IMG/VR virus record: IMGVR_UViG_3300033463_004542
Span: 1-64,000 of that record
Reading direction: 5' to 3' (one strand)
DNA length: 64,000 bases
From: a virus
Lineage: Duplodnaviria > Caudoviricetes
Part shown: piece after piece, positions 1 through 64,000 of the stretch
How the letters are laid out: each line of letters starts with the position of its first letter
Numbering within the stretch: position 1 is the stretch's first letter
Program-made: the position numbers and the translations under genes
The notes under the pieces: generated by a model
What the model was told of the DNA's origin: nothing
What the model saw: only the letters and a program-made list of their open reading frames with translations
The model's database searches: none

Positions 1-815
1 AAAGGAGACATATTTCTGTGACATTCATCTAATATCACCATTCCGATAGTGCCCTTATTCAGTAATTTAGTTAATCTTTCTCTGAATAAATAATGTCTAT
101 CTTTTCTATAGTGAAATGCTTCAATATTTACAACGAGGAAGAATGGAAGTGTAGGTTGGTCTTTCTTGCCATACATGTGACCACACATCAAATCTTCTAA
201 CTTTTCAGCACCACCGCCATCTGTTCTTACTGTGCCATCTCGCTTTAATCTAGAACCAAGTAAATAAGGAACATACTCACCATTGGTATGTTTTATGATA
301 TCGTCTACCCAGTTATATTTAGCAGAATTTACACATGCTACTATCAGGCAATGCTTAATCTTGTTTACTTTCTTATTGTATAAAGCAAGATTCAATGCTT
401 CAAGCGTCTTACCTAAACCTTGTTCGTCTGCTAATAAGAATCCGCTATATAATCCTCGTCTTTGACGGTCAATAGCAAATTTCATGAAATCTTTCTGATG
501 TTGGAAAACATTCTGACCTTCCTGAACATACAACGGAATCTTTGATATGTCAACATCAGGAATAGCACTGACATTAGTTGAATCTAATGTAGCATTTTCA
601 TTCAAGTACTCTGCAGAATATATCTTGAGGTCGTTTTCATAGACAGTCCCTTTGAACTGTGTAATTAGAAAACCTAATCGGTCAACAGGGATAGTCCAAT
701 ATTTTTGTTCCGGAACATAATTACGTCCCGGAACATTTTTAATCAACTGTATTACCTCAGGGTCATACTTAAACCTGATTTCATAAATATCTTGTTTTTG
801 TACTACACTAATCAT
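1..815 (-). CDS. SNF2/SWI2-family helicase, N-terminal part (runs off window start)
   Basis: Not in the ORF track. Manual translation from ATG at 815 gives MISVVQKQDIYEIRFKYDPEVIQLIKNVPGRNY..WTIP (HARP-like) then FQHQ...GFLLADEQGLGKT (SNF2 motif I). Start overlaps the ahcY stop (ATGA). Confidence 0.85.
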   Translation of the reverse strand, partial: MISVVQKQDIYEIRFKYDPEVIQLIKNVPGRNYVPEQKYWTIPVDRLGFLITQFKGTVYENDLKIYSAEYLNENATLDSTNVSAIPDVDISKIPLYVQEGQNVFQHQKDFMKFAIDRQRRGLYSGFLLADEQGLGKTLEALNLALYNKKVNKIKHCLIVACVNSAKYNWVDDIIKHTNGEYVPYLLGSRLKRDGTVRTDGGGAEKLEDLMCGHMYGKKDQPTLPFFLVVNIEAFHYRKDRHYLFRERLTKLLNKGTIGMVILDECHRNMSP

Positions 816-2047
816 CCGTACAGATATTTTGCCTGCTTTTCTGTCAAAGAATCAATTGACTTGTTGAGTGCATTTAACTTAATATTAGCAACACGAGTAT
901 CAATTTCTTCCGGTACATCTATTAACATTTCTGAAATATCTTCAGAATGTTTAACGAGATATTCAGCAGACAGAGCCTGAATAGCAAAACTCATATCCAT
1001 GATTTCTGCAGGATGTCCATCTCCACAAGCAAGATTGACTAATCTGCCTTCACCTAATACATATACTTTCTTTGAATTAGGGAGGATATATCCTGTGATA
1101 TTATTGCGAGCCTCAAACTTTCTATCTGCAAATTCTTCAAGTCCTGCAATATCAACTTCACAATCAAAGTGACCTGCATTACAAAGGATAGCACCATCTT
1201 TCATCTTCTCAAAATGTTCAGGAGTGATTACATCACAACAACCTGTAACTGTTACAAAGAAGTCACCTAACTCGCAGGCCTTGTCCATAGGCATTATCTC
1301 AAATCCATCCATGTACGCTTCAATGGCCTTAACAGGGTCAACTTCTGTTACAATTACTTGTGCTCCGAGGCCCTTTGCTCTCATTGCAACGCCTTTACCG
1401 CACCAACCGTAGCCTGCTACAACTACTGTCTTGCCTGCTACGATAAGATTTGTAGTACGATTAATACCATCCCAAACTGACTGGCCTGTACCATATCTAT
1501 TATCGAAGAAATGCTTCATCTTTGCATTATTTACTCGTACCATGTGGAACTTAAGTTCATTAGCATTATTCATCTGCTCAAGTCTTAAGATACCTGTTGT
1601 AGTTTCTTCACACCCTCCAATGACATTCGGAATGAGTTCAGGGTACTTTGTATGGATAAGAGTTACAAGGTCGCCACCATCATCAATAATGATATTAGGA
1701 CCAATCTTGATAACCTGTTCAATATCTTTTTCATACTGTTCAGGAGATGCTCCATGGTGTGCAAATACTTCCATTCCGCAATCAACAAGAGCAGCCGCTA
1801 TATCGTCCTGAGTAGAGAGTGGATTAGAACCTGTTACATACATTTCGGCTCCGCCGGCTTGGAACACTTTACATAAATAAGCCGTCTTGGCTTCAAGATG
1901 AACAGAAAGGGCTACTTTCAATCCTGCGAAGGGCTTAGTAGTTGAGAATTCCTCTTCTAACTGCCTAAGCAAATCACAATGGTTCTTAACCCATTCAATC
2001 TTAAGATTTCCTGACTCGTACAAATTCAAATCTGTGATGTCTGACAT
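812..2047 (-). CDS. ahcY: S-adenosylhomocysteine hydrolase (adenosylhomocysteinase)
   Basis: Motifs HLEAKT, SNPLSTQD, DDGGD, EETTTG, KHFFDNRYGTGQS, GYGWCGKG, NAGHFD, GRLVNL..GHPAEIMD. Confidence 0.97.
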   Translation of the reverse strand: MSDITDLNLYESGNLKIEWVKNHCDLLRQLEEEFSTTKPFAGLKVALSVHLEAKTAYLCKVFQAGGAEMYVTGSNPLSTQDDIAAALVDCGMEVFAHHGASPEQYEKDIEQVIKIGPNIIIDDGGDLVTLIHTKYPELIPNVIGGCEETTTGILRLEQMNNANELKFHMVRVNNAKMKHFFDNRYGTGQSVWDGINRTTNLIVAGKTVVVAGYGWCGKGVAMRAKGLGAQVIVTEVDPVKAIEAYMDGFEIMPMDKACELGDFFVTVTGCCDVITPEHFEKMKDGAILCNAGHFDCEVDIAGLEEFADRKFEARNNITGYILPNSKKVYVLGEGRLVNLACGDGHPAEIMDMSFAIQALSAEYLVKHSEDISEMLIDVPEEIDTRVANIKLNALNKSIDSLTEKQAKYLYG

Positions 2048-2081
2048 CTACAACCTCCAATTTTTATTTAATATAAACTCA

Positions 2082-2756
2082 TTACCAAATGAATTTGTGA
2101 TTAAACATTTCTCCGTTATCAATGACTATGTCCTGAGCGGTACAACTCTTGTTGATTGTAGCAAGGAAATACATCCAATCTGCAGCTTCTGTAGTTGTTG
2201 CCCATTTCTTAAGTGGAGTCATAGTCATAATCTTATTCCACTTATTATTGTCATTCATAACAGTCCAATTGACAGGAGATAAAACACCTCCGAAACTTAT
2301 ACTGTTGCAAGTGGCTCCATACTTAGCAATTTCCTTTGCAGTGTATTTTGTATAAGCAATAACACCACCCTTACTTGCTGCGTAGTTGCCAAAATCAGCA
2401 CCAGTAGAACCTGACGCTGCTGCTTGATTGATTACTGCTTTGATTTCTTTATTCTCTAATGCATACTTTTCTGTGCAGTTAATTACACCTTGAAGATTTA
2501 CGCTAATATCTTCGTCTGTTCCCTGCACACCTGCATTATTAATCAGGATATTGACATTTTCAATATCAGGAAGTTCATCTTTCTTTGAAACATCTGCGAC
2601 AGTATGAATGTAATTATCTTCAGTTATAGTAGAGCCTGATATATCTATACCATAAACTACATGACCTTCTGATAAGAACTTTATTGCTGCTTCTCTGCCC
2701 ATTCCTCTAGCAGAGCCGGTTATAACAACATTCAAGTTATTTACCCTCCATTTCAA
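2082..2756 (-). CDS. Short-chain dehydrogenase/reductase (SDR)
   Basis: TGSARGMG Rossmann motif, NNAG, YAASK catalytic motif. Confidence 0.9.
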   Translation of the reverse strand: MKWRVNNLNVVITGSARGMGREAAIKFLSEGHVVYGIDISGSTITEDNYIHTVADVSKKDELPDIENVNILINNAGVQGTDEDISVNLQGVINCTEKYALENKEIKAVINQAAASGSTGADFGNYAASKGGVIAYTKYTAKEIAKYGATCNSISFGGVLSPVNWTVMNDNNKWNKIMTMTPLKKWATTTEAADWMYFLATINKSCTAQDIVIDNGEMFNHKFIW

Positions 2757-2925
2757 ATCCGCAATTAGGACAATAGTTAGACAAACAATAGGTAACTATT
2801 GTGCTGTTCTGTATAGTAACATGTTTTAGCAATGCTGGCTCATTGCAATGTGAGCAAGTACAAGAAACTATCTGTCCCCATGAACCTACTCTTTCATATT
2901 CAGTTATCCAATGTGCAGAACTCAT
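2737..2925 (-). CDS. Small zinc-ribbon protein
   Basis: W...CSHC...YCPNCG pattern. Confidence 0.65.
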   Translation of the reverse strand: MSSAHWITEYERVGSWGQIVSCTCSHCNEPALLKHVTIQNSTIVTYCLSNYCPNCGFEMEGK

Positions 2926-3212
2926 GTTAAGATTATCTTTGACTTCTTCATCAGTGCTTCGTGAACTAATCCTTCAAGTCTTCTTAACGATTCAGCATCG
3001 AAGTCCTGAAGTGCTACAGAAACTTTATCATTCTGCTCAGGCAAGAATAAGCATTTACAGCCATTGTCCTGACAATATGAAATAAGTTCTTGAATTTCAT
3101 CTGATGTTATCTCAGGGTCTTTTTCAGAATCATAAGTAGCAAAGATGAATTCACCTTCCTGGCATTTGATTATCTCTTTAAGGGTTTCACCATTTATTTG
3201 AATCTTCTCCAT
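2922..3212 (-). CDS. Hypothetical protein
   Basis: 96-aa ORF tightly packed in the operon. Confidence 0.6.
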   Translation of the reverse strand: MEKIQINGETLKEIIKCQEGEFIFATYDSEKDPEITSDEIQELISYCQDNGCKCLFLPEQNDKVSVALQDFDAESLRRLEGLVHEALMKKSKIILT

Positions 3213-3213
3213 A

Positions 3214-3510
3214 TTAACTAAACCAACTGTCCTCCTGATTTATTTCGTTTTCTACATTCTTCTTCCATTCAGAAAATTCTATCTTATCTAACATCCAATC
3301 TCTATCAGAAACAGAAATTAGACCTTTAACAAGAAGTACAAAACAAAGTTTAGTCATTAAATCGTGATTAGATTGTTTTTCTGCTTCGGCTTCTTTTGCT
3401 TTAAGCCATCTTTTATATACTAATGCAGTTATCAAAACAAGAGTTATTATAGACACTAATACTCCTGTAGCAAATGCAAATAAAGAAAACTGCCATGCTT
3501 CTACATACAT
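3214..3510 (-). CDS. Hypothetical membrane protein
   Basis: Hydrophobic N-terminal helix; AAGGAG RBS. Confidence 0.6.
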   Translation of the reverse strand: MYVEAWQFSLFAFATGVLVSIITLVLITALVYKRWLKAKEAEAEKQSNHDLMTKLCFVLLVKGLISVSDRDWMLDKIEFSEWKKNVENEINQEDSWFS

Positions 3511-3620
3511 TGATTTATCTCCTTAAATTACCGGCTATAACGGACAAGAAACGCGCAACTTGGCTACGAATTTCACGCAATCAGATAAGGTAATTCGCCT
3601 CATTGGCTGGACAACGAGGC

Positions 3621-3694
3621 TGGTTGAGATAGCAGGGCTCGAACCTACAATACCTGAGTCAAAGTCAGATGTGTTACCGTTACACCATATCTCA
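3621..3694 (-). tRNA. tRNA-Gln(TTG)
   Basis: TGAGATA acceptor stem, CTTTGAC anticodon loop, GGTTCGAGCCC T arm, encoded CCA. Confidence 0.93.
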
Positions 3695-3710
3695 GTATTA
3701 TCATATCTAC

Positions 3711-3720
3711 TATAACGATT
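3711..3720 (-). promoter_or_regulatory. Phage promoter motif A (AATCGTTATA), representative copy
   Basis: Same 10-mer upstream of transcription units at 3711, 4863, 6657, 10326, 13703, 14997, 15898, 26257; one-mismatch copy at 14172, two-mismatch copy at 28457; on + strand at 24448 before the only + gene. Confidence 0.8.
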
Positions 3721-4330
3721 AGTCCTTTGGAAGTTTTATCTTACCGAAGGCCATCTTGTATACTTCCATTCCATTAGAAAGTTTTCTAGTATAATGAATA
3801 TTGTCATTAGCAATTTCCATATCCTTGAACACTCTTGCTTCTTTAAGAAGTTCAGGTTCAATTATATACTTGCTTGAGAAGTTATGACGAATGAGTCCTT
3901 CTAATGCACCACTTGCTTCAATCCAACCGTGATTAAGTGCCCATTTAAGTTGCTGTTTCAATGCATCACTTGCATATAACTTCTTTGTCTTTCGCTGTTC
4001 TTCATCTTCAATATGATAATAGCGATTATTTCCGGCACCTACAAGTTTAAGGCCATATTTTTGTTTAAATACTGATACTGTATAGACCTTGTTGATATCA
4101 AAGTCTTTCATATCATTCAATTCGCCATCATAAGTTATATACCACAGGAATGAGTTATCTATGAAATCATATTCATCATCAAAAGAATGGAAGCCTCCTA
4201 TATACTTATAGGCGGTATTCATAAATTCAAAAGTATCTGAACCTAACATACTCTTTATACGCTTATCAGAAATAAGTTGATGTGATGCATAAATGGAGTT
4301 ATTATTTGGGTCAATCCTGTAAATCTTCAT
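3719..4330 (-). CDS. Hypothetical protein
   Basis: 203-aa ORF overlapping the upstream esterase stop. Confidence 0.65.
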   Translation of the reverse strand: MKIYRIDPNNNSIYASHQLISDKRIKSMLGSDTFEFMNTAYKYIGGFHSFDDEYDFIDNSFLWYITYDGELNDMKDFDINKVYTVSVFKQKYGLKLVGAGNNRYYHIEDEEQRKTKKLYASDALKQQLKWALNHGWIEASGALEGLIRHNFSSKYIIEPELLKEARVFKDMEIANDNIHYTRKLSNGMEVYKMAFGKIKLPKD

Positions 4331-4839
4331 CTTATACCTTCCTTGAATGCTTTAATGAATTCTTCACCTTTAAGAGAATGTCCGCCTTTTACAATAGCCA
4401 TTTCATTCTCCTTCGGCTTTAAATAAAACAAGGTTGTATTTATATCAAGGACTTTGTCCTCATTACCAAGTATAACGAAATAATTGCTATTAGTATCGGC
4501 ATATGTTGACCAAAGAGCTAAAAGCGATTCTTTAAATCTATAACCTGATACAAGATTAGGTATATACTTATCAGGCGGAATGCAAGGATTAACTAATAAA
4601 GTTTTAGTTCCGGTACAAGAACCTAAGATGTATGCAAAAAATCCTCCGAAAGAATTTCCTACAATCAAGTCAGGATTAGGACAAAGTGACTTAAGATTAG
4701 CAAGAATATCTTCGGGAGAATTTGATTCGTAATCTATCTGTGGAGATACTATCTCAGCCCCAGGAAACTCACTACAAAGAAGTTTGTAGTTTGTATTAGT
4801 ATTTGAACCGTTAAGGCCATGAATATTGAGAATTTTCAT
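4327..4839 (-). CDS. YqiA/YcfP-like alpha/beta hydrolase (esterase)
   Basis: IHGLNG oxyanion motif, GNSFGG nucleophile elbow, LLVNP, D and GGH triad residues. Confidence 0.85.
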   Translation of the reverse strand: MKILNIHGLNGSNTNTNYKLLCSEFPGAEIVSPQIDYESNSPEDILANLKSLCPNPDLIVGNSFGGFFAYILGSCTGTKTLLVNPCIPPDKYIPNLVSGYRFKESLLALWSTYADTNSNYFVILGNEDKVLDINTTLFYLKPKENEMAIVKGGHSLKGEEFIKAFKEGIR

Positions 4840-4890
4840 ATTTAATATCTCCCTTCACTTATTATAACGATTCTCAGTAGAGATATTAAA

Positions 4891-5634
4891 TTATTGCTTT
4901 TGATTGTTGTTGAATTCAATTATACTTTTCAGAAGTTTTGCTCGATACTGATATGCTACAGCATTAACATCCTTGTTTAAGCAGTGACTATCCCAATAAG
5001 GTGTGTCTCTATACACAAATGTATGAGAAGGATTCACTCTTGGGTCAAGTATGAATAGTTCTCTGAGTTCCTCGTAATCAATACCTTCTTGCTCAGCAAT
5101 ATCAAAGAATTGACTGCAAAAAGATACCTTCATAGCAAGATAAGAATTTTCCATATATTTGACCAAAGAAGCAGTTTTAGCATCAGTTATCTTGAATTGA
5201 TGAGAAGCGTCATAGACATTTTGCAGGATTTGAATGACCTTCTTACAATCTTCTTTATCACCGCCAAGAATAGTGAAATTGAAATTATAATTATTGCAAT
5301 GTTGAGTGCTTCCGTAATATTCAGGGCTGAAAACTATATGTTTAGTATGCCAGCGGTTTCGGATAGTATCTATTTGAACAGGAAGCATAGTACTCTTTAT
5401 TACAAAGATATTAGCATTATTTTCTGCTAAAGCAACTTCCACTTCAGAACAGTCGCAGAAAGATTCTTCAGATTCAGGAGTATCTACACAGATGAATGCA
5501 ATGTCGTATAGACCTTCCTTACGCTCGTCTATGACCTTGTACTTATCATAAAAATCGGGTTTGAGTATATCTAACTCTTTGCCGAGATTAGTACCTACAA
5601 TGCCTTTACCGACAATCAATACTTTGTAATCCAT
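4891..5634 (-). CDS. UDP-glucose/GDP-mannose dehydrogenase family protein lacking the C-terminal domain
   Basis: GKGIVG, FICVDTP, IKST, SPEY, KYMENSYLAMKVSF, DPR, HCLNKD (catalytic Cys); only 247 aa. Confidence 0.85.
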   Translation of the reverse strand: MDYKVLIVGKGIVGTNLGKELDILKPDFYDKYKVIDERKEGLYDIAFICVDTPESEESFCDCSEVEVALAENNANIFVIKSTMLPVQIDTIRNRWHTKHIVFSPEYYGSTQHCNNYNFNFTILGGDKEDCKKVIQILQNVYDASHQFKITDAKTASLVKYMENSYLAMKVSFCSQFFDIAEQEGIDYEELRELFILDPRVNPSHTFVYRDTPYWDSHCLNKDVNAVAYQYRAKLLKSIIEFNNNQKQ

Positions 5635-5636
5635 GA

Positions 5637-6635
5637 TTAGTCCTCAAGTTCAATAGATTCAATGTGCTTAATCCACTCATCAAATGTATATTTTTCGGAC
5701 AGTACACCCTCTCTAATTGCCCGTTGTTTTACTAATGTAACTATCTTATTTCTAACTTCTGGTTCAACAATACCCAATAACTGTTTATGTCTGTCATAAT
5801 ATCTTCTAAACCAAACTTCAACATTATTGCGGTATTCTTCGTTTTCAGGGTCAAGCCATATCGGCTTATTCAGGGTGTAGTAGACAGTATAAACTAGATT
5901 GCATACCTGAACTTTTGCAAGATTCAGCATATTATTATTCATAGCATCTACTATCAATAATGCATTTCCATAGATTACATAGTGATAAGTTTTAAGGACA
6001 TATTTTGGGTCAGAACGACATATTGAATCTTCTCTCCAACGCCACAGATATATTGGAGTATCGCAATATTTTATGTTATCAGTATATGCTCGAGCTAACA
6101 TATTATAGACATTGTCTTCATGTGCAGGCATTTCGCTATACCACTTAATATGGTTTTCAATTAAAAATTCTCTGCGATATACTTTGCCGTGAATAAAAGT
6201 AGTATCTTGCCTATGCAGAAAGTAATCTATCTTATTATGCTTGGTTCTGGATTCTTCTAAGAAATCACAGACTAATATATCAAAACCTACTTCGGCATAT
6301 TTGAAAATAGTAAATAGAGCGATATTTGATAGGAACATATCATCGGCATCGCAATACATAACATACTGAGCACTTGCTTTTTCAAATAACTTCTGACGAG
6401 TAGCTGCTATGCCTTCATGCTCGAATTCAAAATACTCTATATTAAAAGGATAACAAGTCCAAGGCTCATAGCCAAGCAAAAATTCTTCGGATAGCTTTGT
6501 ATCAGAACCGTCATTGCCGATAAGGACTTCGATGTCATTAAAATCAATTCCTTGCTGTGGAACTATGCTATCGAGTAACCCTTTGATAACATTTTCGTCT
6601 TCCTTATATTGAGGAACTAAAATCTGTAATTTCAT
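5637..6635 (-). CDS. Glycosyltransferase family 2
   Basis: ILVPQY, NDGS, YCDADD (DxD), HED motifs. Confidence 0.88.
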   Translation of the reverse strand: MKLQILVPQYKEDENVIKGLLDSIVPQQGIDFNDIEVLIGNDGSDTKLSEEFLLGYEPWTCYPFNIEYFEFEHEGIAATRQKLFEKASAQYVMYCDADDMFLSNIALFTIFKYAEVGFDILVCDFLEESRTKHNKIDYFLHRQDTTFIHGKVYRREFLIENHIKWYSEMPAHEDNVYNMLARAYTDNIKYCDTPIYLWRWREDSICRSDPKYVLKTYHYVIYGNALLIVDAMNNNMLNLAKVQVCNLVYTVYYTLNKPIWLDPENEEYRNNVEVWFRRYYDRHKQLLGIVEPEVRNKIVTLVKQRAIREGVLSEKYTFDEWIKHIESIELED

Positions 6636-6675
6636 AGTAAGCCTCCATCAATACATTATAACGATTCATGTTATA

Positions 6676-7797
6676 TCAAAGATGTGCCCTTATATATGAA
6701 ACTAAATCGTCTAATGTCATTTGGCTTACATATGGTTGAGTATAAGATACTCCCATAGAAGTATACACTGTTTTTACTCCTGTACAAACTATTGCAGGTG
6801 TAGGGTTTGTAGGGGTCGGACTACTGGGTATTGCCGATGTACTTAAATACCCAAAATATGATGACATATAAGTGTTATATATGCCGGTTGTTTCATATTC
6901 CATATCTTCATCTAAAGTGCCTACAATAGCAGGGCCAAATACTAATGAAAGAATTCTGTTGTCTAATGCAGGATAACTAGGGCAGTGACTATCGTAACCA
7001 TTCTCAACACCGAGGTCTGTAATTACACCATAGGCGTAAACATCTCCAATTTCTCCTGCGATATGCCAATCAGGTTCTGTGTTGTTAACATACTGATTAC
7101 CTTGTTTGACAAAATAGTATTGATATGCCTCATCCCAATTCCAAGGTTTAGTATGTAATTGATAATGAACTTTTTGTCCGGAGCCTCCATGACAAAGATA
7201 GTCTTTTATTAAATCTCGGCCATCCACTGCACCAATATTAATTGTATAGCCATCATCATAAGTATATTTAGTAATTAAATCAGTTTTAGGATAATGATAG
7301 AGTATGGAATCATCTCCAACTTCTTCTTCACCATATGTGCTAACAGAAACATCAGGGATATCATCGAAGCATCCTCCATAAATATCTCCACCATAATTAG
7401 TGCCTAATACTTTAGAAAATATATGTCGATTTAGATTGTCATACTGGCCAACACCTTCTTCATCATCTTCATCACCCCCTAACCCCCACAGAAAATGACG
7501 GTCGAGATAGTGTGAGATTACATCTCCGCTTGAAAAACAGACTATATTTCTGTTAGAGGGGACACTAGCCGCTATATTTTCCACGCAAACCATGTAGGCA
7601 CCGGAGTCAGATGTCTCTTCAAAATCAGACAATTCACGGAGTTGCAGATAACGCCCTACAAGATTTTCAGTATTTACTTTACCAGTAGCAACACTTGCTC
7701 CAACAGCAGTCAGACCATTACCAACCAATGTAACATCCGACATTGCATCTAAATTAAGCTCAGGTAGTTGGCTTATTTTCTTACTATCGTCGGCCAT
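6676..7797 (-). CDS. Putative virion fibre/appendage protein
   Basis: N-terminus SKKISQL matches SKKISDL of the fibre at 40567-42243; preceded by motif B. Confidence 0.5.
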   Translation of the reverse strand: MADDSKKISQLPELNLDAMSDVTLVGNGLTAVGASVATGKVNTENLVGRYLQLRELSDFEETSDSGAYMVCVENIAASVPSNRNIVCFSSGDVISHYLDRHFLWGLGGDEDDEEGVGQYDNLNRHIFSKVLGTNYGGDIYGGCFDDIPDVSVSTYGEEEVGDDSILYHYPKTDLITKYTYDDGYTINIGAVDGRDLIKDYLCHGGSGQKVHYQLHTKPWNWDEAYQYYFVKQGNQYVNNTEPDWHIAGEIGDVYAYGVITDLGVENGYDSHCPSYPALDNRILSLVFGPAIVGTLDEDMEYETTGIYNTYMSSYFGYLSTSAIPSSPTPTNPTPAIVCTGVKTVYTSMGVSYTQPYVSQMTLDDLVSYIRAHL

Positions 7798-7830
7798 AGG
7801 ATTCCCCTTTACATTATTTACTTATATTTA

Positions 7831-7840
7831 ATTTAAGGTT
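7831..7840 (-). promoter_or_regulatory. Phage promoter motif B (AACCTTNWAT), representative copy
   Basis: Related copies at 24091, 24432, 26238, 31686, 36656, 51603, 52103, 52442, 61834, mostly upstream of virion genes. Confidence 0.7.
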
Positions 7841-8723
7841 ACACTTCATAAAAACAAGGGTTCGGAAACTTTTTTGCAAGTATATCAGATATATCTAGGT
7901 TACCTCGATTATTGTTTATACATAACAACTTACACCCTGAATTCATAACTGTGTCAGTTACTTCGGGTAAGTTATTAATAACATCTAAATACTCTGAATT
8001 TATAGGTCTATCAACATAAGTATTATTGTAGTAATGGTAGTAACTATAAATATTCTGATTTATATTTATATGCTTCCGAAATCTTGTAATAGAAGAATTT
8101 ATTTCAGGCTGTAGGTTTTTTGCTACATATTCCAAGGCATTCCTATGTAGTGGAGACGCATTATGAGATGTAAGTAATATTTCATAAGGATTATATCTTT
8201 TCTTGCCCATTTTATTTGCAATAATATCAAGTCCATTACGGCATTGATTATAATAGGTCAAGTTACTCTGATACCACCCGTGTTCAATAAAATGAATATT
8301 TGGGACATCTTCTGTAAAGAAATCACTTATCTCCGTTGGATTTAGAGGATAAATATCATCGTTGAAATAGATTATCTTATCAGGCAAATCAGTAATATTT
8401 CCTAAGAAGCACTCAATGGTGCAACTGTTGAAAGTTGGCAAAAATTGTTCAGGAATAAAATCCTTATGATAAACTATCCTTACCTTGTCGGTATTCAGCC
8501 ATTTTGGTATCTGCCCTTCTCCTGATAACAGCAGGACTACTTGATGGATGAAAGGCATATTTTCCGCTATACCACGAAACAGATATTTTAAGTTATTCGC
8601 TCCATCAAATCGATTACACGATGGAATATATGACCCCGTAAATTTAGTATATTGACGCATCCATTCTGGGTCGTCCGGTGTCACATATGGAAGAATAATA
8701 TCTACTTTATAATCAGAAGTCAT
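7839..8723 (-). CDS. Stealth-family hexose-1-phosphate transferase
   Basis: CR1 VDIILPYV..DDPEW; CR2 LKYLFRGI..LPTFNS..IIYFNDD; CR4 LLCINN..KFPNPCFYE. Confidence 0.88.
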   Translation of the reverse strand: MTSDYKVDIILPYVTPDDPEWMRQYTKFTGSYIPSCNRFDGANNLKYLFRGIAENMPFIHQVVLLLSGEGQIPKWLNTDKVRIVYHKDFIPEQFLPTFNSCTIECFLGNITDLPDKIIYFNDDIYPLNPTEISDFFTEDVPNIHFIEHGWYQSNLTYYNQCRNGLDIIANKMGKKRYNPYEILLTSHNASPLHRNALEYVAKNLQPEINSSITRFRKHININQNIYSYYHYYNNTYVDRPINSEYLDVINNLPEVTDTVMNSGCKLLCINNNRGNLDISDILAKKFPNPCFYEV

Positions 8724-9331
8724 TTCAGATATTGAGCCAAATCATTCTTTATTGTTAAATCTTTGCGTTTGCGTTTCCAAGAAATACTGCCTTCTCGGTT
8801 TGACCTGTACACATATAGAGGCATATTCAATTTGTATGTAGAATGAGGTATTGCTCGTAATTGTGATTGAAATGGAATATCAGTATAGCAGTCCCAACTT
8901 TCGTCAAAAAACGGAACTATCTCTCGTCTATATACAGCCTTCCATATTGCCCGGGCATTCGGATGTATTATTACTTGATTTCTATCGAAATCTACCCAAT
9001 CAAACATTATTTCGTCGGCCAATTCTTTGTCGATAGCGTCAATAAGAACATCGATATAATTCATCATTATCATATCGTCGCTATCAATGAAGCCAGTATA
9101 TTTTCCTGTGGCTCGCCTTATGCCTTCATTCCATGAGGCACTTGCTCCTTTATGTTCATTATGAATGATATTGAATTCAGTAAACTCATCAAACCGAGTT
9201 TCGTTACAACCATCATCAACAAGAATAACTTCGACTTCATCTGTCTTCTGAAGCCGAAGTTCTTTCAGTAATTTGATAGTATATTCGTAGGTGTTGTAAT
9301 ATGGAATTATAATTGAAAGTTTAATCATCAT
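8720..9331 (-). CDS. Glycosyltransferase family 2
   Basis: LSIIIPYYN, VDDG, FIDSDD. Confidence 0.9.
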   Translation of the reverse strand: MMIKLSIIIPYYNTYEYTIKLLKELRLQKTDEVEVILVDDGCNETRFDEFTEFNIIHNEHKGASASWNEGIRRATGKYTGFIDSDDMIMMNYIDVLIDAIDKELADEIMFDWVDFDRNQVIIHPNARAIWKAVYRREIVPFFDESWDCYTDIPFQSQLRAIPHSTYKLNMPLYVYRSNREGSISWKRKRKDLTIKNDLAQYLK

Positions 9332-10286
9332 GCTCCTTTATCGGATATGCAGGCAATTCTGAAGGACTTGACAATACAAAATGATTGGTATCATAATCAT
9401 ATTCATATCCGATGTGCATACCTTCAATCTTATCTACTATTTCTACTACAGAACGCCTGCCAAGATTTCTTACACGAAGAAATGATTCTTCATAATTAAC
9501 TATATCTTTGACAGTGTTAATCTGTGCTCTCTTGAGACAATTATATGTCCTTACAGAAAAATCAAGGTCTTCGATAGGTGTATCCAAGGTAGGGTGAGTT
9601 ATCTCAAATGGAGGTTCGGGCTGTTCTCCCGATGACATATTCTGGAGGCTCACAATATACATTCTAAGTTGGTCGTTTTCGGCCTTGAGTTCCTCTAACT
9701 TCGGTCTACTAGCGATAATCTGTATGAGTCCTCGCTTAGTTTTTCTTCCGGCCTTATACTCTATCTGACGAATTCTTTCGCGTGTTAGGCCTATTCTGTT
9801 ACTCGTAGCATCAAGTGTCAACCCATCACGATATCTATAATGAACTACTAACTGTTCTCTATCTGTAAGCTGAGTAGTAAACACTGAATAGAAATCTACA
9901 GGCGAGATACTACGATAGTCCATATCAAGTTCTCTAAGAGGATATTCTTCGTAGTCATTGATAGCATTAGTCCCACCATTGTATCCCTGAATTGCAGAAA
10001 TTATGAAATTGTATGGGAATATATCTTCTATTGATATCGGCTTATCAATCATGAGTCTAGCCGTTACAATATGAGAACAAATCTTGTCAAAACTAGCATG
10101 AAATACTTTCTCAAGAAGTTTCTGTCTCTTCGGGTCAGGTTCAGACTTTAATGTGAGCCAGTTATTAAGAGTAGCAGAAGAAACACCTAAAAGGGCTTCT
10201 AAATCCTTGTGAGTGAGATTATTTGTTTCACAATACAACTTGAGGTTAGTGGCTAAAGTAACTTTCTTATCTTCTGATTTATACAT
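9321..10286 (-). CDS. XRE HTH - sigma70 region 4 - RNA polymerase alpha-CTD fusion protein
   Basis: N-terminal LTHKDLEALLGVSSATLNNW (XRE); central LTDREQLVVHYRY..TLD..IGLTRERIRQIEYKA (sigma4); C-terminal PIEDLDFSVRTYNCLKRAQINTVKD..VRNLGRRS (alphaCTD). Confidence 0.88.
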   Translation of the reverse strand: MYKSEDKKVTLATNLKLYCETNNLTHKDLEALLGVSSATLNNWLTLKSEPDPKRQKLLEKVFHASFDKICSHIVTARLMIDKPISIEDIFPYNFIISAIQGYNGGTNAINDYEEYPLRELDMDYRSISPVDFYSVFTTQLTDREQLVVHYRYRDGLTLDATSNRIGLTRERIRQIEYKAGRKTKRGLIQIIASRPKLEELKAENDQLRMYIVSLQNMSSGEQPEPPFEITHPTLDTPIEDLDFSVRTYNCLKRAQINTVKDIVNYEESFLRVRNLGRRSVVEIVDKIEGMHIGYEYDYDTNHFVLSSPSELPAYPIKEHDD

Positions 10287-10342
10287 CGTTATTTCCTCCT
10301 ATTGGTTTATTGATGTCTTATCTATTATAACGATTTGTATTC

Positions 10343-10510
10343 TTAATCTTTTACTTCTGTAATGCTCCAACATTTACAATGCTTGATAACAAGGTTTTTA
10401 ATTTCTTCATCATTCATGCCTTGAATTAGTTTCATCTCTTCGTAACTACCGGCACAGGTTTCTAATGCCTTTCGAGCATTTTCTATATCTATATTGATTT
10501 TAACTATCAT
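10343..10510 (-). CDS. Hypothetical protein (55 aa, below ORF-track cutoff)
   Basis: MIVKINIDIENARKALETC...; ATGA overlap with upstream gene. Confidence 0.55.
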   Translation of the reverse strand: MIVKINIDIENARKALETCAGSYEEMKLIQGMNDEEIKNLVIKHCKCWSITEVKD

Positions 10511-10728
10511 CTTTGCCACCAATGCTTCTTTGTTACTGCCTTTTTGGCTTCCATCATCTTCCGGTTCATTTCTTCGGCAGCGAACTTCCGGCTGTAATAT
10601 TCCATATTTTTGAGGATATCATCTAACTCATCAGAAGTTAAACCAGCCTGTTGTCTTAATGTAACATAGCTAGTTATCCCGGAGTTTAATAATTGACAAA
10701 CTGTATCAAACTGAAATTTACTAGGCAT
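10507..10728 (-). CDS. Hypothetical protein
   Basis: 73-aa ORF in operon. Confidence 0.55.
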   Translation of the reverse strand: MPSKFQFDTVCQLLNSGITSYVTLRQQAGLTSDELDDILKNMEYYSRKFAAEEMNRKMMEAKKAVTKKHWWQR

Positions 10729-10930
10729 TATCTACATTTTCTCTTTCAGTAATGTTTTCTACTTTACTCTTTCCTGGATTATCCATATGATTACCACAGC
10801 TCGGACAATATTCAGAAAATACAAACTGATGTAAATTATTCATTAATGGTCCTTGGGCACAGTTAGAACATACTACCCAACTTACACTACCATTTCCAAC
10901 TATAATAGGATGTGAGACCCAACTTGCCAT
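10721..10930 (-). CDS. Small zinc-ribbon protein
   Basis: W...CSNC...YCPSCG; similar to 2737-2925; GGAGG RBS. Confidence 0.65.
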   Translation of the reverse strand: MASWVSHPIIVGNGSVSWVVCSNCAQGPLMNNLHQFVFSEYCPSCGNHMDNPGKSKVENITERENVDNA

Positions 10931-10944
10931 AGCTAATACCTCCC

Positions 10945-11136
10945 TTATTCCTTAATCCATACAATAAATTGGCCAAAACCACAAGGAGTTATTGAACTTA
11001 CATGAGACAGAAGTAAATCAGAATGTTCTACAATGAGTTCACCTTTATGTCCGAAGAATAATTGTTTTCGGACTTTATTCAATATTGATAAATTGATGTC
11101 ATTATCTACTACTTGAATAAAATCCAATACGCTCAT
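10945..11136 (-). CDS. Hypothetical protein (small paralog family with 49178-49399 and 51329-51571)
   Basis: MSVLDFI...LFFGHKGEL resembles MNLVDFL...LFRGNVGEL. Confidence 0.55.
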   Translation of the reverse strand: MSVLDFIQVVDNDINLSILNKVRKQLFFGHKGELIVEHSDLLLSHVSSITPCGFGQFIVWIKE

Positions 11137-11162
11137 AATATATACTTCCTATAATAAATATT

Positions 11163-11238
11163 TGGTCGAGGTGACAAGACTTGAACTTGCGACCCCATGC
11201 TCCCAAAGCACGTACGCTACCAACTGCGCTACACCTCG
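11163..11238 (-). tRNA. tRNA-Pro(TGG)
   Basis: CGAGGTG acceptor, TTTGGGA loop, GTTCAAGT T loop, CCA. Confidence 0.95.
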
Positions 11239-11528
11239 ATGATAATCCCGAACAGACTTCAGAGCTTACCGACTGCCCTTACTGACTGCACTTTACCGGG
11301 TTCGGGACTCGACCCGTATATCAACTAACGCATGATATTGAGTGGATTACCCAATACTCTCGGTACTTATCGGCTCGGTCAGCCAGTAGGCGATACAACC
11401 TATGTTTGCTTGGAGGGAATATAATCCTTACTTATCATCACTTCCCAAGCTACCCAATCACCACTGTGATGTCCGATTAGGCTCTGTTAAGTTATTATCG
11501 ACAGATAATCACATTCTGCCGAAGGCTT

Positions 11529-11605
11529 TGGTGCGCTTGGAGAGATTTGAACTCTCGACCCCTTGATTAAAAGTCAAGTGCTGCTACCGTCTGAGCTACA
11601 AGCAC
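11529..11605 (-). tRNA. tRNA-Lys(TTT)
   Basis: TAGCTCAG D arm, CTTTTAA loop, GTTCAAATC, CCA. Confidence 0.95.
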
Positions 11606-11719
11606 ATAGAAGGTTGCCATTTGCTTTCTTCCTCGCAAGGAGTTTATGCTAACTGCCGATGGCTCGACGGGGAGTAGGTTTTCATCTCCCGTAGTCTCCG
11701 CAGAGGCTACCCGCTATTG

Positions 11720-11796
11720 TGGTGGACATTCAAGGACTTGAACCTTGGACCAATCGGTTATGAGCCGATAGCTCTGACCAACTGAGCTAAATGTCC
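11720..11796 (-). tRNA. tRNA with CAT anticodon, probably Ile2 (lysidine) rather than Met
   Basis: GGACATTTAGCTCAG...GGCTCATAACC...CCA; body resembles Bacillota tRNA-Ile2. Confidence 0.9.
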
Positions 11797-11801
11797 ATAT
11801 T

Positions 11802-11876
11802 TGGTGACCCGTGATAGAGTTGAACTATCGTCTCCGCCGTGAAAGGGCAGTGTCTTAACCGCTTGACCAACGGGCC
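11802..11876 (-). tRNA. tRNA-Glu(TTC)
   Basis: GGCCCGTTGGTCAAGCGGTTAAGAC...CTTTCAC...CCA. Confidence 0.95.
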
Positions 11877-12201
11877 ATATAATATGTTTGAGACGATACC
11901 CCACGCTCTTCGGAGGAAGTTTCTGTAATCCCTGTCCCACTAGCAGACAGCCTCCGCCCTACGGATTTTAACCGCATCAGCAAATTTTAGTTATAGTCCA
12001 TATCTGCAAATGACTTAAAAGGTGGTAATATCGAAATGCAACTCCGATATTACACATCCCTGTATTTTACTTCTTGCAGAGACCCATTGAAGGCTTTTTC
12101 TCTCCCCGTCTGTTGCATAGAGGTTTGAGGAGTTTCGCATCTCGTGGAGTATTTTCATAGTTGGTAGCTACTCCAACTATAAGGGCATACTCTTAACCAT
12201 G

Positions 12202-12286
12202 TGGTGCGAGTAATCGGATTTGAACCGATATGGATTTCTCCGACGGATTTTAAGTCCGTTGCGTCTGCCTGTTTCGCCATACTCGC
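12202..12286 (-). tRNA. tRNA-Leu(TAA)
   Basis: TGGCGAAACAGGCAGACGC D arm, CTTAAAA loop, long variable arm, CCA. Confidence 0.95.
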
Positions 12287-12288
12287 AA

Positions 12289-13002
12289 TTAAAACTCCTT
12301 TATACTATTATATAACATTTCATACTTATCATTAACCCAGTCACTATGAAAATGCCCAAAATACCATTTATTGAAATCTAACTTATCTGCAATGGTCTGC
12401 AGCCATTCCTCTGTACTTTTATCTACAGTAGATTGGTCGATAAAAGGTAAAAACAGATGTAGGGGTTCTGTTGAAATAGGACAAGTGTGAGATAATACTG
12501 TGTCGACTTTCCAACCCACATTATCTAATTGCTTTTCTACATATGACTTAATATCATCATTGGGTTGTTCACTCTCAAACCAAGCAGAACCTCTGGAAAG
12601 TCTATAGTACTTATCTACAGAATATGCTCCACCAATTACAAGTGTTTTATACCCATTAAAATCATAGAACTCACCATCTTTAGCAAATATCTGATTCGGG
12701 TATTTGGGATTTACATAAGCAGATGCTCCAAATTGTTCTTGTAATTCATACCCCGAAACATTATAAGGTCTTTCTTCGTGATTACCATGTATACAGAAAA
12801 ATGTCAGAGGAATTTCAGATACAAATTTCTTTAACTTCTTAGCCCGTTTATCATCATGTCCATTGTGTACAAAATAGTTTAATCCAGCATCACCTAAAAC
12901 AATCATAACATCATCAAGAGTTGTTTGCATTTTATCTGCAAACTCTGCTATGTGATTAAAATTTCCGTGAGTATCTCCTGTGATATAAATCATTTTTTTC
13001 AT
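12289..13002 (-). CDS. Calcineurin-like metallophosphoesterase
   Basis: GDTHG, LGD, GNHE, SHTCP, FGHFH motifs; likely start at 13002 or 12993 rather than 13068. Confidence 0.9.
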   Translation of the reverse strand: MKKMIYITGDTHGNFNHIAEFADKMQTTLDDVMIVLGDAGLNYFVHNGHDDKRAKKLKKFVSEIPLTFFCIHGNHEERPYNVSGYELQEQFGASAYVNPKYPNQIFAKDGEFYDFNGYKTLVIGGAYSVDKYYRLSRGSAWFESEQPNDDIKSYVEKQLDNVGWKVDTVLSHTCPISTEPLHLFLPFIDQSTVDKSTEEWLQTIADKLDFNKWYFGHFHSDWVNDKYEMLYNSIKEF

Positions 13003-13319
13003 ATCCTTTAAAGAAACGGTGTTAGGGTTAAAGAGCATTGGGCACATATCGGCTTGCCAGTTCACCAAAGACTGTTACTACTTTGGTCAATGCTCGTGTC
13101 AGGAGCCTACTTTCCTCAGCAAGGCTCAACCTTGCTTGTTGGGTTCATTATCCCAAGTTCCCTCTGTCTGATTTATATACCGCAAGTATGAGGTGGGTGG
13201 GCAGTTGCAACTCCCCAGTGCGGTTGTTAATGCCTTTTGAGGCGCATCCTCGGGAGCTACCCGATTTCCTCACTCCGTTTGCAGATTCGAACTGCGTACA
13301 CGCCTTTACGGAGATATAA

Positions 13320-13472
13320 TGATGAAGTAGGTTAGGATTCGCACCTAACAGGGCAGTTAGCCAAATGTCGTGTGTCGGTAACTCTGCCAACCTCATCAAG
13401 CCTTTCACTTGAACTTGCACTCTTAATGAGCATACACATTCCAGCCTTGCGTTTATCTTTCGCCACTACTTC
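13320..13472 (-). ncRNA. tRNA-like RNA with anticodon loop replaced by a multi-branched domain
   Basis: Acceptor GAAGTAG/CTACTTC, Leu-like D arm GCG-AAAGATAAA-CGC, T arm TTAGG-TGCGAAT-CCTAA, about 150 nt in total. Confidence 0.7.
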
Positions 13473-13480
13473 ATATTATA

Positions 13481-13671
13481 AATAAACGGCTTTGTTCCTT
13501 TCTTGTGCTTGCTAAAACTGTCTATAGCACGAATTCCAGCGGTCATGACCTCCGCTCACATTTAGTTAGCTTGTTATGGTATCTCTCATATTGCTCTCGT
13601 ACCGCCCCAATAGTAAAGGTGAACTCTCCGAGTTTAATGTACACTCTGCTCGGTTTTCGTTGCCGTTTATT
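13481..13671 (-). ncRNA. Candidate ~190-nt structured RNA
   Basis: Perfect 10-bp terminal stem AATAAACGGC/GCCGTTTATT, internal hairpins, directly downstream of motif A at 13703. Confidence 0.5.
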
Positions 13672-13718
13672 ATTTATTAAGTTATCAAGTTGCTATGTTT
13701 ATTATAACGATTGGTAAA

Positions 13719-14153
13719 TTAGAATCCCAGCTGAATCAAAGTTTCTACTACTACATCTTCTGTAACATAACCTTTTTCAGATAGCTGCTCCGATAACCAA
13801 TCAATATACTTTGATATATTTTCCTGCAATTCTTCAGTAGTATAATACTTAGGAACTACATTTTCTTTCCGCATTTTAGCCTTAGCCTGTTCTACCATCT
13901 GAGGTATTACATCTAAGCATTCAGATAAGCAGTCCTGAATAAATTTCTTCTTTGGAAACCTCTTATCTTTCTTTGTCCGCTTTACATCATTTTCAAAATT
14001 ATATACTTCTTGTCTCCAATGTGGAACATATGAAGTATCTGGATAAAGTTTAAGCAGAATCAAATGCTTATACATCTGTCTCTGATTTCGGTCGGTTAAA
14101 TCTGCTCGAATTTCTTTATCGAATTTAGATAACCTAAATATATATAATTTCAT
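13719..14153 (-). CDS. Hypothetical protein, possibly DUF29-like
   Basis: HLILLKLY...HWRQEV helical pattern. Confidence 0.55.
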   Translation of the reverse strand: MKLYIFRLSKFDKEIRADLTDRNQRQMYKHLILLKLYPDTSYVPHWRQEVYNFENDVKRTKKDKRFPKKKFIQDCLSECLDVIPQMVEQAKAKMRKENVVPKYYTTEELQENISKYIDWLSEQLSEKGYVTEDVVVETLIQLGF

Positions 14154-14179
14154 TTATATCAACTCCAATATAATAACGA

Positions 14180-14569
14180 TTAGCGTTCTGGAACCCAACC
14201 ATCATCTAAGTGACATCTATAATGACCACTATAATCATATTCAATTTTACATTCATCGGACGGTCTTATACCAAAATCTAACTTAATCTGATTTATTACA
14301 TAATCTTCAGTAATATTAGGATTCAGAAAAATAGTAGCTCTTCCTTGATTATCCCAATCAACTCTACCCCGTGGATAATAGTTATATGGTTTCTTATTTG
14401 GCTTTATATCTGCCCATAATCTCTTATGATTATAAGTATCCCCTGATTTTGCAATACCGTCTACAGTATCTACAGAACCAAAAGGGTAAGAAAGCAATTT
14501 TTCTTCATCATCAAGATACCAGAAGATACCATTAGTAGATTCTTTTGCTCCTTTAATATACTTTTTCAT
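14180..14569 (-). CDS. Hypothetical protein with MKKYIKGA leader
   Basis: 129 aa; YYPRGRV and HYRCHLD motifs. Confidence 0.65.
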   Translation of the reverse strand: MKKYIKGAKESTNGIFWYLDDEEKLLSYPFGSVDTVDGIAKSGDTYNHKRLWADIKPNKKPYNYYPRGRVDWDNQGRATIFLNPNITEDYVINQIKLDFGIRPSDECKIEYDYSGHYRCHLDDGWVPER

Positions 14570-14950
14570 TTATCTCAACTCCAGATAATTTGGCATTTCT
14601 AACCCTTCAGGAATAGAAATATCTGAATTATTCATATCCCATAAGAAGCAAACGAGTTCCCAATTATTTTCAAATTTATCTGCATATTTCTTAATAGATA
14701 CTTTTGATTTCATAAATTCTTGAAGTTCTTTTCGCTGACTACTGTTGAGTTTATCTTCTTTACCTTCGTGAAGAAAATACTCTGCTTTATCTATTCTAAT
14801 GCACGAATGGAACTTATCCCAATTATCTGAATGCAGATGAAAATGAGGAATGTTTCCTGCATCATTCGTATTAACATACACTTCAAGTTCACCTATGAAA
14901 CCCACTCTGGATATTCCATATATGTTTTGCTTATCTTTAAAAGGCATCAT
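14570..14950 (-). CDS. Hypothetical protein, DUF4160-like
   Basis: NDAGNIPHFHL motif and C-terminal W..N. Confidence 0.55.
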   Translation of the reverse strand: MMPFKDKQNIYGISRVGFIGELEVYVNTNDAGNIPHFHLHSDNWDKFHSCIRIDKAEYFLHEGKEDKLNSSQRKELQEFMKSKVSIKKYADKFENNWELVCFLWDMNNSDISIPEGLEMPNYLELR

Positions 14951-15156
14951 TATCTCGAAAGGTAGCTAATCTTTCGCTCCCTGATATCTATTATTATATA
15001 ACGATTCTTAAATTTAATTAATACCGTCTTTGAATATATTCATATATTGATATACATACACTAGTACAGAATTGAAAAAGACCTCACTCTGTGTGTCGCC
15101 TTTATCATGAGCCAACTTTGCAAGATTCTTTGTATGTTCAATGAATTCATCCATGA

Positions 15157-15627
15157 TTATTTCTCCTTAGAATACTTATCAAAAAGTTCTACATACATTG
15201 CATAATCTCTTGGAGCCAACTTATCTACTTTTGCTTCTTTCATATAATCGATAATGAATGCTAGAGCCTTCTTTATATACTCTTTATCAGTGTCATCTAC
15301 CATCTTAGTGATGCTATTGATTACACTTGTTGAAGGATTATCCTTACCTGCCTTGAAATAATTATAAGACTCTGTATTATTTATAAGGGGCTTATTCTTT
15401 CTTGGCTGTTCCGGTTCAACTTCATCAAAGTAAGCAGTATACAATTCTATATCTGGAAATACCTGATGAATTCTATGAAAGGTTTCTTCACTGGGCAGAT
15501 ACTTTCCTGCAATATAATCAGAAATAGTAGTTCTGTGCACGCCTACAGTCCGGCCAAGAGACGACTGCGTAATCTTAGGCTTGTGATTGACCATTCTTTC
15601 TTTGAGTAATTTGCCAAAGTTTGACAT
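15157..15627 (-). CDS. XRE-family HTH protein
   Basis: ITQSSLGRTVGVHRTTISDYIAGKYLP. Confidence 0.8.
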   Translation of the reverse strand: MSNFGKLLKERMVNHKPKITQSSLGRTVGVHRTTISDYIAGKYLPSEETFHRIHQVFPDIELYTAYFDEVEPEQPRKNKPLINNTESYNYFKAGKDNPSTSVINSITKMVDDTDKEYIKKALAFIIDYMKEAKVDKLAPRDYAMYVELFDKYSKEK

Positions 15628-15639
15628 GTAATATCCTCC

Positions 15640-15897
15640 TTATACTATTTGTAATTCGTTGTCACAATCGCTAGGTAGCCTAACTACTTCAACAGGGCTA
15701 TTTGCCCCTAAAGAGAAGTAATGCATTCTATCAATGCAGAAACTATTAGGTGGCTGAGTATTTGGAGCTATTCGTGGAATTGCATTAGCAAACTTTACAA
15801 ACTTCATATCATTCATGGGATGCTTAAATATAGCCCCAATAGGTAACTGATTGAATCTCATACTTGCTCCTTTCGTGCTATTTAATATCTTATTCAC
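15640..15897 (-). CDS. Hypothetical protein (likely start MRFNQL)
   Basis: ORF downstream of motif A at 15898; AAGGAG before MRFNQL. Confidence 0.55.
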   Translation of the reverse strand: MNKILNSTKGASMRFNQLPIGAIFKHPMNDMKFVKFANAIPRIAPNTQPPNSFCIDRMHYFSLGANSPVEVVRLPSDCDNELQIV

Positions 15898-15910
15898 TAT
15901 AACGATTCAT

Positions 15911-15948
15911 AAAAATATTAGGTGCAGAATATAATTCTACACCTAATA
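15911..15948 (-). terminator. Rho-independent terminator
   Basis: TATTAGGTG..CACCTAATA stem followed by a T tract on the minus strand. Confidence 0.7.
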
Positions 15949-15973
15949 AGACAGAGTATGTTAACAGATATGA

Positions 15974-16423
15974 TTAAATCTCTACTATTGCAGGACTCAT
16001 AAGAATCCACCCTTTGTTAATCTTGCCCCAATTGCCACATGTTTCAGTAATTGTTACCTTGCTTCCCTTAGGCAGTACTTTAACTTTTGCTTTATCAAGA
16101 CCAGGACCGCTGAATACATATACACCAGTAGCAGCATTTACTTGATAGATGCAAGATTTAGATTTTTCAACAGGCTTTTCTTCTTTTTTAGATTCAGCCT
16201 TAACTTCTTCCTTGACTTCAGATGCAGGTTCAGCTTCTACAACAGGCTCAACTTTAACCTCTTCTTTTACTTCCTCTACTACTTCAACAGGCTCTTCAAC
16301 CTTCTTCTTTTTAGTGGAAGTAGACTTCTTCTTTGTAGTCTTCGGCTTTTCTTCAGTTACTACTTCTTCAACTGCTTCTACAACAGGCTCTTCGACTACT
16401 TCTGCCTTTTTCTTAGTTGCCAT
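15974..16423 (-). CDS. Low-complexity E/K/V protein with C-terminal bacterial SH3 domain
   Basis: VYVFSGPG...LPKGSKVTITETCGNWGKINKGWI is SH3b-like. Confidence 0.75.
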   Translation of the reverse strand: MATKKKAEVVEEPVVEAVEEVVTEEKPKTTKKKSTSTKKKKVEEPVEVVEEVKEEVKVEPVVEAEPASEVKEEVKAESKKEEKPVEKSKSCIYQVNAATGVYVFSGPGLDKAKVKVLPKGSKVTITETCGNWGKINKGWILMSPAIVEI

Positions 16424-16455
16424 ATCAAATTCTCCTTTATATTTTTTATAAGTGA

Positions 16456-16827
16456 TTAAACGTCACCTTCTGTGAAGTCCCATAACTCTAAAGCAGCCTT
16501 AGCCTCTTCATAAGATACAGATAAACCGGATACTTTATTAAGATATGCCCTTATTGCATTGATATCAGGATAAAGTGCACGAGCCTCTCCAGGATTTTCG
16601 TCCCAATATTGATTTAAGTATCGGCAGAATTGTTTGATTTTGTCATCGCCCATCCTATTCATCCAAGCCCATCTCTGCCAATCGTATAATTCATTAACTC
16701 TATCATCCTGACTAACATCTGTTCTATCATTGATAGCATCAAATGTATCTTCATCCATTCCTTCTACAATGTCAACAAGAGTACCTAATGCGTCACAGAA
16801 CTCTTCAATCTTCTTGATATCTCTCAT
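16456..16827 (-). CDS. Hypothetical protein
   Basis: 123 aa with RBS. Confidence 0.6.
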   Translation of the reverse strand: MRDIKKIEEFCDALGTLVDIVEGMDEDTFDAINDRTDVSQDDRVNELYDWQRWAWMNRMGDDKIKQFCRYLNQYWDENPGEARALYPDINAIRAYLNKVSGLSVSYEEAKAALELWDFTEGDV

Positions 16828-16840
16828 ATTGATTTCTCCT

Positions 16841-17230
16841 TTAATCTTTCTTATGTGGTCTGTTATCCCACAAAATATTTAATATTATTCTAATTCTTGA
16901 CCTTCTAGGCTCATCGCCTACGCTGTTATACTTGTATACAAGGTTATATTTTTTAAGAGATTCTTCGTAAGAATCAATTATTGCTTGCTTTATCTCATAA
17001 TCTTCTATATATGAAATATAATCTTTTACTCTATCTAATCTGTGGTCAGGATAATCTTTTGGGTCAGGGACTAATCCTCTACAAGCAAAATCTAATGCAC
17101 AAGAAGTTGTTATTCTATTATCTAAACTAGATTCTATTTCTCTTGTTTGTTTCGCTAATTCCAACACTGCTAAATAAGGCCCTTGTGCCTCTGCTAATTC
17201 TAGATATGTTGGATTTTGATTTAGCGCCAT
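16841..17230 (-). CDS. Hypothetical protein
   Basis: 129 aa, TAATG overlap with upstream gene. Confidence 0.6.
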   Translation of the reverse strand: MALNQNPTYLELAEAQGPYLAVLELAKQTREIESSLDNRITTSCALDFACRGLVPDPKDYPDHRLDRVKDYISYIEDYEIKQAIIDSYEESLKKYNLVYKYNSVGDEPRRSRIRIILNILWDNRPHKKD

Positions 17231-18210
17231 TAGTTCTGAACTCTTCTTACTCTACTATCAATGTCGTCAATAACATTCTTTGCTGAAGTACGCTCAAGAG
17301 TACCATTACCTGTATAAGTAGAAGGGCCGCCACCTTCGTCTGTATGAACAACTATAGCATAATTGATAGGATTATCACTATCGGGGAAGATAGTAAGATG
17401 TTCTACTTCGCTCCATTGTCTTCCATTGTAATCCCAACTTGCACCCGATGTTCTCTTTCCGAAATGTACCGGAATATTATTATTGATGAAATACATCAAG
17501 ATTTTCTTCGGTAACCAGCAATTCTTTTCTTCAAATGTAAATAGCCCTTTAGAATCGGGGAGGTCATATTTCTTCTCAAAATCAGTTCTAGTATCTTCAT
17601 ACTGTGCATCTTTGAGAATTAATCTATCCATTGCTTTGAATACATCTTTATGTAAATCATTCCATCTCCATCCAAAACTATTATCCGCTTCACAAGAACC
17701 GGCTAATTCACTCCAACCGAGTAAGTGTGCAGCATAGCAATAAGTTAGGAGTTTATTTTCATCTTTTATTGCTTTGACATTTACTTTGCTACCTTTGTCA
17801 CGATAATCTTTGAGTTTCTTTATAATTGCTGCACTTGGTTTGTACTGTTCAATATCAATAGTGCGGAGATGCTCCATTAACTTGTCATCTGCTTCTTGTG
17901 CTGCCTTACGCTTCGCTTCAACTTTTTCGTCATATCTTCTTTTAACTTCGGCAGGGTCCGCATAAAAGTAAATCTTACCTAAAGAAAGATAGGGCTGAAT
18001 ATATTTTGCACCAAGGGCATTCTTAAGAAGAGGTCTAAACTTATCTGCATCAGCTTGTGAAAACTTCCACATACCATTGTCAAGTGCAAAGTTAGTCTTG
18101 TCTCTATTTCTTTCTATTACATCAGGAGTTGAATAATATCCAAATCCTAGAAGTGATTTTATCATTTCAATAGTACTAACTTCTTTAGCAGCCTTCACAT
18201 AAATCTTCAT
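17230..18210 (-). CDS. Hypothetical protein with MKIYVKAA leader
   Basis: 326-aa ORF. Confidence 0.7.
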   Translation of the reverse strand: MKIYVKAAKEVSTIEMIKSLLGFGYYSTPDVIERNRDKTNFALDNGMWKFSQADADKFRPLLKNALGAKYIQPYLSLGKIYFYADPAEVKRRYDEKVEAKRKAAQEADDKLMEHLRTIDIEQYKPSAAIIKKLKDYRDKGSKVNVKAIKDENKLLTYCYAAHLLGWSELAGSCEADNSFGWRWNDLHKDVFKAMDRLILKDAQYEDTRTDFEKKYDLPDSKGLFTFEEKNCWLPKKILMYFINNNIPVHFGKRTSGASWDYNGRQWSEVEHLTIFPDSDNPINYAIVVHTDEGGGPSTYTGNGTLERTSAKNVIDDIDSRVRRVQN

Positions 18211-18228
18211 ATTGATGCCCTCTCAATA

Positions 18229-18969
18229 TTATAAGTTGTTATATTCTTCGTAGGAACCTACAAAATATTCGCTATCGCTGATTTCGCAAGCCTCATTGTT
18301 GAAGCACATACCTTCAAGTGCCTTTACCGTTGTAGACGGAGGTAATCCAATGTCCTCTTGGACAGCCCTGAGACCAATAGCAGGATATCTATCATTTGCC
18401 TTATCAAACCTCTTAGTAATGATTTGACCGTGATATGCTTCGTCTATTTGTGCACCATACTTGTTCCTAGAAGATGCTCCAAAATATTCTGAGAAGTAAT
18501 CGTCAACTATATCATAGATTAATGATATAATTGTCTGTTGTTCTATGTCAGATAAACCACCTCTAGGGCTTATATATTGAGGAATTGCTGAAATTATGAT
18601 ATCGTCAGCAGTGTGTTCTTTTAATTCTTTTCGATAATCGTCCATCAAGTCGTTAAACATATCATGGGCTACATCAAATAAATCGGACTGTCTGCTGGCA
18701 TATACTCTTGATGCAAAGATAGGGTCATTTGTACCTAACAATTCTGATGCACATATTGGATTCGGACAAGCGTCCCAAACTTCAAGAATTTCTTCTAATG
18801 AAAGATTAACTCCTTCGTCTAAGAAGAATTCTTTTATATCTCTAGCAGACCATTTTGATTTTCCTGATTCTTCAATACCTGCATCTAATTGTTCTGCAAG
18901 TTCATAAATATCATAATCCATGTCCATTCTCCTATTCAAAATAATTAAGTTTTTATTCAGATGTATCAA
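18229..18969 (-). CDS. Hypothetical acidic multi-segment protein (real start probably near 18921)
   Basis: AGGAG before MD(M)DYDIY; internal ICAS, IFAS, VYAS motifs. Confidence 0.65.
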   Translation of the reverse strand: MIHLNKNLIILNRRMDMDYDIYELAEQLDAGIEESGKSKWSARDIKEFFLDEGVNLSLEEILEVWDACPNPICASELLGTNDPIFASRVYASRQSDLFDVAHDMFNDLMDDYRKELKEHTADDIIISAIPQYISPRGGLSDIEQQTIISLIYDIVDDYFSEYFGASSRNKYGAQIDEAYHGQIITKRFDKANDRYPAIGLRAVQEDIGLPPSTTVKALEGMCFNNEACEISDSEYFVGSYEEYNNL

Positions 18970-19295
18970 TTATATAAAATTGCAGCAATTTCTTCTACAT
19001 CACGCAACTTGCCTTTTGCAATATCTAAGATACACGCAATCATATCATCTTCACTACAGGTATAATCGCAGATGATTGCACCTATGATGGCAGCGGTTCG
19101 TTTGTTTCCGTCCTGAAATCCATGACCTATAGTAATAGACCGTATTAATGCACTTGCTAACAATCTATCATCTTCGTACCATTGTTGAACACTTAATGCA
19201 GACAGTAGATTATCTTCATTTATAACTACCGACTGCTCTCCAGCAATAGTACATACAGCAATATTTACACCTACAAGTTCATCAAAAGAAATCAT
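18966..19295 (-). CDS. Doc/Fic-family toxin
   Basis: HGFQDGNKRTA Doc-type Fic motif. Confidence 0.88.
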   Translation of the reverse strand: MISFDELVGVNIAVCTIAGEQSVVINEDNLLSALSVQQWYEDDRLLASALIRSITIGHGFQDGNKRTAAIIGAIICDYTCSEDDMIACILDIAKGKLRDVEEIAAILYN

Positions 19296-19417
19296 TTACC
19301 TAACACCTTCATAGCCTTTGCATACTTTTTAATGTAAGGCATAGCCTTGTTATAACCCCTTTGTTGAGAAGCATTCATAACAGGTTTAGTTGTACTTGTT
19401 CGTCTGTAAAGTTTCAT
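19292..19417 (-). CDS. 41-aa putative antitoxin peptide of the Doc protein
   Basis: MKLYRRTSTTKPVMNASQQRGYNKAMPYIKKYAKAMKVLGK; ATGA overlap with the Doc start. Confidence 0.55.
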   Translation of the reverse strand: MKLYRRTSTTKPVMNASQQRGYNKAMPYIKKYAKAMKVLGK

Positions 19418-19472
19418 TATGCTTACTGGCCTTTCACAAAGTAATTATGTATTTTTCCACTATATCTCCTTG

Positions 19473-19838
19473 TTATTTCAATAATCTTGGTCTTAAAATC
19501 CAATTACTTGGAGGTACGCTAGCAAACCCCGGTCTAGCACCGTAGTCATAGCCTGCAGGATATTCCAAAGGTTCTTTTATCTGACAAGATATTCTCATAG
19601 GACTAAGGTCTCCGTTATCTATTTTACTGAAAATAGGGCTATTAGGATTCTGGCAATAATAGGCGTAATTTGCGCCATCCTCATCTTTGAAGTAACAGAC
19701 GTATGCTTCTCCGCCTTTACTATAATCATAATCAAATGTACTATCAGGATATAAAGTTAATGTCTTTCTAACATATCCTGCACCCGCATAATCAAATGTG
19801 CGACCTCTATTTCTATTTGAACGGATATACTTCTTCAT
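19473..19838 (-). CDS. Hypothetical protein with MKKYIRSN leader
   Basis: 121 aa. Confidence 0.65.
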   Translation of the reverse strand: MKKYIRSNRNRGRTFDYAGAGYVRKTLTLYPDSTFDYDYSKGGEAYVCYFKDEDGANYAYYCQNPNSPIFSKIDNGDLSPMRISCQIKEPLEYPAGYDYGARPGFASVPPSNWILRPRLLK

Positions 19839-19874
19839 TATGTTTCCTGGCCTTTCACAAAGTAATTCATCTGT

Positions 19875-20144
19875 TTATTCCTCTTCTCCATCACTATTTT
19901 CTTCGTTAATATCTTCGATAATTTCGTCTAAATACATATCAGTGTAGTCAGCATAATCATTTGGGCAGTTACTAATTTCCAATACGCGTTCATCAGAATC
20001 AAAATTAAAATAGACACCATAATCTATACCACCAGCGTTTATTGATACTCGCCAGTCATAAATGTCATCAAGTCCATTCTGCACCTTTTTAAGACAATAA
20101 ATTAAACTGTCTACTGTGTTTTCAATATCTGTTGTGTAAGTCAT
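19875..20144 (-). CDS. Hypothetical acidic protein
   Basis: 89 aa with RBS. Confidence 0.6.
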   Translation of the reverse strand: MTYTTDIENTVDSLIYCLKKVQNGLDDIYDWRVSINAGGIDYGVYFNFDSDERVLEISNCPNDYADYTDMYLDEIIEDINEENSDGEEE

Positions 20145-20193
20145 AGTGTGAATTCTCCTGATTTTTTATTTGTTTATTTCAATACCTTAATCA

Positions 20194-20538
20194 TCAAAAT
20201 ATAAATTTCCAACCATCTTTTTCTGTGTAAATAAAAGATAAGAATTCTCTAGTTCCATCAAATTCTACACCACCTGAAAAGCCAAAGTACCCGTATCTTC
20301 GTTCTAGGAAAATACGGGTACTATAAGATTGCTTTATGACTAACTCATCATACATCAGGTCTACAACGCTATGAGTCAATCCAATTATATTTTGTGATGA
20401 GAAATATACATATATGTCTGAGCCATAATCTTTTACTTCGTATGTAAATTCTAATTCAGGAATATTTGTTATTTCACGAATTTCCTGAAATAAGTCCTCA
20501 AATGGTATACTATCTATAAAATCTTGTTTATTTACCAT
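20194..20538 (-). CDS. Hypothetical protein
   Basis: 114 aa with AGGAGG RBS. Confidence 0.6.
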   Translation of the reverse strand: MVNKQDFIDSIPFEDLFQEIREITNIPELEFTYEVKDYGSDIYVYFSSQNIIGLTHSVVDLMYDELVIKQSYSTRIFLERRYGYFGFSGGVEFDGTREFLSFIYTEKDGWKFIF

Positions 20539-20571
20539 TTACTCCTCCTGACCTTTCACAAAGTAATTTAA

Positions 20572-20766
20572 TTATTGCTCAAACCATCCAGAAGTACTAA
20601 CCCAGTTATCAAATGCATTTTGAATAAGCGAGTCTATCTGTTCTGCATCACCGATATAGTCTCCCCACTCATTCATAAAGCTATCAGCCATATAAGAAAA
20701 CTTGTCATTAAATTCCCTGAGCATTGCCTCCGGTGTTCTTCTAATGCTGTCTTCAGGCGTCCACAT
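20572..20766 (-). CDS. Hypothetical protein
   Basis: 64 aa with AAGGAG RBS. Confidence 0.55.
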   Translation of the reverse strand: MWTPEDSIRRTPEAMLREFNDKFSYMADSFMNEWGDYIGDAEQIDSLIQNAFDNWVSTSGWFEQ

Positions 20767-20779
20767 AATTTATTCTCCT

Positions 20780-22390
20780 TTACATCTCTTGATTCTTAAT
20801 GAAATAATTCATCTGTTTATTCCAATATCTTAACCACTCATCTAATGTACTCTGAACATCTGATGTCTGGTTAGGATATGCATAATCTATTACATCTATA
20901 TATGGTTGAATAACGATTTTTATTGCATCAAGTCCGCTCTGTAAATCATATTTCTTGATGTCAATATATTCACAAGGGAAATCAAGAGTAGGAACTGTTT
21001 CGCATTTCTCTACTAATAACTCACCTAATGTATCTATCTCTTCGACTAATTCTGAATACATGTCTTCAGACATTGTATGTAACTTCATCATATCAGGGCC
21101 CGAAGACATCCAATGTATGATGTATAAGTTTCTATATGCTTGAATTGCTGCTTGGAATACTTCGCTTAATATCTTACAAGCATCACACTCTAACAGTTCG
21201 TCGCATTTTTCAATATCATAACCATCATCAGATACATCAATAGAATATGATTGAGGCTCTTCAGTTAATGTGTCGAAGAACTCATCTTGATTAATTATAT
21301 CATCAACATAATTAAGTGTATCTGCCGGAGGGCAGTTTGCTTCAAGAAGTAATACATCAATATCATCTGATGCTTGAATCTTCTTTAATGTTATGTTGAT
21401 ATGAGCAGATGCTGCTGCAGATTGTTCCACGTCTTCTTCACCTCCGTTATTTTCAGTTGAATCTTGAGCTTCTTCGGATTCATTGTTAGTTTGATTTTTA
21501 TTTTCTCCAGGTTGCTGGATTACTCTATCTAATGAAGTATCAGAATTAAGCTTTGTCTGATACCTCTTTCTGAGCTCTGCTTGAATGCTTTCTAATATAG
21601 GGCGAATCATATTAAATCCGTCTTCTATTGAAGCTTCGTTGCTAGTTTCAGAAACAGCTTCACCTTCTTCGTTTTTAAGCTGTACATCAGATTGCGCTTC
21701 TTTTTCTTCGGCTGACATCTGTCTGTCTGAAGAAACTGTTCCAATATGTTCTATATATTTGTATATCCAATCTATAACTTCGAGTAAAGTTAAGTTGTCT
21801 ATCTTACCTACATCGTCATCTCCATTATCTGTTTCGCAAATTAATTCATATCTCAATTCATCATGAGCTATGTTATACCAATCACCGGAATCATTTATTG
21901 AACATTTGCTTAAATCTACACCTAATAAACCTGTTCCGCTTGAAATAGCAGTTTCAAGTGATATGTCGTTGAATATTTCGCCCCTTTTACTTTCAGGTCC
22001 ACCATATTCATCAATCATGAAAGTGTAGTCATTAGTTTTATTGCCGTCTTCACCAACATTAGGACTAAATCTAGTACCTACAAGTTTTGTTACAGTATCA
22101 CGTAACTTTGAATCAGATTGAAGCTTTTGATAAGACAGATTATCAATTGCTTTTGTGATATCTGAGAATGCTTCACCTATATTTGTAGCAGTTATAAATG
22201 TTACAAGATTAACATCAGAATTACTACCTTTAGGTCTACATGTAAATTTTGCAGTAACGCTTCCATTCTTATTTTCTACCGAAACATCATTCATTTCATA
22301 TCCGTAGAAAATACCTTCAAAACTTCTAGTGAAATTTCCTAGAAGTTGTTGTATTATTCTAGATATATTAAATGTAGGTAATCCTGCCAT
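20780..22390 (-). CDS. Multidomain protein with C-terminal Dps/ferritin-like domain
   Basis: NLYIIHWMSSGPDMMKLHTMSEDMYSELVEEIDTLGE matches the Dps HW..G.....LH...E..Y......D...E pattern. Confidence 0.75.
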   Translation of the reverse strand: MAGLPTFNISRIIQQLLGNFTRSFEGIFYGYEMNDVSVENKNGSVTAKFTCRPKGSNSDVNLVTFITATNIGEAFSDITKAIDNLSYQKLQSDSKLRDTVTKLVGTRFSPNVGEDGNKTNDYTFMIDEYGGPESKRGEIFNDISLETAISSGTGLLGVDLSKCSINDSGDWYNIAHDELRYELICETDNGDDDVGKIDNLTLLEVIDWIYKYIEHIGTVSSDRQMSAEEKEAQSDVQLKNEEGEAVSETSNEASIEDGFNMIRPILESIQAELRKRYQTKLNSDTSLDRVIQQPGENKNQTNNESEEAQDSTENNGGEEDVEQSAAASAHINITLKKIQASDDIDVLLLEANCPPADTLNYVDDIINQDEFFDTLTEEPQSYSIDVSDDGYDIEKCDELLECDACKILSEVFQAAIQAYRNLYIIHWMSSGPDMMKLHTMSEDMYSELVEEIDTLGELLVEKCETVPTLDFPCEYIDIKKYDLQSGLDAIKIVIQPYIDVIDYAYPNQTSDVQSTLDEWLRYWNKQMNYFIKNQEM

Positions 22391-22413
22391 TATTATTCTC
22401 CTAGAAGTAATAA

Positions 22414-22447
22414 GCCCACAGGCGACCTATAAAGATTACCTGTGGGC
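22414..22447 (-). terminator. Stem-loop, probable terminator
   Basis: GCCCACAGG..CCTGTGGGC inverted repeat after 22470-22898. Confidence 0.6.
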
Positions 22448-22469
22448 AGTTGTTGGTTGATAGTGTAGA

Positions 22470-22898
22470 TTATCTACGACGAATTCTACGGGAAGCAGCA
22501 ACCTTGCGAGCTCTCATTCTACGAGCAGCTGCAATCTTGCGACCACGAACTCTTGTGGACTCCTCAACAACTTCCTCATCACCCTCAGGTGTAACGGTGA
22601 TTTCTTCGTCACCTACTGTGAAAGTAACTTCTGTTGTCTCATCGTCTACTTCATAATCAACAGGCTCACCTGTTGCTTCTGCAAGAACCTCTGCAACATC
22701 AGATGCCTCGAAAAGGATTTCCTCTTCAACAGGCTCGTCAAACTCTTCGACATCGTCAACATCGTCAATAGGCTCATCGATGATTTCATCCTCGACGAAG
22801 TCCTCATCAGCACGAATAGCTTTACGAGATGCACGAACGGGGCGCTTAGCAGAAGGAGCTGCCTTCTTGCTTGCACGTACTGTCTTTGTGAATTTCAT
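22470..22898 (-). CDS. Putative prohead core/internal protein (acidic core, Arg-rich ends)
   Basis: Charge-segregated sequence with repeated VRAS, IRAD, IAAA, VAAS motifs; adjacent to neck gene. Confidence 0.55.
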   Translation of the reverse strand: MKFTKTVRASKKAAPSAKRPVRASRKAIRADEDFVEDEIIDEPIDDVDDVEEFDEPVEEEILFEASDVAEVLAEATGEPVDYEVDDETTEVTFTVGDEEITVTPEGDEEVVEESTRVRGRKIAAARRMRARKVAASRRIRRR

Positions 22899-22914
22899 AT
22901 TCTTTTCTCCTTAA

Positions 22915-23625
22915 TTAATTAAGTGCTACTAACTTGTTCTTCTTCGCTTCAAGTTCCTGCCTTATTGCTTCTAACTCTGCATTTGCTTCTGTTAGTAAGG
23001 TTTCACCATCTAGCGATACATTAGAACCTTCCACAGTATACTTACTTCGTGTACGACCTAATGCCTTCTTCATATTTGCTTCAGACATTCTTACCAGATA
23101 ATCTATCCAAGTATCATTTTTAATCTCACTTACATCTTGATAATCAGGAACATAAGTGATAGTTACTTGGGTAGGCATTGGCTCACGATGAGATATATAA
23201 ACAACTTCATTATCTTCATCATGTTTCCACTGAAAGTCAGTAGATAATGTATTTCTAACTTGTGCCATCGCCATTTCTGTCATGATAGGGTCTATATTTA
23301 AAGACGATGTCTGACCGATGGCTGAGTAAGTATTTACTGCTGCGGCTACCTGGAATACATTTCCACTGTCGATAGAACTCATTACAAGTCCTACACGAGG
23401 ATAAGCACACTGAACATTCAAAACCTTTTTGGTTTTGATTCCCAATTCAACAAGGTCAATCCTGTGCTGAAATGGAACTGTCAAATCGACAGGTGTCTTC
23501 ATATATCGTTTTAACTCACGGAATGCAATTTGCACTGCTTGTTCAACTTGTAATTGTTCGACATTCTCATTAGAGGGGATACCGAGCATGAAGCTAACTT
23601 GCTGTACTATTTCTTGCATTGTCAT
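22915..23625 (-). CDS. Neck/head-completion protein (T4 gp13-like)
   Basis: C-terminal LGRTRSKY...VSLDGETLLTEANAELEAIRQEL typical of myophage neck proteins. Confidence 0.65.
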   Translation of the reverse strand: MTMQEIVQQVSFMLGIPSNENVEQLQVEQAVQIAFRELKRYMKTPVDLTVPFQHRIDLVELGIKTKKVLNVQCAYPRVGLVMSSIDSGNVFQVAAAVNTYSAIGQTSSLNIDPIMTEMAMAQVRNTLSTDFQWKHDEDNEVVYISHREPMPTQVTITYVPDYQDVSEIKNDTWIDYLVRMSEANMKKALGRTRSKYTVEGSNVSLDGETLLTEANAELEAIRQELEAKKNKLVALN

Positions 23626-23649
23626 AAGTCAACGTCACCTCAGAAGGAA

Positions 23650-24012
23650 TTAGCCCTGAGAAGAACCTGTGCTGAACTCAAAACCCTGGTCTTCAAGTGC
23701 AGGAGCAATCTCTCCAACATACTGAACATCAGCATCTGTTGCTTCCCAATCATAGGAACCAGCACGCATTGCTGCACGAAGAGCTGCGATAAGACCTGGA
23801 TGAGCAACCTGCTTATTGAAGAATTCCTCAGGTGTCATTCCTGCGCCATAACCATCTACGTTTGTATCGTAGTAGTTGTCGGGTGCATCATAAGATGCAA
23901 AAACCGGGTTATCAGCTGCTGCATTCGTAGGAACAAATGTAGCACAAATCTGATTAGCAGGAACTGCTGCAGAATCAACAGGCTTTGTGTAAGTAATGGT
24001 AATAGTTGCCAT
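23650..24012 (-). CDS. Putative virion structural protein (start MATITIT)
   Basis: AAGGAGG RBS before 24012; motif B at 24091. Confidence 0.55.
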   Translation of the reverse strand: MATITITYTKPVDSAAVPANQICATFVPTNAAADNPVFASYDAPDNYYDTNVDGYGAGMTPEEFFNKQVAHPGLIAALRAAMRAGSYDWEATDADVQYVGEIAPALEDQGFEFSTGSSQG

Positions 24013-24114
24013 TTCTTTTGCCTCCTTATAAGATAAAAAATTTGAACTATCTCGATGACCAGTCGAGAAAACAAATTTCACTTCTAACGCTATATAAGGT
24101 TAAATAATTTTATA

Positions 24115-24387
24115 TTATTCTTCGTCAATAGGCTCTTCTGTGAAATAATCACCAACTTCACTTATTCCAACTGCAATTGCTTCAGAAACTTTGTCAAGGA
24201 TAGCAATAGCCTCTTGGCACTTGTCTTCTCTCCAAAGCTTTTCAATTCCGGCAATGAAATAATCGAAATCATCTGAAAGTACATCAGACTTCTCATCGAC
24301 AATATCTGATAAACTCTTTGCCTTCTCTTCATCTTCGGCAGCAGTAATCTTACTGTACTTAGGATTAGGTCTAAATCTAAATTCCAT
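24115..24387 (-). CDS. Hypothetical protein with basic leader ending ITAA
   Basis: MEFRFRPNPKYSKITAAEDEE; motif B at 24432. Confidence 0.6.
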   Translation of the reverse strand: MEFRFRPNPKYSKITAAEDEEKAKSLSDIVDEKSDVLSDDFDYFIAGIEKLWREDKCQEAIAILDKVSEAIAVGISEVGDYFTEEPIDEE

Positions 24388-24492
24388 GATTAAATCTCCT
24401 TTACATAGATTTTATTAAATCATTATGATTCATAAAAGGTTTATTAAAATCGTTATATAATATAATTGTATAAGAATACAAGGAGGCCTAAT

Positions 24493-25080
24493 ATGAAAAT
24501 TCCCAAGATTGTTATAACAGGAGGCCCATGTGCCGGAAAGTCGTCTGTTATGCCGAGGTTACAAGAAGACCTAGAAAAGATGGGATACAAAGTTTTAATT
24601 GTATCAGAATCTGCTACAGACTTTTTAACACATGGAGCAAAATATAGCGACCCAAAGTTCCAACGATACTTGATAGAGTACCAACTTGAAAGAGAAAGAA
24701 TCTACGAAGATTTTGCAAGACAACAGACAGATAAAACAATAATGTTTCTAGACCGCGGATGTCTTGACTGCAAGGCGTATATGTCAGAAGATGAATGGTC
24801 CGAAGTCCTCAAGGAACTTCATACTAATGAAATAGAAGTTAGAGATAGTTATTATGCAGTATTCCATCTGATGTCTACGGCTAGAAATAAAGATTTAATC
24901 TATACTCAAGAAAATAATGCGGCAAGATTTGAATCAAGCGAAGAAGCCGCTATAGCCGCAGATGATGCAGTATATGATGTATGGGCTTCACATCCTAGGA
25001 GGGTTGTTATAGACAATTATCCTGACTTTGAGGATAAGGTCAGAAAGTTAATAGAAGAGATACTTAATATACTTGAGTAA
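24493..25080 (+). CDS. AAA_28 / NadR-Ttd14-like P-loop protein
   Basis: IVITGGPCAGKSS Walker A, ESAT, DRG..D, NAARFES; AGGAGG RBS before ATG at 24493. Confidence 0.85.
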   Translation: MKIPKIVITGGPCAGKSSVMPRLQEDLEKMGYKVLIVSESATDFLTHGAKYSDPKFQRYLIEYQLERERIYEDFARQQTDKTIMFLDRGCLDCKAYMSEDEWSEVLKELHTNEIEVRDSYYAVFHLMSTARNKDLIYTQENNAARFESSEEAAIAADDAVYDVWASHPRRVVIDNYPDFEDKVRKLIEEILNILE

Positions 25081-25121
25081 ATGCGATACATTTAATCTCA
25101 TAAGTAAGAACTAATAGTAAT

Positions 25122-25150
25122 AAACCTCCGATGCATTAGGTCGGAGGTTT
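25122..25150. terminator. Bidirectional terminator between convergent genes
   Basis: AAACCTCCGA..TCGGAGGTTT perfect inverted repeat. Confidence 0.75.
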
Positions 25151-25231
25151 AATTTATATATTATCTAAATAGCAATTAATAGGGTCAGGAGTGGCTTTTA
25201 CATAAATCTTCATAAACTATATCCCCCTATA

Positions 25232-25654
25232 TTAATCATCAAGACCCATTCTACGGAGCTTATCTCTTTCAATCTGCTCATCTACCCATCTATCATAGGC
25301 GGTATAAGTATCCTCTTCTTCCTCTATGGGCTGACCAAAATTATCTGCTTCGGCTTCTTCATATGAAGATAACTGCCATTCATTGCCATCAGATATCATA
25401 TCTTCCCAAGGACAACTTAAACATAAATCTTCCGGAATACTTGTACATTCAATACCGTTCTTTAAGAAATCGTTGATATCAAAGAACTCATCTAGCGAAT
25501 AAGGATATTCAATCTTCCAATAAGGAGTTTCGTCAGGATACCAATCACTAACTTTGATAATAGCGCCCTCGGGAGGAATAACACCTTCTTCAACAAGAGT
25601 TATTATATCGTTGAATAACTCATCATTCTTTTCACATTTAGTAAATTCTTTCAT
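25232..25654 (-). CDS. Hypothetical acidic protein
   Basis: 140 aa with RBS. Confidence 0.6.
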   Translation of the reverse strand: MKEFTKCEKNDELFNDIITLVEEGVIPPEGAIIKVSDWYPDETPYWKIEYPYSLDEFFDINDFLKNGIECTSIPEDLCLSCPWEDMISDGNEWQLSSYEEAEADNFGQPIEEEEDTYTAYDRWVDEQIERDKLRRMGLDD

Positions 25655-25665
25655 GAATAAACTCC

Positions 25666-25959
25666 TTATCTGTACTGATATACTAATTCTTCATCGTCAT
25701 TAGCATAAGGAATGATAAGGTCATAAACTCCCCTAAGTACACCATAACCTCCACGAACTCTATAGGTGCAGTTTATTCCAAGATTATCTCTTATATCGTC
25801 TATCAATCCTTGAAGTTCATCTTCGGTCCAATCTTTACCTATGCAGCAGCGATATCCATATGTAGTAGGAGTCATATCATGAAATCGGGACCATTCAAGA
25901 TAATTACAAATTCGCTTTACATTATTAGTAGTTGTACTCTTACTTGCATATATCTTCAT
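25666..25959 (-). CDS. Hypothetical protein with MKIYAS leader
   Basis: 97 aa. Confidence 0.6.
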   Translation of the reverse strand: MKIYASKSTTTNNVKRICNYLEWSRFHDMTPTTYGYRCCIGKDWTEDELQGLIDDIRDNLGINCTYRVRGGYGVLRGVYDLIIPYANDDEELVYQYR

Positions 25960-25981
25960 ACAATGTTACTCCTCAATTGCT

Positions 25982-26200
25982 TTATTTGTCCATATACTTC
26001 TTATAAATTGCGTCAAATCCGCCTTCGTATTTTTCTATCCAATCAGCACATTCTTGACGACTAGAAAATCCAGAATCATATCCATTTTCATATAAGTAAT
26101 CTGATACTTTCTTAGCCTGTTCATTATTCAAATCAGAATTCTGTGAAATGAATTTAGGACTGAATATTCCATTCCAGGAACCTTTCACATATATCTTCAT
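25982..26200 (-). CDS. Hypothetical protein with MKIYVKGS leader
   Basis: AAGGAG RBS supports ATG at 26200 rather than 26320; motifs A and B upstream. Confidence 0.6.
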   Translation of the reverse strand: MKIYVKGSWNGIFSPKFISQNSDLNNEQAKKVSDYLYENGYDSGFSSRQECADWIEKYEGGFDAIYKKYMDK

Positions 26201-26264
26201 GTGCAAACACTCCTTTATAACATAATCATATATCAATAATATAAGGTTACATGTGATATAACGA

Positions 26265-28433
26265 TTATTGAGGAGCGGTCCACTGCCAGGTAATTGTACC
26301 GGAATCATAGACTTGAGCATAGCCGTGAGATTCCATTATTTCTCGCTCTGTTTTGGATAAATCAATGTTATCATCTTGTAAGAAATTCTTAAGATTATGT
26401 TTCTGTGCATTCACTCTATTATATGCTTTATCATCTCGTGTATCTACCCACACATAATTTTCATTACTTGTTGATAATTTATCAAATCCAAGAGTTTTAT
26501 AAAGTGCTCCACGAGTATGTGCTCTATCCGAAAATGAACGAATTCTCACAGGTGAATATCTTTTTATAAAATAAGTAAACAACTTAGAAGCTCCTCCAAC
26601 AACAGAAGTATTGAGTTTATTGCAGAATCTAACTAATTCCCAACAATCAGAAAAATCTTCATTTCCTAATCCCAGTGTATTACGGAGTTTGCCAAAAGTC
26701 ATGAGAGATACTAATTCATCATTATGATATAATCCAAGTCTGACTTTTGAATGTACTCCTCCTTGTCTATGGTTGGTTTGTAAGAACTCAAAACTATCCT
26801 TACCCGGAACTGTTCGTATTTCACAATTTCGCGCATATACTTTATTCAGATTATTTCCAATCAAATTGCGTAGCATTGATATAACTATATCACGCTTGTG
26901 GGTCCATTCGTATCCAAATACATGAAATAAGAAAATTCCTGATTTTTCACACAAATCAGATTTCATTCTGTGATAACTTGGAGGTGTTACGCTATCATGT
27001 CCATGCGAAGGGAATGAAGAATTATGTGTCCATGTAGGATTCATTTCTATGCCTATTTTATATTCAGGCAAATAAATGTCAATTTCATATGGTTTGATTA
27101 AATCTCGTCTATGCCGAGTTATCTGAATATTGGGATTTATCTCTTTAATATAAGTAATAAGCTCTTCTTCAAAATAAGATAAGGAATATTTTATCATGTC
27201 AAGTTTATTATGCTTACTTAAACACCAATATACAGTAGAAGCACTTGCACCCGAAGCTTCTTCTACTTGTTTATAAGTCGGCTTATCTTTGAAATGTAGT
27301 TTAATAAATTCTTCGGGATTATTTAAAAATGCTTCAAGTTCTTTTTCTTTAGATGGGTCTATCATAATAGCTTTATGGAATTCTAAAGATTCTCTATAAT
27401 GAGGTCTGCCATATTTCCTGGTCATTGTATCTGCAATTTTTGATTGTATTTCGGGATTCTGTGCAGCATTTGGAAATCCGTATTTTTGAATATTAGTTTC
27501 TTTAATCTTTTCCACAAGCTTGGGAGATTGTAGAACATATGGAGCATCATACCTGTCAATCATAGTTTGTTTGACTCGTGCTTGAATATCTGGAGATTGT
27601 AAAGCATGTTCAACACCATATCTGTCTTTATTTGTTTGCTTCATCTTATTTTGTACATCTGGATTCTGCATAGGGTTATCATATCCTGTTTTAACCTTGT
27701 AATTAGCAAGACCCTTTTTGCGAAGTTCTTCTGATTGAAACGGATTTGTAACACCATAATGTTTCATCAAAGTATCTTCAGTTTTAGATTTCCAATCTTC
27801 TGTCTGACTTTTCCAATCAGCTCCAAACTTCTCTCTATTTGTTTGAATAGATTTTTCTTTGTATGCTTCTTTAAGTTGAGGAAACCTCTTAACACCATAC
27901 TTATTTTGCATTGTAGAATCCATTTTACCTTTAAATTCTTCACTATGCATAGGATGGTCAACGCCATATTTATCAATCATAGTTTGCTTAGCTTTTTCAC
28001 GACATTCAGCTTTAGAAAAGGGATTTCCGTTTATGAACTTGAGTTGTGTAGCACATTCTTTAGAACAGGTTTGTGGTATGCCTGTAGCACCTCCAGAACG
28101 ATATTTCTCTATACTAAATGATTTTCCACAAATAACACATTCACGATAATGAATGTCTGGACAGACAGATTGAGTATTATTTTTAGGAATGAATTCTTTT
28201 CCGCATAAAGCACACTTTCGAGGATGATTAGCATAATAAGAAACAGATTGCTTATGTGCATATTCATTCTGGCATTTCTGAGAACAGCATGAAGGATAAG
28301 TAAGTGTACACTTGGATTCATAATCTGCTCCACAGTTAGCACACTTGCGTATAACAAGTTTATTACAATATTTCTGTCTAGATGATTTAGGCATAAATTC
28401 ATCTCCGCAGATAACGCATCTTTTAATTTTCAT
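26265..28433 (-). CDS. Hef-like putative homing endonuclease (Zn-finger repeats, KYGV.NP repeats, PD-(D/E)XK/Vsr-like domain, C-terminal GNAT-like domain)
   Basis: CVICG/CANCG repeats; about eight KYG..P repeats; EIDIYLPEYKIGIEMN.TWTH; WELVRFC..VVGGASKL. Confidence 0.75.
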   Translation of the reverse strand: MKIKRCVICGDEFMPKSSRQKYCNKLVIRKCANCGADYESKCTLTYPSCCSQKCQNEYAHKQSVSYYANHPRKCALCGKEFIPKNNTQSVCPDIHYRECVICGKSFSIEKYRSGGATGIPQTCSKECATQLKFINGNPFSKAECREKAKQTMIDKYGVDHPMHSEEFKGKMDSTMQNKYGVKRFPQLKEAYKEKSIQTNREKFGADWKSQTEDWKSKTEDTLMKHYGVTNPFQSEELRKKGLANYKVKTGYDNPMQNPDVQNKMKQTNKDRYGVEHALQSPDIQARVKQTMIDRYDAPYVLQSPKLVEKIKETNIQKYGFPNAAQNPEIQSKIADTMTRKYGRPHYRESLEFHKAIMIDPSKEKELEAFLNNPEEFIKLHFKDKPTYKQVEEASGASASTVYWCLSKHNKLDMIKYSLSYFEEELITYIKEINPNIQITRHRRDLIKPYEIDIYLPEYKIGIEMNPTWTHNSSFPSHGHDSVTPPSYHRMKSDLCEKSGIFLFHVFGYEWTHKRDIVISMLRNLIGNNLNKVYARNCEIRTVPGKDSFEFLQTNHRQGGVHSKVRLGLYHNDELVSLMTFGKLRNTLGLGNEDFSDCWELVRFCNKLNTSVVGGASKLFTYFIKRYSPVRIRSFSDRAHTRGALYKTLGFDKLSTSNENYVWVDTRDDKAYNRVNAQKHNLKNFLQDDNIDLSKTEREIMESHGYAQVYDSGTITWQWTAPQ

Positions 28434-28563
28434 ATTAGAATATCCTCCTTACATAGCATAACGATATTATAATATGAAACATAATTAAATAAAAGAGTTC
28501 AATTAAAATTTGCTATAATGTTTTTGACCAAAGTCATCTACATAATATAATTACTGCAAAAAT

Positions 28564-28592
28564 AAAAAGACCCTTGATTTCTCAAGGGTCTT
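28564..28592 (-). terminator. Terminator downstream of major capsid gene
   Basis: AAGACCCTTGA-GAAA-TCAAGGGTCTT followed by T tract. Confidence 0.85.
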
Positions 28593-28673
28593 GATATTTG
28601 AAGTGAAATTTAATTTTAAGTTTTAGAAAGGAGAACCGACTGGTCAGGTTGGACCTCCGTTAGTTCTGAATTA

Positions 28674-30137
28674 TCAGAATGCGCCAAGAACCTTACCAGA
28701 TACTACCGTGGCGGGATTGACGATTTTGGTTGCATACATTGTTGCGAAGCCGCTCTGTACAGATGCATTAGCAAGGCCGATGTCATCTGTCTTCATCATA
28801 GGCATATACTCGCCGTAAAGAGCGCTCGAACGACGGATGTCGTTGGACTTGCAGCACATAACCCAAGTATTAGGGTCATAGTAAGGGTCAACGTAGATTG
28901 TGTACTGGTCAAGAGTACCGAGCTTATAAGGACCAACCGGGTCTTCAGCAGAAGCTGCTACGAAACCAGGAAGTCTAGAAATAAGTGAAGCAACCTTTGT
29001 ACCAACGATAAGTCTGTTCGGCCTTGCGAGGTTCGTTGCCTGATATACGCTGTTAGCAGCATCATCAAGCTTGAACTTGAAGAGGTTCAGGAAGTCCGAA
29101 GGCATAACTGCACCATTGAATGCAAGAGATGCATCCCAGTTATACTGAGGAGCATATGTTGCTGCTGCAGCGAGCTGGTTGAAGCAATAGCTGTTGATTT
29201 CAGCTGTGAGTTCGGAGAATGCAGCCTCCTTGGAAATCTCACCAATGTTTGCACCGTACTCCTGCTGAGCTGCGAATGCAGAATAGATGGACCAATAAGA
29301 TGCGATTTCATGAGCCTCAGCAATCATGTTAATCTCATCGAGCTTGAGATAACCCTTAGCCATCTTTGCGCCATAGTTACCAGCTGCATCGGGACCAACT
29401 GTCTCGTTGTCATACTCATAAGTAGCAAGAACTTCGTCACCTGTGAGTGTTGTGATAACGCCTGTAGCATAATTGATTGAACCAGCAGAAGCACCGCCGC
29501 CTACAGGAATGATGTCACCAGCACCATCGTCAACATACTTTGTTGTTGTGCCGCCTGTCGTAACTGCAAAGGAAACAGAACCAGGAAGGATAGGTGTATA
29601 AGCGAGTGTGCCGTTTGCAACTGTCTCGTTCTTTACAACTCTACCTGTGAAGTTCGGGTCATAACCCTGACGGTTAACAAATGCAGAAGAAAGGATATCG
29701 CCTGCCTTTGTCTCGCCCTTTGTGTTCTCTGCGATGAACTTGAAGTAAGGAATAATCTGCTGTCTTGACTTCATTGCAACAGAACCAAATACATCAAGAA
29801 CGAGGAGCTTCTGAACGAACATCGGAAGAAGCTCGACGAAATCAGGCTTTGCCATGATATTAGAAGTATTTGTAGCTGCTGTGATTGCAGACATCTTACG
29901 TGTGTTAGCGATAAGCTGGTTAGCAAAGATTCTCTGCTCAGGAGTGAGGTTAAGAGAAGCTTCTACAGACTGCCTTGCAATAGGGCGAGCCTTTCTGGAA
30001 CGACCAGCTGCTGTAATAGAAGTACCAGCATTGATGCTACGAGGTGCAGAATAACCAATACGAGAAGGTCTGCTCATTCTGCTAGAAGCAGTAATGCTAG
30101 AAGGAGTAACTCTACGAGTTGTCTTTTTAATAGCCAT
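28674..30137 (-). CDS. Major capsid protein (T4 gp23-like)
   Basis: LLVLDVFGSVAM, ELTAEIN, GTLDQYTIYVDPY, YGEYMP, GFATMYA patterns; follows the protease gene. Confidence 0.9.
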   Translation of the reverse strand: MAIKKTTRRVTPSSITASSRMSRPSRIGYSAPRSINAGTSITAAGRSRKARPIARQSVEASLNLTPEQRIFANQLIANTRKMSAITAATNTSNIMAKPDFVELLPMFVQKLLVLDVFGSVAMKSRQQIIPYFKFIAENTKGETKAGDILSSAFVNRQGYDPNFTGRVVKNETVANGTLAYTPILPGSVSFAVTTGGTTTKYVDDGAGDIIPVGGGASAGSINYATGVITTLTGDEVLATYEYDNETVGPDAAGNYGAKMAKGYLKLDEINMIAEAHEIASYWSIYSAFAAQQEYGANIGEISKEAAFSELTAEINSYCFNQLAAAATYAPQYNWDASLAFNGAVMPSDFLNLFKFKLDDAANSVYQATNLARPNRLIVGTKVASLISRLPGFVAASAEDPVGPYKLGTLDQYTIYVDPYYDPNTWVMCCKSNDIRRSSALYGEYMPMMKTDDIGLANASVQSGFATMYATKIVNPATVVSGKVLGAF

Positions 30138-30176
30138 TTTTGTCTCCTAGTGTTTAATATCTTTAATATAGTTAAG

Positions 30177-31640
30177 TTACAGTACTGCTAAATTGTCACT
30201 GCCGTCATCAATATCGTCAACATCTACGGGAAGAATTGCTTCTTCATAAGACGGATTAACTCCGATGTTAGATGTATTCATTGCTCCTTGGATTAAGTTT
30301 TCCAATTCACGAACGGAAGTTGACGCAGTTACTGTTAAGCCAGATGCTTGAATTCCTATCGCATTAGCATAAATATTAGCATACGCTTGCTGATATTCAA
30401 GTAATGCACTCTCCATAGCCTGAACTCTGTCCTCGAGGGACTCAAGTTCTCTATTAGAAGCAGATATCTCAGCCTTAAGATTTCTCAATTGCTCACCACG
30501 GTTTGATGCTTCTTTCGTCGCATTCGTACTTGCAACAACAGTTTTGTTAAGTTCGGAACGCAAGTCTGCAATAGCAGCATCTTTTGCTTGGATATCAGAT
30601 GAGGAACTCTCAATCTTCTGTCTATAAATAAGGTTGTTTTTACGAGCCGATTCTAATTCTTTCATTATTTCAGAATTCTTATTGTTGATAGCTCGTAATT
30701 CGTTCTCAAGTTGCTTGTTAGCAACGACTAACTTCTTTCTTGATTTGTTAGATTCATTAATCTTTGATTGCATTAATTTTTCTTGACTTGCTGTTATTCT
30801 TTCGATAGTTTTTAATCTTCTTGTATATTTTGTTTTTGTTGCTAATAAATCGGAATGTAACTTCTTATTTGCTTTTACTTCCTCAAGATAAAGTTCAGTC
30901 AGGGCTCTGAGTTTCTTGCCCATTATTTCTTCTTTATCTTCATCAGAACAGTCAGGGCATTCATCATCGGCTACTCCGATATCTGCTTTACGAGCCTCAA
31001 GTTTCTTGTACTGTTCAGAATCAGGATTAAACTGTTCCTGCATTGCTTCAATTGTATTGATATTAGTGATATCACTAATATTCTTTTCAATTGCAGCACA
31101 TACTCTCTTATATTTAACCTGGTCGTCAAGATTCTTTGATGCAGCTATCTGCTGGAACTCAGGAATTGCGTCTACATAAGCAGGGAACGCAACTAAATCA
31201 AAACCTCTAAATACAAATGTTTCGGGGTCTACATTTCCTTCGGAATCTACATCACCTGCGCCACGAATCGAGATGCCCCACTGCACGCCTGCGTCAATAA
31301 ATGATTTAACTATACGACCTACAGGAGTATCAATAAGGTCAAATGTACCATAAATCTCATCGTTATCTGTGATTTCCATTGATGTCATGACAATACAAGC
31401 ATCTTTGAAGTCTTGACATCCAGGGTCTTCAGGGTGACCTAAGAATCCGATGTAGTAGCCATGTTCGATAGCATCCTTGTACTCATCGGAAGCAAGTAAA
31501 TGTTCAAATAACTCACGATTTAATTTCATATCGTTGTTATTGAATACTGCTGCGTCACAGCACTTTCCGGTGAAAGTTCCGATAATTGAGGATTTCTTCG
31601 GCTCTTCTATAGCTGATGTTATTTTAGCTTTATTAGCCAT
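30177..31640 (-). CDS. Prohead protease (T4 gp21-like) fused to coiled-coil scaffold
   Basis: GFLGHP, TPVGRIV, GISIRGAG, FDLVAFPA motifs; long C-terminal coiled coil. Confidence 0.88.
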   Translation of the reverse strand: MANKAKITSAIEEPKKSSIIGTFTGKCCDAAVFNNNDMKLNRELFEHLLASDEYKDAIEHGYYIGFLGHPEDPGCQDFKDACIVMTSMEITDNDEIYGTFDLIDTPVGRIVKSFIDAGVQWGISIRGAGDVDSEGNVDPETFVFRGFDLVAFPAYVDAIPEFQQIAASKNLDDQVKYKRVCAAIEKNISDITNINTIEAMQEQFNPDSEQYKKLEARKADIGVADDECPDCSDEDKEEIMGKKLRALTELYLEEVKANKKLHSDLLATKTKYTRRLKTIERITASQEKLMQSKINESNKSRKKLVVANKQLENELRAINNKNSEIMKELESARKNNLIYRQKIESSSSDIQAKDAAIADLRSELNKTVVASTNATKEASNRGEQLRNLKAEISASNRELESLEDRVQAMESALLEYQQAYANIYANAIGIQASGLTVTASTSVRELENLIQGAMNTSNIGVNPSYEEAILPVDVDDIDDGSDNLAVL

Positions 31641-31708
31641 TTATAATCGCCTCCATAGGTATGTATATATGATTATAGATGCCATTATAAAAGGTTATTA
31701 ATTAAATA

Positions 31709-32070
31709 TTGACGAACCCATCAACTAAAGTTAATGGGATTTCATAGGAAGGATGCTATTATTGTGAACCATTACTGGGAGCCTTATTCCTACAGGTGTC
31801 GCCAAGCCGCCGCTATACAGTCACTCAAAATTGAGTTTCTGCTTACTTGTAATTTTGTAGTTCCTTAATGTGCGAAAGTCATTATGCACTACATTTTTAC
31901 GGAAGTCTAACCGACATTTAAGATTTTACCTTGCGAATGATTAGTCGCAAGAACCTCATATCTTAACTTGTCAAGGAACGATATACTTAAATTATATGAT
32001 TTCGTTTAGACGAAATCAAGCGGGCTTACATCCCTGAAGCTAAAGCATCAGGGTTTTACGCCTGAATTAT
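31709..32070 (-). mobile_element. Non-autonomous IS200/IS605-type element (no tnpA/tnpB)
   Basis: Left-end hairpin GGCGTAAAACCCTGATGCTTTAGCTTCAGGGATGTAAGCC after TTTAT; right-end hairpin CCCATTAACTTTAGTTGATGGG ending GTCAA; no ORF. Confidence 0.7.
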
Positions 32071-32072
32071 AT

Positions 32073-32099
32073 AAAAGCAGGCCTAAATTGACCTGCTTT
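32073..32099 (-). terminator. Terminator hairpin
   Basis: AAAGCAGG..CCTGCTTT(T). Confidence 0.7.
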
Positions 32100-32628
32100 A
32101 GAGGTAATTGCTCATATCTGCCGCATATTTTGTATCACTGCAAGCATCAACGTCTTCGTAGACATTAAGGCATTCTGCAAACTTAGGATGTTCTTCAAAG
32201 AATTCATCAAGAGCAGAACCACTAAGAACTCTATCACGTATATCTGCAAGTAAATCATTTTTCCCTGCAAGTGAACCGGGCCAGAACTGATATTTTTCAT
32301 GCGGGTCTGAACGATTGATAAAGATATAGAGAGGAGCCATCTTGCTATATATGTCAAAGAATCTGCTTCCTTGACCTTCTGCCGAAGTATCCCATCTACC
32401 CACTGCATCCCAGTCTATTCCGCCGTGATTATCAATTCTACTTCCGATACGAGCAAGTTTTACTGCTCCTTCAAATGTAAGAGGTTGCCACAGTTCAAGT
32501 CCACCATCTTCTGCTAACTTTACTGCTTCATCAGAAGTAGGTTCGCCATTGAATTGTTTCCAAGCTCTACGAGATTTTGCACTTGCTTGTATATAACTTG
32601 ACGGATACTTCGTGAATTTTCTCTTCAT
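32098..32628 (-). CDS. Hypothetical protein with MKRKFTKYPSSYIQAS leader
   Basis: 176 aa; W..SA....FF..Y....PLYIFI...EKYQF pattern recalled from phage proteins. Confidence 0.65.
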   Translation of the reverse strand: MKRKFTKYPSSYIQASAKSRRAWKQFNGEPTSDEAVKLAEDGGLELWQPLTFEGAVKLARIGSRIDNHGGIDWDAVGRWDTSAEGQGSRFFDIYSKMAPLYIFINRSDPHEKYQFWPGSLAGKNDLLADIRDRVLSGSALDEFFEEHPKFAECLNVYEDVDACSDTKYAADMSNYL

Positions 32629-32644
32629 ATTAAATAGTTCTCCT

Positions 32645-32935
32645 TTATATGATATCAGGTGCTTCGTCTAATTCGACTAAATCTACATTCAGTTCAACTC
32701 CGCGATGATAAAGATGAACATAGAAAGAACTATCAATTAAATCTGAACTACTGAGATTTTCAATAGACTGAATGCTCTCATTAAATTCTTCGGTATCTAT
32801 ATCGTCTCTGTTTTCCCACCAATATCTATAATTCATGAGTAAATATTCTTTAACAGAATCTAATGAAGTATAGATTCTTTCTACCCATGTATCATTATAT
32901 TGGCCAGTGGCAGTGATTACAAATACTTTGCTCAT
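32645..32935 (-). CDS. Hypothetical protein
   Basis: 96 aa. Confidence 0.6.
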   Translation of the reverse strand: MSKVFVITATGQYNDTWVERIYTSLDSVKEYLLMNYRYWWENRDDIDTEEFNESIQSIENLSSSDLIDSSFYVHLYHRGVELNVDLVELDEAPDII

Positions 32936-32948
32936 TGTAATTCTCCAA

Positions 32949-33329
32949 TTACTTCATATCGTTTCCGATTAACTTACTAGTGAGTCTGACCATGCCGCCG
33001 ATTGCTAATGTCTTGAGAGCCTCTGAAATAAGTCCGCCCTCGACTACTTCACCTTCATCAGTGACATCTTGAATTTCCTCAAATTCTACACCGTCTGCTC
33101 CAAGTTCATCATAAGTCTCTTCGACAATATCTGTAACTTCATCAACTACTTCCGGCTCCACCTCAACATCTTCGGCATTGTTGTAGTCGATACGATATTG
33201 AGAATCACCAATAGTGATTAAAGCAAAATTTTCGTTGTCAAATACATTGATGTCTTTGTCTGCTAACTCATCTATCTGACGAAGGAAATCTAAAAGGGCT
33301 GCAGGCGTAAATAATGTTTCATTATCCAT
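32949..33329 (-). CDS. Hypothetical acidic protein
   Basis: 126 aa with RBS. Confidence 0.6.
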   Translation of the reverse strand: MDNETLFTPAALLDFLRQIDELADKDINVFDNENFALITIGDSQYRIDYNNAEDVEVEPEVVDEVTDIVEETYDELGADGVEFEEIQDVTDEGEVVEGGLISEALKTLAIGGMVRLTSKLIGNDMK

Positions 33330-33360
33330 TTATATCATCTCCTTAAAAAGAACTCCTACA

Positions 33361-34140
33361 TTAATCTTTATTATAGAATAAGATATTCATTTCATATTCT
33401 ACAATAGCATTAATGATGTCTTCAAAATCTGCTTCATCACCAGGTAACTGAGAGTCTGCACACCAATCAATATCATAATCAGCAACAGATTTCTTAATCT
33501 TCTGAGCTAATTCGGATTCATAATCGTATAATAAATCATACGCTTCTTTTTTCAATTGTTTAGCGACTTTGTCCTTAATAGAATCCATATCGTTGCTTGC
33601 TGATACTCTCTTCTTGCCGCTAACTTTTGTAGAAGCATCTAAGAAGAAATCTTCGAGTTCTTGCTGGCTTGGATTCATTCCACCCGATGTTCTAGGAGCA
33701 ACAGGTTCAGTTATGATTTCTTCAGGCATCTCTGAAAGTTCCGGCTGTGTACCATATTGATACTTTCCTTTTCTCTGCTTGAGATAATCGTAGCATTCGT
33801 AAACATCTGCAACAGTGATACCTGAATGCATATAATCAACTTCTTCAGCATCATTATTTCTCTTCCAATCAGTAGAAGGAATACCATAATCTTCAAAGTA
33901 GATTTTTACAACTTGCTTTGCTTTATCTGCGAACCAATTACGAATATCTGCTTCAGATTTTCCGCGGAAACCGCTTTGCCAATCTGTATCATCTACTTCT
34001 AAGTCAGTACCGTTGACATCTGCATATCCCCAGTACTTACCCATGCGACCGCTATTCTCCCAGATGCCGTCTGAAAGTTGCCCTAATACGCTATCAACAA
34101 CTTCTGCTCTCATCTTGTTTCCTAATGGAATAGTAATCAT
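33361..34140 (-). CDS. Hypothetical two-segment protein
   Basis: 259 aa; linker containing LDAS and VSAS. Confidence 0.65.
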   Translation of the reverse strand: MITIPLGNKMRAEVVDSVLGQLSDGIWENSGRMGKYWGYADVNGTDLEVDDTDWQSGFRGKSEADIRNWFADKAKQVVKIYFEDYGIPSTDWKRNNDAEEVDYMHSGITVADVYECYDYLKQRKGKYQYGTQPELSEMPEEIITEPVAPRTSGGMNPSQQELEDFFLDASTKVSGKKRVSASNDMDSIKDKVAKQLKKEAYDLLYDYESELAQKIKKSVADYDIDWCADSQLPGDEADFEDIINAIVEYEMNILFYNKD

Positions 34141-34160
34141 ATTTGTATCTCCTTTGCTAA

Positions 34161-34550
34161 TTATTCAATACACTTTGTATATTCTTCATCAAATTCCCAA
34201 AAGAGTGGAGTGACATATTTTTGTAAATCACTCGGCTTCTTAATCTTTCTCATATCATAAGTAGTTCTGATAGTGAATTCAAAATCATCTACTTTACAAT
34301 CTACTTCAATTGTTTTAGAATCCTCATCGATGTATGCTCTCAAATCAATGATATCATCCATCTGAAATGAATATGATTCTTCATGTCTTAACCTATCTTC
34401 AAGAGGGATTTCAATATATTCTATTTCATCATCACGAGTGAAGAAATCATCGTTTTCAAGGAAAGACTGTGCTTTTATTTCTTCTTGCGATTTTACCCAA
34501 TCTTGAATTCTCTTAGACGCAGTGATTTTTTGATTCTTACGTATCTTCAT
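34161..34550 (-). CDS. Hypothetical protein with MKIRKNQKITAS leader
   Basis: AAGGAG RBS supports start near 34550. Confidence 0.6.
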   Translation of the reverse strand: MKIRKNQKITASKRIQDWVKSQEEIKAQSFLENDDFFTRDDEIEYIEIPLEDRLRHEESYSFQMDDIIDLRAYIDEDSKTIEVDCKVDDFEFTIRTTYDMRKIKKPSDLQKYVTPLFWEFDEEYTKCIE

Positions 34551-34561
34551 CTTTATACTCC

Positions 34562-36151
34562 TTATGTTGTCCAAACATTCCAAACTTCCTCGGGATATTG
34601 AGGAGGATATATAAATCTTAATCCATTAAGTTGCTCAAGTCCTCCTAACTGTAATTTCCAAATTATCTGAGCAACTTGATTAGTTCCTACACGAATTATA
34701 TTCTTCTGCACTTCTTGTCTATTTTCTGATTTACTCATATCTTTCCAAGAAGCAATCGTATATACTACACTTATGATAGAATGTTCCGCAGGGGCTGTAT
34801 TAAATATGATGCTATTATTAGATAACGAATAAGTATCTGTTGGTTGCGACTCTCCATCTATTGCTACAAATGTAATTGCAATAGCAGATTTTGTGAGTTC
34901 AAACTCTGTAGTAGCCCCATCTCCTGTGAAGCTATCTTCTACTTCTATGCCTGTACTATCATCGTCTGTTGGCATTATTCTATAACCGGCAAGGAGACCG
35001 TTATCTCCACTGTTATTCCAATATGCCTTTGACCAAAGGCCGGCCTCTGTGATATAGATATAATCGTTGTTACCTCTATATTGCTTTAATGAGCCTGTCG
35101 AAACAAATGCTGAATAGATAACATCGAGTGTATTTGGAATCTCTGACTGAACCTCAGGAACAATATTTCTATAAGTTATCTGACTTCTTAAAGAATCCAT
35201 TTCAAGGACTTCACAATTAACTGCTTCTTGGCTTTCAACTGTATAAATAGCAGCAATTCTTCCAACATATGTATCACCGTTAAGTAAATAAAGTATGGTT
35301 GAAGCTGTATAATAAGCTATTTCAATCTCATCTCCAACATCAGGAGCATTACCTAATGTAACTGTATTATTACTATCATCATAAGTATAAGCTACTTCGA
35401 CGTCATTTACTGCTACTGTTATGATAGTTCTTGCTTTAAAGCCCAATGTAAATTCAACAGTGGCACCATCTCCAGTAAATTTTTCAGTTAGGCTATTGAA
35501 TGTTTCGTAATCATTGACAGATAATAGCATTCTAGTAACAGATGAATCATGTAAGTTTTGGTTGATTACACCTTCAGGATATACAGTTACTGAGGTAATA
35601 TCAAGAGGAGCATTACTTAACTCGTAATAGATTTGACCTGCGTCATAGAAGTCCTGAGTAAGTTTAGCAGGTTTATCAGAATAAGGATAACCTAAACCAA
35701 ACCATTCACGGTTGTTGTTAGTATTACTATCGTAGCCGTCTGCACCAAATCCGGGTGCTTGATTGATGTATTCTTCAAATCTTAATTGAGCATTTAACTC
35801 TTTCTCTTCGGCAGTTGCACTTGCAGGAGCTACAGGAGTATAACCTATTCCTGCAGGGACTGTTATTTCTTCCTCATCAACTTCTATAGTTTCCGAATCT
35901 TGCGAAGTCAAACCCATTGTGCCTAATGAGATATACTGTGGCACCCACATAGATAAAGTGTCTGAACCTTGATTCAATACACCATCGCCCATTAAGTAAT
36001 GAGCGATTCCGGTCAGCAAGGAATTAGTAGCAGCATTATGACCTATGTGTTCTTGAACTACTTTTCCAGTAGGTTCATCAATAACACGAATGGTTACATT
36101 CTGCTTTACATCAAGTCTTTTGATTATGTCTAATGGGTTGGTTGTAGACAT
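34562..36151 (-). CDS. Tail/baseplate-associated structural protein
   Basis: HNAATN, ITEAGLW motifs; two FTGDG.T.EF.L beta-domains. Confidence 0.65.
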   Translation of the reverse strand: MSTTNPLDIIKRLDVKQNVTIRVIDEPTGKVVQEHIGHNAATNSLLTGIAHYLMGDGVLNQGSDTLSMWVPQYISLGTMGLTSQDSETIEVDEEEITVPAGIGYTPVAPASATAEEKELNAQLRFEEYINQAPGFGADGYDSNTNNNREWFGLGYPYSDKPAKLTQDFYDAGQIYYELSNAPLDITSVTVYPEGVINQNLHDSSVTRMLLSVNDYETFNSLTEKFTGDGATVEFTLGFKARTIITVAVNDVEVAYTYDDSNNTVTLGNAPDVGDEIEIAYYTASTILYLLNGDTYVGRIAAIYTVESQEAVNCEVLEMDSLRSQITYRNIVPEVQSEIPNTLDVIYSAFVSTGSLKQYRGNNDYIYITEAGLWSKAYWNNSGDNGLLAGYRIMPTDDDSTGIEVEDSFTGDGATTEFELTKSAIAITFVAIDGESQPTDTYSLSNNSIIFNTAPAEHSIISVVYTIASWKDMSKSENRQEVQKNIIRVGTNQVAQIIWKLQLGGLEQLNGLRFIYPPQYPEEVWNVWTT

Positions 36152-36169
36152 TTGATATCTCCGAAAATT

Positions 36170-36421
36170 TTAATCCTCAACAAAATTTACTGTATAAAAG
36201 ACAACCTCTTTACCAGTATTTGATGCCTTTTCAAGCAACTCACACTCAATATTGTATTGTTGCTCACTTTCAAGTGCATAATTACCATTAGCAGTATAAG
36301 GTTTGTCAAACTCTAAAGTAGTACCATCATCAAATTCTGCAATAGCTTCCCAGTGAGCAGATTTATAAGAAGATGCCCTTACATAATTACTGGGATATTT
36401 AGTAAATGTTCTCTTTGCCAC
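36170..36421 (-). CDS. Hypothetical protein with AKRTFTKYPSNYVRAS leader
   Basis: GTG start with AAGGAG RBS. Confidence 0.6.
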   Translation of the reverse strand: MAKRTFTKYPSNYVRASSYKSAHWEAIAEFDDGTTLEFDKPYTANGNYALESEQQYNIECELLEKASNTGKEVVFYTVNFVED

Positions 36422-36444
36422 AGGAAGTTTCTCCTTATAATAAC

Positions 36445-36621
36445 TTATCTAATGCGCTCAGTTTGGTATTCCATAATTTCCCAGTCATCGCTGTCCGAAT
36501 CATCAATAAAATTCCCGCCGTCGGTCTTTTCGGCTATCTCGTTAGCTTCATAGGCATCTTCTGCCTCGACATCAAGATAACAATAGGTAGTCATTTTTGC
36601 CCAAACTCTGTAAATTGCCAT
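36445..36621 (-). CDS. 58-aa protein, DpnD/PcfM-like
   Basis: Manual translation MAIYRVWAKMTTYCYLDVEAEDAYEANEIAE...; AAGGAG RBS; motif B at 36656. Confidence 0.55.
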   Translation of the reverse strand: MAIYRVWAKMTTYCYLDVEAEDAYEANEIAEKTDGGNFIDDSDSDDWEIMEYQTERIR

Positions 36622-36666
36622 AGGAAATTTCTCCTTATAATAAAATTATCTGTAAGTATAAAAGGT

Positions 36667-37125
36667 TTACGGTATCTCAGATGTAGTCGAATCCTCATCA
36701 TGATAGAAACTCTCTGTTGTCCTATAAGAATTTACTCCAGAAACAGTAAGGTTATAAGTATCAGGTGCTACCTCCCCCTCTTGTAGCGGAGTGCTTTTAT
36801 TATCTATTCTTCTGTGGAGATTGGGATATGTATAACCTGAAGATGAATATTCAATTACAATATGTGATTCATTAGCAGGAGCAGCGGTTACAAATGTAAC
36901 TTTCAGATTACTTTTGTCTAATTTATAATCAGTTGAAGAAACAACAACTCCATCAACTGTGACTTCAGTTATACTAATAGCATTTGTAGATAAATCAAAA
37001 GTTACTTTGGTGCCATCACCTATGAACTTATCCTTCACTTCGTGAATTTCTGATTCTTTTGCAATCTCTTCTGGAGTTGCTGGTTTAGCAGGACCTTGTG
37101 CCATTTTGTAATCGTCTATACTCAT
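36667..37125 (-). CDS. Virion protein with FIGDG beta-domain
   Basis: FIGDGTKVTFDL...VTFVTAAP. Confidence 0.6.
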   Translation of the reverse strand: MSIDDYKMAQGPAKPATPEEIAKESEIHEVKDKFIGDGTKVTFDLSTNAISITEVTVDGVVVSSTDYKLDKSNLKVTFVTAAPANESHIVIEYSSSGYTYPNLHRRIDNKSTPLQEGEVAPDTYNLTVSGVNSYRTTESFYHDEDSTTSEIP

Positions 37126-37142
37126 AGTGAAGTTTTGCTCCT

Positions 37143-38012
37143 TTATTCAGAGTATGTTATAGAAACCAATGAATGAGTTCCGATAGCAAAATAAGATTTA
37201 TTACCGCTAAGATATTTAGTATCGCCAAAACCTACTGTAGTGCAATCATAAATATCGGTAGAAGTGAATACTTTAATAGAACCGCTTACGAAGCTACTAT
37301 TTGGAATATAATCCAAATACCCAGGTCTAGCTTCATATGAAAACCTAGAGGATTTTGTTACAGAATTAGTACCATCTGCATCATACAAAGAAGCATTATC
37401 AATGATATTAGGTCCAGAATAACCTCCCCATTTCCACTTTGTAACTCCGCCCTCGGTTACTCTAATCCTCATTATGCCGACACCGCTTGCATCTTTAAAA
37501 TCTGAAGCATTATAAGGGCTAATCCACAAGATAAATATATTCTGGTCAGTATATATTGTGTATCGGTGCTGTCTATCTATTGAATCTTCTACATAAGATG
37601 TCCTAAATTTGTGAGTTGAGTTCCATGTAGATGCTCTATATTCAATGCAGGTATCATACGAATAAGTGTCTATATTTTTAGACATAATATAATTACCGCC
37701 ACACAATAATCCAAAATTATATCCAGAAGATGCGGAATATTGATTATAATAAGAATCGGTCGGAAAAATCTGTACTCGGAGAATTACTCCATCAGCAAGA
37801 TTAAAGTCAGCATTAGTATATTTATTTTTAGTAATCCCCCAATCAGATGTTGATGCATCAGTAATTGTTATATAATCACCAGTCCCACTATCCCATTTAG
37901 TGATGTCGCAAGTAATACCTTCCCAAAGCCCTTTAATTTTATTGTAGGTAGCGGCAAAGAAATCACTCTCACTCCCGGTGGTTCGAACTACATCAGTAGA
38001 AAATGTTCCCAT
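37143..38012 (-). CDS. Putative tail/fibre-associated protein
   Basis: C-terminus paralogous to 38024-38764 (PGYL.Y...YFAIG.H.L). Confidence 0.6.
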   Translation of the reverse strand: MGTFSTDVVRTTGSESDFFAATYNKIKGLWEGITCDITKWDSGTGDYITITDASTSDWGITKNKYTNADFNLADGVILRVQIFPTDSYYNQYSASSGYNFGLLCGGNYIMSKNIDTYSYDTCIEYRASTWNSTHKFRTSYVEDSIDRQHRYTIYTDQNIFILWISPYNASDFKDASGVGIMRIRVTEGGVTKWKWGGYSGPNIIDNASLYDADGTNSVTKSSRFSYEARPGYLDYIPNSSFVSGSIKVFTSTDIYDCTTVGFGDTKYLSGNKSYFAIGTHSLVSITYSE

Positions 38013-38023
38013 AGTTATCTCCT

Positions 38024-38764
38024 TTAATCTATCGCAATAAGTGTATGTGGTCCAATAGCAAAATAATTATCTGACTGAATTGCTACGGAACTTCCTATTG
38101 TAACTGTACTGCAATTAACAAAATCTTCTAACCTAAATTGCTCTTGCCCAGCATTGACGAATGAAACATGCGTAACATATTCTAAATACCCTGGTGCTGC
38201 TGCATAGTTAAAAAGAGAGGTTGCAGTATATGCAACAGACGCATCTCCTCCTTTATAAAGAGGTGCAAGCTCGAAATTAGGTGAACCATATCCGCCACAA
38301 TACTTATAACTGTCTGAATCAGTTATAAATGCAACAACTGCACTGGTGTCAGATATTGATGTTTTGTTATATGAACCTAACCACAGGAAAATATAGCCTG
38401 CATCAGCATCAACTACGGAAGCCATATAAAATTTTCTCATTGCATCATTACCATAATAAGTATTACTTTCGATATAGGATATACTTGCAGATGCTTTAGT
38501 TTCACCGCTTACTATGATATAGCAATTATAATAGTTGGTATTGTAGCTTAATTTATTTGCTCGGGTTAATCTGATTACAAGCCCCGGAAAATCAGAAGAT
38601 GAAAATCCGAATGTAGGAGTATTTCCGCTTGATGCAAATTGAGTATCTACATCAGTATCACAAGAAAATGAATTATCTAACCCTAATATACGAGCAGATA
38701 TTGCACTAATAAATGCCTTTTCTACTCCAGAATTCTCTACAAGGCCTTTCACTATCGTAGCCAT
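38024..38764 (-). CDS. Putative tail/fibre-associated protein
   Basis: Paralog of 37143-38012. Confidence 0.6.
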   Translation of the reverse strand: MATIVKGLVENSGVEKAFISAISARILGLDNSFSCDTDVDTQFASSGNTPTFGFSSSDFPGLVIRLTRANKLSYNTNYYNCYIIVSGETKASASISYIESNTYYGNDAMRKFYMASVVDADAGYIFLWLGSYNKTSISDTSAVVAFITDSDSYKYCGGYGSPNFELAPLYKGGDASVAYTATSLFNYAAAPGYLEYVTHVSFVNAGQEQFRLEDFVNCSTVTIGSSVAIQSDNYFAIGPHTLIAID

Positions 38765-38773
38765 AAAACCTCC

Positions 38774-39073
38774 TTATACTACTTCATCCCACTTCTCTGA
38801 ATCAAAAGGTTCAGGAGTAGTAACTGCCAATATACATACATACAAGGTATCATTATAGAATACATAATCTCCGACTTCGTAAGTTAATTGGTCACTGTAA
38901 ACTAGCTGAGCACTTTGGATTTGAACTTCTTGGACATTGGGATTAGTTACATTTACACTAACACTAGAATATCCATCAGCACTATCAGAACTTGCATTAT
39001 AAGTTCCGTTCTCTGTTATACTTTTTGTAACAAGAGTTGGTTGGCTACCGCCACCGGTTCTATACCAAGCCAT
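38774..39073 (-). CDS. Small virion protein with CBM5/12-like module
   Basis: YEVGDYVFYNDTLYVC....TPEPFDSEKW, nearly the same as a module in 58898-61804. Confidence 0.6.
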   Translation of the reverse strand: MAWYRTGGGSQPTLVTKSITENGTYNASSDSADGYSSVSVNVTNPNVQEVQIQSAQLVYSDQLTYEVGDYVFYNDTLYVCILAVTTPEPFDSEKWDEVV

Positions 39074-39648
39074 TATGATACCCTCACTTTCACTTCAACA
39101 TCATTTGCTTGTGCCTCAAATGTAAGAACAATTTGCCCTGAAGTAACTGCCTGATTAGTAGGGCTAACCCCGAAAGTATCTGTATATACATCTATTGTAC
39201 TATCGGTAGTTATTTTTGCATTTGCTATTGTCAAAGAAGTTTCTCCTGCTTCTAATGTACCAGTGAAGTCATACCAAGTTCCTTCGCCATCGGCAAATTT
39301 GATACCTACTATCTCTTTGAGTTGCGTCCCATTTTCTACTGTTTTTATAGTTACTTCATCCGTTGCCGAGAAACTCCCTATCAATCTACGACTAACATTT
39401 CCAAATGACAAATTACCTAATAATAAATCGTCATCCAATAATATATTTCTGGTTTCAAATGCTGTGGAAGTGTAATGTGTACCATCTGTGTTATAACACT
39501 TTACAATAAGCAAATCATAATCGGTATAATGTCCGTCTAATTGAACTGCCCCAGTCGAACCAGCCGTACCTGAATAGATAGTATTAACAACCGCATTTAC
39601 AGGAGTTCCCCCTGTATAACAAATGTCATTTAACATTAACCTTCCCAT
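39073..39648 (-). CDS. Tail fibre-associated protein
   Basis: Beta-rich; position within fibre cluster. Confidence 0.55.
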   Translation of the reverse strand: MGRLMLNDICYTGGTPVNAVVNTIYSGTAGSTGAVQLDGHYTDYDLLIVKCYNTDGTHYTSTAFETRNILLDDDLLLGNLSFGNVSRRLIGSFSATDEVTIKTVENGTQLKEIVGIKFADGEGTWYDFTGTLEAGETSLTIANAKITTDSTIDVYTDTFGVSPTNQAVTSGQIVLTFEAQANDVEVKVRVS

Positions 39649-39664
39649 AATCTTATCTCCTTAT

Positions 39665-40552
39665 TTATGAACTTGTTTTGGTGTAACGGACAGTAATCAG
39701 ATATGAACGATGAGCGTCTGGGGAAAACTCGCTGGTAGAACATCTAACATATATTTTGGTAGCAGTTACTACCCAACCTATTGGAAAAACTGTACCTGCC
39801 GAAATACCATTTGTAGCCGTTACCCATGTACCATTTTCAAAATCTGTGTAAGCTGATTCTACAAATTTTACACTACCGATACCAGATATATTATGCACTA
39901 ATTGCGAAGTGCTTTCGCTATTAGTGAGTTTCTTATTATTAAAGTATAAGGTCTGTTCATATAAAGTAGAGCCATCGTACCAAGTGCCTACAACTTGCTC
40001 ACTTGTAGAATAATGACGAGCCGGAACACCTTGCGGAGTCCAAGTTCCTGAACCGGCTGTATCGGTTGTTTTGGTGTAACGGAAAGTGATTATTACAGCA
40101 TCACAATTCCAACCTCCGCCAATTCTCCAACTTACCCCAGTAGAACTTACATCAAATACCGATGCCCACCAAGAGGAGTTAGTACCCTCAAAACCCTGGA
40201 TAGTTTCACCGTAGGCAGTTCTTAATGCATGCCAACCATTTACAAATATATGGTCAACATTTGCAATATTATGTGCAACAAAATCTTGTCTACCGCTTGG
40301 ATTAGGGAAACTAATAGTCTTTTCGTACAACGGTTTACCGTCAATCCAAACACCAATCTCCCTTTCGGTTTCGGAATAGATAACAGGCTGAAATTGTGAA
40401 TCATCTCCATTAACATCAGTAAGGAAATACATAGTTCCGTCTGTCTTTTGTTCAGGGGTAAGTGCCATATACTCATCATAGGTGAGTTCTTGGTAATTGG
40501 TGTTACCACCTCCACCGCCGCTAACTACTTTGCCGTTTACATATAAAGCCAT
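39665..40552 (-). CDS. Tail fibre/receptor-binding protein with two YS..E..IG.W.DG domains
   Basis: Tandem domains ending RYTK. Confidence 0.7.
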   Translation of the reverse strand: MALYVNGKVVSGGGGGNTNYQELTYDEYMALTPEQKTDGTMYFLTDVNGDDSQFQPVIYSETEREIGVWIDGKPLYEKTISFPNPSGRQDFVAHNIANVDHIFVNGWHALRTAYGETIQGFEGTNSSWWASVFDVSSTGVSWRIGGGWNCDAVIITFRYTKTTDTAGSGTWTPQGVPARHYSTSEQVVGTWYDGSTLYEQTLYFNNKKLTNSESTSQLVHNISGIGSVKFVESAYTDFENGTWVTATNGISAGTVFPIGWVVTATKIYVRCSTSEFSPDAHRSYLITVRYTKTSS

Positions 40553-40566
40553 AATCTATCTCTCCT

Positions 40567-42243
40567 TTATGCACTTGCTTTGGTGTATCTAACAGTTACA
40601 TAACAAGTACCTGAATATCCTGTTATGCAACCGCCAATATGGTATTTGTTATCAGTAGAATTAAAATCGACATTGGTGAAAGCATTATAAGCATTTGTAA
40701 GGTAAAAATTCAGTCCTCTGCGATTTACACCGCATAAGAAGAATCCATCGGCTATATACATAATTGCCGTACTGTCTAATCCTGCGATATCAAGTGTATA
40801 ATCAAAATTAGTGCCACTTGTTGCAGGGAAAGTTACAGTTCTTTCATAGACCGTACTTCCGTCTATCCAAGTGCCAATAACATGCTCGGTTGTAGAATAA
40901 TGAACTGCAGGAACTCCCTGCGGTGTCCAAGTCCCCGAACCTGCCGTATCGGTTGTTTTAGTATAGCGGATAGTTACCTCAACATCTGCGGTATCGCCGT
41001 TCCAAGTGGAACAATAAAACCTAACATAACCCGAAGATGTAACCGAAACACACAAATACTGTCCGATTCCTGTTTGTTGTCCGTTATACTGTATTGTTAC
41101 TGCTCCGTCTGTACTAACAAGAGTATCAATGTCACTTATCTGTTCTATATTCTGCCAATCACTTGTACTAATTGTAATATTGTTCACAAGAAAGGTCTTT
41201 TGATATAGTGGTTTTCCGTCAATCCAAACACCGATTTCTCGTTCAGTTTCAGAATAGATAACTGGTTGAAACTCATTATCGGGAGTGCTGGTAGCATCGG
41301 TTACATTTATGATACCTACTTTTTCATCAGCAGATAATTGTTCAAACTCTAATGCTGTCATTTCACGGACAACATTAACCTCGGTTATCTGGTCTGTATT
41401 ATTATCTATGGAGTATGCCCCCTTAAACTGAAGGTCGGCTCTTTGTGTAAGGCTTGTACCTTCGTCGTCAAGAATGGTATGACCTCCGCCTCCGCCACCT
41501 CCAGCGTCCAGAGCAATCGTAGCATCCGATGATTGATTAAGGGTAATCGAACCCTTGGTTGTTCCTCCTTGAGTAAATGTTATCGTGGCGTCATTTACTG
41601 TTGGAATATTAGGTTTACTTGAAAGGTCATTATAACTACCGCTTGTAGCAACTGTTGCCAGTGTTGGTTTATTTAATATCTGGGAAACACCACTACTACT
41701 GTTCCAATCTGAATTTACCTGAGCCGCAGGAATTGTAGGCTTATTGAGGATTTGAGCTACACCACTAACAGCATCCCAATCTGAATTTACTTGTGCTGCC
41801 GGAATTGTAGGCGGATTAAGTAAATCGCCATAATCACCACTCGTTGCTACGGCTGCTAAACTCGCTACTGTTGCATAATCAGAAGCATCGGAAAGCTCCG
41901 CAACCGTAGTAGGTACGGTTATATCGATAGTTTCATTAGAAGATGCATTAGCCGTAAATGAACCTATCTCGGTACTGTTTACTTGTATCGATAATGTAGC
42001 GTCATTTACAGTCGGGATATCCCCTGCTACTTCGTTGATTGCACCTACCAGAGTTTTATCAGTAGTATCGAGGTCATTAGTAAATTCAGTAGTGATTGCC
42101 ACATGCTCCGCAACATCTCCGATAGTAGCCTTTACCGAAGTATAGGTACTATCCTGATTATCATTAGATACTTCCACAAGGTCAGTATCGTGCATTGTAG
42201 CGATAGCATTTAAGTCAGATATTTTCTTTGATGTACCCGGCAT
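40567..42243 (-). CDS. Tail fibre protein (paralog of 39665-40552 at the C-terminus)
   Basis: SKKISDL N-terminus, QVNSDW..ILNKP shaft repeats, two YS..E..IG.WIDG domains. Confidence 0.75.
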   Translation of the reverse strand: MPGTSKKISDLNAIATMHDTDLVEVSNDNQDSTYTSVKATIGDVAEHVAITTEFTNDLDTTDKTLVGAINEVAGDIPTVNDATLSIQVNSTEIGSFTANASSNETIDITVPTTVAELSDASDYATVASLAAVATSGDYGDLLNPPTIPAAQVNSDWDAVSGVAQILNKPTIPAAQVNSDWNSSSGVSQILNKPTLATVATSGSYNDLSSKPNIPTVNDATITFTQGGTTKGSITLNQSSDATIALDAGGGGGGGHTILDDEGTSLTQRADLQFKGAYSIDNNTDQITEVNVVREMTALEFEQLSADEKVGIINVTDATSTPDNEFQPVIYSETEREIGVWIDGKPLYQKTFLVNNITISTSDWQNIEQISDIDTLVSTDGAVTIQYNGQQTGIGQYLCVSVTSSGYVRFYCSTWNGDTADVEVTIRYTKTTDTAGSGTWTPQGVPAVHYSTTEHVIGTWIDGSTVYERTVTFPATSGTNFDYTLDIAGLDSTAIMYIADGFFLCGVNRRGLNFYLTNAYNAFTNVDFNSTDNKYHIGGCITGYSGTCYVTVRYTKASA

Positions 42244-42255
42244 AACTATTCTCCT

Positions 42256-45200
42256 TTATTCTTCTTGCTCCAATATTCTATCTGAGCCGTCTTCCGTTAT
42301 TCTTTGGTCACCATTTTCTGTTATTAAAGGTATTCCGAATAAGTATCTCTCTATTGCTTCTATTCTATCAGCAAGTGAAGTCAACTCACTATTGATTTTG
42401 CTTGAACTCCAAGTCTTATCTAATGCAATATCATTATCATCAATAACTGCTCCGCCACCACCATTAGGTGCATAAAGTTCAGTCGTAACGCCATCTACCT
42501 CGATATCGGCAATATGAGTTCCTGTATCTTGTATCTGCGTTACTTGGACAGAAGAACCTGCGGAAGGGACTAAAATCTCCGTATCCGTGCCGTCTATTGT
42601 TATAGTAGCAACTTTTGTTCCTGTCGATAAAGTATCGTCAATAGATACTGAAGTCGGTGTAGGTGCATATAAATCAGTAGAAGTACCATCTACATCAATT
42701 TCTGCTACCTTTGTACCAGATTGCTGTGTTTGGGTTACTGTTACTGAACCTACCGCATTAGGTGTATAGAGATGAGAAGTGGTACCATCTACAGTGATAT
42801 CTGCGATATTGACACCGGACTGCACTACCGGCTCAACTACAACAGTAGAACCGCCACCGCCTCCGTTAGGAGAATAAATATCAGTAGTTGTTCCGTCAAT
42901 TGTAATCTCTGCTATCTTTGTACCAGTAGACTGAACTTGTGTAACAGATACTTCGCTACCTAATTCGGAATATAATTCATTAATAGCTGCCGCTATACTC
43001 TGCGAAGATGTTGATAAGGTAGTACCTGTTGTCAAATCTCCGGCAATTACAAGATTACCAGACCAATCAAGTGTTAAAGCATTAGACCTAGTTACAACTC
43101 CGCCGTCGTCTTCACCATTACCAATAATAACTGCTTTATTAGCATCTGCTACATTATATTTACCGCCTACATGCTGATAATTACCAATTGCAATATTGTA
43201 GTAACCTTCAACATGAGTACCTTCGATAGAATCGATAGGCTCCCACATAGCAGCAACTGTTCCAGTTACTTTAGCAACATTTCCTGAACCACTCTTAGAT
43301 TCTGATTCAGGATTAAGTAAGTAGTACCCATTAGAAGTTGTTGTTTTGAATGGAGTTAATAATGAAGTTATACGAGACCATTTATTATTTTCTAATGGAG
43401 ATTGACCTGTAGGAACATCGTTAGTGGCATAATAATATCGAGTTATTTGCTGACCATATGCATTTGAAACTACAAACTTAACTACATCCCCAGTTACATA
43501 TGTTGTCGAAGCACTCCAAGTTGATGGTGATATTATCTGGACCGCATTGCTTGCCTGTATTTGACCAGGAGCAGTTATACACCTATATATGAATGGTCTA
43601 GTTGTTTCATTTTGATAATCAGGATTATATAATGCATTAGGTCCTACAATATCACCTACTGCATAGGTTGTTCCAAATACAAATGGACTAATATTCTCAG
43701 AAACTCCAAGGAAGTTATGAGAACCTTCTGCGTGGACAGCAAAGCCAGTAACATCATTATGTTTACCTTCTACATGAGAACCGAGGGCATAAATATTATT
43801 CCCGCCGCCTTCGGCATGAGTTTTTGCACCGTGAATTTTGTTACCTGCGCCCTCTACGTGAGACTCTTCGCCAGATAGATTATTTCCTGCACCTTCTACA
43901 TGTGCTTGGACACCATAATTAGCGTTACCGGCGCCTTCTGTATGGGTTATATTAGAATTAGGAAGTGTACTATTTCCTGCACCTTCTACATGAGAACTAT
44001 ATCCTACATTGTAGTTTCCCGCACCTTCTGTATGACCGTGGTCACCGCCAGTTACGTTACCGCTACCTTCTGCATGAGATTCTCTTCCGAATCCAAGGTT
44101 TCCGCTACCCTCTACATGAGTAGCTTCACCATAAGCTAAACCACGGGTACCTTCTATGTGAGAAGCATCACCTTGTGCAATAGTTCCGCTACCTTCTGCA
44201 TGAGAACCTACACCACTTGCAGTAACTGGCCCACCAAATGAGGTTGTACCTTCTGCATGAGAAGCAAGGCCTGAAGCAATACTGCTGTGACCTTCTGCAT
44301 GAGCACCTGGACCTGAAGATGTAGTACTTATACCCTCAGCATGAGAGTAATCACCACTAGCAGTGCTTTCATTATACTCATCCATCTGGTTGAATAATTC
44401 TGCAGCAATACCAGTACCAGCTTTAATTGAAGGAAGTCCCCCACCGCCTCCACCACCATGGTCGTCTACATATTTCTTTGTAGCAACATCCATTCCTGCG
44501 AGAGGAGCTAAGCCAACAGTAATTCTACCAGCAACATATTCATTACCATTCCAATCTAATGTTCTTACATTAGACCTGGCATTATCGCTAGTACCATTAC
44601 CGACTATTTCTACATAAGTACCATGACCAGTACCACCCGATGGCGGAATATCTGCAATATTATATTTACCAAATACATGCTGGTCTCTACTTGCAGCAAT
44701 TGTATATTCACCTTCGGCGTGGCTTGCTTCTTGCAGAGCTTGTGTATTTTCACCTTCGGCATGAGAACCATAACCAGATGATATAGTACTTATGCCTTCT
44801 GCATGTGCATCTGTACCTGAAGCAGTTGTGTAATAGCCTTCAGCATGAGATACTTGACCAGATGCAGTTGTATGCTGTCCTTCTGCGTGGGAGTAAGAAT
44901 TGCTAGCTACACATGCTTGTCCCTCAGCATGAGCATCAAAACCCGAAGCTGTTGTATGCTCACCTTCGGCATGTGAGTTATCTCCGGAAGCAGTAGTAGA
45001 ATTGCCCTCTGCGTGGGCATATGTACCTTGAGCTTGAGAATATAAACCCTCAGAATGTGAAGCAACACCTATTGCTTTTGTGGAATTACCTTCTGCATGG
45101 GCACCGTCACTACCAGAAGCTATAGAAGATTGACCTTCTGCGTGAGCGTAATAGTTTGTAGCTTGAGTATAGTTACCTTCTGCATGGGAATAATCTCCCG

Positions 45201-47280
45201 ATGCCGTAGTCATATTACCTTCTGCATGAGAACGATTACCTGATGCGACAGTGGAACCGCCTTCTGCGTGAGCCGAAGGTCCTGTTGCTTTTGTATTATC
45301 GCCTTCTGCGTGAGATTGAGAATTACTTGCAACAGTTTTATTACCTTCAGCATGGGCACTATCACCTGATGCTTGAGTAGACGTACCTTCTGCATGAGCT
45401 GCTTGGTTAGAGGCTACAGTAACAGTTCCCTCTGAATGGGAATAATGCCCCGTTGCTTGAGTAGATTCACCTTCTGCATGAGCTTGCCACCCTGAAGCAA
45501 GAGTATCACGACCTTCTGCATGGGCGCTGGTATTTGTAGTTGTAGTATCTTCACCTTCTGCATGAGATAGATTCCCAAGAGCTAAACCCGTACCCTCAGA
45601 ATGCGAATGACCGCCTATTGCTTTAGACTGGCCTTCTGCATGGCTTCGATTACCAAAAGCAAGGCTATCTCCACCTTCGGCATGGGCTTGATATCCTATA
45701 GCATAATTGCTATGATGAGTACTCCAAGCATAATCATTGAAAACTTCACCTAAGTTTCCAAAGTAAGGTGCACCTACTGTGTAATATATATAAGCACTAC
45801 TATCATTTATAGAACTATCGCCGTCTTTAACATATAAGACATCTACTGTTCTCTTATAGATATTAGTAGCAGTACGTCCGTCACCGAAAGAAATAGGACA
45901 TTCTACATAATCTTCGGTAGTTAAGCCTTTATATGATTTAAGGACTAAACTAGAATCAGTGATATCTATATACTCATAAGTAGCAGAAATTGTCGTTCCT
46001 ACAGAAGGTGCAACTGAGAATACTACATTATTTCCTGACCACTGACCAGAATAATAAGAAGGAGATGTGCTTATTACACCTGGGGTGTAGACATCATGGG
46101 CAACTGTAAATGTTGTAGTTGTTCCATCTCCAGTAAAAGTTTCAGTAACAGTAACTTTAAATGATTTATCAGGCTTACTTATAAGAACATAGGCTGTATT
46201 AGTATTAGTAGAATCTTGTTTTACAAAGAATGAGGCAGATTCAGTTCCAGTTACAGTTATCTTTCCTAATGAAAATCCCTTACTCCGACCAGTTGTTCCT
46301 CCATTATTAGTATATACATGATTTCCATCTACAACTGTTTGTGTATCTCTCCAAGCATCCTTTCTTTCTGAAGATATGTAATCAGAACTAAGTCCTGCTT
46401 GTAGATAAGTAGGACTTTTCCTACCTACTTCTGCATTGATACTGCGTGCACGGTCGTTAATACCTTGATAATTTATTTCTAGTGGGGTTCCTTCTGGTAC
46501 ATAATCACGACAAATTACTGTAACTACCTTTGTATCAGAATCATATCGGAAGTCAAAATAAGAACCTCTAGGTGGATTACAAGCTATTCGTATAGAATCT
46601 GAAGTCGTAGGATAGGATAATTGACATTCAGTATAAGATATTCCGGTGCTTTCGTCATACGCCGCAGTAGTAAAATTCTCAGTTACCGCTGAACTGAAGT
46701 ATACACCTACACCCGGGAAGTACTCAATCCCATTATCTGTAGATAGTACACCCGTTTCGCTATTAATATGTAAGCCTTCGCCAACTTTAATACCACCCAA
46801 TGTATCAGCAGAAGCAATAGGTAAGGTATAATCTCCGGCAATAGAGTAGATGGTACCATCAATACTAACAGTAACTAATGGTGGATATGAGGGAGTACCT
46901 CCGCCACTACTTTGTTCAGGAATTAATTCTGAGCCGGATTCAATAAGAATTATATGACCATCTTCTGTTATTAAAGCACCAGAAGGGTCAGGCGGATTAG
47001 GAATAACTGTTGAGCCGCCAGATAAAGCATAGATTGTATTATCAATCTTAACTTTATTTAATGTTTGAGTAGGTGTTTCAGGCGGATTAGGATATACAAT
47101 TATCTCGTTGATGGCAGGGACAATATATTTTGCTTTTGTGTCTAATTGCACAAAATGAGTAGCAAGTCCGCCATAACGCAATATAGTATCGACGTAATTC
47201 TTATCGCCGATAGTATTCAAATCAGGTTTAGTTAACTTTTGGGCATTATCAAGAGCAGGTAACTTACGTCTATCTTTCAC
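42256..47280 (-). CDS. Long tail fibre/adhesin with YadA-head-like HAEG repeats
   Basis: About 40 repeats of mostly 14 aa containing [AS]H[ASVT]EG; two neck-like IVGNG/IIGNG..RSN....DW.GN motifs; five C-terminal GTK.A.I..DG repeats. Confidence 0.85.
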   Translation of the reverse strand: MKDRRKLPALDNAQKLTKPDLNTIGDKNYVDTILRYGGLATHFVQLDTKAKYIVPAINEIIVYPNPPETPTQTLNKVKIDNTIYALSGGSTVIPNPPDPSGALITEDGHIILIESGSELIPEQSSGGGTPSYPPLVTVSIDGTIYSIAGDYTLPIASADTLGGIKVGEGLHINSETGVLSTDNGIEYFPGVGVYFSSAVTENFTTAAYDESTGISYTECQLSYPTTSDSIRIACNPPRGSYFDFRYDSDTKVVTVICRDYVPEGTPLEINYQGINDRARSINAEVGRKSPTYLQAGLSSDYISSERKDAWRDTQTVVDGNHVYTNNGGTTGRSKGFSLGKITVTGTESASFFVKQDSTNTNTAYVLISKPDKSFKVTVTETFTGDGTTTTFTVAHDVYTPGVISTSPSYYSGQWSGNNVVFSVAPSVGTTISATYEYIDITDSSLVLKSYKGLTTEDYVECPISFGDGRTATNIYKRTVDVLYVKDGDSSINDSSAYIYYTVGAPYFGNLGEVFNDYAWSTHHSNYAIGYQAHAEGGDSLAFGNRSHAEGQSKAIGGHSHSEGTGLALGNLSHAEGEDTTTTNTSAHAEGRDTLASGWQAHAEGESTQATGHYSHSEGTVTVASNQAAHAEGTSTQASGDSAHAEGNKTVASNSQSHAEGDNTKATGPSAHAEGGSTVASGNRSHAEGNMTTASGDYSHAEGNYTQATNYYAHAEGQSSIASGSDGAHAEGNSTKAIGVASHSEGLYSQAQGTYAHAEGNSTTASGDNSHAEGEHTTASGFDAHAEGQACVASNSYSHAEGQHTTASGQVSHAEGYYTTASGTDAHAEGISTISSGYGSHAEGENTQALQEASHAEGEYTIAASRDQHVFGKYNIADIPPSGGTGHGTYVEIVGNGTSDNARSNVRTLDWNGNEYVAGRITVGLAPLAGMDVATKKYVDDHGGGGGGGLPSIKAGTGIAAELFNQMDEYNESTASGDYSHAEGISTTSSGPGAHAEGHSSIASGLASHAEGTTSFGGPVTASGVGSHAEGSGTIAQGDASHIEGTRGLAYGEATHVEGSGNLGFGRESHAEGSGNVTGGDHGHTEGAGNYNVGYSSHVEGAGNSTLPNSNITHTEGAGNANYGVQAHVEGAGNNLSGEESHVEGAGNKIHGAKTHAEGGGNNIYALGSHVEGKHNDVTGFAVHAEGSHNFLGVSENISPFVFGTTYAVGDIVGPNALYNPDYQNETTRPFIYRCITAPGQIQASNAVQIISPSTWSASTTYVTGDVVKFVVSNAYGQQITRYYYATNDVPTGQSPLENNKWSRITSLLTPFKTTTSNGYYLLNPESESKSGSGNVAKVTGTVAAMWEPIDSIEGTHVEGYYNIAIGNYQHVGGKYNVADANKAVIIGNGEDDGGVVTRSNALTLDWSGNLVIAGDLTTGTTLSTSSQSIAAAINELYSELGSEVSVTQVQSTGTKIAEITIDGTTTDIYSPNGGGGGSTVVVEPVVQSGVNIADITVDGTTSHLYTPNAVGSVTVTQTQQSGTKVAEIDVDGTSTDLYAPTPTSVSIDDTLSTGTKVATITIDGTDTEILVPSAGSSVQVTQIQDTGTHIADIEVDGVTTELYAPNGGGGAVIDDNDIALDKTWSSSKINSELTSLADRIEAIERYLFGIPLITENGDQRITEDGSDRILEQEE

Positions 47281-47293
47281 TTGTTACCTCCTC

Positions 47294-48400
47294 TCATGTA
47301 TCCATTGGTTCTCCTGCTTGTGTCATTATTCCATCTACTTTAGGAACAGGAGCGTTATAATGTTGTTCTTTACCCTTGTCAAGAGTATCAACAGGAAGAT
47401 ACCCGATTTCGTTGACAATATCTTGTCCAATAGGCTCCCCTTCAGGATGTTCATCTGTAGGAGGTGTCCTATAACTCGCTAAGTCAACTGTTCTATTATA
47501 TCTAAGGTTATACTTTGGGTCATTTACATCAACTTCGGTCATTTCATCGACAGTAGGACTTACTCCTAAACTGAATATTGGTTCGCTAAATAACGACTTA
47601 ACAATATGTTCATTATTAGCCATCTGAAGTGAATTCAAGGCCCTGTAACCTGCATTAATTGTAGGCTGAGATTCTGCTTCAGAATTTCTTGCATATACAG
47701 GTTGTCTCTTATCATGAGTATTTATTATTTCAGGAGCAGACTCATGTTTCATTCTCTGCATCCTTGCATAATCATTCCTTGTATAATGGCCAACTTTTGT
47801 AGGGCCGATGATTCCAGTAGCGTCTCCGGCTTTTGCAAGTCTTGCGTCTACTGAAATTCTTGTTAAAGAATCAATCCTAACACCTGCATACTGAAAACAA
47901 TACATTCCAAGCGGCCTAACATATTCAATACAAGTATCTATCGGCTTCTCATCTGTAAAATATATTACATTAATATAGCCCATATCTGTATTAGATTCAA
48001 CATACACTGAGTTATTAGGAATTGAGGTATCTTCTAATCTATCAAAAAGGATATCATTCTCTTCTCCATAGGCATTTATATCTTTTTGTTTGAGATTAAC
48101 CTCTGCGGCTAATGTAACTCCAAGGTTACTTCCTTTATACTTTATCATAGACATAAAGTATAACATAACAAAGCGATTAAATGCTTTGCATAATCCTGCT
48201 CTATCATCATATTTGTATCCCATTGTATCGCCAAGCATCCAAAGTAGATGACTAGGACAACGAAGAGGGTCATATAAATCTGCAGTATTTTCTATATCAA
48301 ACTGTAATCTAGTCAAAGCATATTCAAACCACTTTATGAAAAAGCGGAAATCTGCAGAAGATTTGTATATAGAAGGAACTGAGATATCGCTTATTTTCAT
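47294..48400 (-). CDS. Baseplate protein (P2 gpI-like N-terminal domain)
   Basis: YDPLRCPSHLLWMLGDTMG...IKYKGS..G. Confidence 0.65.
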   Translation of the reverse strand: MKISDISVPSIYKSSADFRFFIKWFEYALTRLQFDIENTADLYDPLRCPSHLLWMLGDTMGYKYDDRAGLCKAFNRFVMLYFMSMIKYKGSNLGVTLAAEVNLKQKDINAYGEENDILFDRLEDTSIPNNSVYVESNTDMGYINVIYFTDEKPIDTCIEYVRPLGMYCFQYAGVRIDSLTRISVDARLAKAGDATGIIGPTKVGHYTRNDYARMQRMKHESAPEIINTHDKRQPVYARNSEAESQPTINAGYRALNSLQMANNEHIVKSLFSEPIFSLGVSPTVDEMTEVDVNDPKYNLRYNRTVDLASYRTPPTDEHPEGEPIGQDIVNEIGYLPVDTLDKGKEQHYNAPVPKVDGIMTQAGEPMDT

Positions 48401-48410
48401 ATTATATTAA

Positions 48411-48773
48411 TCAGAAGCCTAACTTAGCATTCATTTCTTTCTTAAATTGACGATATTCAGGAACTTCGCTTGACATGCTGATTCCTAAAGAATCAATCTG
48501 GCCATAATCAAATATTTGACCGGGGTCTTCCATTATATCATCATATGACATATTTGTAGAATTAAGCTCAGCAACCATGTCAGATAAGCTATTATAAGAT
48601 ACAAAATCATCTTCAAATGATGTATATCTTACGTAATCGCCTTTAATTCGACACTTTGCTCCGTATTCTTTGCATTCTTTAATTGCAGATTTAATATCAT
48701 CGATAGATATCCGACTATTGTCTGAACTTGCTCTTACATAACTTTGAGGATAAACTCTGTTTGTTCTTTTCAT
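48411..48773 (-). CDS. Hypothetical protein with MKRTNRVYPQSYVRAS leader
   Basis: 120 aa with RBS. Confidence 0.6.
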   Translation of the reverse strand: MKRTNRVYPQSYVRASSDNSRISIDDIKSAIKECKEYGAKCRIKGDYVRYTSFEDDFVSYNSLSDMVAELNSTNMSYDDIMEDPGQIFDYGQIDSLGISMSSEVPEYRQFKKEMNAKLGF

Positions 48774-48852
48774 GTTTGTGTCTCCTTTATCTTATTTTTT
48801 TTCAAAAATTCTATTGCTTTCTCTAGACTGATATATCACTGATTTTCATAGA

Positions 48853-49167
48853 TTAGTGATTCATATAGATATAATATGTATGAACTTCAGGGCCCCAATC
48901 GGAACCTGTATCTTCTGTTGCATAACTTTCGTTCTTAACAACGCTGAAGTTATCTTTTACAAGCCAATCGGCTCTGATATGGTCATGTTTCCAATCGCCT
49001 TCAATTAAGAATGATATGACAGCAATTTCAGGAATAGGTTCATAACGCTTATAGTTATATAACTCTACATGACTTATTCTATTCTCATTTAATAATGCTT
49101 CAACATCATCTGCTAATTGAATGATGTCATCCATGCTACCAGAACTTGATTTTATATACTTTTTCAT
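48853..49167 (-). CDS. Hypothetical protein with MKKYIKSS leader
   Basis: Internal ATG at 49167 with upstream GGGTG. Confidence 0.6.
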   Translation of the reverse strand: MKKYIKSSSGSMDDIIQLADDVEALLNENRISHVELYNYKRYEPIPEIAVISFLIEGDWKHDHIRADWLVKDNFSVVKNESYATEDTGSDWGPEVHTYYIYMNH

Positions 49168-49177
49168 AATATCACCC

Positions 49178-49399
49178 TTAAGCAAATGCTACATTTATAA
49201 TTATGCAACTACCAGATGCATAAGCCTCATATACTGCAAAATCTTTAATTGTAAGGTCATCACTCAGAAAGTAATCAGCATCAATTTCATTGCCTGCATA
49301 AAGTTCCCCAACATTTCCCCTAAATAATACGGTTCCATCAAGGGATTTAATGATAATATTATCACTAAGTTGAGATAAGAAATCCACTAAATTCATCAT
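49178..49399 (-). CDS. Hypothetical small protein (paralog family)
   Basis: Resembles 10945-11136. Confidence 0.55.
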   Translation of the reverse strand: MMNLVDFLSQLSDNIIIKSLDGTVLFRGNVGELYAGNEIDADYFLSDDLTIKDFAVYEAYASGSCIIINVAFA

Positions 49400-49414
49400 G
49401 TTATATTTCTCCTT

Positions 49415-51313
49415 TTATTTTGTTAAACATTCTGGTGCAATTCTTATTGCTTGACCTGCATTATCAGGCTCATTGTATCTTGCAAATGAGATGTAATTAA
49501 AGCATTCTACATCACAATTACTCCACTTGATTACAGGATTACTAGGGCTACCTGCGTCAAAGTATATTATTCTTTCGTCGCAATTCTGTATTACCTTGAC
49601 AATTTCCATTATTGTAGGCTTGAGATTGAATCCTCTATTAGCCGGAGCAAAGTAAATTGCTAATGCTTCTTTAGCCTTGTTGATAATTGTCTTGCCAACA
49701 TCTTCTGTTACAGGCCTATTTGTGAATATCTGACCCACTACATAGAAGTCAAATACTCTACAAGAACTAAATTGCATATCTACAGACATCGCTTGTAGCG
49801 GCCTGAAATCTGCAATTATATTATCGATAAACATTTGCGGTGGCTTATATCTAGTAAATGAAGAATCATTGCTAGTTTGTGCCAAATCAACTTGACCTTG
49901 TCCCCAAATATCATCCTTGAAGTCATTGTGAATTGCAAAGCAAACTGCTGTGTTTGTTTTAAAATTGACTTCAAAAGGCATACTATTCCTTTTATAGAGT
50001 TGAATCAATTCATCACTAAGGATGTTTCTCCAATCTAAGGACTGTAAGTTTCCTTTTGGGAATTCTCTAGTAGTTATATACATCTTTGACTTCTGGCTAC
50101 TAGTTAAGTTCTTGTCTTTGTATATTGCTAAGTTGATTTCAAGCGCCTTTTGACAGTCAATAACTACTCCGCAATCTACTCCGGCTTCCCTCTTAAGGAA
50201 ACGAGTATAATCAGGAAGAGTTACAAGACTGTCCCAGGTATTGATTGAATTCCTGCTATTGTGATATGCTTCTTTTGCAGTTTCAGGAGATTTACCAGTT
50301 ACTGCATAAGTATGGGGTAACTCTACTGTATTGGAAAGATTAGAAATCAAAATCTCACTAGGTTCATAAGCAGGATTATTTGTCTTGGCAAAGATAAGAT
50401 TTTCTAATACATCAGTACCTACACAACCGATTACACCTGAACAGTCTATCCAATAGATAGTTAACACATATCCCTTATAATTAGATAACTGATTAAGGTA
50501 ATTAGAAATAGTTATATGTGCATTTGAGTAATTGTCATAAGTTACGCAATATCTGGGCTCTGCTGTATTGAACTCTGCAACATTAGCAACCTGAATCCAT
50601 TGAGTCTTATCAAAAGACGAGGCAGATAACGAAGTTTTACCTTTAATCCAAACTGCTGTTGTATCAACATGCTGAGAAGGCAATGTTATGATATAATTAC
50701 TTTTAATTACTTCATCAACTGAAATAGAATAACTTCTAAGTTCGCCTTCAATTGCTACTCTAGTTACTGATTTACCTGACTCTAAAGTTACTTTATCAGA
50801 TTCTGCAAATACATCAATATAGTCAGTCAGAACACTTCGTCTGCTTCTACTCTCTGTATCTCCGTAACTACTTGTCATCGGAAGAATGTTGTAGTTGATA
50901 ACTCTAGCAGTATTTGTAATATCTGTATAAGCATTAAGTGTGCAGAAGTTTGCTCCATTGAATCCAAAATCAAGATTCATTGTATCTGAAGTATTATTTG
51001 TGAATGTAACTTCTGTTCTTGCTGCTGTATAGAAACCTAAATCATATCCGATAAGGCCAAAAATCTTTTCTGCATCTTTTCTCTGTAAAACAGACGGTGC
51101 GAAGAGCTCGTTGGCTAGATAATCTTGGTTGACAGACAAACAATCTGCAGCAGAAGCAAGTAATTTGCCTAATACAACACCCGGGTCTGCGTCAGCTTCC
51201 GGCTTCCACACATCAGTGAGTTTCGGAACTAATGCCCAAAACTCTTCCATCAGACTTTGATAATCTCTACTTGCGTAATTAATCAGACCATGGTTTGCTT
51301 CTGATTCTGCCAT
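49415..51313 (-). CDS. Baseplate wedge protein (gp6/J-like)
   Basis: YASRDYQSL...DPGVVL, IGY, G..PET, LVTL.DY motifs. Confidence 0.8.
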   Translation of the reverse strand: MAESEANHGLINYASRDYQSLMEEFWALVPKLTDVWKPEADADPGVVLGKLLASAADCLSVNQDYLANELFAPSVLQRKDAEKIFGLIGYDLGFYTAARTEVTFTNNTSDTMNLDFGFNGANFCTLNAYTDITNTARVINYNILPMTSSYGDTESRSRRSVLTDYIDVFAESDKVTLESGKSVTRVAIEGELRSYSISVDEVIKSNYIITLPSQHVDTTAVWIKGKTSLSASSFDKTQWIQVANVAEFNTAEPRYCVTYDNYSNAHITISNYLNQLSNYKGYVLTIYWIDCSGVIGCVGTDVLENLIFAKTNNPAYEPSEILISNLSNTVELPHTYAVTGKSPETAKEAYHNSRNSINTWDSLVTLPDYTRFLKREAGVDCGVVIDCQKALEINLAIYKDKNLTSSQKSKMYITTREFPKGNLQSLDWRNILSDELIQLYKRNSMPFEVNFKTNTAVCFAIHNDFKDDIWGQGQVDLAQTSNDSSFTRYKPPQMFIDNIIADFRPLQAMSVDMQFSSCRVFDFYVVGQIFTNRPVTEDVGKTIINKAKEALAIYFAPANRGFNLKPTIMEIVKVIQNCDERIIYFDAGSPSNPVIKWSNCDVECFNYISFARYNEPDNAGQAIRIAPECLTK

Positions 51314-51328
51314 CTATATTTCTCCTAA

Positions 51329-51571
51329 TTAGAATTCGTCATCGAAATCTTCTTCACTCTCATCATAGAAATTATTGGAGGTTTCTACATTAAGAGTTAT
51401 TTCCCAAGCCTTCTCGGGTGGGTCAATAGACATAACTTCTAAATCGCCAACATCCTCATAAAAGACATCACTTGCAGAACCTTTGTAGATTTCAGTCTCT
51501 GTAGTAAGGTCATAAAGTATCAAAGTGAAGCCATCATCAGTAAAAGTTTCAATAATATCTGATACCGTCAT
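51329..51571 (-). CDS. Hypothetical small protein (paralog family)
   Basis: MTVSDII...IYKG...DLEVMSID; motif B at 51603. Confidence 0.55.
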   Translation of the reverse strand: MTVSDIIETFTDDGFTLILYDLTTETEIYKGSASDVFYEDVGDLEVMSIDPPEKAWEITLNVETSNNFYDESEEDFDDEF

Positions 51572-51610
51572 AATAAGAATCTCCTTTATGATTGTATAAT
51601 TGATACAAGG

Positions 51611-52075
51611 TTATTTATCTGAAATTATCCACCCTTGAGCAGATATTGTCAGTTTATTTTGAGTAGCAGGAGTAGAATTCAAATCTAAGGTAACTTGCTT
51701 TCCAAATGTTGTCTGCATTGCTACTGTCATATTGATTTCATTTGCATTTGTAGCAGAATCTGCTGCATTTGTATCTCCTGTAAATAAAAGACCATCTGTA
51801 AACTGTGTCTGGTCAGCATAGACATCAGGCTCGTGTAATCTTAATTGATTTACGATTCTGTCCTTAATCAATGCTCTTTCATTTTCAGTATTATATTTCC
51901 ATAAATGGCGCTTCAATCCAACACCAAAATCAGGATTATTATACAATTCTGCAGGCTCAGTTAAAATCAAGAGCCTAGAACGAGTTGTCACTGACTTTAA
52001 ATCCTCGTCTACGGCAACCTGATTGCTTATGAGGTTGAACATATTAGGAAATGATAACGAGGTTGTTTCTGCCAT
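51611..52075 (-). CDS. Baseplate wedge protein, gp25-like
   Basis: LILTEPAELYNNPDFGVGL...HEP. Confidence 0.8.
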   Translation of the reverse strand: MAETTSLSFPNMFNLISNQVAVDEDLKSVTTRSRLLILTEPAELYNNPDFGVGLKRHLWKYNTENERALIKDRIVNQLRLHEPDVYADQTQFTDGLLFTGDTNAADSATNANEINMTVAMQTTFGKQVTLDLNSTPATQNKLTISAQGWIISDK

Positions 52076-52119
52076 ATATTAATCTCCTGAATTTATTTAA
52101 TGATAAAAGGTTGTAATTC

Positions 52120-52410
52120 TCATATATCAGAATTGTTTGTATATGAACCGCCTGTAAGGCCAAGTATTAAGAAAGAAGATGAAGTACTATCTAAACTAGA
52201 TATTGCAACTACATCTCCTGCCTTCGGCAGGTACGGAAGTACTAAAGAAGGATACCAAGGAAGGTCTTCGTCTCTAGTATAATTTCTAACGGTCTTGCCC
52301 TTTGCATCTGATATGCGATAAGGCCCATGAATATTCGGAATTCTAGTTTGAACCATCAAACTACCGTCTCCTGAATATTTTGTCGCTTTAACATAACCAA
52401 AAATTATCAT
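52120..52410 (-). CDS. Baseplate spike-associated OB-fold protein (gp5 N-terminus-like)
   Basis: VQTRIPNIHG...LPW....P..GDVV....LILG. Confidence 0.65.
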   Translation of the reverse strand: MIIFGYVKATKYSGDGSLMVQTRIPNIHGPYRISDAKGKTVRNYTRDEDLPWYPSLVLPYLPKAGDVVAISSLDSTSSSFLILGLTGGSYTNNSDI

Positions 52411-52452
52411 AATCTAGTATCCTATCCTATTTATATGATGTATGAAAGGTTA

Positions 52453-55053
52453 TCAGATATAACTTCCATAATTAGTAATGAATGCAACATCCTCTAAGTA
52501 CCAACCTTCCCATGCTTCTTTCATCCAAGAAGGAGTATGTGGGTAATCTACATCGTCCCCAGTTAAACTGCTCCCACCTTTCACACAAACGCCATTTTCA
52601 GTTTTAATTCTTTCCCACTCAACAATAGATATTCCTGATTTTCCGTAATCGTGACCCCATTCGTTCTTTGCATCTACACCTTTAGCGTCTGCTATTATTG
52701 CAGGAAAACTAACTTCGTTCTTAAGAGATATAACGACTACGCTGCCTACAGGGCCAAATTTTTCAGTCATCAATGCTACACAGTAGTATCCACCAATCTT
52801 AGCAATCCCTTTGTCACAAGGACGACCTTGTTGAATCCATATATCATATAATTGTCTCTGAGGAGTTCCGCTTTTCCAGTTCCTCCAATATGCTGTATAA
52901 TAATCTGTTATGCCTGTTTGTTTAAGTTCAGGTGGAATGGTTACACTGTACTGAGCAGTAAGTAATTGTCCATTTATATTTGTTAAATCTCTAAGCTCTC
53001 CAATTATCTGTTTATTCGGAGGAATTATTACTAAACGTTCATAAATATCTTGAGCTTTGTGCTTTACATTTTCTACGTCTTCATTAGAACTAAAATAAGG
53101 ATTATATGTTAATAAGAAAATCTCTGCACACTTCTGTGCAGTTTCAACATCAAGGGGCTGATACTTAAAAGCAGCAGCATATCCTGAAAATCTTTCAGTA
53201 ATATTTGTTATTAAGAAATCTAATTGTCCTGATAGATTTGTTGACCAATCACTTACAGCGGACTTAAGTGCATCAAAATCTTGGTCATACCAATCACCAA
53301 TTCCATGTAAAGTTACACTCTGAATAGTTTTGGCATGCTGTGTATTCAGTCCTGAATATTTCTCTAGGCATGCTACAATTCCAGTTGCACTTGAAGCACT
53401 ATATCCAGCCTCTAATAATTTATCTATAGCGATTTTCTGTAACTGAGGTAATGCAGAAGTATCAACTTTTGTAGAATTTAATTGAGAAACTGTAGGAGCA
53501 AAACTATCGTATATATCGCCAAGGGCCGATGTATAGTTAATAACTGAAATTGCTATATTTGAACTGTTGTTAGATAAATTATATCCTGTGTCTAAATATC
53601 CGACTTGACGCAGAGTCATATCATGTCTATCGGTTCTAGTAGTATAAAGAGGTTCCAATTTCTGCTCATCTAATTCCTCTTGGCGAACGAATCTAGAAGT
53701 GGTTCCAGTTGACCTTGTAAATCTACCGCTTTCATCAGACTTAGGCAGATTTGGCAACCAGCTACGAGGACTATCAAAATGTGATGCATTTGAAAATACT
53801 TCTTTAGATGTTTCTTCCGTGTACCTAGATTCAATTTCGTTATCTTCAGGATTAATGTCAAATAATGAAGGGTCAAGCAATTCATCATCAATATTATTCA
53901 CATCTTCGGGCTCAATGCACCATAAATAAAATACATTTTCAAAATTTTCCCAAGTTATCTGTTGGAGTTGTGAACGAGTTACATATAATCCACATCTATC
54001 AACTAATCCCCAACTATATATGAATTTATAATAGATTGAAACTATTTTATTATTCATATCAACAGAATTATTGAGATTAAGCGATAGCCATAATCCTAAT
54101 TTAGGTGAGAATTGAGAAATGACATAATAAAGAGCCTTACATTCTGCATCGGCTTCTATCTCATTTCTTGCTCGGACATTAACATACAAAGCATAAGGAA
54201 GTCCTGCTGAATTACACTGCTCTACTTGATATGCTAATTTAGGATTCAAATATGTATGTTTAACATGGCTCACATCAAACAATTCTCCTGCATAAAACAT
54301 CATAGCAGATATTCTTGCATTTCTTATTCTGTCGTAATCTAATTTAGGGTCATATTGACCTAATACAGTTGCAACAAAAGGCTTCATGTTCTCTGTAGAT
54401 ATTTCTACAGGCTGAAGTTCACCGGCTTCCTGCTGCTCATCTGTTCGCATGGAATTTGTTCTTGCATCAAATATTGAGGTCTCATTTGTGTCTTGTTCAC
54501 ACATATCTAATTGACCCCAACAGTCCCATCTAGATGAACCGTCTTTCCTAAATAGCGGGCCCATTACTACTCCGTAATCTTTGCCCTTTGCATCAATTAC
54601 ATAATCTTCGTGTGGGTTGCCATTAAGGTCAATAAATCTTCCAATGTATACACCTACATGTTCCTTTGTATGGCTTCCTGCTGACTTTGACCTAAATACT
54701 AACATACCTGGAATTCTAGGGAATTCATGTATGTTATCTCCTTTGTGTGTGCAAAAATCCCAATATTGTTTAGTTGCACCATGATATAGATTTGTACTTC
54801 GGACTTTAGGGCCATTTACATCATCACAACACACTGCGCCTATAAACAGGCCCGAACAATCATGTGTCTTTGCAGGAACATTATAATTAGGATTAGGATA
54901 AGTAGTAGAAGTAACTTCCCAATTATTCTGATATAATTTTCTTTTAGAAGATACCTCAAAATCTCCGCTAGCCCCTAATCTATAAGGTCTGCCTAACTGG
55001 GCTATCGCATATATACATAACCAACTATTTGTATTAGGCATGAGGCACCTCAA
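52453..55053 (-). CDS. Multidomain tail-associated peptidoglycan hydrolase
   Basis: NlpC/P60 (QLGRPY..G, DCSGL, HVGVY); GH25-like TIM segment; phage tail lysozyme-like segment; C-terminal YYCVA..FG.VG..IIAD.KG domain. Confidence 0.75.
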   Translation of the reverse strand: MRCLMPNTNSWLCIYAIAQLGRPYRLGASGDFEVSSKRKLYQNNWEVTSTTYPNPNYNVPAKTHDCSGLFIGAVCCDDVNGPKVRSTNLYHGATKQYWDFCTHKGDNIHEFPRIPGMLVFRSKSAGSHTKEHVGVYIGRFIDLNGNPHEDYVIDAKGKDYGVVMGPLFRKDGSSRWDCWGQLDMCEQDTNETSIFDARTNSMRTDEQQEAGELQPVEISTENMKPFVATVLGQYDPKLDYDRIRNARISAMMFYAGELFDVSHVKHTYLNPKLAYQVEQCNSAGLPYALYVNVRARNEIEADAECKALYYVISQFSPKLGLWLSLNLNNSVDMNNKIVSIYYKFIYSWGLVDRCGLYVTRSQLQQITWENFENVFYLWCIEPEDVNNIDDELLDPSLFDINPEDNEIESRYTEETSKEVFSNASHFDSPRSWLPNLPKSDESGRFTRSTGTTSRFVRQEELDEQKLEPLYTTRTDRHDMTLRQVGYLDTGYNLSNNSSNIAISVINYTSALGDIYDSFAPTVSQLNSTKVDTSALPQLQKIAIDKLLEAGYSASSATGIVACLEKYSGLNTQHAKTIQSVTLHGIGDWYDQDFDALKSAVSDWSTNLSGQLDFLITNITERFSGYAAAFKYQPLDVETAQKCAEIFLLTYNPYFSSNEDVENVKHKAQDIYERLVIIPPNKQIIGELRDLTNINGQLLTAQYSVTIPPELKQTGITDYYTAYWRNWKSGTPQRQLYDIWIQQGRPCDKGIAKIGGYYCVALMTEKFGPVGSVVVISLKNEVSFPAIIADAKGVDAKNEWGHDYGKSGISIVEWERIKTENGVCVKGGSSLTGDDVDYPHTPSWMKEAWEGWYLEDVAFITNYGSYI

Positions 55054-55465
55054 ACATATTCACTTTACCAAATATTATAGGAGTAGGGTCTTGCTTATAC
55101 AATTGCTGAGATAAGATTCTAACAGGAAATGAAGAAGATTCTGCATTGCAGTATTCTAATCTAACTAAGCCTTTTGTTGTATCTCCAATGTAGTTAGATA
55201 ATGTTATATTGCTACCCACAGAAACATTCACTTTACTGAGGTTACAATATCTGAGCCAGAATTGTGAATTTACTTCTTGAGTAACTGACCATGTGTCAGT
55301 TTCAGGGTCGACTTCCGTTGCTAATATAACTCCGCTATAAATACTGTATACTTTATCACACTTGATGTAGCAGCCAGCATTTACTTGCTTTGTTCCGCAG
55401 AAGCCCCTATCTATAACAGAAGAATCTACCTGCTTGCCAGTTAGAATTGATAATACTTGATTCAA
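55034..55465 (-). CDS. Degenerate M23-fold-like protein
   Basis: VYSIYSGV..., RYCNLSKVNVSVG..IG pattern without the Zn-binding His. Confidence 0.5.
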   Translation of the reverse strand: MNQVLSILTGKQVDSSVIDRGFCGTKQVNAGCYIKCDKVYSIYSGVILATEVDPETDTWSVTQEVNSQFWLRYCNLSKVNVSVGSNITLSNYIGDTTKGLVRLEYCNAESSSFPVRILSQQLYKQDPTPIIFGKVNMFEVPHA

Positions 55466-55477
55466 TTATAACCTCCC

Positions 55478-56923
55478 TTAAGCAGATACATCTTCAAACG
55501 TCGGATACATAGTTCCAAAATCTACTTTATATGCAGATATTATATTATTTGATTTGCTGTATGACCTACTGCTTGAACCATTTGCTATAGTAATTCCTTG
55601 GGAAGATGCAACTTCGTTAGCAGAACTCATAACCAATCTCTGTACCTTGAGTGTGGTCGTAAATTGATTACTAATACTATGGTCAACAGAAACTACATTA
55701 TAAATTCCAGTTACAGGTGAAATTGTATTTCCGGATACTACTAATAACGATACAGGTTGTGCTACTGTGTACTGATTAACATTACCAGGAATAGTTATCT
55801 TGAAATCTCCTGAGAACTGAGATGCTAAAGCATTTACATCATTGATAATATTGACTGTCTGATAAACATCTCCAAGAGTTGCCGACCAGCTATTTACTAC
55901 TTTAGTATCTTGAACAATAGTGTTACCACTTCCGTCAACTGAAAATCCGATTTGAGCAAATTTCATATCTGTCATGTTGTATGCAACACCATTATACGAA
56001 CCACTTAATGAAAGAATATTTGTATTAGCCGTACCATACTCAAGAGTATCTCCATTATGCATAGAAATCAGTCCTGCATTACTCTTGTAGTGGATGGTTC
56101 CCTTTCTTGTCATTGTAGGTTCCTCAACCCAGTGAGAGAAAGAAGAACATTGAGGAGTTTCGTCTACTATACTCTTCTTCAAGTAACCGCCTAATGTAGA
56201 TATATCTTGAAGATTATTCATCAAGCAACTTAATTTACGCACACCTGATTTAAGTCCAGCAGCATCTCTTGTTCCACTATAGGATTTTGATAATCTTAAG
56301 CAACCAGGCCAACTCTCATAATCGTCTTCAGTAGAATAGTGTCCCCTAATATAACCATTCACACTTGTTGTCATTGCACCATGATTTACATAAGTAGGAG
56401 CATCATTGTGGTCAATGTCAAGGTCGTAGTATCTATCCATCTTTAAACTTCTGTAAGTTGCTTCAACTAATGCAGAAGGTTGAACCATTCCGTGAACAGC
56501 CGGAAAATGATAAACAGGCATTGCTGCCTTCACTCCAATAGAAGCATATCCTGTAACTGTATATCTCATGAATCTTCCATCTGTGGAACATTGGAACTTC
56601 AAAGTAAATCCTTGATATGCTACACTCGCTCCGATAGAGCCATCATTATTAAGCCAGCCAAACATGAAAGATACGGGTATTCCGCTTGAATTTGCATATT
56701 TGCTTGCATCTTGTGCAGCAGAATAAAGTAATGCTTCAAATGCGGCTACATTTGACTTCTTAGTGTCATCTCCACCAACAACTACATTTAATGTCCAAGA
56801 TGTGAATGATGTTATTTGTGAATTTGATAATTCAAGAGAACAGAAAGGAGAAGGAATTTTCAGTCCAAATTCCGTCAACGATACTCCTGCGAATACGAAG
56901 TTGCAGAAACAATTGTTGAGCAT
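55478..56923 (-). CDS. Baseplate hub protein (gp27-like)
   Basis: C-terminal ITIPG...TGIYNVVSVDHSI...FTTTL. Confidence 0.65.
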   Translation of the reverse strand: MLNNCFCNFVFAGVSLTEFGLKIPSPFCSLELSNSQITSFTSWTLNVVVGGDDTKKSNVAAFEALLYSAAQDASKYANSSGIPVSFMFGWLNNDGSIGASVAYQGFTLKFQCSTDGRFMRYTVTGYASIGVKAAMPVYHFPAVHGMVQPSALVEATYRSLKMDRYYDLDIDHNDAPTYVNHGAMTTSVNGYIRGHYSTEDDYESWPGCLRLSKSYSGTRDAAGLKSGVRKLSCLMNNLQDISTLGGYLKKSIVDETPQCSSFSHWVEEPTMTRKGTIHYKSNAGLISMHNGDTLEYGTANTNILSLSGSYNGVAYNMTDMKFAQIGFSVDGSGNTIVQDTKVVNSWSATLGDVYQTVNIINDVNALASQFSGDFKITIPGNVNQYTVAQPVSLLVVSGNTISPVTGIYNVVSVDHSISNQFTTTLKVQRLVMSSANEVASSQGITIANGSSSRSYSKSNNIISAYKVDFGTMYPTFEDVSA

Positions 56924-56924
56924 A

Positions 56925-57353
56925 TTATTCCTCTCCTAAGTTTAATGATAAGGCTGTAATAGATGCAAGTAATTCACCTTCAGAGAATAATGAAGTAATT
57001 GTCTTAGGTATTATAAGCGTCTGACCTTCTCTTACAGTATAGCCATCTTCAATCTTGTTGAAATAAGCAATGACCCAACTATATGTAGGAGAACCTAGGT
57101 AAGTATTTGCTATCAAATCAAGCCTGTTTTCTTCACCTGTTTCTACTACATGATAGATTACATCTAAGTTGTTTGTAGTCAGTGGATTAACAGTTTCAAG
57201 AGTTATATATCTATCAGAAGTGTCTGTATGATGAGTAACTTGCCTGAGATTTCTATATCTTGAAATATGGTTATAGTCGATACATACACCATACTCAATT
57301 CCGTAATAGTTTACTTCATCATAGGGAATTGTTAAATCATTAGTTGGTATCAT
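56925..57353 (-). CDS. LysM-containing baseplate protein (gp53-like)
   Basis: HVV..GEENRLDLIANTYLGSPTYSWVIAYFN...GQTLIIP. Confidence 0.8.
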   Translation of the reverse strand: MIPTNDLTIPYDEVNYYGIEYGVCIDYNHISRYRNLRQVTHHTDTSDRYITLETVNPLTTNNLDVIYHVVETGEENRLDLIANTYLGSPTYSWVIAYFNKIEDGYTVREGQTLIIPKTITSLFSEGELLASITALSLNLGEE

Positions 57354-58342
57354 GCTTCTAACCCCTTATTCATTACTGTATTGTAGTTAAGAGCTTCAGG
57401 CGAAACTTCTGTTATTTCAAGTGAAAGTGTGAGTTCTAACCAATGTCCATCAAGGCCAATAGGTCCGCCCCAATCAGCCTTACAAGATGTCATAACTCCT
57501 GTTATTAAATTATTTCCGTTAAGATATAATGTAACTGTAGGAGTTATTACTGCCGAGCCTTGATACTCAGGGAAGCAATTTGCTTCACAGAATCTTACTA
57601 ACTTGTTTGCAAGACCATCTCTGTGGTCTCCGGACCACATATCTCTATGCATCTTGAATGTAAATGAATTTGTCCTGGGGCCAGAATCTTTGTATACAAA
57701 CCACGGCTCATATTGATAAAGCATACTAGGCATCTGGTCATAATTTGCTTGGTAACCATCAGAATATTCCTCAGGATAGACCGGAAAATCCATGGACTCA
57801 TTCTTTATAGAAGAATATAAACTAATTTTGCCCCAAGGTAAGTTAAACCACTCAAACGGATTACTTACTTTATAAGTATCAGACATACCATAAGCGGCTG
57901 TGTTCATTACACTGTAGTCTGAGAATATAACAGGGTCTACAAATCCTCTAGTTTTGAGTGACTCATCACATCGTCTATAAACTTCGGTGCTAACAGGCTC
58001 TCCGTTTCCTAATATATCTGTTGACAACGGAACATCAACTTCAGGAGGTATTATGATATGACCTTCAAATGTTCCATATCTCTGAAGAGAGCACCAATCT
58101 GCCTCAGTACCTAAAGCAGCCCTTTCATATACATCTGAATCTGAAACGGTTGAATTGAGTATATGTCTTTTAGTTTGAGCGTCTGTTGTACCTGACGTAT
58201 CTCTATCTTGTAACTGCCTTCCGATATTTACAGCTCTTTTAAGTCCATTAACATTAAGGACATAATCAACATATCTTTCACCTACTATATCTGAAAGGTC
58301 AGATAAAGTAGTATTAGGAGTTACAGGTAAATATTTACTCAT
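57350..58342 (-). CDS. Tail tube initiator-like protein
   Basis: FPVYPEE.SD, EP...Y..SGPR, P.Y, ITGV, L.L.ITEV. Confidence 0.6.
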   Translation of the reverse strand: MSKYLPVTPNTTLSDLSDIVGERYVDYVLNVNGLKRAVNIGRQLQDRDTSGTTDAQTKRHILNSTVSDSDVYERAALGTEADWCSLQRYGTFEGHIIIPPEVDVPLSTDILGNGEPVSTEVYRRCDESLKTRGFVDPVIFSDYSVMNTAAYGMSDTYKVSNPFEWFNLPWGKISLYSSIKNESMDFPVYPEEYSDGYQANYDQMPSMLYQYEPWFVYKDSGPRTNSFTFKMHRDMWSGDHRDGLANKLVRFCEANCFPEYQGSAVITPTVTLYLNGNNLITGVMTSCKADWGGPIGLDGHWLELTLSLEITEVSPEALNYNTVMNKGLEA

Positions 58343-58346
58343 TTAA

Positions 58347-58898
58347 CTATTCCTCCAATCTTAATTGCTTAATTACATGAGGCTCACCAAACACTGTAGG
58401 AGGTCTCAATCCTGTTGTAAGTGTAGATACATATTTGAGACTTGTTGCGTAACAAAGAGCGCATGTTTGATTAGTAAAGGTATTGTCTATATTATTCGCA
58501 CCTAAGAGCATTAATGTATCGTATATGTCCAAATAGTCTGAATTATTATATACAACCTCACCTAACATATAGGTATAAATCCAATCAGGAAGTTCCAATA
58601 TCTGACCATTAACATAGTAAGTTACTAGAGATACAATATATGATTTAAGTTTCTGATATTCTTCGCTAAGACTTACTTCACTTATTACATTGCCATCTTT
58701 GTCTAGTTTCTTGTATATCAAATCTTCTTCTGCAAAAGGATTAGGATAATTATCTTCAAAGAAATGTTCTGATGAATCATTTTCTAAGTTGATAAAGGCA
58801 GTAAACATCTCCTTATCTGAAATCAAATGATAAGGATATCCAGGCAGATAACCCAGATTTGAATACTTTATCTTGATAATGTCGTGAATAAGTGACAT
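58347..58898 (-). CDS. Hypothetical virion protein (start probably MSLIHD)
   Basis: TAATG overlap with upstream gene stop. Confidence 0.55.
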   Translation of the reverse strand: MSLIHDIIKIKYSNLGYLPGYPYHLISDKEMFTAFINLENDSSEHFFEDNYPNPFAEEDLIYKKLDKDGNVISEVSLSEEYQKLKSYIVSLVTYYVNGQILELPDWIYTYMLGEVVYNNSDYLDIYDTLMLLGANNIDNTFTNQTCALCYATSLKYVSTLTTGLRPPTVFGEPHVIKQLRLEE

Positions 58899-61804
58899 TA
58901 GATTGTTGACCCTCCATTGAAGATATGATACGAACCAGGTTCCCAACCATCAATACTGTCTACGCCCATTGTCATATTTTCAGAATTTACTATGTCTGTT
59001 ATTGAATCAAATGCTATTGTTCCTGACGAAGTTACATCTGTTGTGACATCATATGTTCCTGTATATACTGTAAAGTTAGTAGCAATAACGACCCACTGTG
59101 CATTCTGCACTATATAAGCGGTTGTAAACGAACCTGTTACTTTAAGAGGCTTTGATAAGCACCTATTAGGATAAATCAATTCAGAACCTTGAGGCAAGTT
59201 GAATGTTCCTCCGATTATTGACCTACCTGTCGTTACATTAGTTGCTGTAGAACCATTTGAAACATAAATGCTACACTCAATTATGTCACCGTTTCCTCCA
59301 AGAGTTATGCTCCTGAGTGCTGCAGAATAATGGTTATCATTCGGATTATCTTCATCCCAGAATGCAATATCTTCTACTGTCATTGGTGCATTAGGCTGTG
59401 AAACTTCCATTCCATTTACAAGGAGGTCCGGGTCTGTTTCGTTGAACCTATCGTACCATAATGTAATATCTTGTAATCCAGTGAATGATGTAGCCCTATA
59501 ATGGTTAACATCACAAACCCTAATATAGTTGAAAATATTTGCATCATAATATATACAACTTCTAACTATATTTATTACAGGTGTGCCGGATATGTTACTA
59601 TCAATCTTAATCTTCTCACAATCAATAATATTGATTATTGTTTTAGCATTTGCATTACCCAAGATATGTAATGTAACGGCTGTTCCGAATCTTGAATCAA
59701 TATTGTAAATATTCACACTCGCCGGGTCATCGTCATCACCTAACTGAGGAAGTGTTATATAGACATTTATTACAGGAGTTGTACCACCAAGGTATGGAGT
59801 GAACGGGAACGCTACTCTGTTGTTTACATATTCATCAAGGTTAGATTGGATAGTAGGATAAGTAATATTACTTGCTAATGTAACATCTTCTCCTAATTGA
59901 TATGCTAATGTACCAGAACGAAGTAAAGAATAGTCAATCAATTTAAGTCGACCGGTCTCATCAAGAGTTACATATCCTGCGTCTGTATATGTAGAATCTG
60001 TATTGTAGAATCCACCTATCTGTGTTGTTGCTGCAAGAGGAATTCCACCTGTTACTAATATATAATCTGACCAAGTTCTAGGGCCTGTTCCAATTACTTT
60101 GTAGTACAGCGGAGTTATTTCAGTGTCTGAATCATTATGCCAAGATACCTCGAAGTAATCGGCATTTAATGTTCCTCTATATGTTGCAAAGTTGAATAAT
60201 GTTGTTGCATCTTCATTGAAAATCTTATCCCAATACTCAGGATTCCAATCGCCTGTAGTAGCTGTGTTACACTTGTACAGACCTCCGTTGTAGGCTGCAT
60301 AATCATTCACTCTATAATTTGTGCTTGTTTCGTAGAAATCTGCAAGATGCTTAAGGTCATTTACAGTAACACCTGGATTATCTCCAGCCCAAACTGATAC
60401 GGAAGTTTCACCTAATCTTACACCTGTAGGAAGTGATTGTGAATATCCAACATTTGATACTGTTCCAGGCAAGACCTTATACATTGTTGAAGGAGACGCT
60501 CCGTCATCTTCTGTAGTATTTGCAGTATAATCTTCTCTAACGAAGATATAATCTCCATTACTGTAATTTGCAGGAATTGTAGGCATTACATAATCTGAAT
60601 CTTTTGTATCTAACCAAAGGACCATGTTGCCTGCAGGCGACTGTTTAAGTCCACCTAACTTCTCTGCAAGATTTTTTATTACTTGTGTATATTCGTTATC
60701 AACAGTTCCGGCACTTCCCGAAAGATAATTTGCTTTAGGTAATTTAATATCTCTTAATCCGAAGTAAACATTATCACCAGCAGTATTCTTCATAGAATCA
60801 ATCTGCTGATGGGGAATTGCTAAGTGGACAAATCCGTCATTTGTTGTTAAGAATGTTGCTTGAGGAACTGCTTCATTAGGATTGATAGTGCTTATAGTAT
60901 TCTGAGGGTCTGCATCCCATACCATGAGGCTTCCTGTTGAATCACACCAAGTAGATTTATCGCTACTTCCTCCCTGACCGGAGAATGTATATAACATGTG
61001 AGGATTAAGATTTTTCTTTGATACGAAGTTATCATCAAGTACCTTAGAAATATCGTCAATCCTAGATGAATTGATATATGATACTTTATTCTTATTTTGA
61101 ACGATTGCCGCAGGATTGATTGTTCCATTGATGTAGATAAAATCTGCTAACTTGAGGTCTGCAGTTACTTGTGACCTATCTGTAGGACAATCAGAAGGTG
61201 TTCTAAAATCTTCTTTCTTTTCAACAACTAACTGAATTCCAATATATACATTATCCTCATTTTCAATCAACATTGAACCGGACATAGTGGCTTCTGTGCT
61301 ATAATAAGCCCTAATACCTACTACTAACTCACCAATGAGCGGCGGTTTATAATCTTTTGCTAATTGTGCATTTGCAAGAGCTAAATCGATAATCATTGGA
61401 GCAAGAGTCTGAACATAATGTCCATTGATTACTGCTCTACCAGGAGCTATCTGGAGGATACAAGATGCTGCATTAACAATAGTCCATTTAGATGAATCAA
61501 AAGGCTCGGGAGTTACTATCGGCTGTGTACAAACATATGTAACAGAATTGTATGTTACATAATCACCAATTGTATAAGTCTGTGTAGAATCGTATTCCGG
61601 TGCCTCCATTGAGGAAAGTAAACTAACAGCAAAATCGTTCATTCCATGTGTATAGGAAGGCCCCACTTCGTATTCTATCTGTGGGTCTGTTCCTACCATC
61701 TCTCTTGAACGAAGATTATATTCTGTAACTAATTGACCGCCTTTTGTTGAATTACTGAGCGGGAATATATTGGTTGTTGCTACATTAAATGTTTGGAAAT
61801 GCAT
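58898..61804 (-). CDS. Large virion structural protein with two CBM5/12-like modules
   Basis: IAPGRAVINGHY; YTIGDYVTYNSVTYVC and YRVNDYAAYNGGLYKC modules. Confidence 0.65.
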   Translation of the reverse strand: MHFQTFNVATTNIFPLSNSTKGGQLVTEYNLRSREMVGTDPQIEYEVGPSYTHGMNDFAVSLLSSMEAPEYDSTQTYTIGDYVTYNSVTYVCTQPIVTPEPFDSSKWTIVNAASCILQIAPGRAVINGHYVQTLAPMIIDLALANAQLAKDYKPPLIGELVVGIRAYYSTEATMSGSMLIENEDNVYIGIQLVVEKKEDFRTPSDCPTDRSQVTADLKLADFIYINGTINPAAIVQNKNKVSYINSSRIDDISKVLDDNFVSKKNLNPHMLYTFSGQGGSSDKSTWCDSTGSLMVWDADPQNTISTINPNEAVPQATFLTTNDGFVHLAIPHQQIDSMKNTAGDNVYFGLRDIKLPKANYLSGSAGTVDNEYTQVIKNLAEKLGGLKQSPAGNMVLWLDTKDSDYVMPTIPANYSNGDYIFVREDYTANTTEDDGASPSTMYKVLPGTVSNVGYSQSLPTGVRLGETSVSVWAGDNPGVTVNDLKHLADFYETSTNYRVNDYAAYNGGLYKCNTATTGDWNPEYWDKIFNEDATTLFNFATYRGTLNADYFEVSWHNDSDTEITPLYYKVIGTGPRTWSDYILVTGGIPLAATTQIGGFYNTDSTYTDAGYVTLDETGRLKLIDYSLLRSGTLAYQLGEDVTLASNITYPTIQSNLDEYVNNRVAFPFTPYLGGTTPVINVYITLPQLGDDDDPASVNIYNIDSRFGTAVTLHILGNANAKTIINIIDCEKIKIDSNISGTPVINIVRSCIYYDANIFNYIRVCDVNHYRATSFTGLQDITLWYDRFNETDPDLLVNGMEVSQPNAPMTVEDIAFWDEDNPNDNHYSAALRSITLGGNGDIIECSIYVSNGSTATNVTTGRSIIGGTFNLPQGSELIYPNRCLSKPLKVTGSFTTAYIVQNAQWVVIATNFTVYTGTYDVTTDVTSSGTIAFDSITDIVNSENMTMGVDSIDGWEPGSYHIFNGGSTI

Positions 61805-61844
61805 TTATCTTCCTCCATATGTAATTATATCTCTATAAAAGGTC

Positions 61845-64000
61845 CTATGTTGATGTACGCTGGGTTACACCTAAACCAAGTGCACTCATCGTATCTATCA
61901 GCGATAAACCGCCTGCCTGTGTATTCTGCTGTTGCATCATTGCTTCAAGTATGATTACTATCTTACCTAACAATGCATTTGCTTGCATCTGAGGGTCAAG
62001 TTTCTTTAATTCATCTGCACTGAATACATTCATTGCATTTGCTAATGCTAATAATGTTTCATTCTGTGCATCGCCTTCTGCTTGTCTTAAATCACTCCAA
62101 GCACTTGCACCAGAAATTGATTCACTATATTTACCTACACGGCCAATATAGCCTATCCAATCTGCTAAACACTTTTGGAATACACTTGAAGTTGAAACAA
62201 ATGTCTTATGGAAATTTGTATTCAACAATTCTAAAGCACTAATGACAGTAAAATCTTTAGCATCTCCGAGTTTACTTCCAATCATGTCTTCCTTAATCTG
62301 TATATTAGATAATGCCATATCTACAGCATCCATTCTCTGGTCATATCTTGCACCTGAATCAAAGAATGGTTTGAATTCATCATTTATGAATGGAAGCCAC
62401 ATAGCGGTTTGATAAATTCCGCTTGTGCCTGCATCGAAGTCCCAGAAGGCTCTAGTTTCATCTCTGAATTTCTGTTCGTCTTCTTTTCTTGCTGCTTCTT
62501 GTAAAGCACCTTCTCTTGCTTGGTTGGCCTGGAAGTAACCTTGAATCTCGGCTTCACTTCTTCCGTAGTTACTAAGTGCTTCGTCCCAATCTGAAAGACC
62601 GTAGTCACTTAATGTTTCTTTGTATGCTTCCCAAGACATTGTCTTAGATGCTTCTTCTGCACTGTCAAGAAATTCTTGGAACTTAGCATTTGATAATGCC
62701 ATAGCATTTTCAGCAGCCGTAGCAGTTATATTCTTTATTATAGCAGGAAGTGAACCTTTGCTTGATGCAGAAGATAACGAAGCTGCACTCTTTCCTACGC
62801 TGAATCCAGAATAAATTGAACTTATAGATGAACCTGTTGATGCTCCGGCTTTAGCAGAAATGTTAGTATATCCTGAATTATCTTGCATCCAACCAAGGAG
62901 GCCACCACCAGAATAATATGCATTGTTGAATCCTTCAGCGCCTCCTGTCAATAAGGCAGCAGTAGGGTCACCGGCTAATGCACCTAATACTAACTGATTC
63001 TCCAATGCACCCAAAGGACCTGCAGGGCTAAAAACTGTTCCAATTGCTGTAGCAATTTTAACCCCATCGGGTGTAACATAGTCAGTAACATTAGACTTGC
63101 CGCCCATCATCTCGATAAGAGGTCTTACAAGGGCCAAATCTTGTCCTACTGTAACTAAGTTTGTAAGGGCTTGTTGATTAGAACCTACAGCACTTAACTG
63201 AAGAATTTCTGCAATATCTTCTCGTCTTTCTTCGACTTCTTTAACTGAAGCATCCATGTTTGCAATGCTATTTGCAGCATATGAAATAGGATTCAAGAAA
63301 TTGAGGAGATTTACAATTGTTTCACGAATGCCTTCAAGGAATGCTAATGCAGAACCTTGGATTTCTACAGCATAAGTTGCTTCTTGCATCTGTTGTGCAA
63401 TCTGCTCTTCCCACATATGTTGCTGAACCATTCGGCCAGCTTCACTATCAATTACATACGCAAGTCCTTCTTCAAGAATTGTATTATTTATTTCTTGAAG
63501 TTTAAGTTGCTCAGTGGACATTGTAGCTTCGCCACTAGCAAGGAGTGACATATTCTCACTTAATGCTCCACTGTTGATGTTCATCTCGGCAATCTTGTCT
63601 GCAAGGTTATTGAAATCAACCCTTGCAAATGCCTTCATGTCTATTCCGAATATAGATGAAAGTCCTTCTGCGACTTCCATATAATTGTCGGGAGACATAT
63701 TTTGCATGTTGGCAAGGTTCTTAAATATTGTTACAAACAAGCCTTGAGGGTCATTTGCTAACTGCTTTAAGAACTCTGTATTGCTTGCATTCATTCCAGA
63801 AAGGGAACGAAGTGCAACGATTGTATCACTGTTTCCGCCAATCGCTGCTTTAACTACATTGTCAACTAATCCTGATGCTAAATCAGGAGCAACAGAACTT
63901 ACTATAGCAGATACAGAAGTAAGTGTACCTGAGATATCTGCGGCATTTCCACTCTTTGCAGATTGGGCAATAGCAACAGCACTGCTGAGTAAATTAGAAG
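61845..64000 (-). CDS. Tape measure protein, C-terminal part (continues beyond window)
   Basis: Long helical A/S/Q-rich ORF upstream of the baseplate genes; frame stays open to the window end. Confidence 0.65.
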   Translation of the reverse strand, partial: SNLLSSAVAIAQSAKSGNAADISGTLTSVSAIVSSVAPDLASGLVDNVVKAAIGGNSDTIVALRSLSGMNASNTEFLKQLANDPQGLFVTIFKNLANMQNMSPDNYMEVAEGLSSIFGIDMKAFARVDFNNLADKIAEMNINSGALSENMSLLASGEATMSTEQLKLQEINNTILEEGLAYVIDSEAGRMVQQHMWEEQIAQQMQEATYAVEIQGSALAFLEGIRETIVNLLNFLNPISYAANSIANMDASVKEVEERREDIAEILQLSAVGSNQQALTNLVTVGQDLALVRPLIEMMGGKSNVTDYVTPDGVKIATAIGTVFSPAGPLGALENQLVLGALAGDPTAALLTGGAEGFNNAYYSGGGLLGWMQDNSGYTNISAKAGASTGSSISSIYSGFSVGKSAASLSSASSKGSLPAIIKNITATAAENAMALSNAKFQEFLDSAEEASKTMSWEAYKETLSDYGLSDWDEALSNYGRSEAEIQGYFQANQAREGALQEAARKEDEQKFRDETRAFWDFDAGTSGIYQTAMWLPFINDEFKPFFDSGARYDQRMDAVDMALSNIQIKEDMIGSKLGDAKDFTVISALELLNTNFHKTFVSTSSVFQKCLADWIGYIGRVGKYSESISGASAWSDLRQAEGDAQNETLLALANAMNVFSADELKKLDPQMQANALLGKIVIILEAMMQQQNTQAGGLSLIDTMSALGLGVTQRTST

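Follow-up and report, generated by a model that had tools for sequence, protein, structure and literature searches.

The window analysed here, by which we mean the whole stretch of DNA of 64,000 nucleotides, belongs to a large rumen phage that probably infects a Clostridia bacterium. Among the public sequencing runs listed, all those that contain the stretch are DNA runs labelled bovine gut metagenome, with no RNA run among them. On its minus strand, at window 9321-10286, a single open reading frame encodes a protein of 321 amino acids, and this gene stands first in a row of small genes of early type. Its stop codon falls within the start region of the following gene, and the neighbour to which it is translationally coupled in the window is a glycosyltransferase gene. 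The features of the gene and its leader are the following:

10326..10335, minus strand: promoter-like motif of class A, AATCGTTATA, the final base of which is 39 nt 5' of the ATG
10295..10300, minus strand: Shine-Dalgarno sequence AGGAGG, 8 nt before the ATG, a strong ribosome-binding site
9321..10286, minus strand: whole open reading frame with its TAA stop (P0001), 321 aa
10068..10274, minus strand: helix-turn-helix (HTH) domain of XRE/Cro-C1 type, residues 5-73 (Pfam HTH_3, structure matches)
9912..10067, minus strand: family-specific middle region, residues 74-125, with conserved KICS and EDIFPYN and then a low-confidence acidic segment
9711..9911, minus strand: sigma-70 region 4 (4.1 and 4.2), residues 126-192 (Pfam, structure matches)
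9759..9785, minus strand: recognition helix TRERIRQIE, T168-E176, within sigma-70 region 4
9639..9701, minus strand: short putative leucine zipper, residues 196-216, with L197, L200, N204, L207, I211 and L214 at a/d positions
9594..9638, minus strand: flexible linker, residues 217-231 (variable columns in the family profile A1; pLDDT <50 at 223-230)
9417..9593, minus strand: RNA polymerase alpha C-terminal domain (alpha-CTD), residues 232-290 (Pfam, structure matches)
9324..9416, minus strand: C-terminal tail specific to the family, residues 291-321, where a beta hairpin is predicted (294-297, 302-305)

The original prediction that three domains are joined in one polypeptide is borne out, since all three Pfam profiles score above their curated cut-offs (HTH_3 at residues 15-68 with 34.5 bits against 23, Sigma70_r4 at residues 139-182 with 42.2 bits against 24.1, RNA_pol_A_CTD at residues 231-288 with 71.8 bits against 23.8) and the fold of the AlphaFold2 model (mean pLDDT 79.9) agrees with them. 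In comparisons with VIA-align residues 5-73 match XRE regulators such as 3op9_A and 2r1j_L (Z ~9), residues 119-192 match sigma region 4 (Z ~11) and residues 230-304 match the B. subtilis alpha-CTD 1z3e_B (Z 10.4, rmsd 2.0 A, 66 aligned), while Foldseek gives an rmsd of 1.1 A over 61 columns for the alpha-CTD part and the same chain. The XRE/Cro-C1 domain is thus defined by a profile match above cut-off and a five-helix HTH fold, region 4 by its profile, a four-helix fold and the DNA-contact residues of primary sigma factors in the recognition helix, and the alpha-CTD by its profile, the (HhH)2 fold and DNA-binding residues of the R265 type. Among the NCBIfam models only the C-terminal ends of the rpoA models and region 4 of the sigma models match the protein: the rpoA models cover positions ~224-313 with 47-65 bits against cut-offs of 228-523, the sigma models remain far below their cut-offs, and Pfam gives no Sigma70_r2 match. 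Classification of the whole protein as a sigma factor of the sigma-70 family was rejected because it lacks region 2, the part that binds core and both recognises and melts the -10 element, and as RpoA because it lacks the N-terminal dimerisation and core-assembly domain (RNA_pol_L / RNA_pol_A_bac).

Both polymerase-derived domains retain functional residues of the parts that they copy. The closest solved relatives of the sigma-4 part are primary sigma factors (S. aureus SigA, 4g8x), and the best sigma-4 match of the A1 profile is T. maritima RpoD (1tty). The recognition helix is identical to that of primary sigma factors and invariant in 36 full-length relatives, including R171, R173, Q174 and E176, and most of the wider sigma-4/alpha-CTD family retains it with little alteration. 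This helix varies among sigma factors of other specificity, so its invariance here makes selection for reading -35-like DNA likely. The sigma-4 part also keeps residues aligned with sigma-70 E555, R562, F563 and K593-K597, and the one aligned with L598 is kept in most of the three-domain family and is T in the window protein. By sequence alignment, residues at flap-facing sigma-70 positions are largely kept, and the residue aligned with E. coli sigma-70 R603, an alpha-CTD contact, is not kept in the three-domain family. In the alpha-CTD the motifs SVRTYN (244-249) and RNLG (273-276) are intact, as was originally noted, and the longer stretch SVRTYNCLKR and RNLG are invariant or nearly so in the 36 relatives. 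Residues aligned with E. coli R265, N268, C269, N294, G296, K298 and S299 are kept in this domain, as are those aligned with the sigma-contacting acidic patch of E. coli alpha (D259/E261), and the tyrosine of SVRTYN is the one that contacts Spx in the B. subtilis alpha-CTD. The domain is of Firmicute RpoA type, with RpoA of rumen Clostridiales as its nearest relatives. In the alpha-CTD tree the phage copies group separately from the sampled Clostridia rpoA; that tree is poorly resolved and, at 65 columns, too short for dating the capture or naming a donor.

The coiled coil that had been proposed between the two domains is modelled as a helix but is short. One continuous helix, 169-219, spans the zipper in the AlphaFold2 monomer model and the pattern ENxxLRQYIxxL is conserved in the family together with its a/d positions, but it covers only ~2.5 heptads, where a parallel dimeric leucine zipper would call for at least three or four, with Asn at the central a position. 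The three-domain protein would dimerise through this element. In the C-terminal tail Y294 is nearly invariant and F303 invariant. The N-terminal module of 135 residues is confined to the three-domain family, with 13 representatives at E<=1e-10 among the 1.84 billion searched, of which ~10 align over nearly the full module and the weakest three are generic multi-HTH proteins aligned by the HTH only. A 194-aa HTH_3 protein of relatives was considered as a paralogue of this module and rejected on comparison.

The three-domain family comprises 36 clusters of full-length relatives with 41-84% identity, and a dN/dS of 0.2 between the copies of L001 and L104 indicates that the gene is under purifying selection. 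A domain-architecture search, originally suggested as a gauge of novelty, showed that the arrangement is no rarity: the ESM Atlas has several viral clusters with 55-222 members each, and a single search brought up over 60 two-domain clusters. Viral metagenomes commonly contain the sigma-4/alpha-CTD module, and a literature search did not find such a fusion described or characterised. Across this superfamily the N-terminal HTH differs from lineage to lineage, forms of 200 aa carry no extra HTH, and the parts other than the two polymerase-derived domains diverge freely. The sigma-4 helix and the alpha-CTD lie 69-102 residues apart, with a spacer that is helical and heptad-like. The three-domain family, widespread in phages, probably interferes with host promoter recognition.

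The promoters of the phages themselves are of a different kind. Two conserved promoter motifs, classes A and B, are found in the phage clade, both of them single boxes without a -35 element, and no phage RNA polymerase was detected in the clade. A search at 33 class A sites found neither a UP-like excess of A/T at a fixed distance nor any element conserved upstream. Pairs of the form TTGACA-N16-18-TATAAT are as frequent in G000 as chance predicts, and in G001 they are neither in excess nor clustered. In the phage genomes pairs of -35-like hexamers, whether inverted or direct, show no enrichment, and no operator-like repeat common to relatives was found. Conservation of the class A and B motifs extends to relatives with a ~50% identical three-domain protein, and the XRE recognition helix differs among relatives with an identical class A motif. 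The class A motif is absent from a distant relative, L107, whose most frequent 9-mer is mostly intragenic. With regard to the gene itself, a class A motif shortly upstream of the ATG is also found in relatives L005, L103 and L106, while L001, L104 and L102 have a sigma-A-like -35/-10 promoter before it, which fits early expression and self-limitation; in the window's phage the gene stands behind the class A motif and not a host-type promoter. Footprinting of the upstream region in six relatives revealed no shared operator, only the class A motif or the sigma-A-like promoter. The leader of the three-domain gene and that of the gene for a sigma-like protein both contain a short element, ATCAATA(A).

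This diverged sigma-like protein is encoded by the complete relatives G001 (an ORF of 278 aa) and G002. We had regarded the G001 ORF as a chance sigma-2 match (PF04542 with 12 bits, whole-protein Pfam scan empty), a view overturned by NCBIfam TIGR02937, which matches 25 of the 30 members of its family. The VIA-align result for its model is dominated by a C-terminal helical hairpin, and the Foldseek matches are individually insignificant, with many sigma chains among those listed. The C-terminal part of the sigma-like protein in G001 and G002 has no recognisable DNA-reading region 4. It is probably this protein that serves the single-box phage promoters.

The role of the three-domain protein can be narrowed by comparison with the sister phage G002. 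Its complete genome carries, on one strand, 22 exact copies of the class A motif, and it also has class B motifs; its sigma-like protein and that of G001 are 69% identical. G002 has no homologue of the three-domain protein, no alpha-CTD and no sigma-4 domain. None of five complete phages with the sigma-like protein matches the three-domain family profile, none has a sigma-4 domain above threshold (G006 has one match below the cut-off), and the alpha-CTD is absent from all three of them that were searched. As G002 keeps both the motifs and the sigma-like protein, the three-domain protein is accessory, dispensable for the phage's own promoters and not their specificity subunit. This leaves fewer options, since a reader of those promoters is no longer among them, and it speaks against the earlier proposal that RNA polymerase is redirected to class A and B promoters. 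A split sigma factor of two subunits was likewise rejected, as there is no obligatory co-occurrence and the five complete phages with the sigma-like partner lack the three-domain protein. Separately, a 594-aa protein of G002 near a 73-aa gene was considered as the SNF2 helicase of relatives and is not the same protein.

The original prediction had also described the protein as mimicking holoenzyme's upstream face, and this part is consistent with the anatomy: the helix resembles that of primary sigma factors, the alpha-CTD determinants are of Firmicute type and the phage promoters lack a -35 element; the redirection to class A and B promoters is disfavoured. The reading that we tentatively prefer, as a plausible one still short of probable, is that of a dimeric mimic which would occupy the -35/UP DNA of sigma-A-type promoters, shutting off host and early phage genes and sparing the phage's own promoters. 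The recognition helix of primary-sigma region 4 reads the -35 hexamer, and alpha-CTD binds A/T-rich UP DNA in the minor groove. The protein would be an accessory transcription factor made early or in mid-infection, each chain bringing three DNA-binding parts, namely a clade-specific XRE HTH, a copy of primary-sigma region 4 and a copy of the alpha-CTD. Two chains would pair through the zipper, and the dimer, presenting sigma-4 and two tethered alpha-CTDs, would reproduce the DNA contacts that holoenzyme makes upstream of -30. Sitting on the -35/UP region it would exclude host holoenzyme from host genes and from a few early phage promoters of host type, in some relatives that of its own gene, and the single-box promoters without a -35 element would be left unaffected. 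Dimerisation, DNA occupancy and shut-off are what we infer for the protein. Isolated sigma-4 and alpha-CTD bind DNA weakly, so the mimic depends on avidity from a zipper of ~2.5 heptads. Several observations do not favour it: the XRE domain and the family-specific middle region are left unexplained, the attachment of different sequence-specific HTH domains in different lineages suggests targeting to particular sites, the R603 equivalent is not kept, and in the window's phage the gene itself does not stand behind a host-type promoter. The proposed activity has left no genomic footprint, as the TTGACA count in the phage genomes equals the Markov expectation, without depletion or enrichment.

The same observations can be read in other ways. 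The protein could dock on RNA polymerase, with sigma-4 taking the place of the resident sigma's region 4 on the beta-flap tip, much as T4 gp33 sits on the flap, and with the XRE domain and alpha-CTD adding upstream contacts that boost or modulate the phage promoters without -35 elements. Region 4.1/4.2 is indeed a close copy of primary sigma and largely keeps its flap-facing positions, the order of XRE, linker and sigma-4 mirrors that of sigma-3, 3.2 linker and sigma-4, several structural matches run from residue 85-102 into region 4, and the variable N-terminal HTHs of the superfamily fit lineage-specific promoter targeting. A contribution of this kind would suit promoters without a -35 element and a sigma-like protein without a recognisable region 4, and there are precedents in T4 gp33 and minimal sigma factors, which occur in T4-like jumbo phages (PMC7824862), and in LtrA-type late activators, which resemble sigma-70 region 4 (PMC3753634). 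We nevertheless consider docking rather unlikely, as flap binding alone needs no invariant helix for reading -35, the XRE recognition helix differs where the class A motif is identical, and G002, with the same motifs, a sigma-like protein and no homologue, shows that the three-domain protein cannot be an obligatory polymerase subunit.

It is also unlikely, in our estimate, that three DNA-binding modules simply make up an ordinary site-specific regulator of a few phage operons without any mimicry, acting for example on its own gene, the downstream array of small genes or the glycan cluster. XRE domains are the commonest phage repressor modules, an N-terminal HTH that varies with lineage is what operator specificity would lead one to expect, and both the coupling to the glycosyltransferase gene and the ATCAATA(A) element shared with the leader of the sigma-like gene would suit such a role. 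This would leave unexplained why an otherwise diverging superfamily keeps the exact polymerase functional residues of both domains, including the -35-reading helix, and it accords poorly with the 200-aa forms that have no extra HTH and with the lack of enriched paired -35-like sites or a shared operator-like repeat in the phage genomes. Least probable, and to our mind improbable, is a decoy whose free sigma-4 and alpha-CTD surfaces absorb the proteins that otherwise act on those parts of host RNA polymerase, candidates being host activators (Spx for one), inhibitors of anti-sigma type, and alpha-CTD-targeting enzymes or defence sensors. The tyrosine of SVRTYN retained in a host-type alpha-CTD, the alpha-CTD/Spx complexes 1z3e and 3gfk as best structural matches and the accessory nature of the protein agree with it, but a decoy would need neither the DNA-contact residues of both domains nor the constrained spacing, and its partners are candidates only. 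Returning to the upstream-face mimic, its extension to the superfamily is slightly more doubtful: sigma-4, coiled coil and alpha-CTD may form a widespread phage invention, a free-standing dimeric copy of that face which competes with the host enzyme for -35/UP DNA or for the binding partners of the two domains, with lineage-specific HTHs tuning the sites.

Compared with region 4 of SigA/RpoD, the phage protein has the same fold, a near-identical TRERIRQIE helix and the 4.1 signature LTxRE...R(F/Y), but the loop between helices 2 and 3 is four residues shorter, in the three-domain family a helix running into the zipper replaces the C-terminal RHPSR tail, and without region 2 or 3 the protein can neither melt promoters nor function as a sigma factor. 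With the alpha-CTD of RpoA it shares the fold, the determinants of DNA binding and sigma contact, and, if the zipper dimerises, a flexible linker placed after a dimerising element, but lacking the alpha N-terminal domain it cannot assemble into core. SigO-RsoA of B. subtilis is a two-subunit sigma factor with its functions split over two polypeptides, and these phages resemble it in that proteins of sigma-2 type (in relatives) and sigma-4 type are encoded separately; they differ in that the sigma-like and three-domain proteins are not co-inherited. The LtrA family, T4 gp33 and the minimal sigma factors are likewise small sigma-4-like or flap-binding HTH proteins acting on host RNA polymerase, but none of them has an alpha-CTD or XRE domain, and the three-domain protein is dispensable in G002. 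Given the abundance of the sigma-4/alpha-CTD module, one biochemical study would annotate a large block of phage dark matter, and the module would serve as a minimal, naturally occurring tool with which to study how sigma-4, alpha-CTD and DNA interact, and perhaps as a portable repressor for the sigma-A promoters of Firmicutes. To our knowledge, all characterised phage devices that turn host RNA polymerase away from -35/UP promoters (AsiA, ModA, gp67, gp39) bind or modify sigma-4 or alpha-CTD. T4 AsiA/MotA together with Alt/ModA, G1 gp67 and gp39 of Thermus phage P23-45 disable host -35 and/or UP recognition, so that -35-independent phage promoters win (PMC2988021, PMC3694059, PMC3950348; partly general knowledge). 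The outcome proposed for the three-domain protein is the same, but it has no sequence similarity to any of them, and where they bind or modify the host's sigma-4 and alpha-CTD it consists of copies that would compete for DNA or protein partners. A protein made of such copies would solve the same problem in another way and, if the mimic is real, would represent a new class of factor for host-transcription shut-off, built from its target rather than binding or modifying it.

The three-domain protein corresponds exactly to one ORF:

9321-10286, minus strand: three-domain ORF, 321 aa

The window covers the initial 64 kb of an IMG/VR record that is 98,091 bp long and 58% complete by CheckV. The window has a G+C content of about 36%, carries a tRNA cluster and has nearly all of its ORFs of at least 100 aa on the minus strand. 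Only weak matches to phage families were obtained for its head, protease and baseplate genes, and a Phage_T4_gp13 gene is present in loci of relatives. Runs labelled bovine gut metagenome contain the window's DNA, and the host-like alpha-CTDs nearest to that of the three-domain protein come from rumen Clostridiales. The gene has an AGGAGG 8 nt 5' of its ATG, and at its other end the next gene downstream, for a family-2 glycosyltransferase, overlaps the TAA stop with its start region.

The original prediction of three domains in one polypeptide was borne out by Pfam, with HTH_3 (residues 15-68, 34.5 bits), Sigma70_r4 (139-182, 42.2 bits) and RNA_pol_A_CTD (231-288, 71.8 bits) all above their curated cut-offs. 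The NCBIfam rpoA and sigma models matched by their C-terminal ends alone, far under the whole-protein cut-offs, so the protein is neither an alpha subunit nor a sigma factor. The same three folds were recovered by structure comparison of an AlphaFold2 model built from 36 relatives (mean pLDDT 79.9): residues 5-73 match XRE regulators (Z about 9), residues 119-192 match sigma region 4 (Z about 11) and the C-terminal fold is that of B. subtilis alpha-CTD 1z3e_B (Z 10.4; Foldseek rmsd 1.1 A over 61 columns). The best matches of a family profile search were Firmicute RpoA alpha-CTDs (8i23, 3gfk, 7l7b), followed by region 4 of primary sigma factors (1tty, 4g8x, 1tlh), and a single-sequence search placed S. 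aureus SigA region 4 closest.

Residues that contact DNA are kept in both captured domains. The recognition helix of sigma-4 (T168-E176) has the sequence TRERIRQIE, identical to that of primary sigma factors, in which the corresponding residues (R584-E591 in E. coli numbering) read the -35 hexamer. R171, R173, Q174 and E176 are invariant across the 36 relatives, whose overall identity is only 41-84%. The alpha-CTD motifs SVRTYNCLKR and RNLG(R/K)(R/K)S, whose cores SVRTYN and RNLG were also predicted to be intact, are invariant or nearly so in the family alignment and align with the DNA-binding determinant R265/N268/C269/N294/G296/K298/S299; acidic residues at the positions of the sigma-contact determinant D259/E261 are by alignment likewise conserved. 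In the model a single helix (169-219) spans the interval between sigma-4 and alpha-CTD, with conserved zipper a/d positions L197, L200, N204, L207, I211 and L214 over only about 2.5 heptads. Asparagine at a central "a" position is typical of dimeric zippers and is seen in this putative zipper as well. The alpha-CTD hangs on a variable, low-confidence linker (217-231), an arrangement similar to that in RpoA, and beyond it the protein ends in a tail specific to the family, where a beta hairpin is predicted.

Among 5.8 billion proteins searched there were 36 clusters of full-length relatives, on contigs of up to 207 kb and with source names assigned automatically, and more than 60 clusters of 200-300 aa with sigma-4 and alpha-CTD only. 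In the wider-family proteins examined the recognition helix and the alpha-CTD motif are 69-102 residues apart, the spacer being helical and heptad-like, and many two-domain forms retain the sigma-A tail KALRKLRHP. N-terminal additions across this wider family are none, HTH_17/MerR, Cro/C1 HTH_26 or HTH_3, while the full N-terminal module of 135 residues is restricted to the three-domain family, with 13 of 1.84 billion representatives matching at E<=1e-10. Several ESM Atlas clusters, of 55-222 members each, have the architectures of the wider family, and those with a label are viral almost without exception. The only relative found in a cultured phage, Bacillus phage vB_BmeM-Goe8 (Herelleviridae), is an alpha-CTD-only protein:

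L105 (Goe8 locus) 1959-2591, left-end region: Goe8_c00050, 210 aa, sole recognisable domain alpha-CTD at residues 147-203

Annotated as "RNA polymerase subunit alpha", this protein offers a relative amenable to experiment. No study of a sigma-4/alpha-CTD fusion was found in the full-text literature, and a review of jumbo-phage transcription (Iyer et al.) covers minimal sigma factors and gp33 orthologues without such a fusion. The architecture is common in viral metagenomes but, as far as we could find, uncharacterised.

In most relatives the three-domain gene heads an array of small genes within a variable region. Genes around it, in the window and in relatives, are given here together with one G001 gene (L087) that produced a weak sigma-4 match:

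10507-10728, minus strand: 73-aa protein (alignment A3)
10721-10930, minus strand: 69-aa protein, two CxxC pairs, weak RPB9-type zinc ribbon match (E 0.0016)
L087 (G001) 1405-2379: 324-aa protein adjoining a DUF932 gene, two XRE-type HTH domains and a repetitive PAAEPKVE linker
L001 1496-3269 and L003 3419-4684: IS605-type OrfB/TnpB insertions in two relatives, a few kb 5' of the three-domain gene

The 73-aa gene lies shortly upstream of the three-domain gene in all relatives examined (47-92% identity), and its product has an HTH-like SGxxxYVxIRQQxGLTxxELDDI segment and a basic KKKxWW tail. The 69-aa gene belongs to the run of small genes upstream. The 324-aa protein was rejected as a carrier of sigma-4, its sub-threshold Sigma70_r4 match reflecting only its HTH. 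One of the OrfB/TnpB genes has a resolvase-type partner gene, and helicase genes near these insertions bear intein or LAGLIDADG insertions.

The promoter motifs of the phages are single boxes, and a short, possibly shared leader or operator element accompanies some of them:

3711-26266: class A, AATCGTTATA, nine exact copies, eight on the minus (coding) strand and one on the plus strand
7831-61844, also in G001 and G002: class B, tAACCTTTwAT, 20-72 nt 5' of ORF starts at 27 sites in the window's phage and G001
10307-10314, minus strand: ATCAATA(A) element; also at 70722 of the window's phage record and at 11147, 57467 and 119840 of G001
L085 about 1283-1301, and the leaders of L001 and L104: further ATCAATA(A) sites

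One minus-strand class A copy ends 39 nt 5' of the ATG of the three-domain gene, and the plus-strand copy stands directly 5' of the plus-strand ORF 24466-25080. In three relatives a sigma-A-like promoter replaces the class A motif ahead of the three-domain gene. The complete related phage G001 (200,233 bp), whose three-domain copy is 50% identical, carries class A 21 times without mismatch, always on the coding strand. Class A is letter-identical between phages whose proteins share only about 50-70% identity; G is favoured immediately 5' of the motif and T 15 nt after its first base, and only about 45% of sites have T where a sigma-A -10 element would have its -7 base. Class B precedes many genes in the window's phage and G001, in the window including head, baseplate and fibre genes, and shares with class A a TTAT(A) core behind a different upstream pentamer (AACCT versus AATCG). 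No conserved -35 or UP-like element was found at class A or class B sites, canonical -35/-10 pairs were no more frequent than chance in the window's phage and G001, and Pfam detected no multisubunit or T7-type RNA polymerase, the T7-type model being run without a positive control. ATCAATA(A) lies between promoter motif and Shine-Dalgarno sequence in a subset of genes, including the three-domain gene in several relatives and the sigma-like gene, which has the element twice. Possibly the element acts as a leader or operator common to these genes; genome-wide it shows no statistical enrichment.

Probably relevant to promoter use is a diverged sigma-like protein:

L085 1318-2154 (G001 59153-59989): sigma-like ORF, 278 aa, adjoining a primase gene

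In the G001 genome search TIGR02937 (sigma-70 superfamily) matched it over the region 2 part (E 2e-7), and 25 of 30 members of its family alignment (A4) match individually; judged by sequence, it is a diverged sigma-70-family protein. Many large phage contigs encode relatives (58 IMG/VR loci). In G001 the gene lies downstream of TTGATT-17-TATAAT, the best host-type promoter found in G001, and the protein is likely the specificity factor for one or both single-box classes. It is absent from the window's 98-kb fragment, itself without a replication module. The family profile of the three-domain protein had no match in five complete phage genomes carrying the sigma-like protein. One of these five, G002 (IMGVR_UViG_3300028914_000060, 175,559 bp), has a sigma-like protein 69% identical to that of G001, 22 exact class A motifs on one strand, class B motifs distributed 18 to 5 between the strands, and the conserved 73-aa gene. 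In this genome tblastn with the three-domain protein gave no match, no alpha-CTD was found in a search with G001 as positive control, and there is no Sigma70_r4. Since G002 has the motifs without the protein, use of class A and B promoters is independent of it, and the three-domain gene is accessory. G002 and the window's phage also share a Stealth-family gene, in addition to promoter motifs, sigma-like and 73-aa proteins, and the window's major head protein, head protease and metallophosphatase are unmatched by tblastn in G002 (window stretches concerned in this comparison: 12289-13068 and 28674-31640), which points to strong mosaicism of regulatory versus structural modules.

Any explanation is constrained by the DNA-reading residues kept in both captured domains, the restricted spacing between them, a putative dimerising element followed by a flexibly tethered alpha-CTD, and phage promoters without exactly those elements that sigma-4 and alpha-CTD read. 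As the best explanation we tentatively propose, as a possibility short of probable, that the three-domain protein would occupy and compete for the -35/UP DNA of sigma-A-type promoters; this would silence host genes along with the small number of host-type early promoters in the phage, and the sigma-like protein of the phage would have free core enzyme at its disposal. The predicted mimicry of the upstream face of holoenzyme gains from the conserved DNA-reading residues and the -35-less phage promoters, but its other branch, redirection of RNA polymerase to class A and B, is disfavoured by G002. Accessory status and promoter independence are likewise evidence against an obligatory split-sigma partner, and a non-essential co-activator whose sigma-4 docks on the beta flap seems to us rather unlikely.

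Occupation has its weak points: the zipper is short, the model accounts neither for the XRE and middle regions nor for N-terminal HTH domains that differ between lineages, and no genomic footprint of it was found in phage genomes. We regard an ordinary site-specific regulator as unlikely, and a decoy for proteins acting on sigma-4 or alpha-CTD as quite improbable. There is a reasonable chance that the three-domain protein represents a new way of shutting off the host. The logic of competitive occupation would parallel that of T4 AsiA (region 4) and ModA (alpha R265) and of gp67 of phage G1, but these act by binding or modification, whereas here the means would be mimicry.

Follow-up and report, generated by a model that had tools for sequence, protein, structure and literature searches.

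About one gene in six of this large, uncultured phage begins with a common tag of 7–8 residues, which probably serves to load dozens of unrelated proteins into the capsid. We analyzed a window of 64,000 nucleotides, together with the whole 98-kb viral record to which it belongs and genomes of relatives. The reading that we favor, to which we give a probability of roughly 60%, is that this leader is a tag and propeptide similar to the capsid targeting sequence (CTS) of phage T4, matched to the gp21-type prohead protease of its clade, whose specificity would have changed to one resembling that of herpesvirus proteases. We infer cleavage, packaging, injection and cargo function from sequence only.

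A short leader on many genes

In the 98-kb record, 20 of the 129 genes carry a short leader, starting either MKxY[IV][KR][AS][SA] (class 1) or MKIYA-S (class 2), while three additional genes have a 16-residue leader ending in Y[IV]xAS. An earlier note on this DNA had listed 12 such N-termini on otherwise dissimilar ORFs. All 12 were found at their starts on the minus strand, and the cargo is indeed mostly unrelated. However, its "about a dozen" tagged genes proved an undercount, and the span that it gave (14180-49167) misses most of them, the majority lying beyond the window at 77-94 kb.

The leader genes of the window are all on the minus strand (bars in motifs mark putative cleavage points). 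Class 1 leaders are MKKYIKGA (14180..14569, start 14569; 129 aa) and MKIYVKAA (17230..18210, start 18210; 326 aa), both preceding cargo without a family, MKKYIRSN (19473..19838, start 19838; 121 aa), MKIYVKGS (25982..26200; 72 aa), directly downstream of both promoter-like motifs described below, and MKKYIKSS (48853..49167, start 49167; 104 aa). The class 2 leader MKIYA-S opens a 97-aa protein (25666..25959), and its I-Y-A|S itself matches [IV]-x-A|S. Long leaders are MKRKFTKYPSSYIQA|S, N-terminus MKRKFTKYPSSYIQAS (32098..32628; 176 aa), MAKRTFTKYPSNYVRA|S, N-terminus MAKRTFTKYPSNYVRAS, on a gene with a GTG start that is the second downstream of a late-type promoter-like motif (36170..36421; 83 aa), and MKRTNRVYPQSYVRA|S, N-terminus MKRTNRVYPQSYVRAS (48411..48773; 120 aa). 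Looser versions are MKIRKNQKITA|S, listed with N-terminus MKIRKNQKITAS (34161..34550; 129 aa), and ..PKYSKITA|A (24115..24387; 90 aa). The gene in a similar place to the latter in the relative G001 starts ..YTGIKA|S, a likeness of position and leader. A 19-codon ORF beginning MKIYVKAT (25154..25213) is probably the leftover of a tagged gene, and a paralogue of the tagged gene 84599-85048 has a decayed leader, MKLYIFRL (13719..14153).

As for conservation, the information content of 105 leaders from five genomes is 5.5, 3.8, 1.9, 4.2, 3.1, 2.7, 2.5 and 1.7 bits at positions 1-8, and goes from 0.5 down to 0.15 bits at positions 9-16. This drop past residue 8 bears out the earlier observation that similarity stops after the motif. 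The pattern K-x-Y-[IV]-[KRS]-[AGS]-[ASTN] occurs 13 times in ~28,000 residues, every time at residue 2 and never internally. Its counterpart in DNA, the back-translated pattern ATGAARNNNTAYRTNAARDSN, has five matches in the window, where 100 shuffles gave 0.00, and over the whole record the back-translated leader pattern is found 15 times on the coding strand, with no match on the opposite strand or in a reversed control. Since the leader codons vary synonymously (Lys AAA/AAG, Tyr TAT/TAC, Ile ATT/ATC/ATA, Arg CGT/AGA, Ser TCN and AGT) and a comparison of the DNA upstream of leader genes revealed no conservation, selection on the leader is, by this evidence, at the level of the peptide and not of the DNA. 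SD-like GGAG/AAGGAG lies 5' of most of the 12 listed leader genes, and the strength of the SD sequences suggests that the host is a Firmicute.

The head module and its protease

The last residues of the leader are [IV]-x-[A/S]|[S/A], and this motif is seen again in the propeptide of the capsid protein, in a scaffold-like protein and in the protease tail. The genome has a T4-type head module, comprising a protease of gp21 fold and a capsid protein of the gp23 family. The prohead protease (30177..31640, minus strand) combines a gp21/assemblin fold with a coiled-coil, scaffold-like tail. Its protease domain (residues 1-165, with H69, S124 and D148) matches phrog_207; Pfam Peptidase_S77 (PF03420) scores 26.0 bits, below the gathering cut-off of 27, and PF03420 is precomputed for most close homologues. 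The AlphaFold model has a pLDDT of 96-98 over residues 20-160. Its best match in the PDB is T4 gp21 (5JBL), with a TM of 0.65 and an rmsd of 2.3 Å over 141 columns, and the matches that follow are nearly all herpesvirus proteases, at a weak level (E ~2e-3, TM ~0.4). H69 and S124 correspond in the alignment to H85 and S140 of T4 gp21, the H85A/S140A double mutant of which is inactive (PMC12991175). As third conserved residue in alignment with the active site, the protease has Asp148, in contrast to the second His of the Ser-His-His triad of herpesvirus assemblin, and no Pfam match to Peptidase S21 was found for the protease, which therefore falls outside that family by triad and by sequence.

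The tail of the protease contains seven [IV]-x-A-S motifs, or nine when counted as [IVL]-x-A-[SA]. Those conserved are IAA|S, at the domain junction in a low-pLDDT linker, ITAS, VVAS, ISAS, IQAS and VTAS, with IQA|S and VTA|S lying 47-55 residues before the C-terminus. In the major capsid protein (28674..30137, minus strand; Pfam Gp23 match, 74.6 bits), the propeptide has four sites, ITAS (15-18), ITAA (41-44), VEAS (58-61) and ITA|A (85-88), the last of which immediately precedes the conserved TNT(S/T)NIMA(K/R)PDF. In five relatives, this last site, [IV]-[TM]-[AG]-A followed by T, is the exact start of conservation. An acidic scaffold- or core-like protein of 142 aa (22470..22898, minus strand; N-terminus MKFTKTVRAS) displays TVRA|S and PVRA|S at its N-terminus, and IAAA and VAAS in its basic C-terminus. 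The repetition of the leader's end motif in capsid propeptide and scaffold, as claimed earlier, is therefore confirmed by the four propeptide sites and by TVRAS/PVRAS. Cleavage after Glu at [L/I]-x-E is not what the putative substrates point to, the capsid boundary being ITA|A and the tails being rich in [IV]xA[SA]. The protease of this clade appears to cut after Ala/Ser like herpesvirus proteases, and not after Glu as in T4, and we infer that the leader site, [IV]-x-[A/S/G]|[S/A/T], is the motif at which the clade's own prohead protease cleaves.

We then have a comparison across the protease family, with 134 representatives (80 in-clade and 54 out-clade). The median density of [IV]xA[SA] in the tails is 13 per 1000 residues in-clade (n=80) vs 0 out-clade (n=54), whereas [LIV]xE reaches 48 per 1000 out-clade vs ~20 in-clade. 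The Arg aligned with R88 of T4 gp21 is present in 53 of the 54 out-clade proteases, as well as in T4, HSE3 and LIS04, but is missing in 80/80 in-clade proteases, where the residue is P, V, S, A or T. Ala-type tails and loss of this Arg coincide exactly among the 134 representatives. Since the switch from Glu-type to Ala-type is one phylogenetic event, this covariation counts as a single observation.

Cargo, distribution and alternative readings

The 131 tagged proteins of five genomes group into 89 families, 66 of which are singletons, and related cargo is found behind a short leader, a long leader or no leader. For example, the cargo of the long-leader gene 32098..32628 is homologous to residues 113-235 of a class 1 LRR protein at 77564-79201, and its homologue in G001, with the same long leader, adjoins the protease gene. 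The proposal of a portable leader on many different cargoes thus stands, both on the unrelated cargo and on the shuffling seen across related genomes, where homologous cargo has either leader type or none. In G001, a relative with a protease of 72-73% identity, homologues were found for only 5 of the 19 tagged proteins of this record. On these comparisons, the cargo is portable, with rapid turnover. When 128 tagged proteins were searched against Pfam, they matched 10 families, none with a replication, lysis or tail function, against 48 families, including DnaB, Toprim, holin and portal, for 128 controls matched for genome and length. Among the tagged cargo are BspA-type LRR proteins and a GNAT acetyltransferase, and almost none of the cargo of this record belongs to a recognisable family. 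The earlier interpretation is thus partly supported, by portable leader, motif match and head module. Unlike the T4 internal proteins, which are basic, the cargo is acidic (median pI 5.1). The interpretation had missed the implied protease specificity, P1 Ala/Ser rather than the Glu of T4.

The same cargo could be seen as expendable parts of the core or scaffold, cut by the prohead protease but then degraded and expelled at maturation and not delivered. Several tagged genes are inside the head region (starts 32628, 34550, 36421 and 24387), sites are present at either end of the scaffold-like protein, whose middle is acidic like the cargo, and one tagged protein of 438 aa contains three internal VEAC..[IV]T[ASC]S linkers. 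However, scaffold parts are normally conserved, which is at odds with the proportion of singletons and the few proteins shared with G001, the LRR proteins and the acetyltransferase are unexpected among them, and most cargo has a site at the N-terminus only. We consider this reading unlikely.

Among relatives, all genomes that are ≥90% complete and have at least four pattern hits carry the same head module, and 7-17% of their genes are tagged (20-42 per genome), which is, to our knowledge, far above any characterised system and may exceed what one capsid can take. G001, G005, G006, G007 and G008, all 100% complete, have 11, 21, 20, 4 and 8 pattern hits, respectively, in each case confined to one strand, and the head module of the clade is present in 5/5. 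The nearest cultured phages, which are Firmicutes phages sharing the head gene order, gave no match to the leader pattern in 482 kb, and their capsid N-termini have L-x-E-like motifs. No cultured member of the clade was found. In the genomes compared, the tag is therefore a clade trait, tag and motif being confined to one protease clade. With regard to promoters, a promoter-like motif, AACCTTnnAT, precedes the head and tail operons. It lies 30-50 nt 5' of the tagged genes starting at 88034, 87490, 82627 and 26200, and also precedes the operons containing 80307-79201 and 36421. Another such motif, AATCGTTATA, precedes non-structural genes. Since eight clustered tagged genes (85048-81482), as well as the one starting at 14569, lie downstream of it, not all tagged genes look late.

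This last point would fit a tag that is merely an N-terminus optimised for expression or stability, via initiation, early elongation through Lys, Tyr and Ile codons or protection from degradation, in which case it would be unrelated to the capsid and its likeness to a protease site coincidental. The tag codons are AT-rich with Lys at +2, the number of tagged genes is high, and the bare [IV]-x-[AS]-[AS] motif is weak, being found at 0.3% of internal positions and, taken alone, only 3.4-fold enriched in the first 20 residues. Nevertheless, we judge an expression role quite improbable. Small residues are kept at positions 7-8, with Ser encoded by TCN and AGT alike, and the long leader repeats the Y-[IV]-x-A-S core (residues 12-16). 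Residue 3, variable in MKxY[IV].. leaders, is Ile in 25 of the 26 MKxY[AS] leaders, most of which come from one paralogous family, and both leader classes fit a single predicted cleavage rule. Finally, the tag is absent from the 482 kb of cultured phages and occurs only alongside one protease clade.

Another machine might instead cut the tag or be its target, such as a host Prp-type N-terminal protease or a secretion or membrane route. Firmicutes have Prp, which trims ribosomal protein L27 and, in staphylococcal phage 80alpha, the capsid and scaffold proteins, a precedent for a capsid and a scaffold sharing an N-terminal motif cut by a host enzyme, and the SD sequences point to such a host. 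However, the Prp motif, ..L-N-L-Q-F-F|A-S-K, is unlike MKxYIKA|S, and a host enzyme predicts neither that the motif fills the tail of the phage protease nor that it goes with the protease clade and the Arg loss, which leaves this explanation with very little probability. The leader is not a signal peptide, since a hydrophobic stretch and a Cys are both absent.

Proposed mechanism, comparison with known systems and implications

In the CTS-like reading that we favor, the leader would consist of an N-terminal M-K-x-Y part, followed or overlapped by a processing site. Tagged proteins would be made together with the head proteins, and the tag would join them to the scaffold core of the prohead. 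Once activated, the protease would cut class 1 leaders after residue 7 (MKxY-I-K-A|S), class 2 after residue 5 (MK-I-Y-A|S) and the long leader after residue 15-16 (..Y-V-R-A|S). It would also trim the capsid propeptide, dismantle the scaffold-like protein and free itself from its own scaffold tail. The trimmed cargo would remain in the head and may exit with the DNA. An anti-defence role for injected cargo, which the earlier note raised as possible, is conjectural. A fuller and more tentative version, which we put forward as possible, is that Ala/Ser took the place of Glu at P1 in an S77 lineage, which lost the Arg three residues past the catalytic His and thereby reached the assemblin rule Y-[IV]-[KQR]-A|S in a herpes-like protease-scaffold fusion; a tag of 5-7 residues would then load dozens of unrelated, rapidly exchanged proteins (7-17% of the proteome, some of them polyproteins that contain internal linker sites), to be delivered with the DNA.

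The T4 system invoked in the earlier note was described correctly, the CTS being MKTYQEFIAE and being removed by gp21 (PMC9026906; T4 sequence). Its 10 residues are sufficient for packaging, residues 4 and 7 acting in targeting, and residues 8 and 10 in processing (PMC9026906). Since T4 ipII and ipIII begin with MKTYQEFIAE (T4 sequence), IPI being similar, M-K-x-Y is common to the CTS and to the leader here. This is the only likeness in sequence, and four residues are insufficient to establish homology. In organisation, both systems have a short N-terminal peptide on unrelated proteins that ends in the P3-x-P1 motif (putative here) of their own gp21-type protease, the same head module (S77-fold protease, gp23-family capsid protein) and a hypervariable cargo set. 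However, the tag here has 5-7 residues vs 10, a predicted P1 of Ala/Ser/Gly vs Glu, two interchangeable lengths, and 20-42 tagged genes per genome vs a handful in T4. A Firmicute is the probable host, and the system is described from genomes.

The likeness to herpesvirus assemblin (HCMV pUL80a, HSV/PrV pUL26; R and M sites) lies in fold class and in the form of the putative cleavage rule, [V/L/I]-x-A|S. In HCMV, the R site reads Y-V-K-A|S, which is partly backed by a herpesvirus protease substrate, ..Asn-Ala-Ser-Ser.., by residues Y253 and K255 and by the C-terminal Ala225 of PrV assemblin. We know of no herpesvirus that uses a cleavage site as a portable tag on many proteins. Both enzymes are fused to a C-terminal scaffold, with a site (predicted here) at the domain junction and others near the C-terminus (PMC4498786). 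There is no detectable sequence similarity between them, and the likeness in specificity may be convergent. In giant phages (phiKZ gp175, 201phi2-1, SPN3US gp245), one gp21-related protease processes many different head proteins at a three-residue motif, with redundant sites in propeptides (PMC9026906). In contrast to what is predicted for the phages studied here, those proteases cut after Glu (S/A/G-x-E), and the propeptides are long and protein-specific instead of one shared 7-residue tag.

The family-wide covariation of tail motifs with Arg loss is new here, as are the controls with cultured phages, the census of cargo and leader swaps in five genomes and the Pfam comparison with matched proteins. 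If our reading is true, no S77 prohead protease known to us would have had anything but Glu at P1 before this one, no report of another having been found, and the equivalent of T4 R88 would be a single candidate residue for specificity. A phage enzyme reading a site of the herpesvirus assemblin type would bear on the shared origin of the maturation systems, and a packaging tag of seven residues would offer a compact means of putting proteins into capsids. Since some CBASS systems sense T4 gp21 via an I/LxE loop (PMC12991175), a changed protease specificity could, speculatively, matter for escape from protease-sensing immunity. More broadly, the tag-load-clip scheme of T4 would be expandable from a few proteins to about one-sixth of the proteome. 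The protease family alone has >1200 homologues in public data, and abundant uncultured rumen or gut phages would, on this reading, deliver a very large and fast-changing set of proteins from their virions.

A shared leader on unrelated proteins

The earlier note had listed 12 N-termini sharing a basic leader, and all 12 are found at the starts it gave. The observation is real and strong and goes well beyond what the earlier note could see, since the motif is carried by 20 of the 129 genes identified by a simple gene call in the whole 98-kb record. Nineteen of these begin with M-K-x-Y-[IV]-x-[AGST] (class 1) and one with MKIYA-S (class 2), while a 16-residue leader ending in Y-[IV]-x-A-S (the long leader) is present on three more genes. 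Most tagged genes lie at 77-94 kb, past the end of the window. When back-translated, the leader pattern matches the window five times, against 0.00 in 100 shuffles. In the whole record, there are 15 matches on the coding strand and none on the opposite strand or in a reversed control. Moreover, the peptide K-x-Y-[IV]-[KRS]-[AGS]-[ASTN] occurs 13 times, each time at residue 2 and never internally.

The leader ends sharply. Among 105 class-1 leaders taken from five genomes, positions 1-8 hold 1.7-5.5 bits of information (position 8 being outside the rule by which the set was selected), and from position 9 onward the value is only 0.5-0.15 bits. Most tagged proteins are mutually unrelated past the leader. 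The codons used vary freely (AAA/AAG, TAT/TAC, ATT/ATC/ATA, CGT or AGA for Arg, TCN or AGT for Ser) and the DNA upstream of tagged genes differs from gene to gene, which points to selection on the leader peptide. The same synonymous variation and differing upstream DNA rule out an element acting at the nucleotide level (a recombination cassette or RNA motif, for instance). Descent from a single paralogous family is likewise ruled out, since most pairs show no similarity past residue 8, and a signal peptide or lipoprotein is ruled out because the leader has neither a hydrophobic core nor a Cys. A 19-codon open reading frame (window 25154-25213, minus strand), adjoining the sole plus-strand gene of the region (24493-25080), opens with a perfect leader, MKIYVKAT.., followed by a stop, and is probably what is left of a tagged gene.

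As for the protein parts behind the leader (the cargo), we grouped 131 tagged proteins from five genomes after cutting the first ten residues. This gave 89 families, 66 of them singletons, with tagged and untagged members mixed in 12 families. In three of these 12, the same cargo follows a short leader on one protein and a long KYPSxY[IV]xAS leader on another (e.g., window 32098-32628 and 77564-79201 of the record). In others, the domain is also found without a leader, as in MKLYVRTA..GNVGIWW versus MTSGYVGIWW. The proposal that a portable leader has been joined to different cargo is supported by these 89 families and by related cargo bearing a short leader, a long leader, or none.

The cargo is poorly conserved, with a homologue in the related record G001 for 5 of 19 tagged proteins, compared with 66 of 135 proteins overall. 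In Pfam, 128 tagged proteins match 10 families, including BspA-type LRR (four), GNAT, LRV, and zinc ribbon (one each), and faintly DUF1347 and ferritin (one each), with no replication, lysis, or tail function among these matches. In contrast, 128 untagged controls, paired by genome and length, hit 48 families, among them DnaB, Toprim, holin, portal, and integrase. For this record alone, Pfam and PHROGs gave the tagged proteins only LRR_5/LRR_8, LRV, and weak zinc-ribbon matches, and a search of the ESM Atlas with two large cargo proteins gave no usable match. With a median pI of 5.1, the cargo is not basic.

Distribution of the leader and its genomic setting

The IMG/VR record is 98,091 bp long (the window being bases 1-64000), with a CheckV completeness rating of 58% and a GC content of ~36%. 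Nearly all genes are on the minus strand, most with strong AAGGAG-type ribosome-binding sites. Megablast with 20 kb against GenBank phages gave no match, hence no close relative there. A protease gene search identified relatives at 72-73% identity, among them G001 (200 kb), and a collection-wide scan for MKxYIKAS identified more large contigs. The pattern matches G001 and G005-G008, which are 149-254 kb long and each rated 100% complete, 11, 21, 20, 4, and 8 times, respectively, on one strand only and with no match in the reversed control. While G001 was found via its protease gene, the capsid comparison covered G005-G008, and in all four the capsid protein is 60-66% identical to that of the window. 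A contig rated 92% complete (G009) has one pattern match and no clade capsid gene; this lone match was treated as chance. Two fragments (G012 and G013) have 6-7 pattern matches and no detected protease, but they are uninformative either way because they are only 48-59% complete.

The nearest cultured phages, Bacillus phage vB_BceM-HSE3, Streptococcus phage vB_SagM-GXN1, and Listeria phage LIS04, have capsid proteins 27-31% identical to that of the window, and HSE3 and LIS04 share its protease-then-capsid gene order. There is no leader pattern in the 482 kb of these three phages. Under one gene-calling rule, tagged genes represent 16% of genes in the present record and 15%, 17%, 13%, and 7% in G001, G002, G005, and G006, respectively, while 0 of 155 non-coding-strand reading frames are tagged. 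This rule favors in-frame starts that give the leader, but the resulting bias is small, judging from the strand control and from how rarely the motif occurs internally. The tag characterizes a clade and is not common to AT-rich phages in general.

Two promoter-like motifs were found in the record. The first, [AG]ACCTTnnAT, has 25 copies on the coding strand versus three on the other (e.g., window 31686-31696, 36657-36667, 52102-52112, and 61834-61844) and lies 30-60 nt ahead of the protease-capsid operon and of tail and baseplate genes. It also precedes tagged genes starting at 88034, 87490, 82627, and 26200 and the operons holding 80307-79201 and 36421. The second, AATCGTTATA, occurs 12 times versus once and precedes non-structural genes, but is also found ahead of the cluster of tagged genes at 85048-81482 and of the operon whose last gene is 14569. 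This placement is soft evidence that many tagged genes, although not all, are co-expressed with head genes.

The genes for the portal (gp20-like; 95016-96533), tail tube (89767-90312), and baseplate hub (65502-66320) are outside the window, far from the protease-capsid pair and with clusters of tagged genes in between. Head and tail genes are much closer together in HSE3 and LIS04; by comparison, the head-tail module is dispersed in this record. Two large HNH/homing-endonuclease-like genes (phrog_3339, 3e-119), at window 26265-28433 (minus strand) and 88031-89665 of the record, open with a similar Cys-rich N-terminus (..C..CG..F.PK), and one of the two lies directly downstream of the capsid gene.

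The protease, the capsid protein, and a common motif

The gene at 30177-31640 matches phrog_207 (head maturation protease) and scores 26.0 bits against Pfam Peptidase_S77, the T4 gp21 family, for a cut-off of 27, while the gene at 28674-30137 matches Pfam Gp23 (74.6 bits). An AlphaFold model of the protease built from 103 sequences has a pLDDT of 96-98 over residues 20-160, and its top PDB match is T4 gp21 (5JBL), with a TM-score of 0.65 and an RMSD of 2.3 Å, followed almost entirely by herpesvirus proteases. Residues H69 and S124 align to H85 and S140 of T4 gp21, the double mutant of which is inactive (PMC12991175), and D148 is likewise invariant. Residues 170-487 form a long helical tail in the model, which indicates a protease-scaffold fusion.

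The last residues of the leaders, [IV]-x-[A/S/G] and then [S/A/T], form a motif that recurs in head proteins. The capsid N-terminus has ITAS, ITAA, VEAS, and ITAA within residues 15-88, and the propeptide, although variable in five relatives, ends each time in [IV]-[TM]-[AG]-A directly before the conserved TNT(S/T)NI.. segment where capsid similarity starts. The motif is found toward both ends of an acidic protein (22470-22898), as TVRAS and PVRAS at the N-terminus and as IAAA and VAAS close to the C-terminus. In the protease, IAA-S is kept exactly at the low-confidence linker behind the catalytic domain, and the tail also conserves ITAS, VVAS, ISAS, and, at 47-55 residues from the C-terminus, IQAS and VTAS. 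A tagged 438-residue protein outside the window (86174-87490 of the record), which bears an LRV repeat, has three internal VEAC..[IV]T[ASC]S linkers 90-105 residues apart, making it a candidate polyprotein cut by the same prohead protease.

Both short leader classes fit a single rule. In MKxY-I-K-A↓S leaders (the arrow marks the inferred cut), residue 3 varies freely among R, I, K, L, and V. In contrast, 25 of 26 MK-I-Y-A↓S leaders have Ile at this residue, which would be their P3, although these leaders are not independent since most belong to one expanded G001 family. That family (at 48-148 kb) has ~30 small paralogues of 100-130 residues starting with MKIY[A/C/S/G]-, with GKD[LVI]WV conserved near residue 20 and Cys frequent at the presumed P1.

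A segment of the protease-scaffold tail (window 30177-30320), GAMNTSNIGVNPSY, is similar to the predicted N-terminus of the mature capsid protein, AATNTSNIMAKPDF (capsid residues 85-98, window 29850-29885). Both segments are conserved in relatives (e.g., ATNTSNIGAMPSF in G001), and the scaffold tail may mimic the N-arm of the capsid protein or bind at the same site.

A protease with a probable change of specificity

We searched the protease domain against 1.84 billion representatives and counted motifs in each match's own tail. In 80 in-clade representatives (45-79% identical), [IV]xA[SA] has a median of 13 per 1000 tail residues, compared with 0 in 54 out-clade representatives (33-42% identical), while [LIV]xE amounts to 48 per 1000 out-clade versus ~20 in-clade. 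The capsid N-termini of cultured relatives have L-x-E-type motifs instead. The clearest sequence difference between the two groups is three residues past the catalytic His, where Arg is found in 53 of 54 out-clade sequences, in T4 gp21 (R88), and in HSE3 and LIS04, but in 0 of 80 in-clade sequences, which have mainly Pro (68) or Val (8). In the window protease, Pro73 and Cys75 stand where Glu-type relatives have nearly invariant Arg and Glu (R88 and N90 in T4 gp21), and these two residues are candidate P1 specificity determinants. Losing a conserved positive charge along with Glu-type sites would make chemical sense. However, the loss of Arg and the change of site amount to one evolutionary event, so their co-variation counts only once.

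The herpesvirus assemblin consensus is [V/L/I]-x-A↓S, and the R site in HCMV is Y-V-K-A↓S. The inferred rule for the present leaders, Y-[IV]-[KRQ]-A↓S, has the same form. Partial support for the consensus and the HCMV site comes from an HCMV substrate with the sequence ..Asn-Ala-Ser-Ser.., from residues Y253 and K255 at the C-terminus of the HCMV protease, and from Ala225 as the C-terminal residue of PrV assemblin. The architecture would also be herpes-like if cleavage follows the motifs: in herpesviruses, a junction site frees the protease from the C-terminal scaffold, with another site some tens of residues short of the C-terminus (PMC4498786), and the present protein has motifs at the junction and near its C-terminus. 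However, there is no sequence similarity, and Asp takes the place of the herpesvirus His as the third conserved residue, which indicates a functional resemblance and not family membership.

The T4 capsid targeting sequence (MKTYQEFIAE in the T4 record) suffices to package foreign proteins, with residues 4 and 7 important for targeting and residues 8 and 10 for processing at [L/I]-x-E (PMC9026906). In the present tag, M-K-x-Y is likewise followed by P3-x-P1, but the tag is shorter, and small residues replace Glu. The best-supported reading, with a probability of about 0.6, is that the leader is a propeptide akin to this targeting sequence and fitted to a gp21-type protease that has changed in specificity. 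By analogy with the known systems, the trimmed proteins could plausibly be delivered to the host, where an anti-defence role of the cargo is a matter of speculation.
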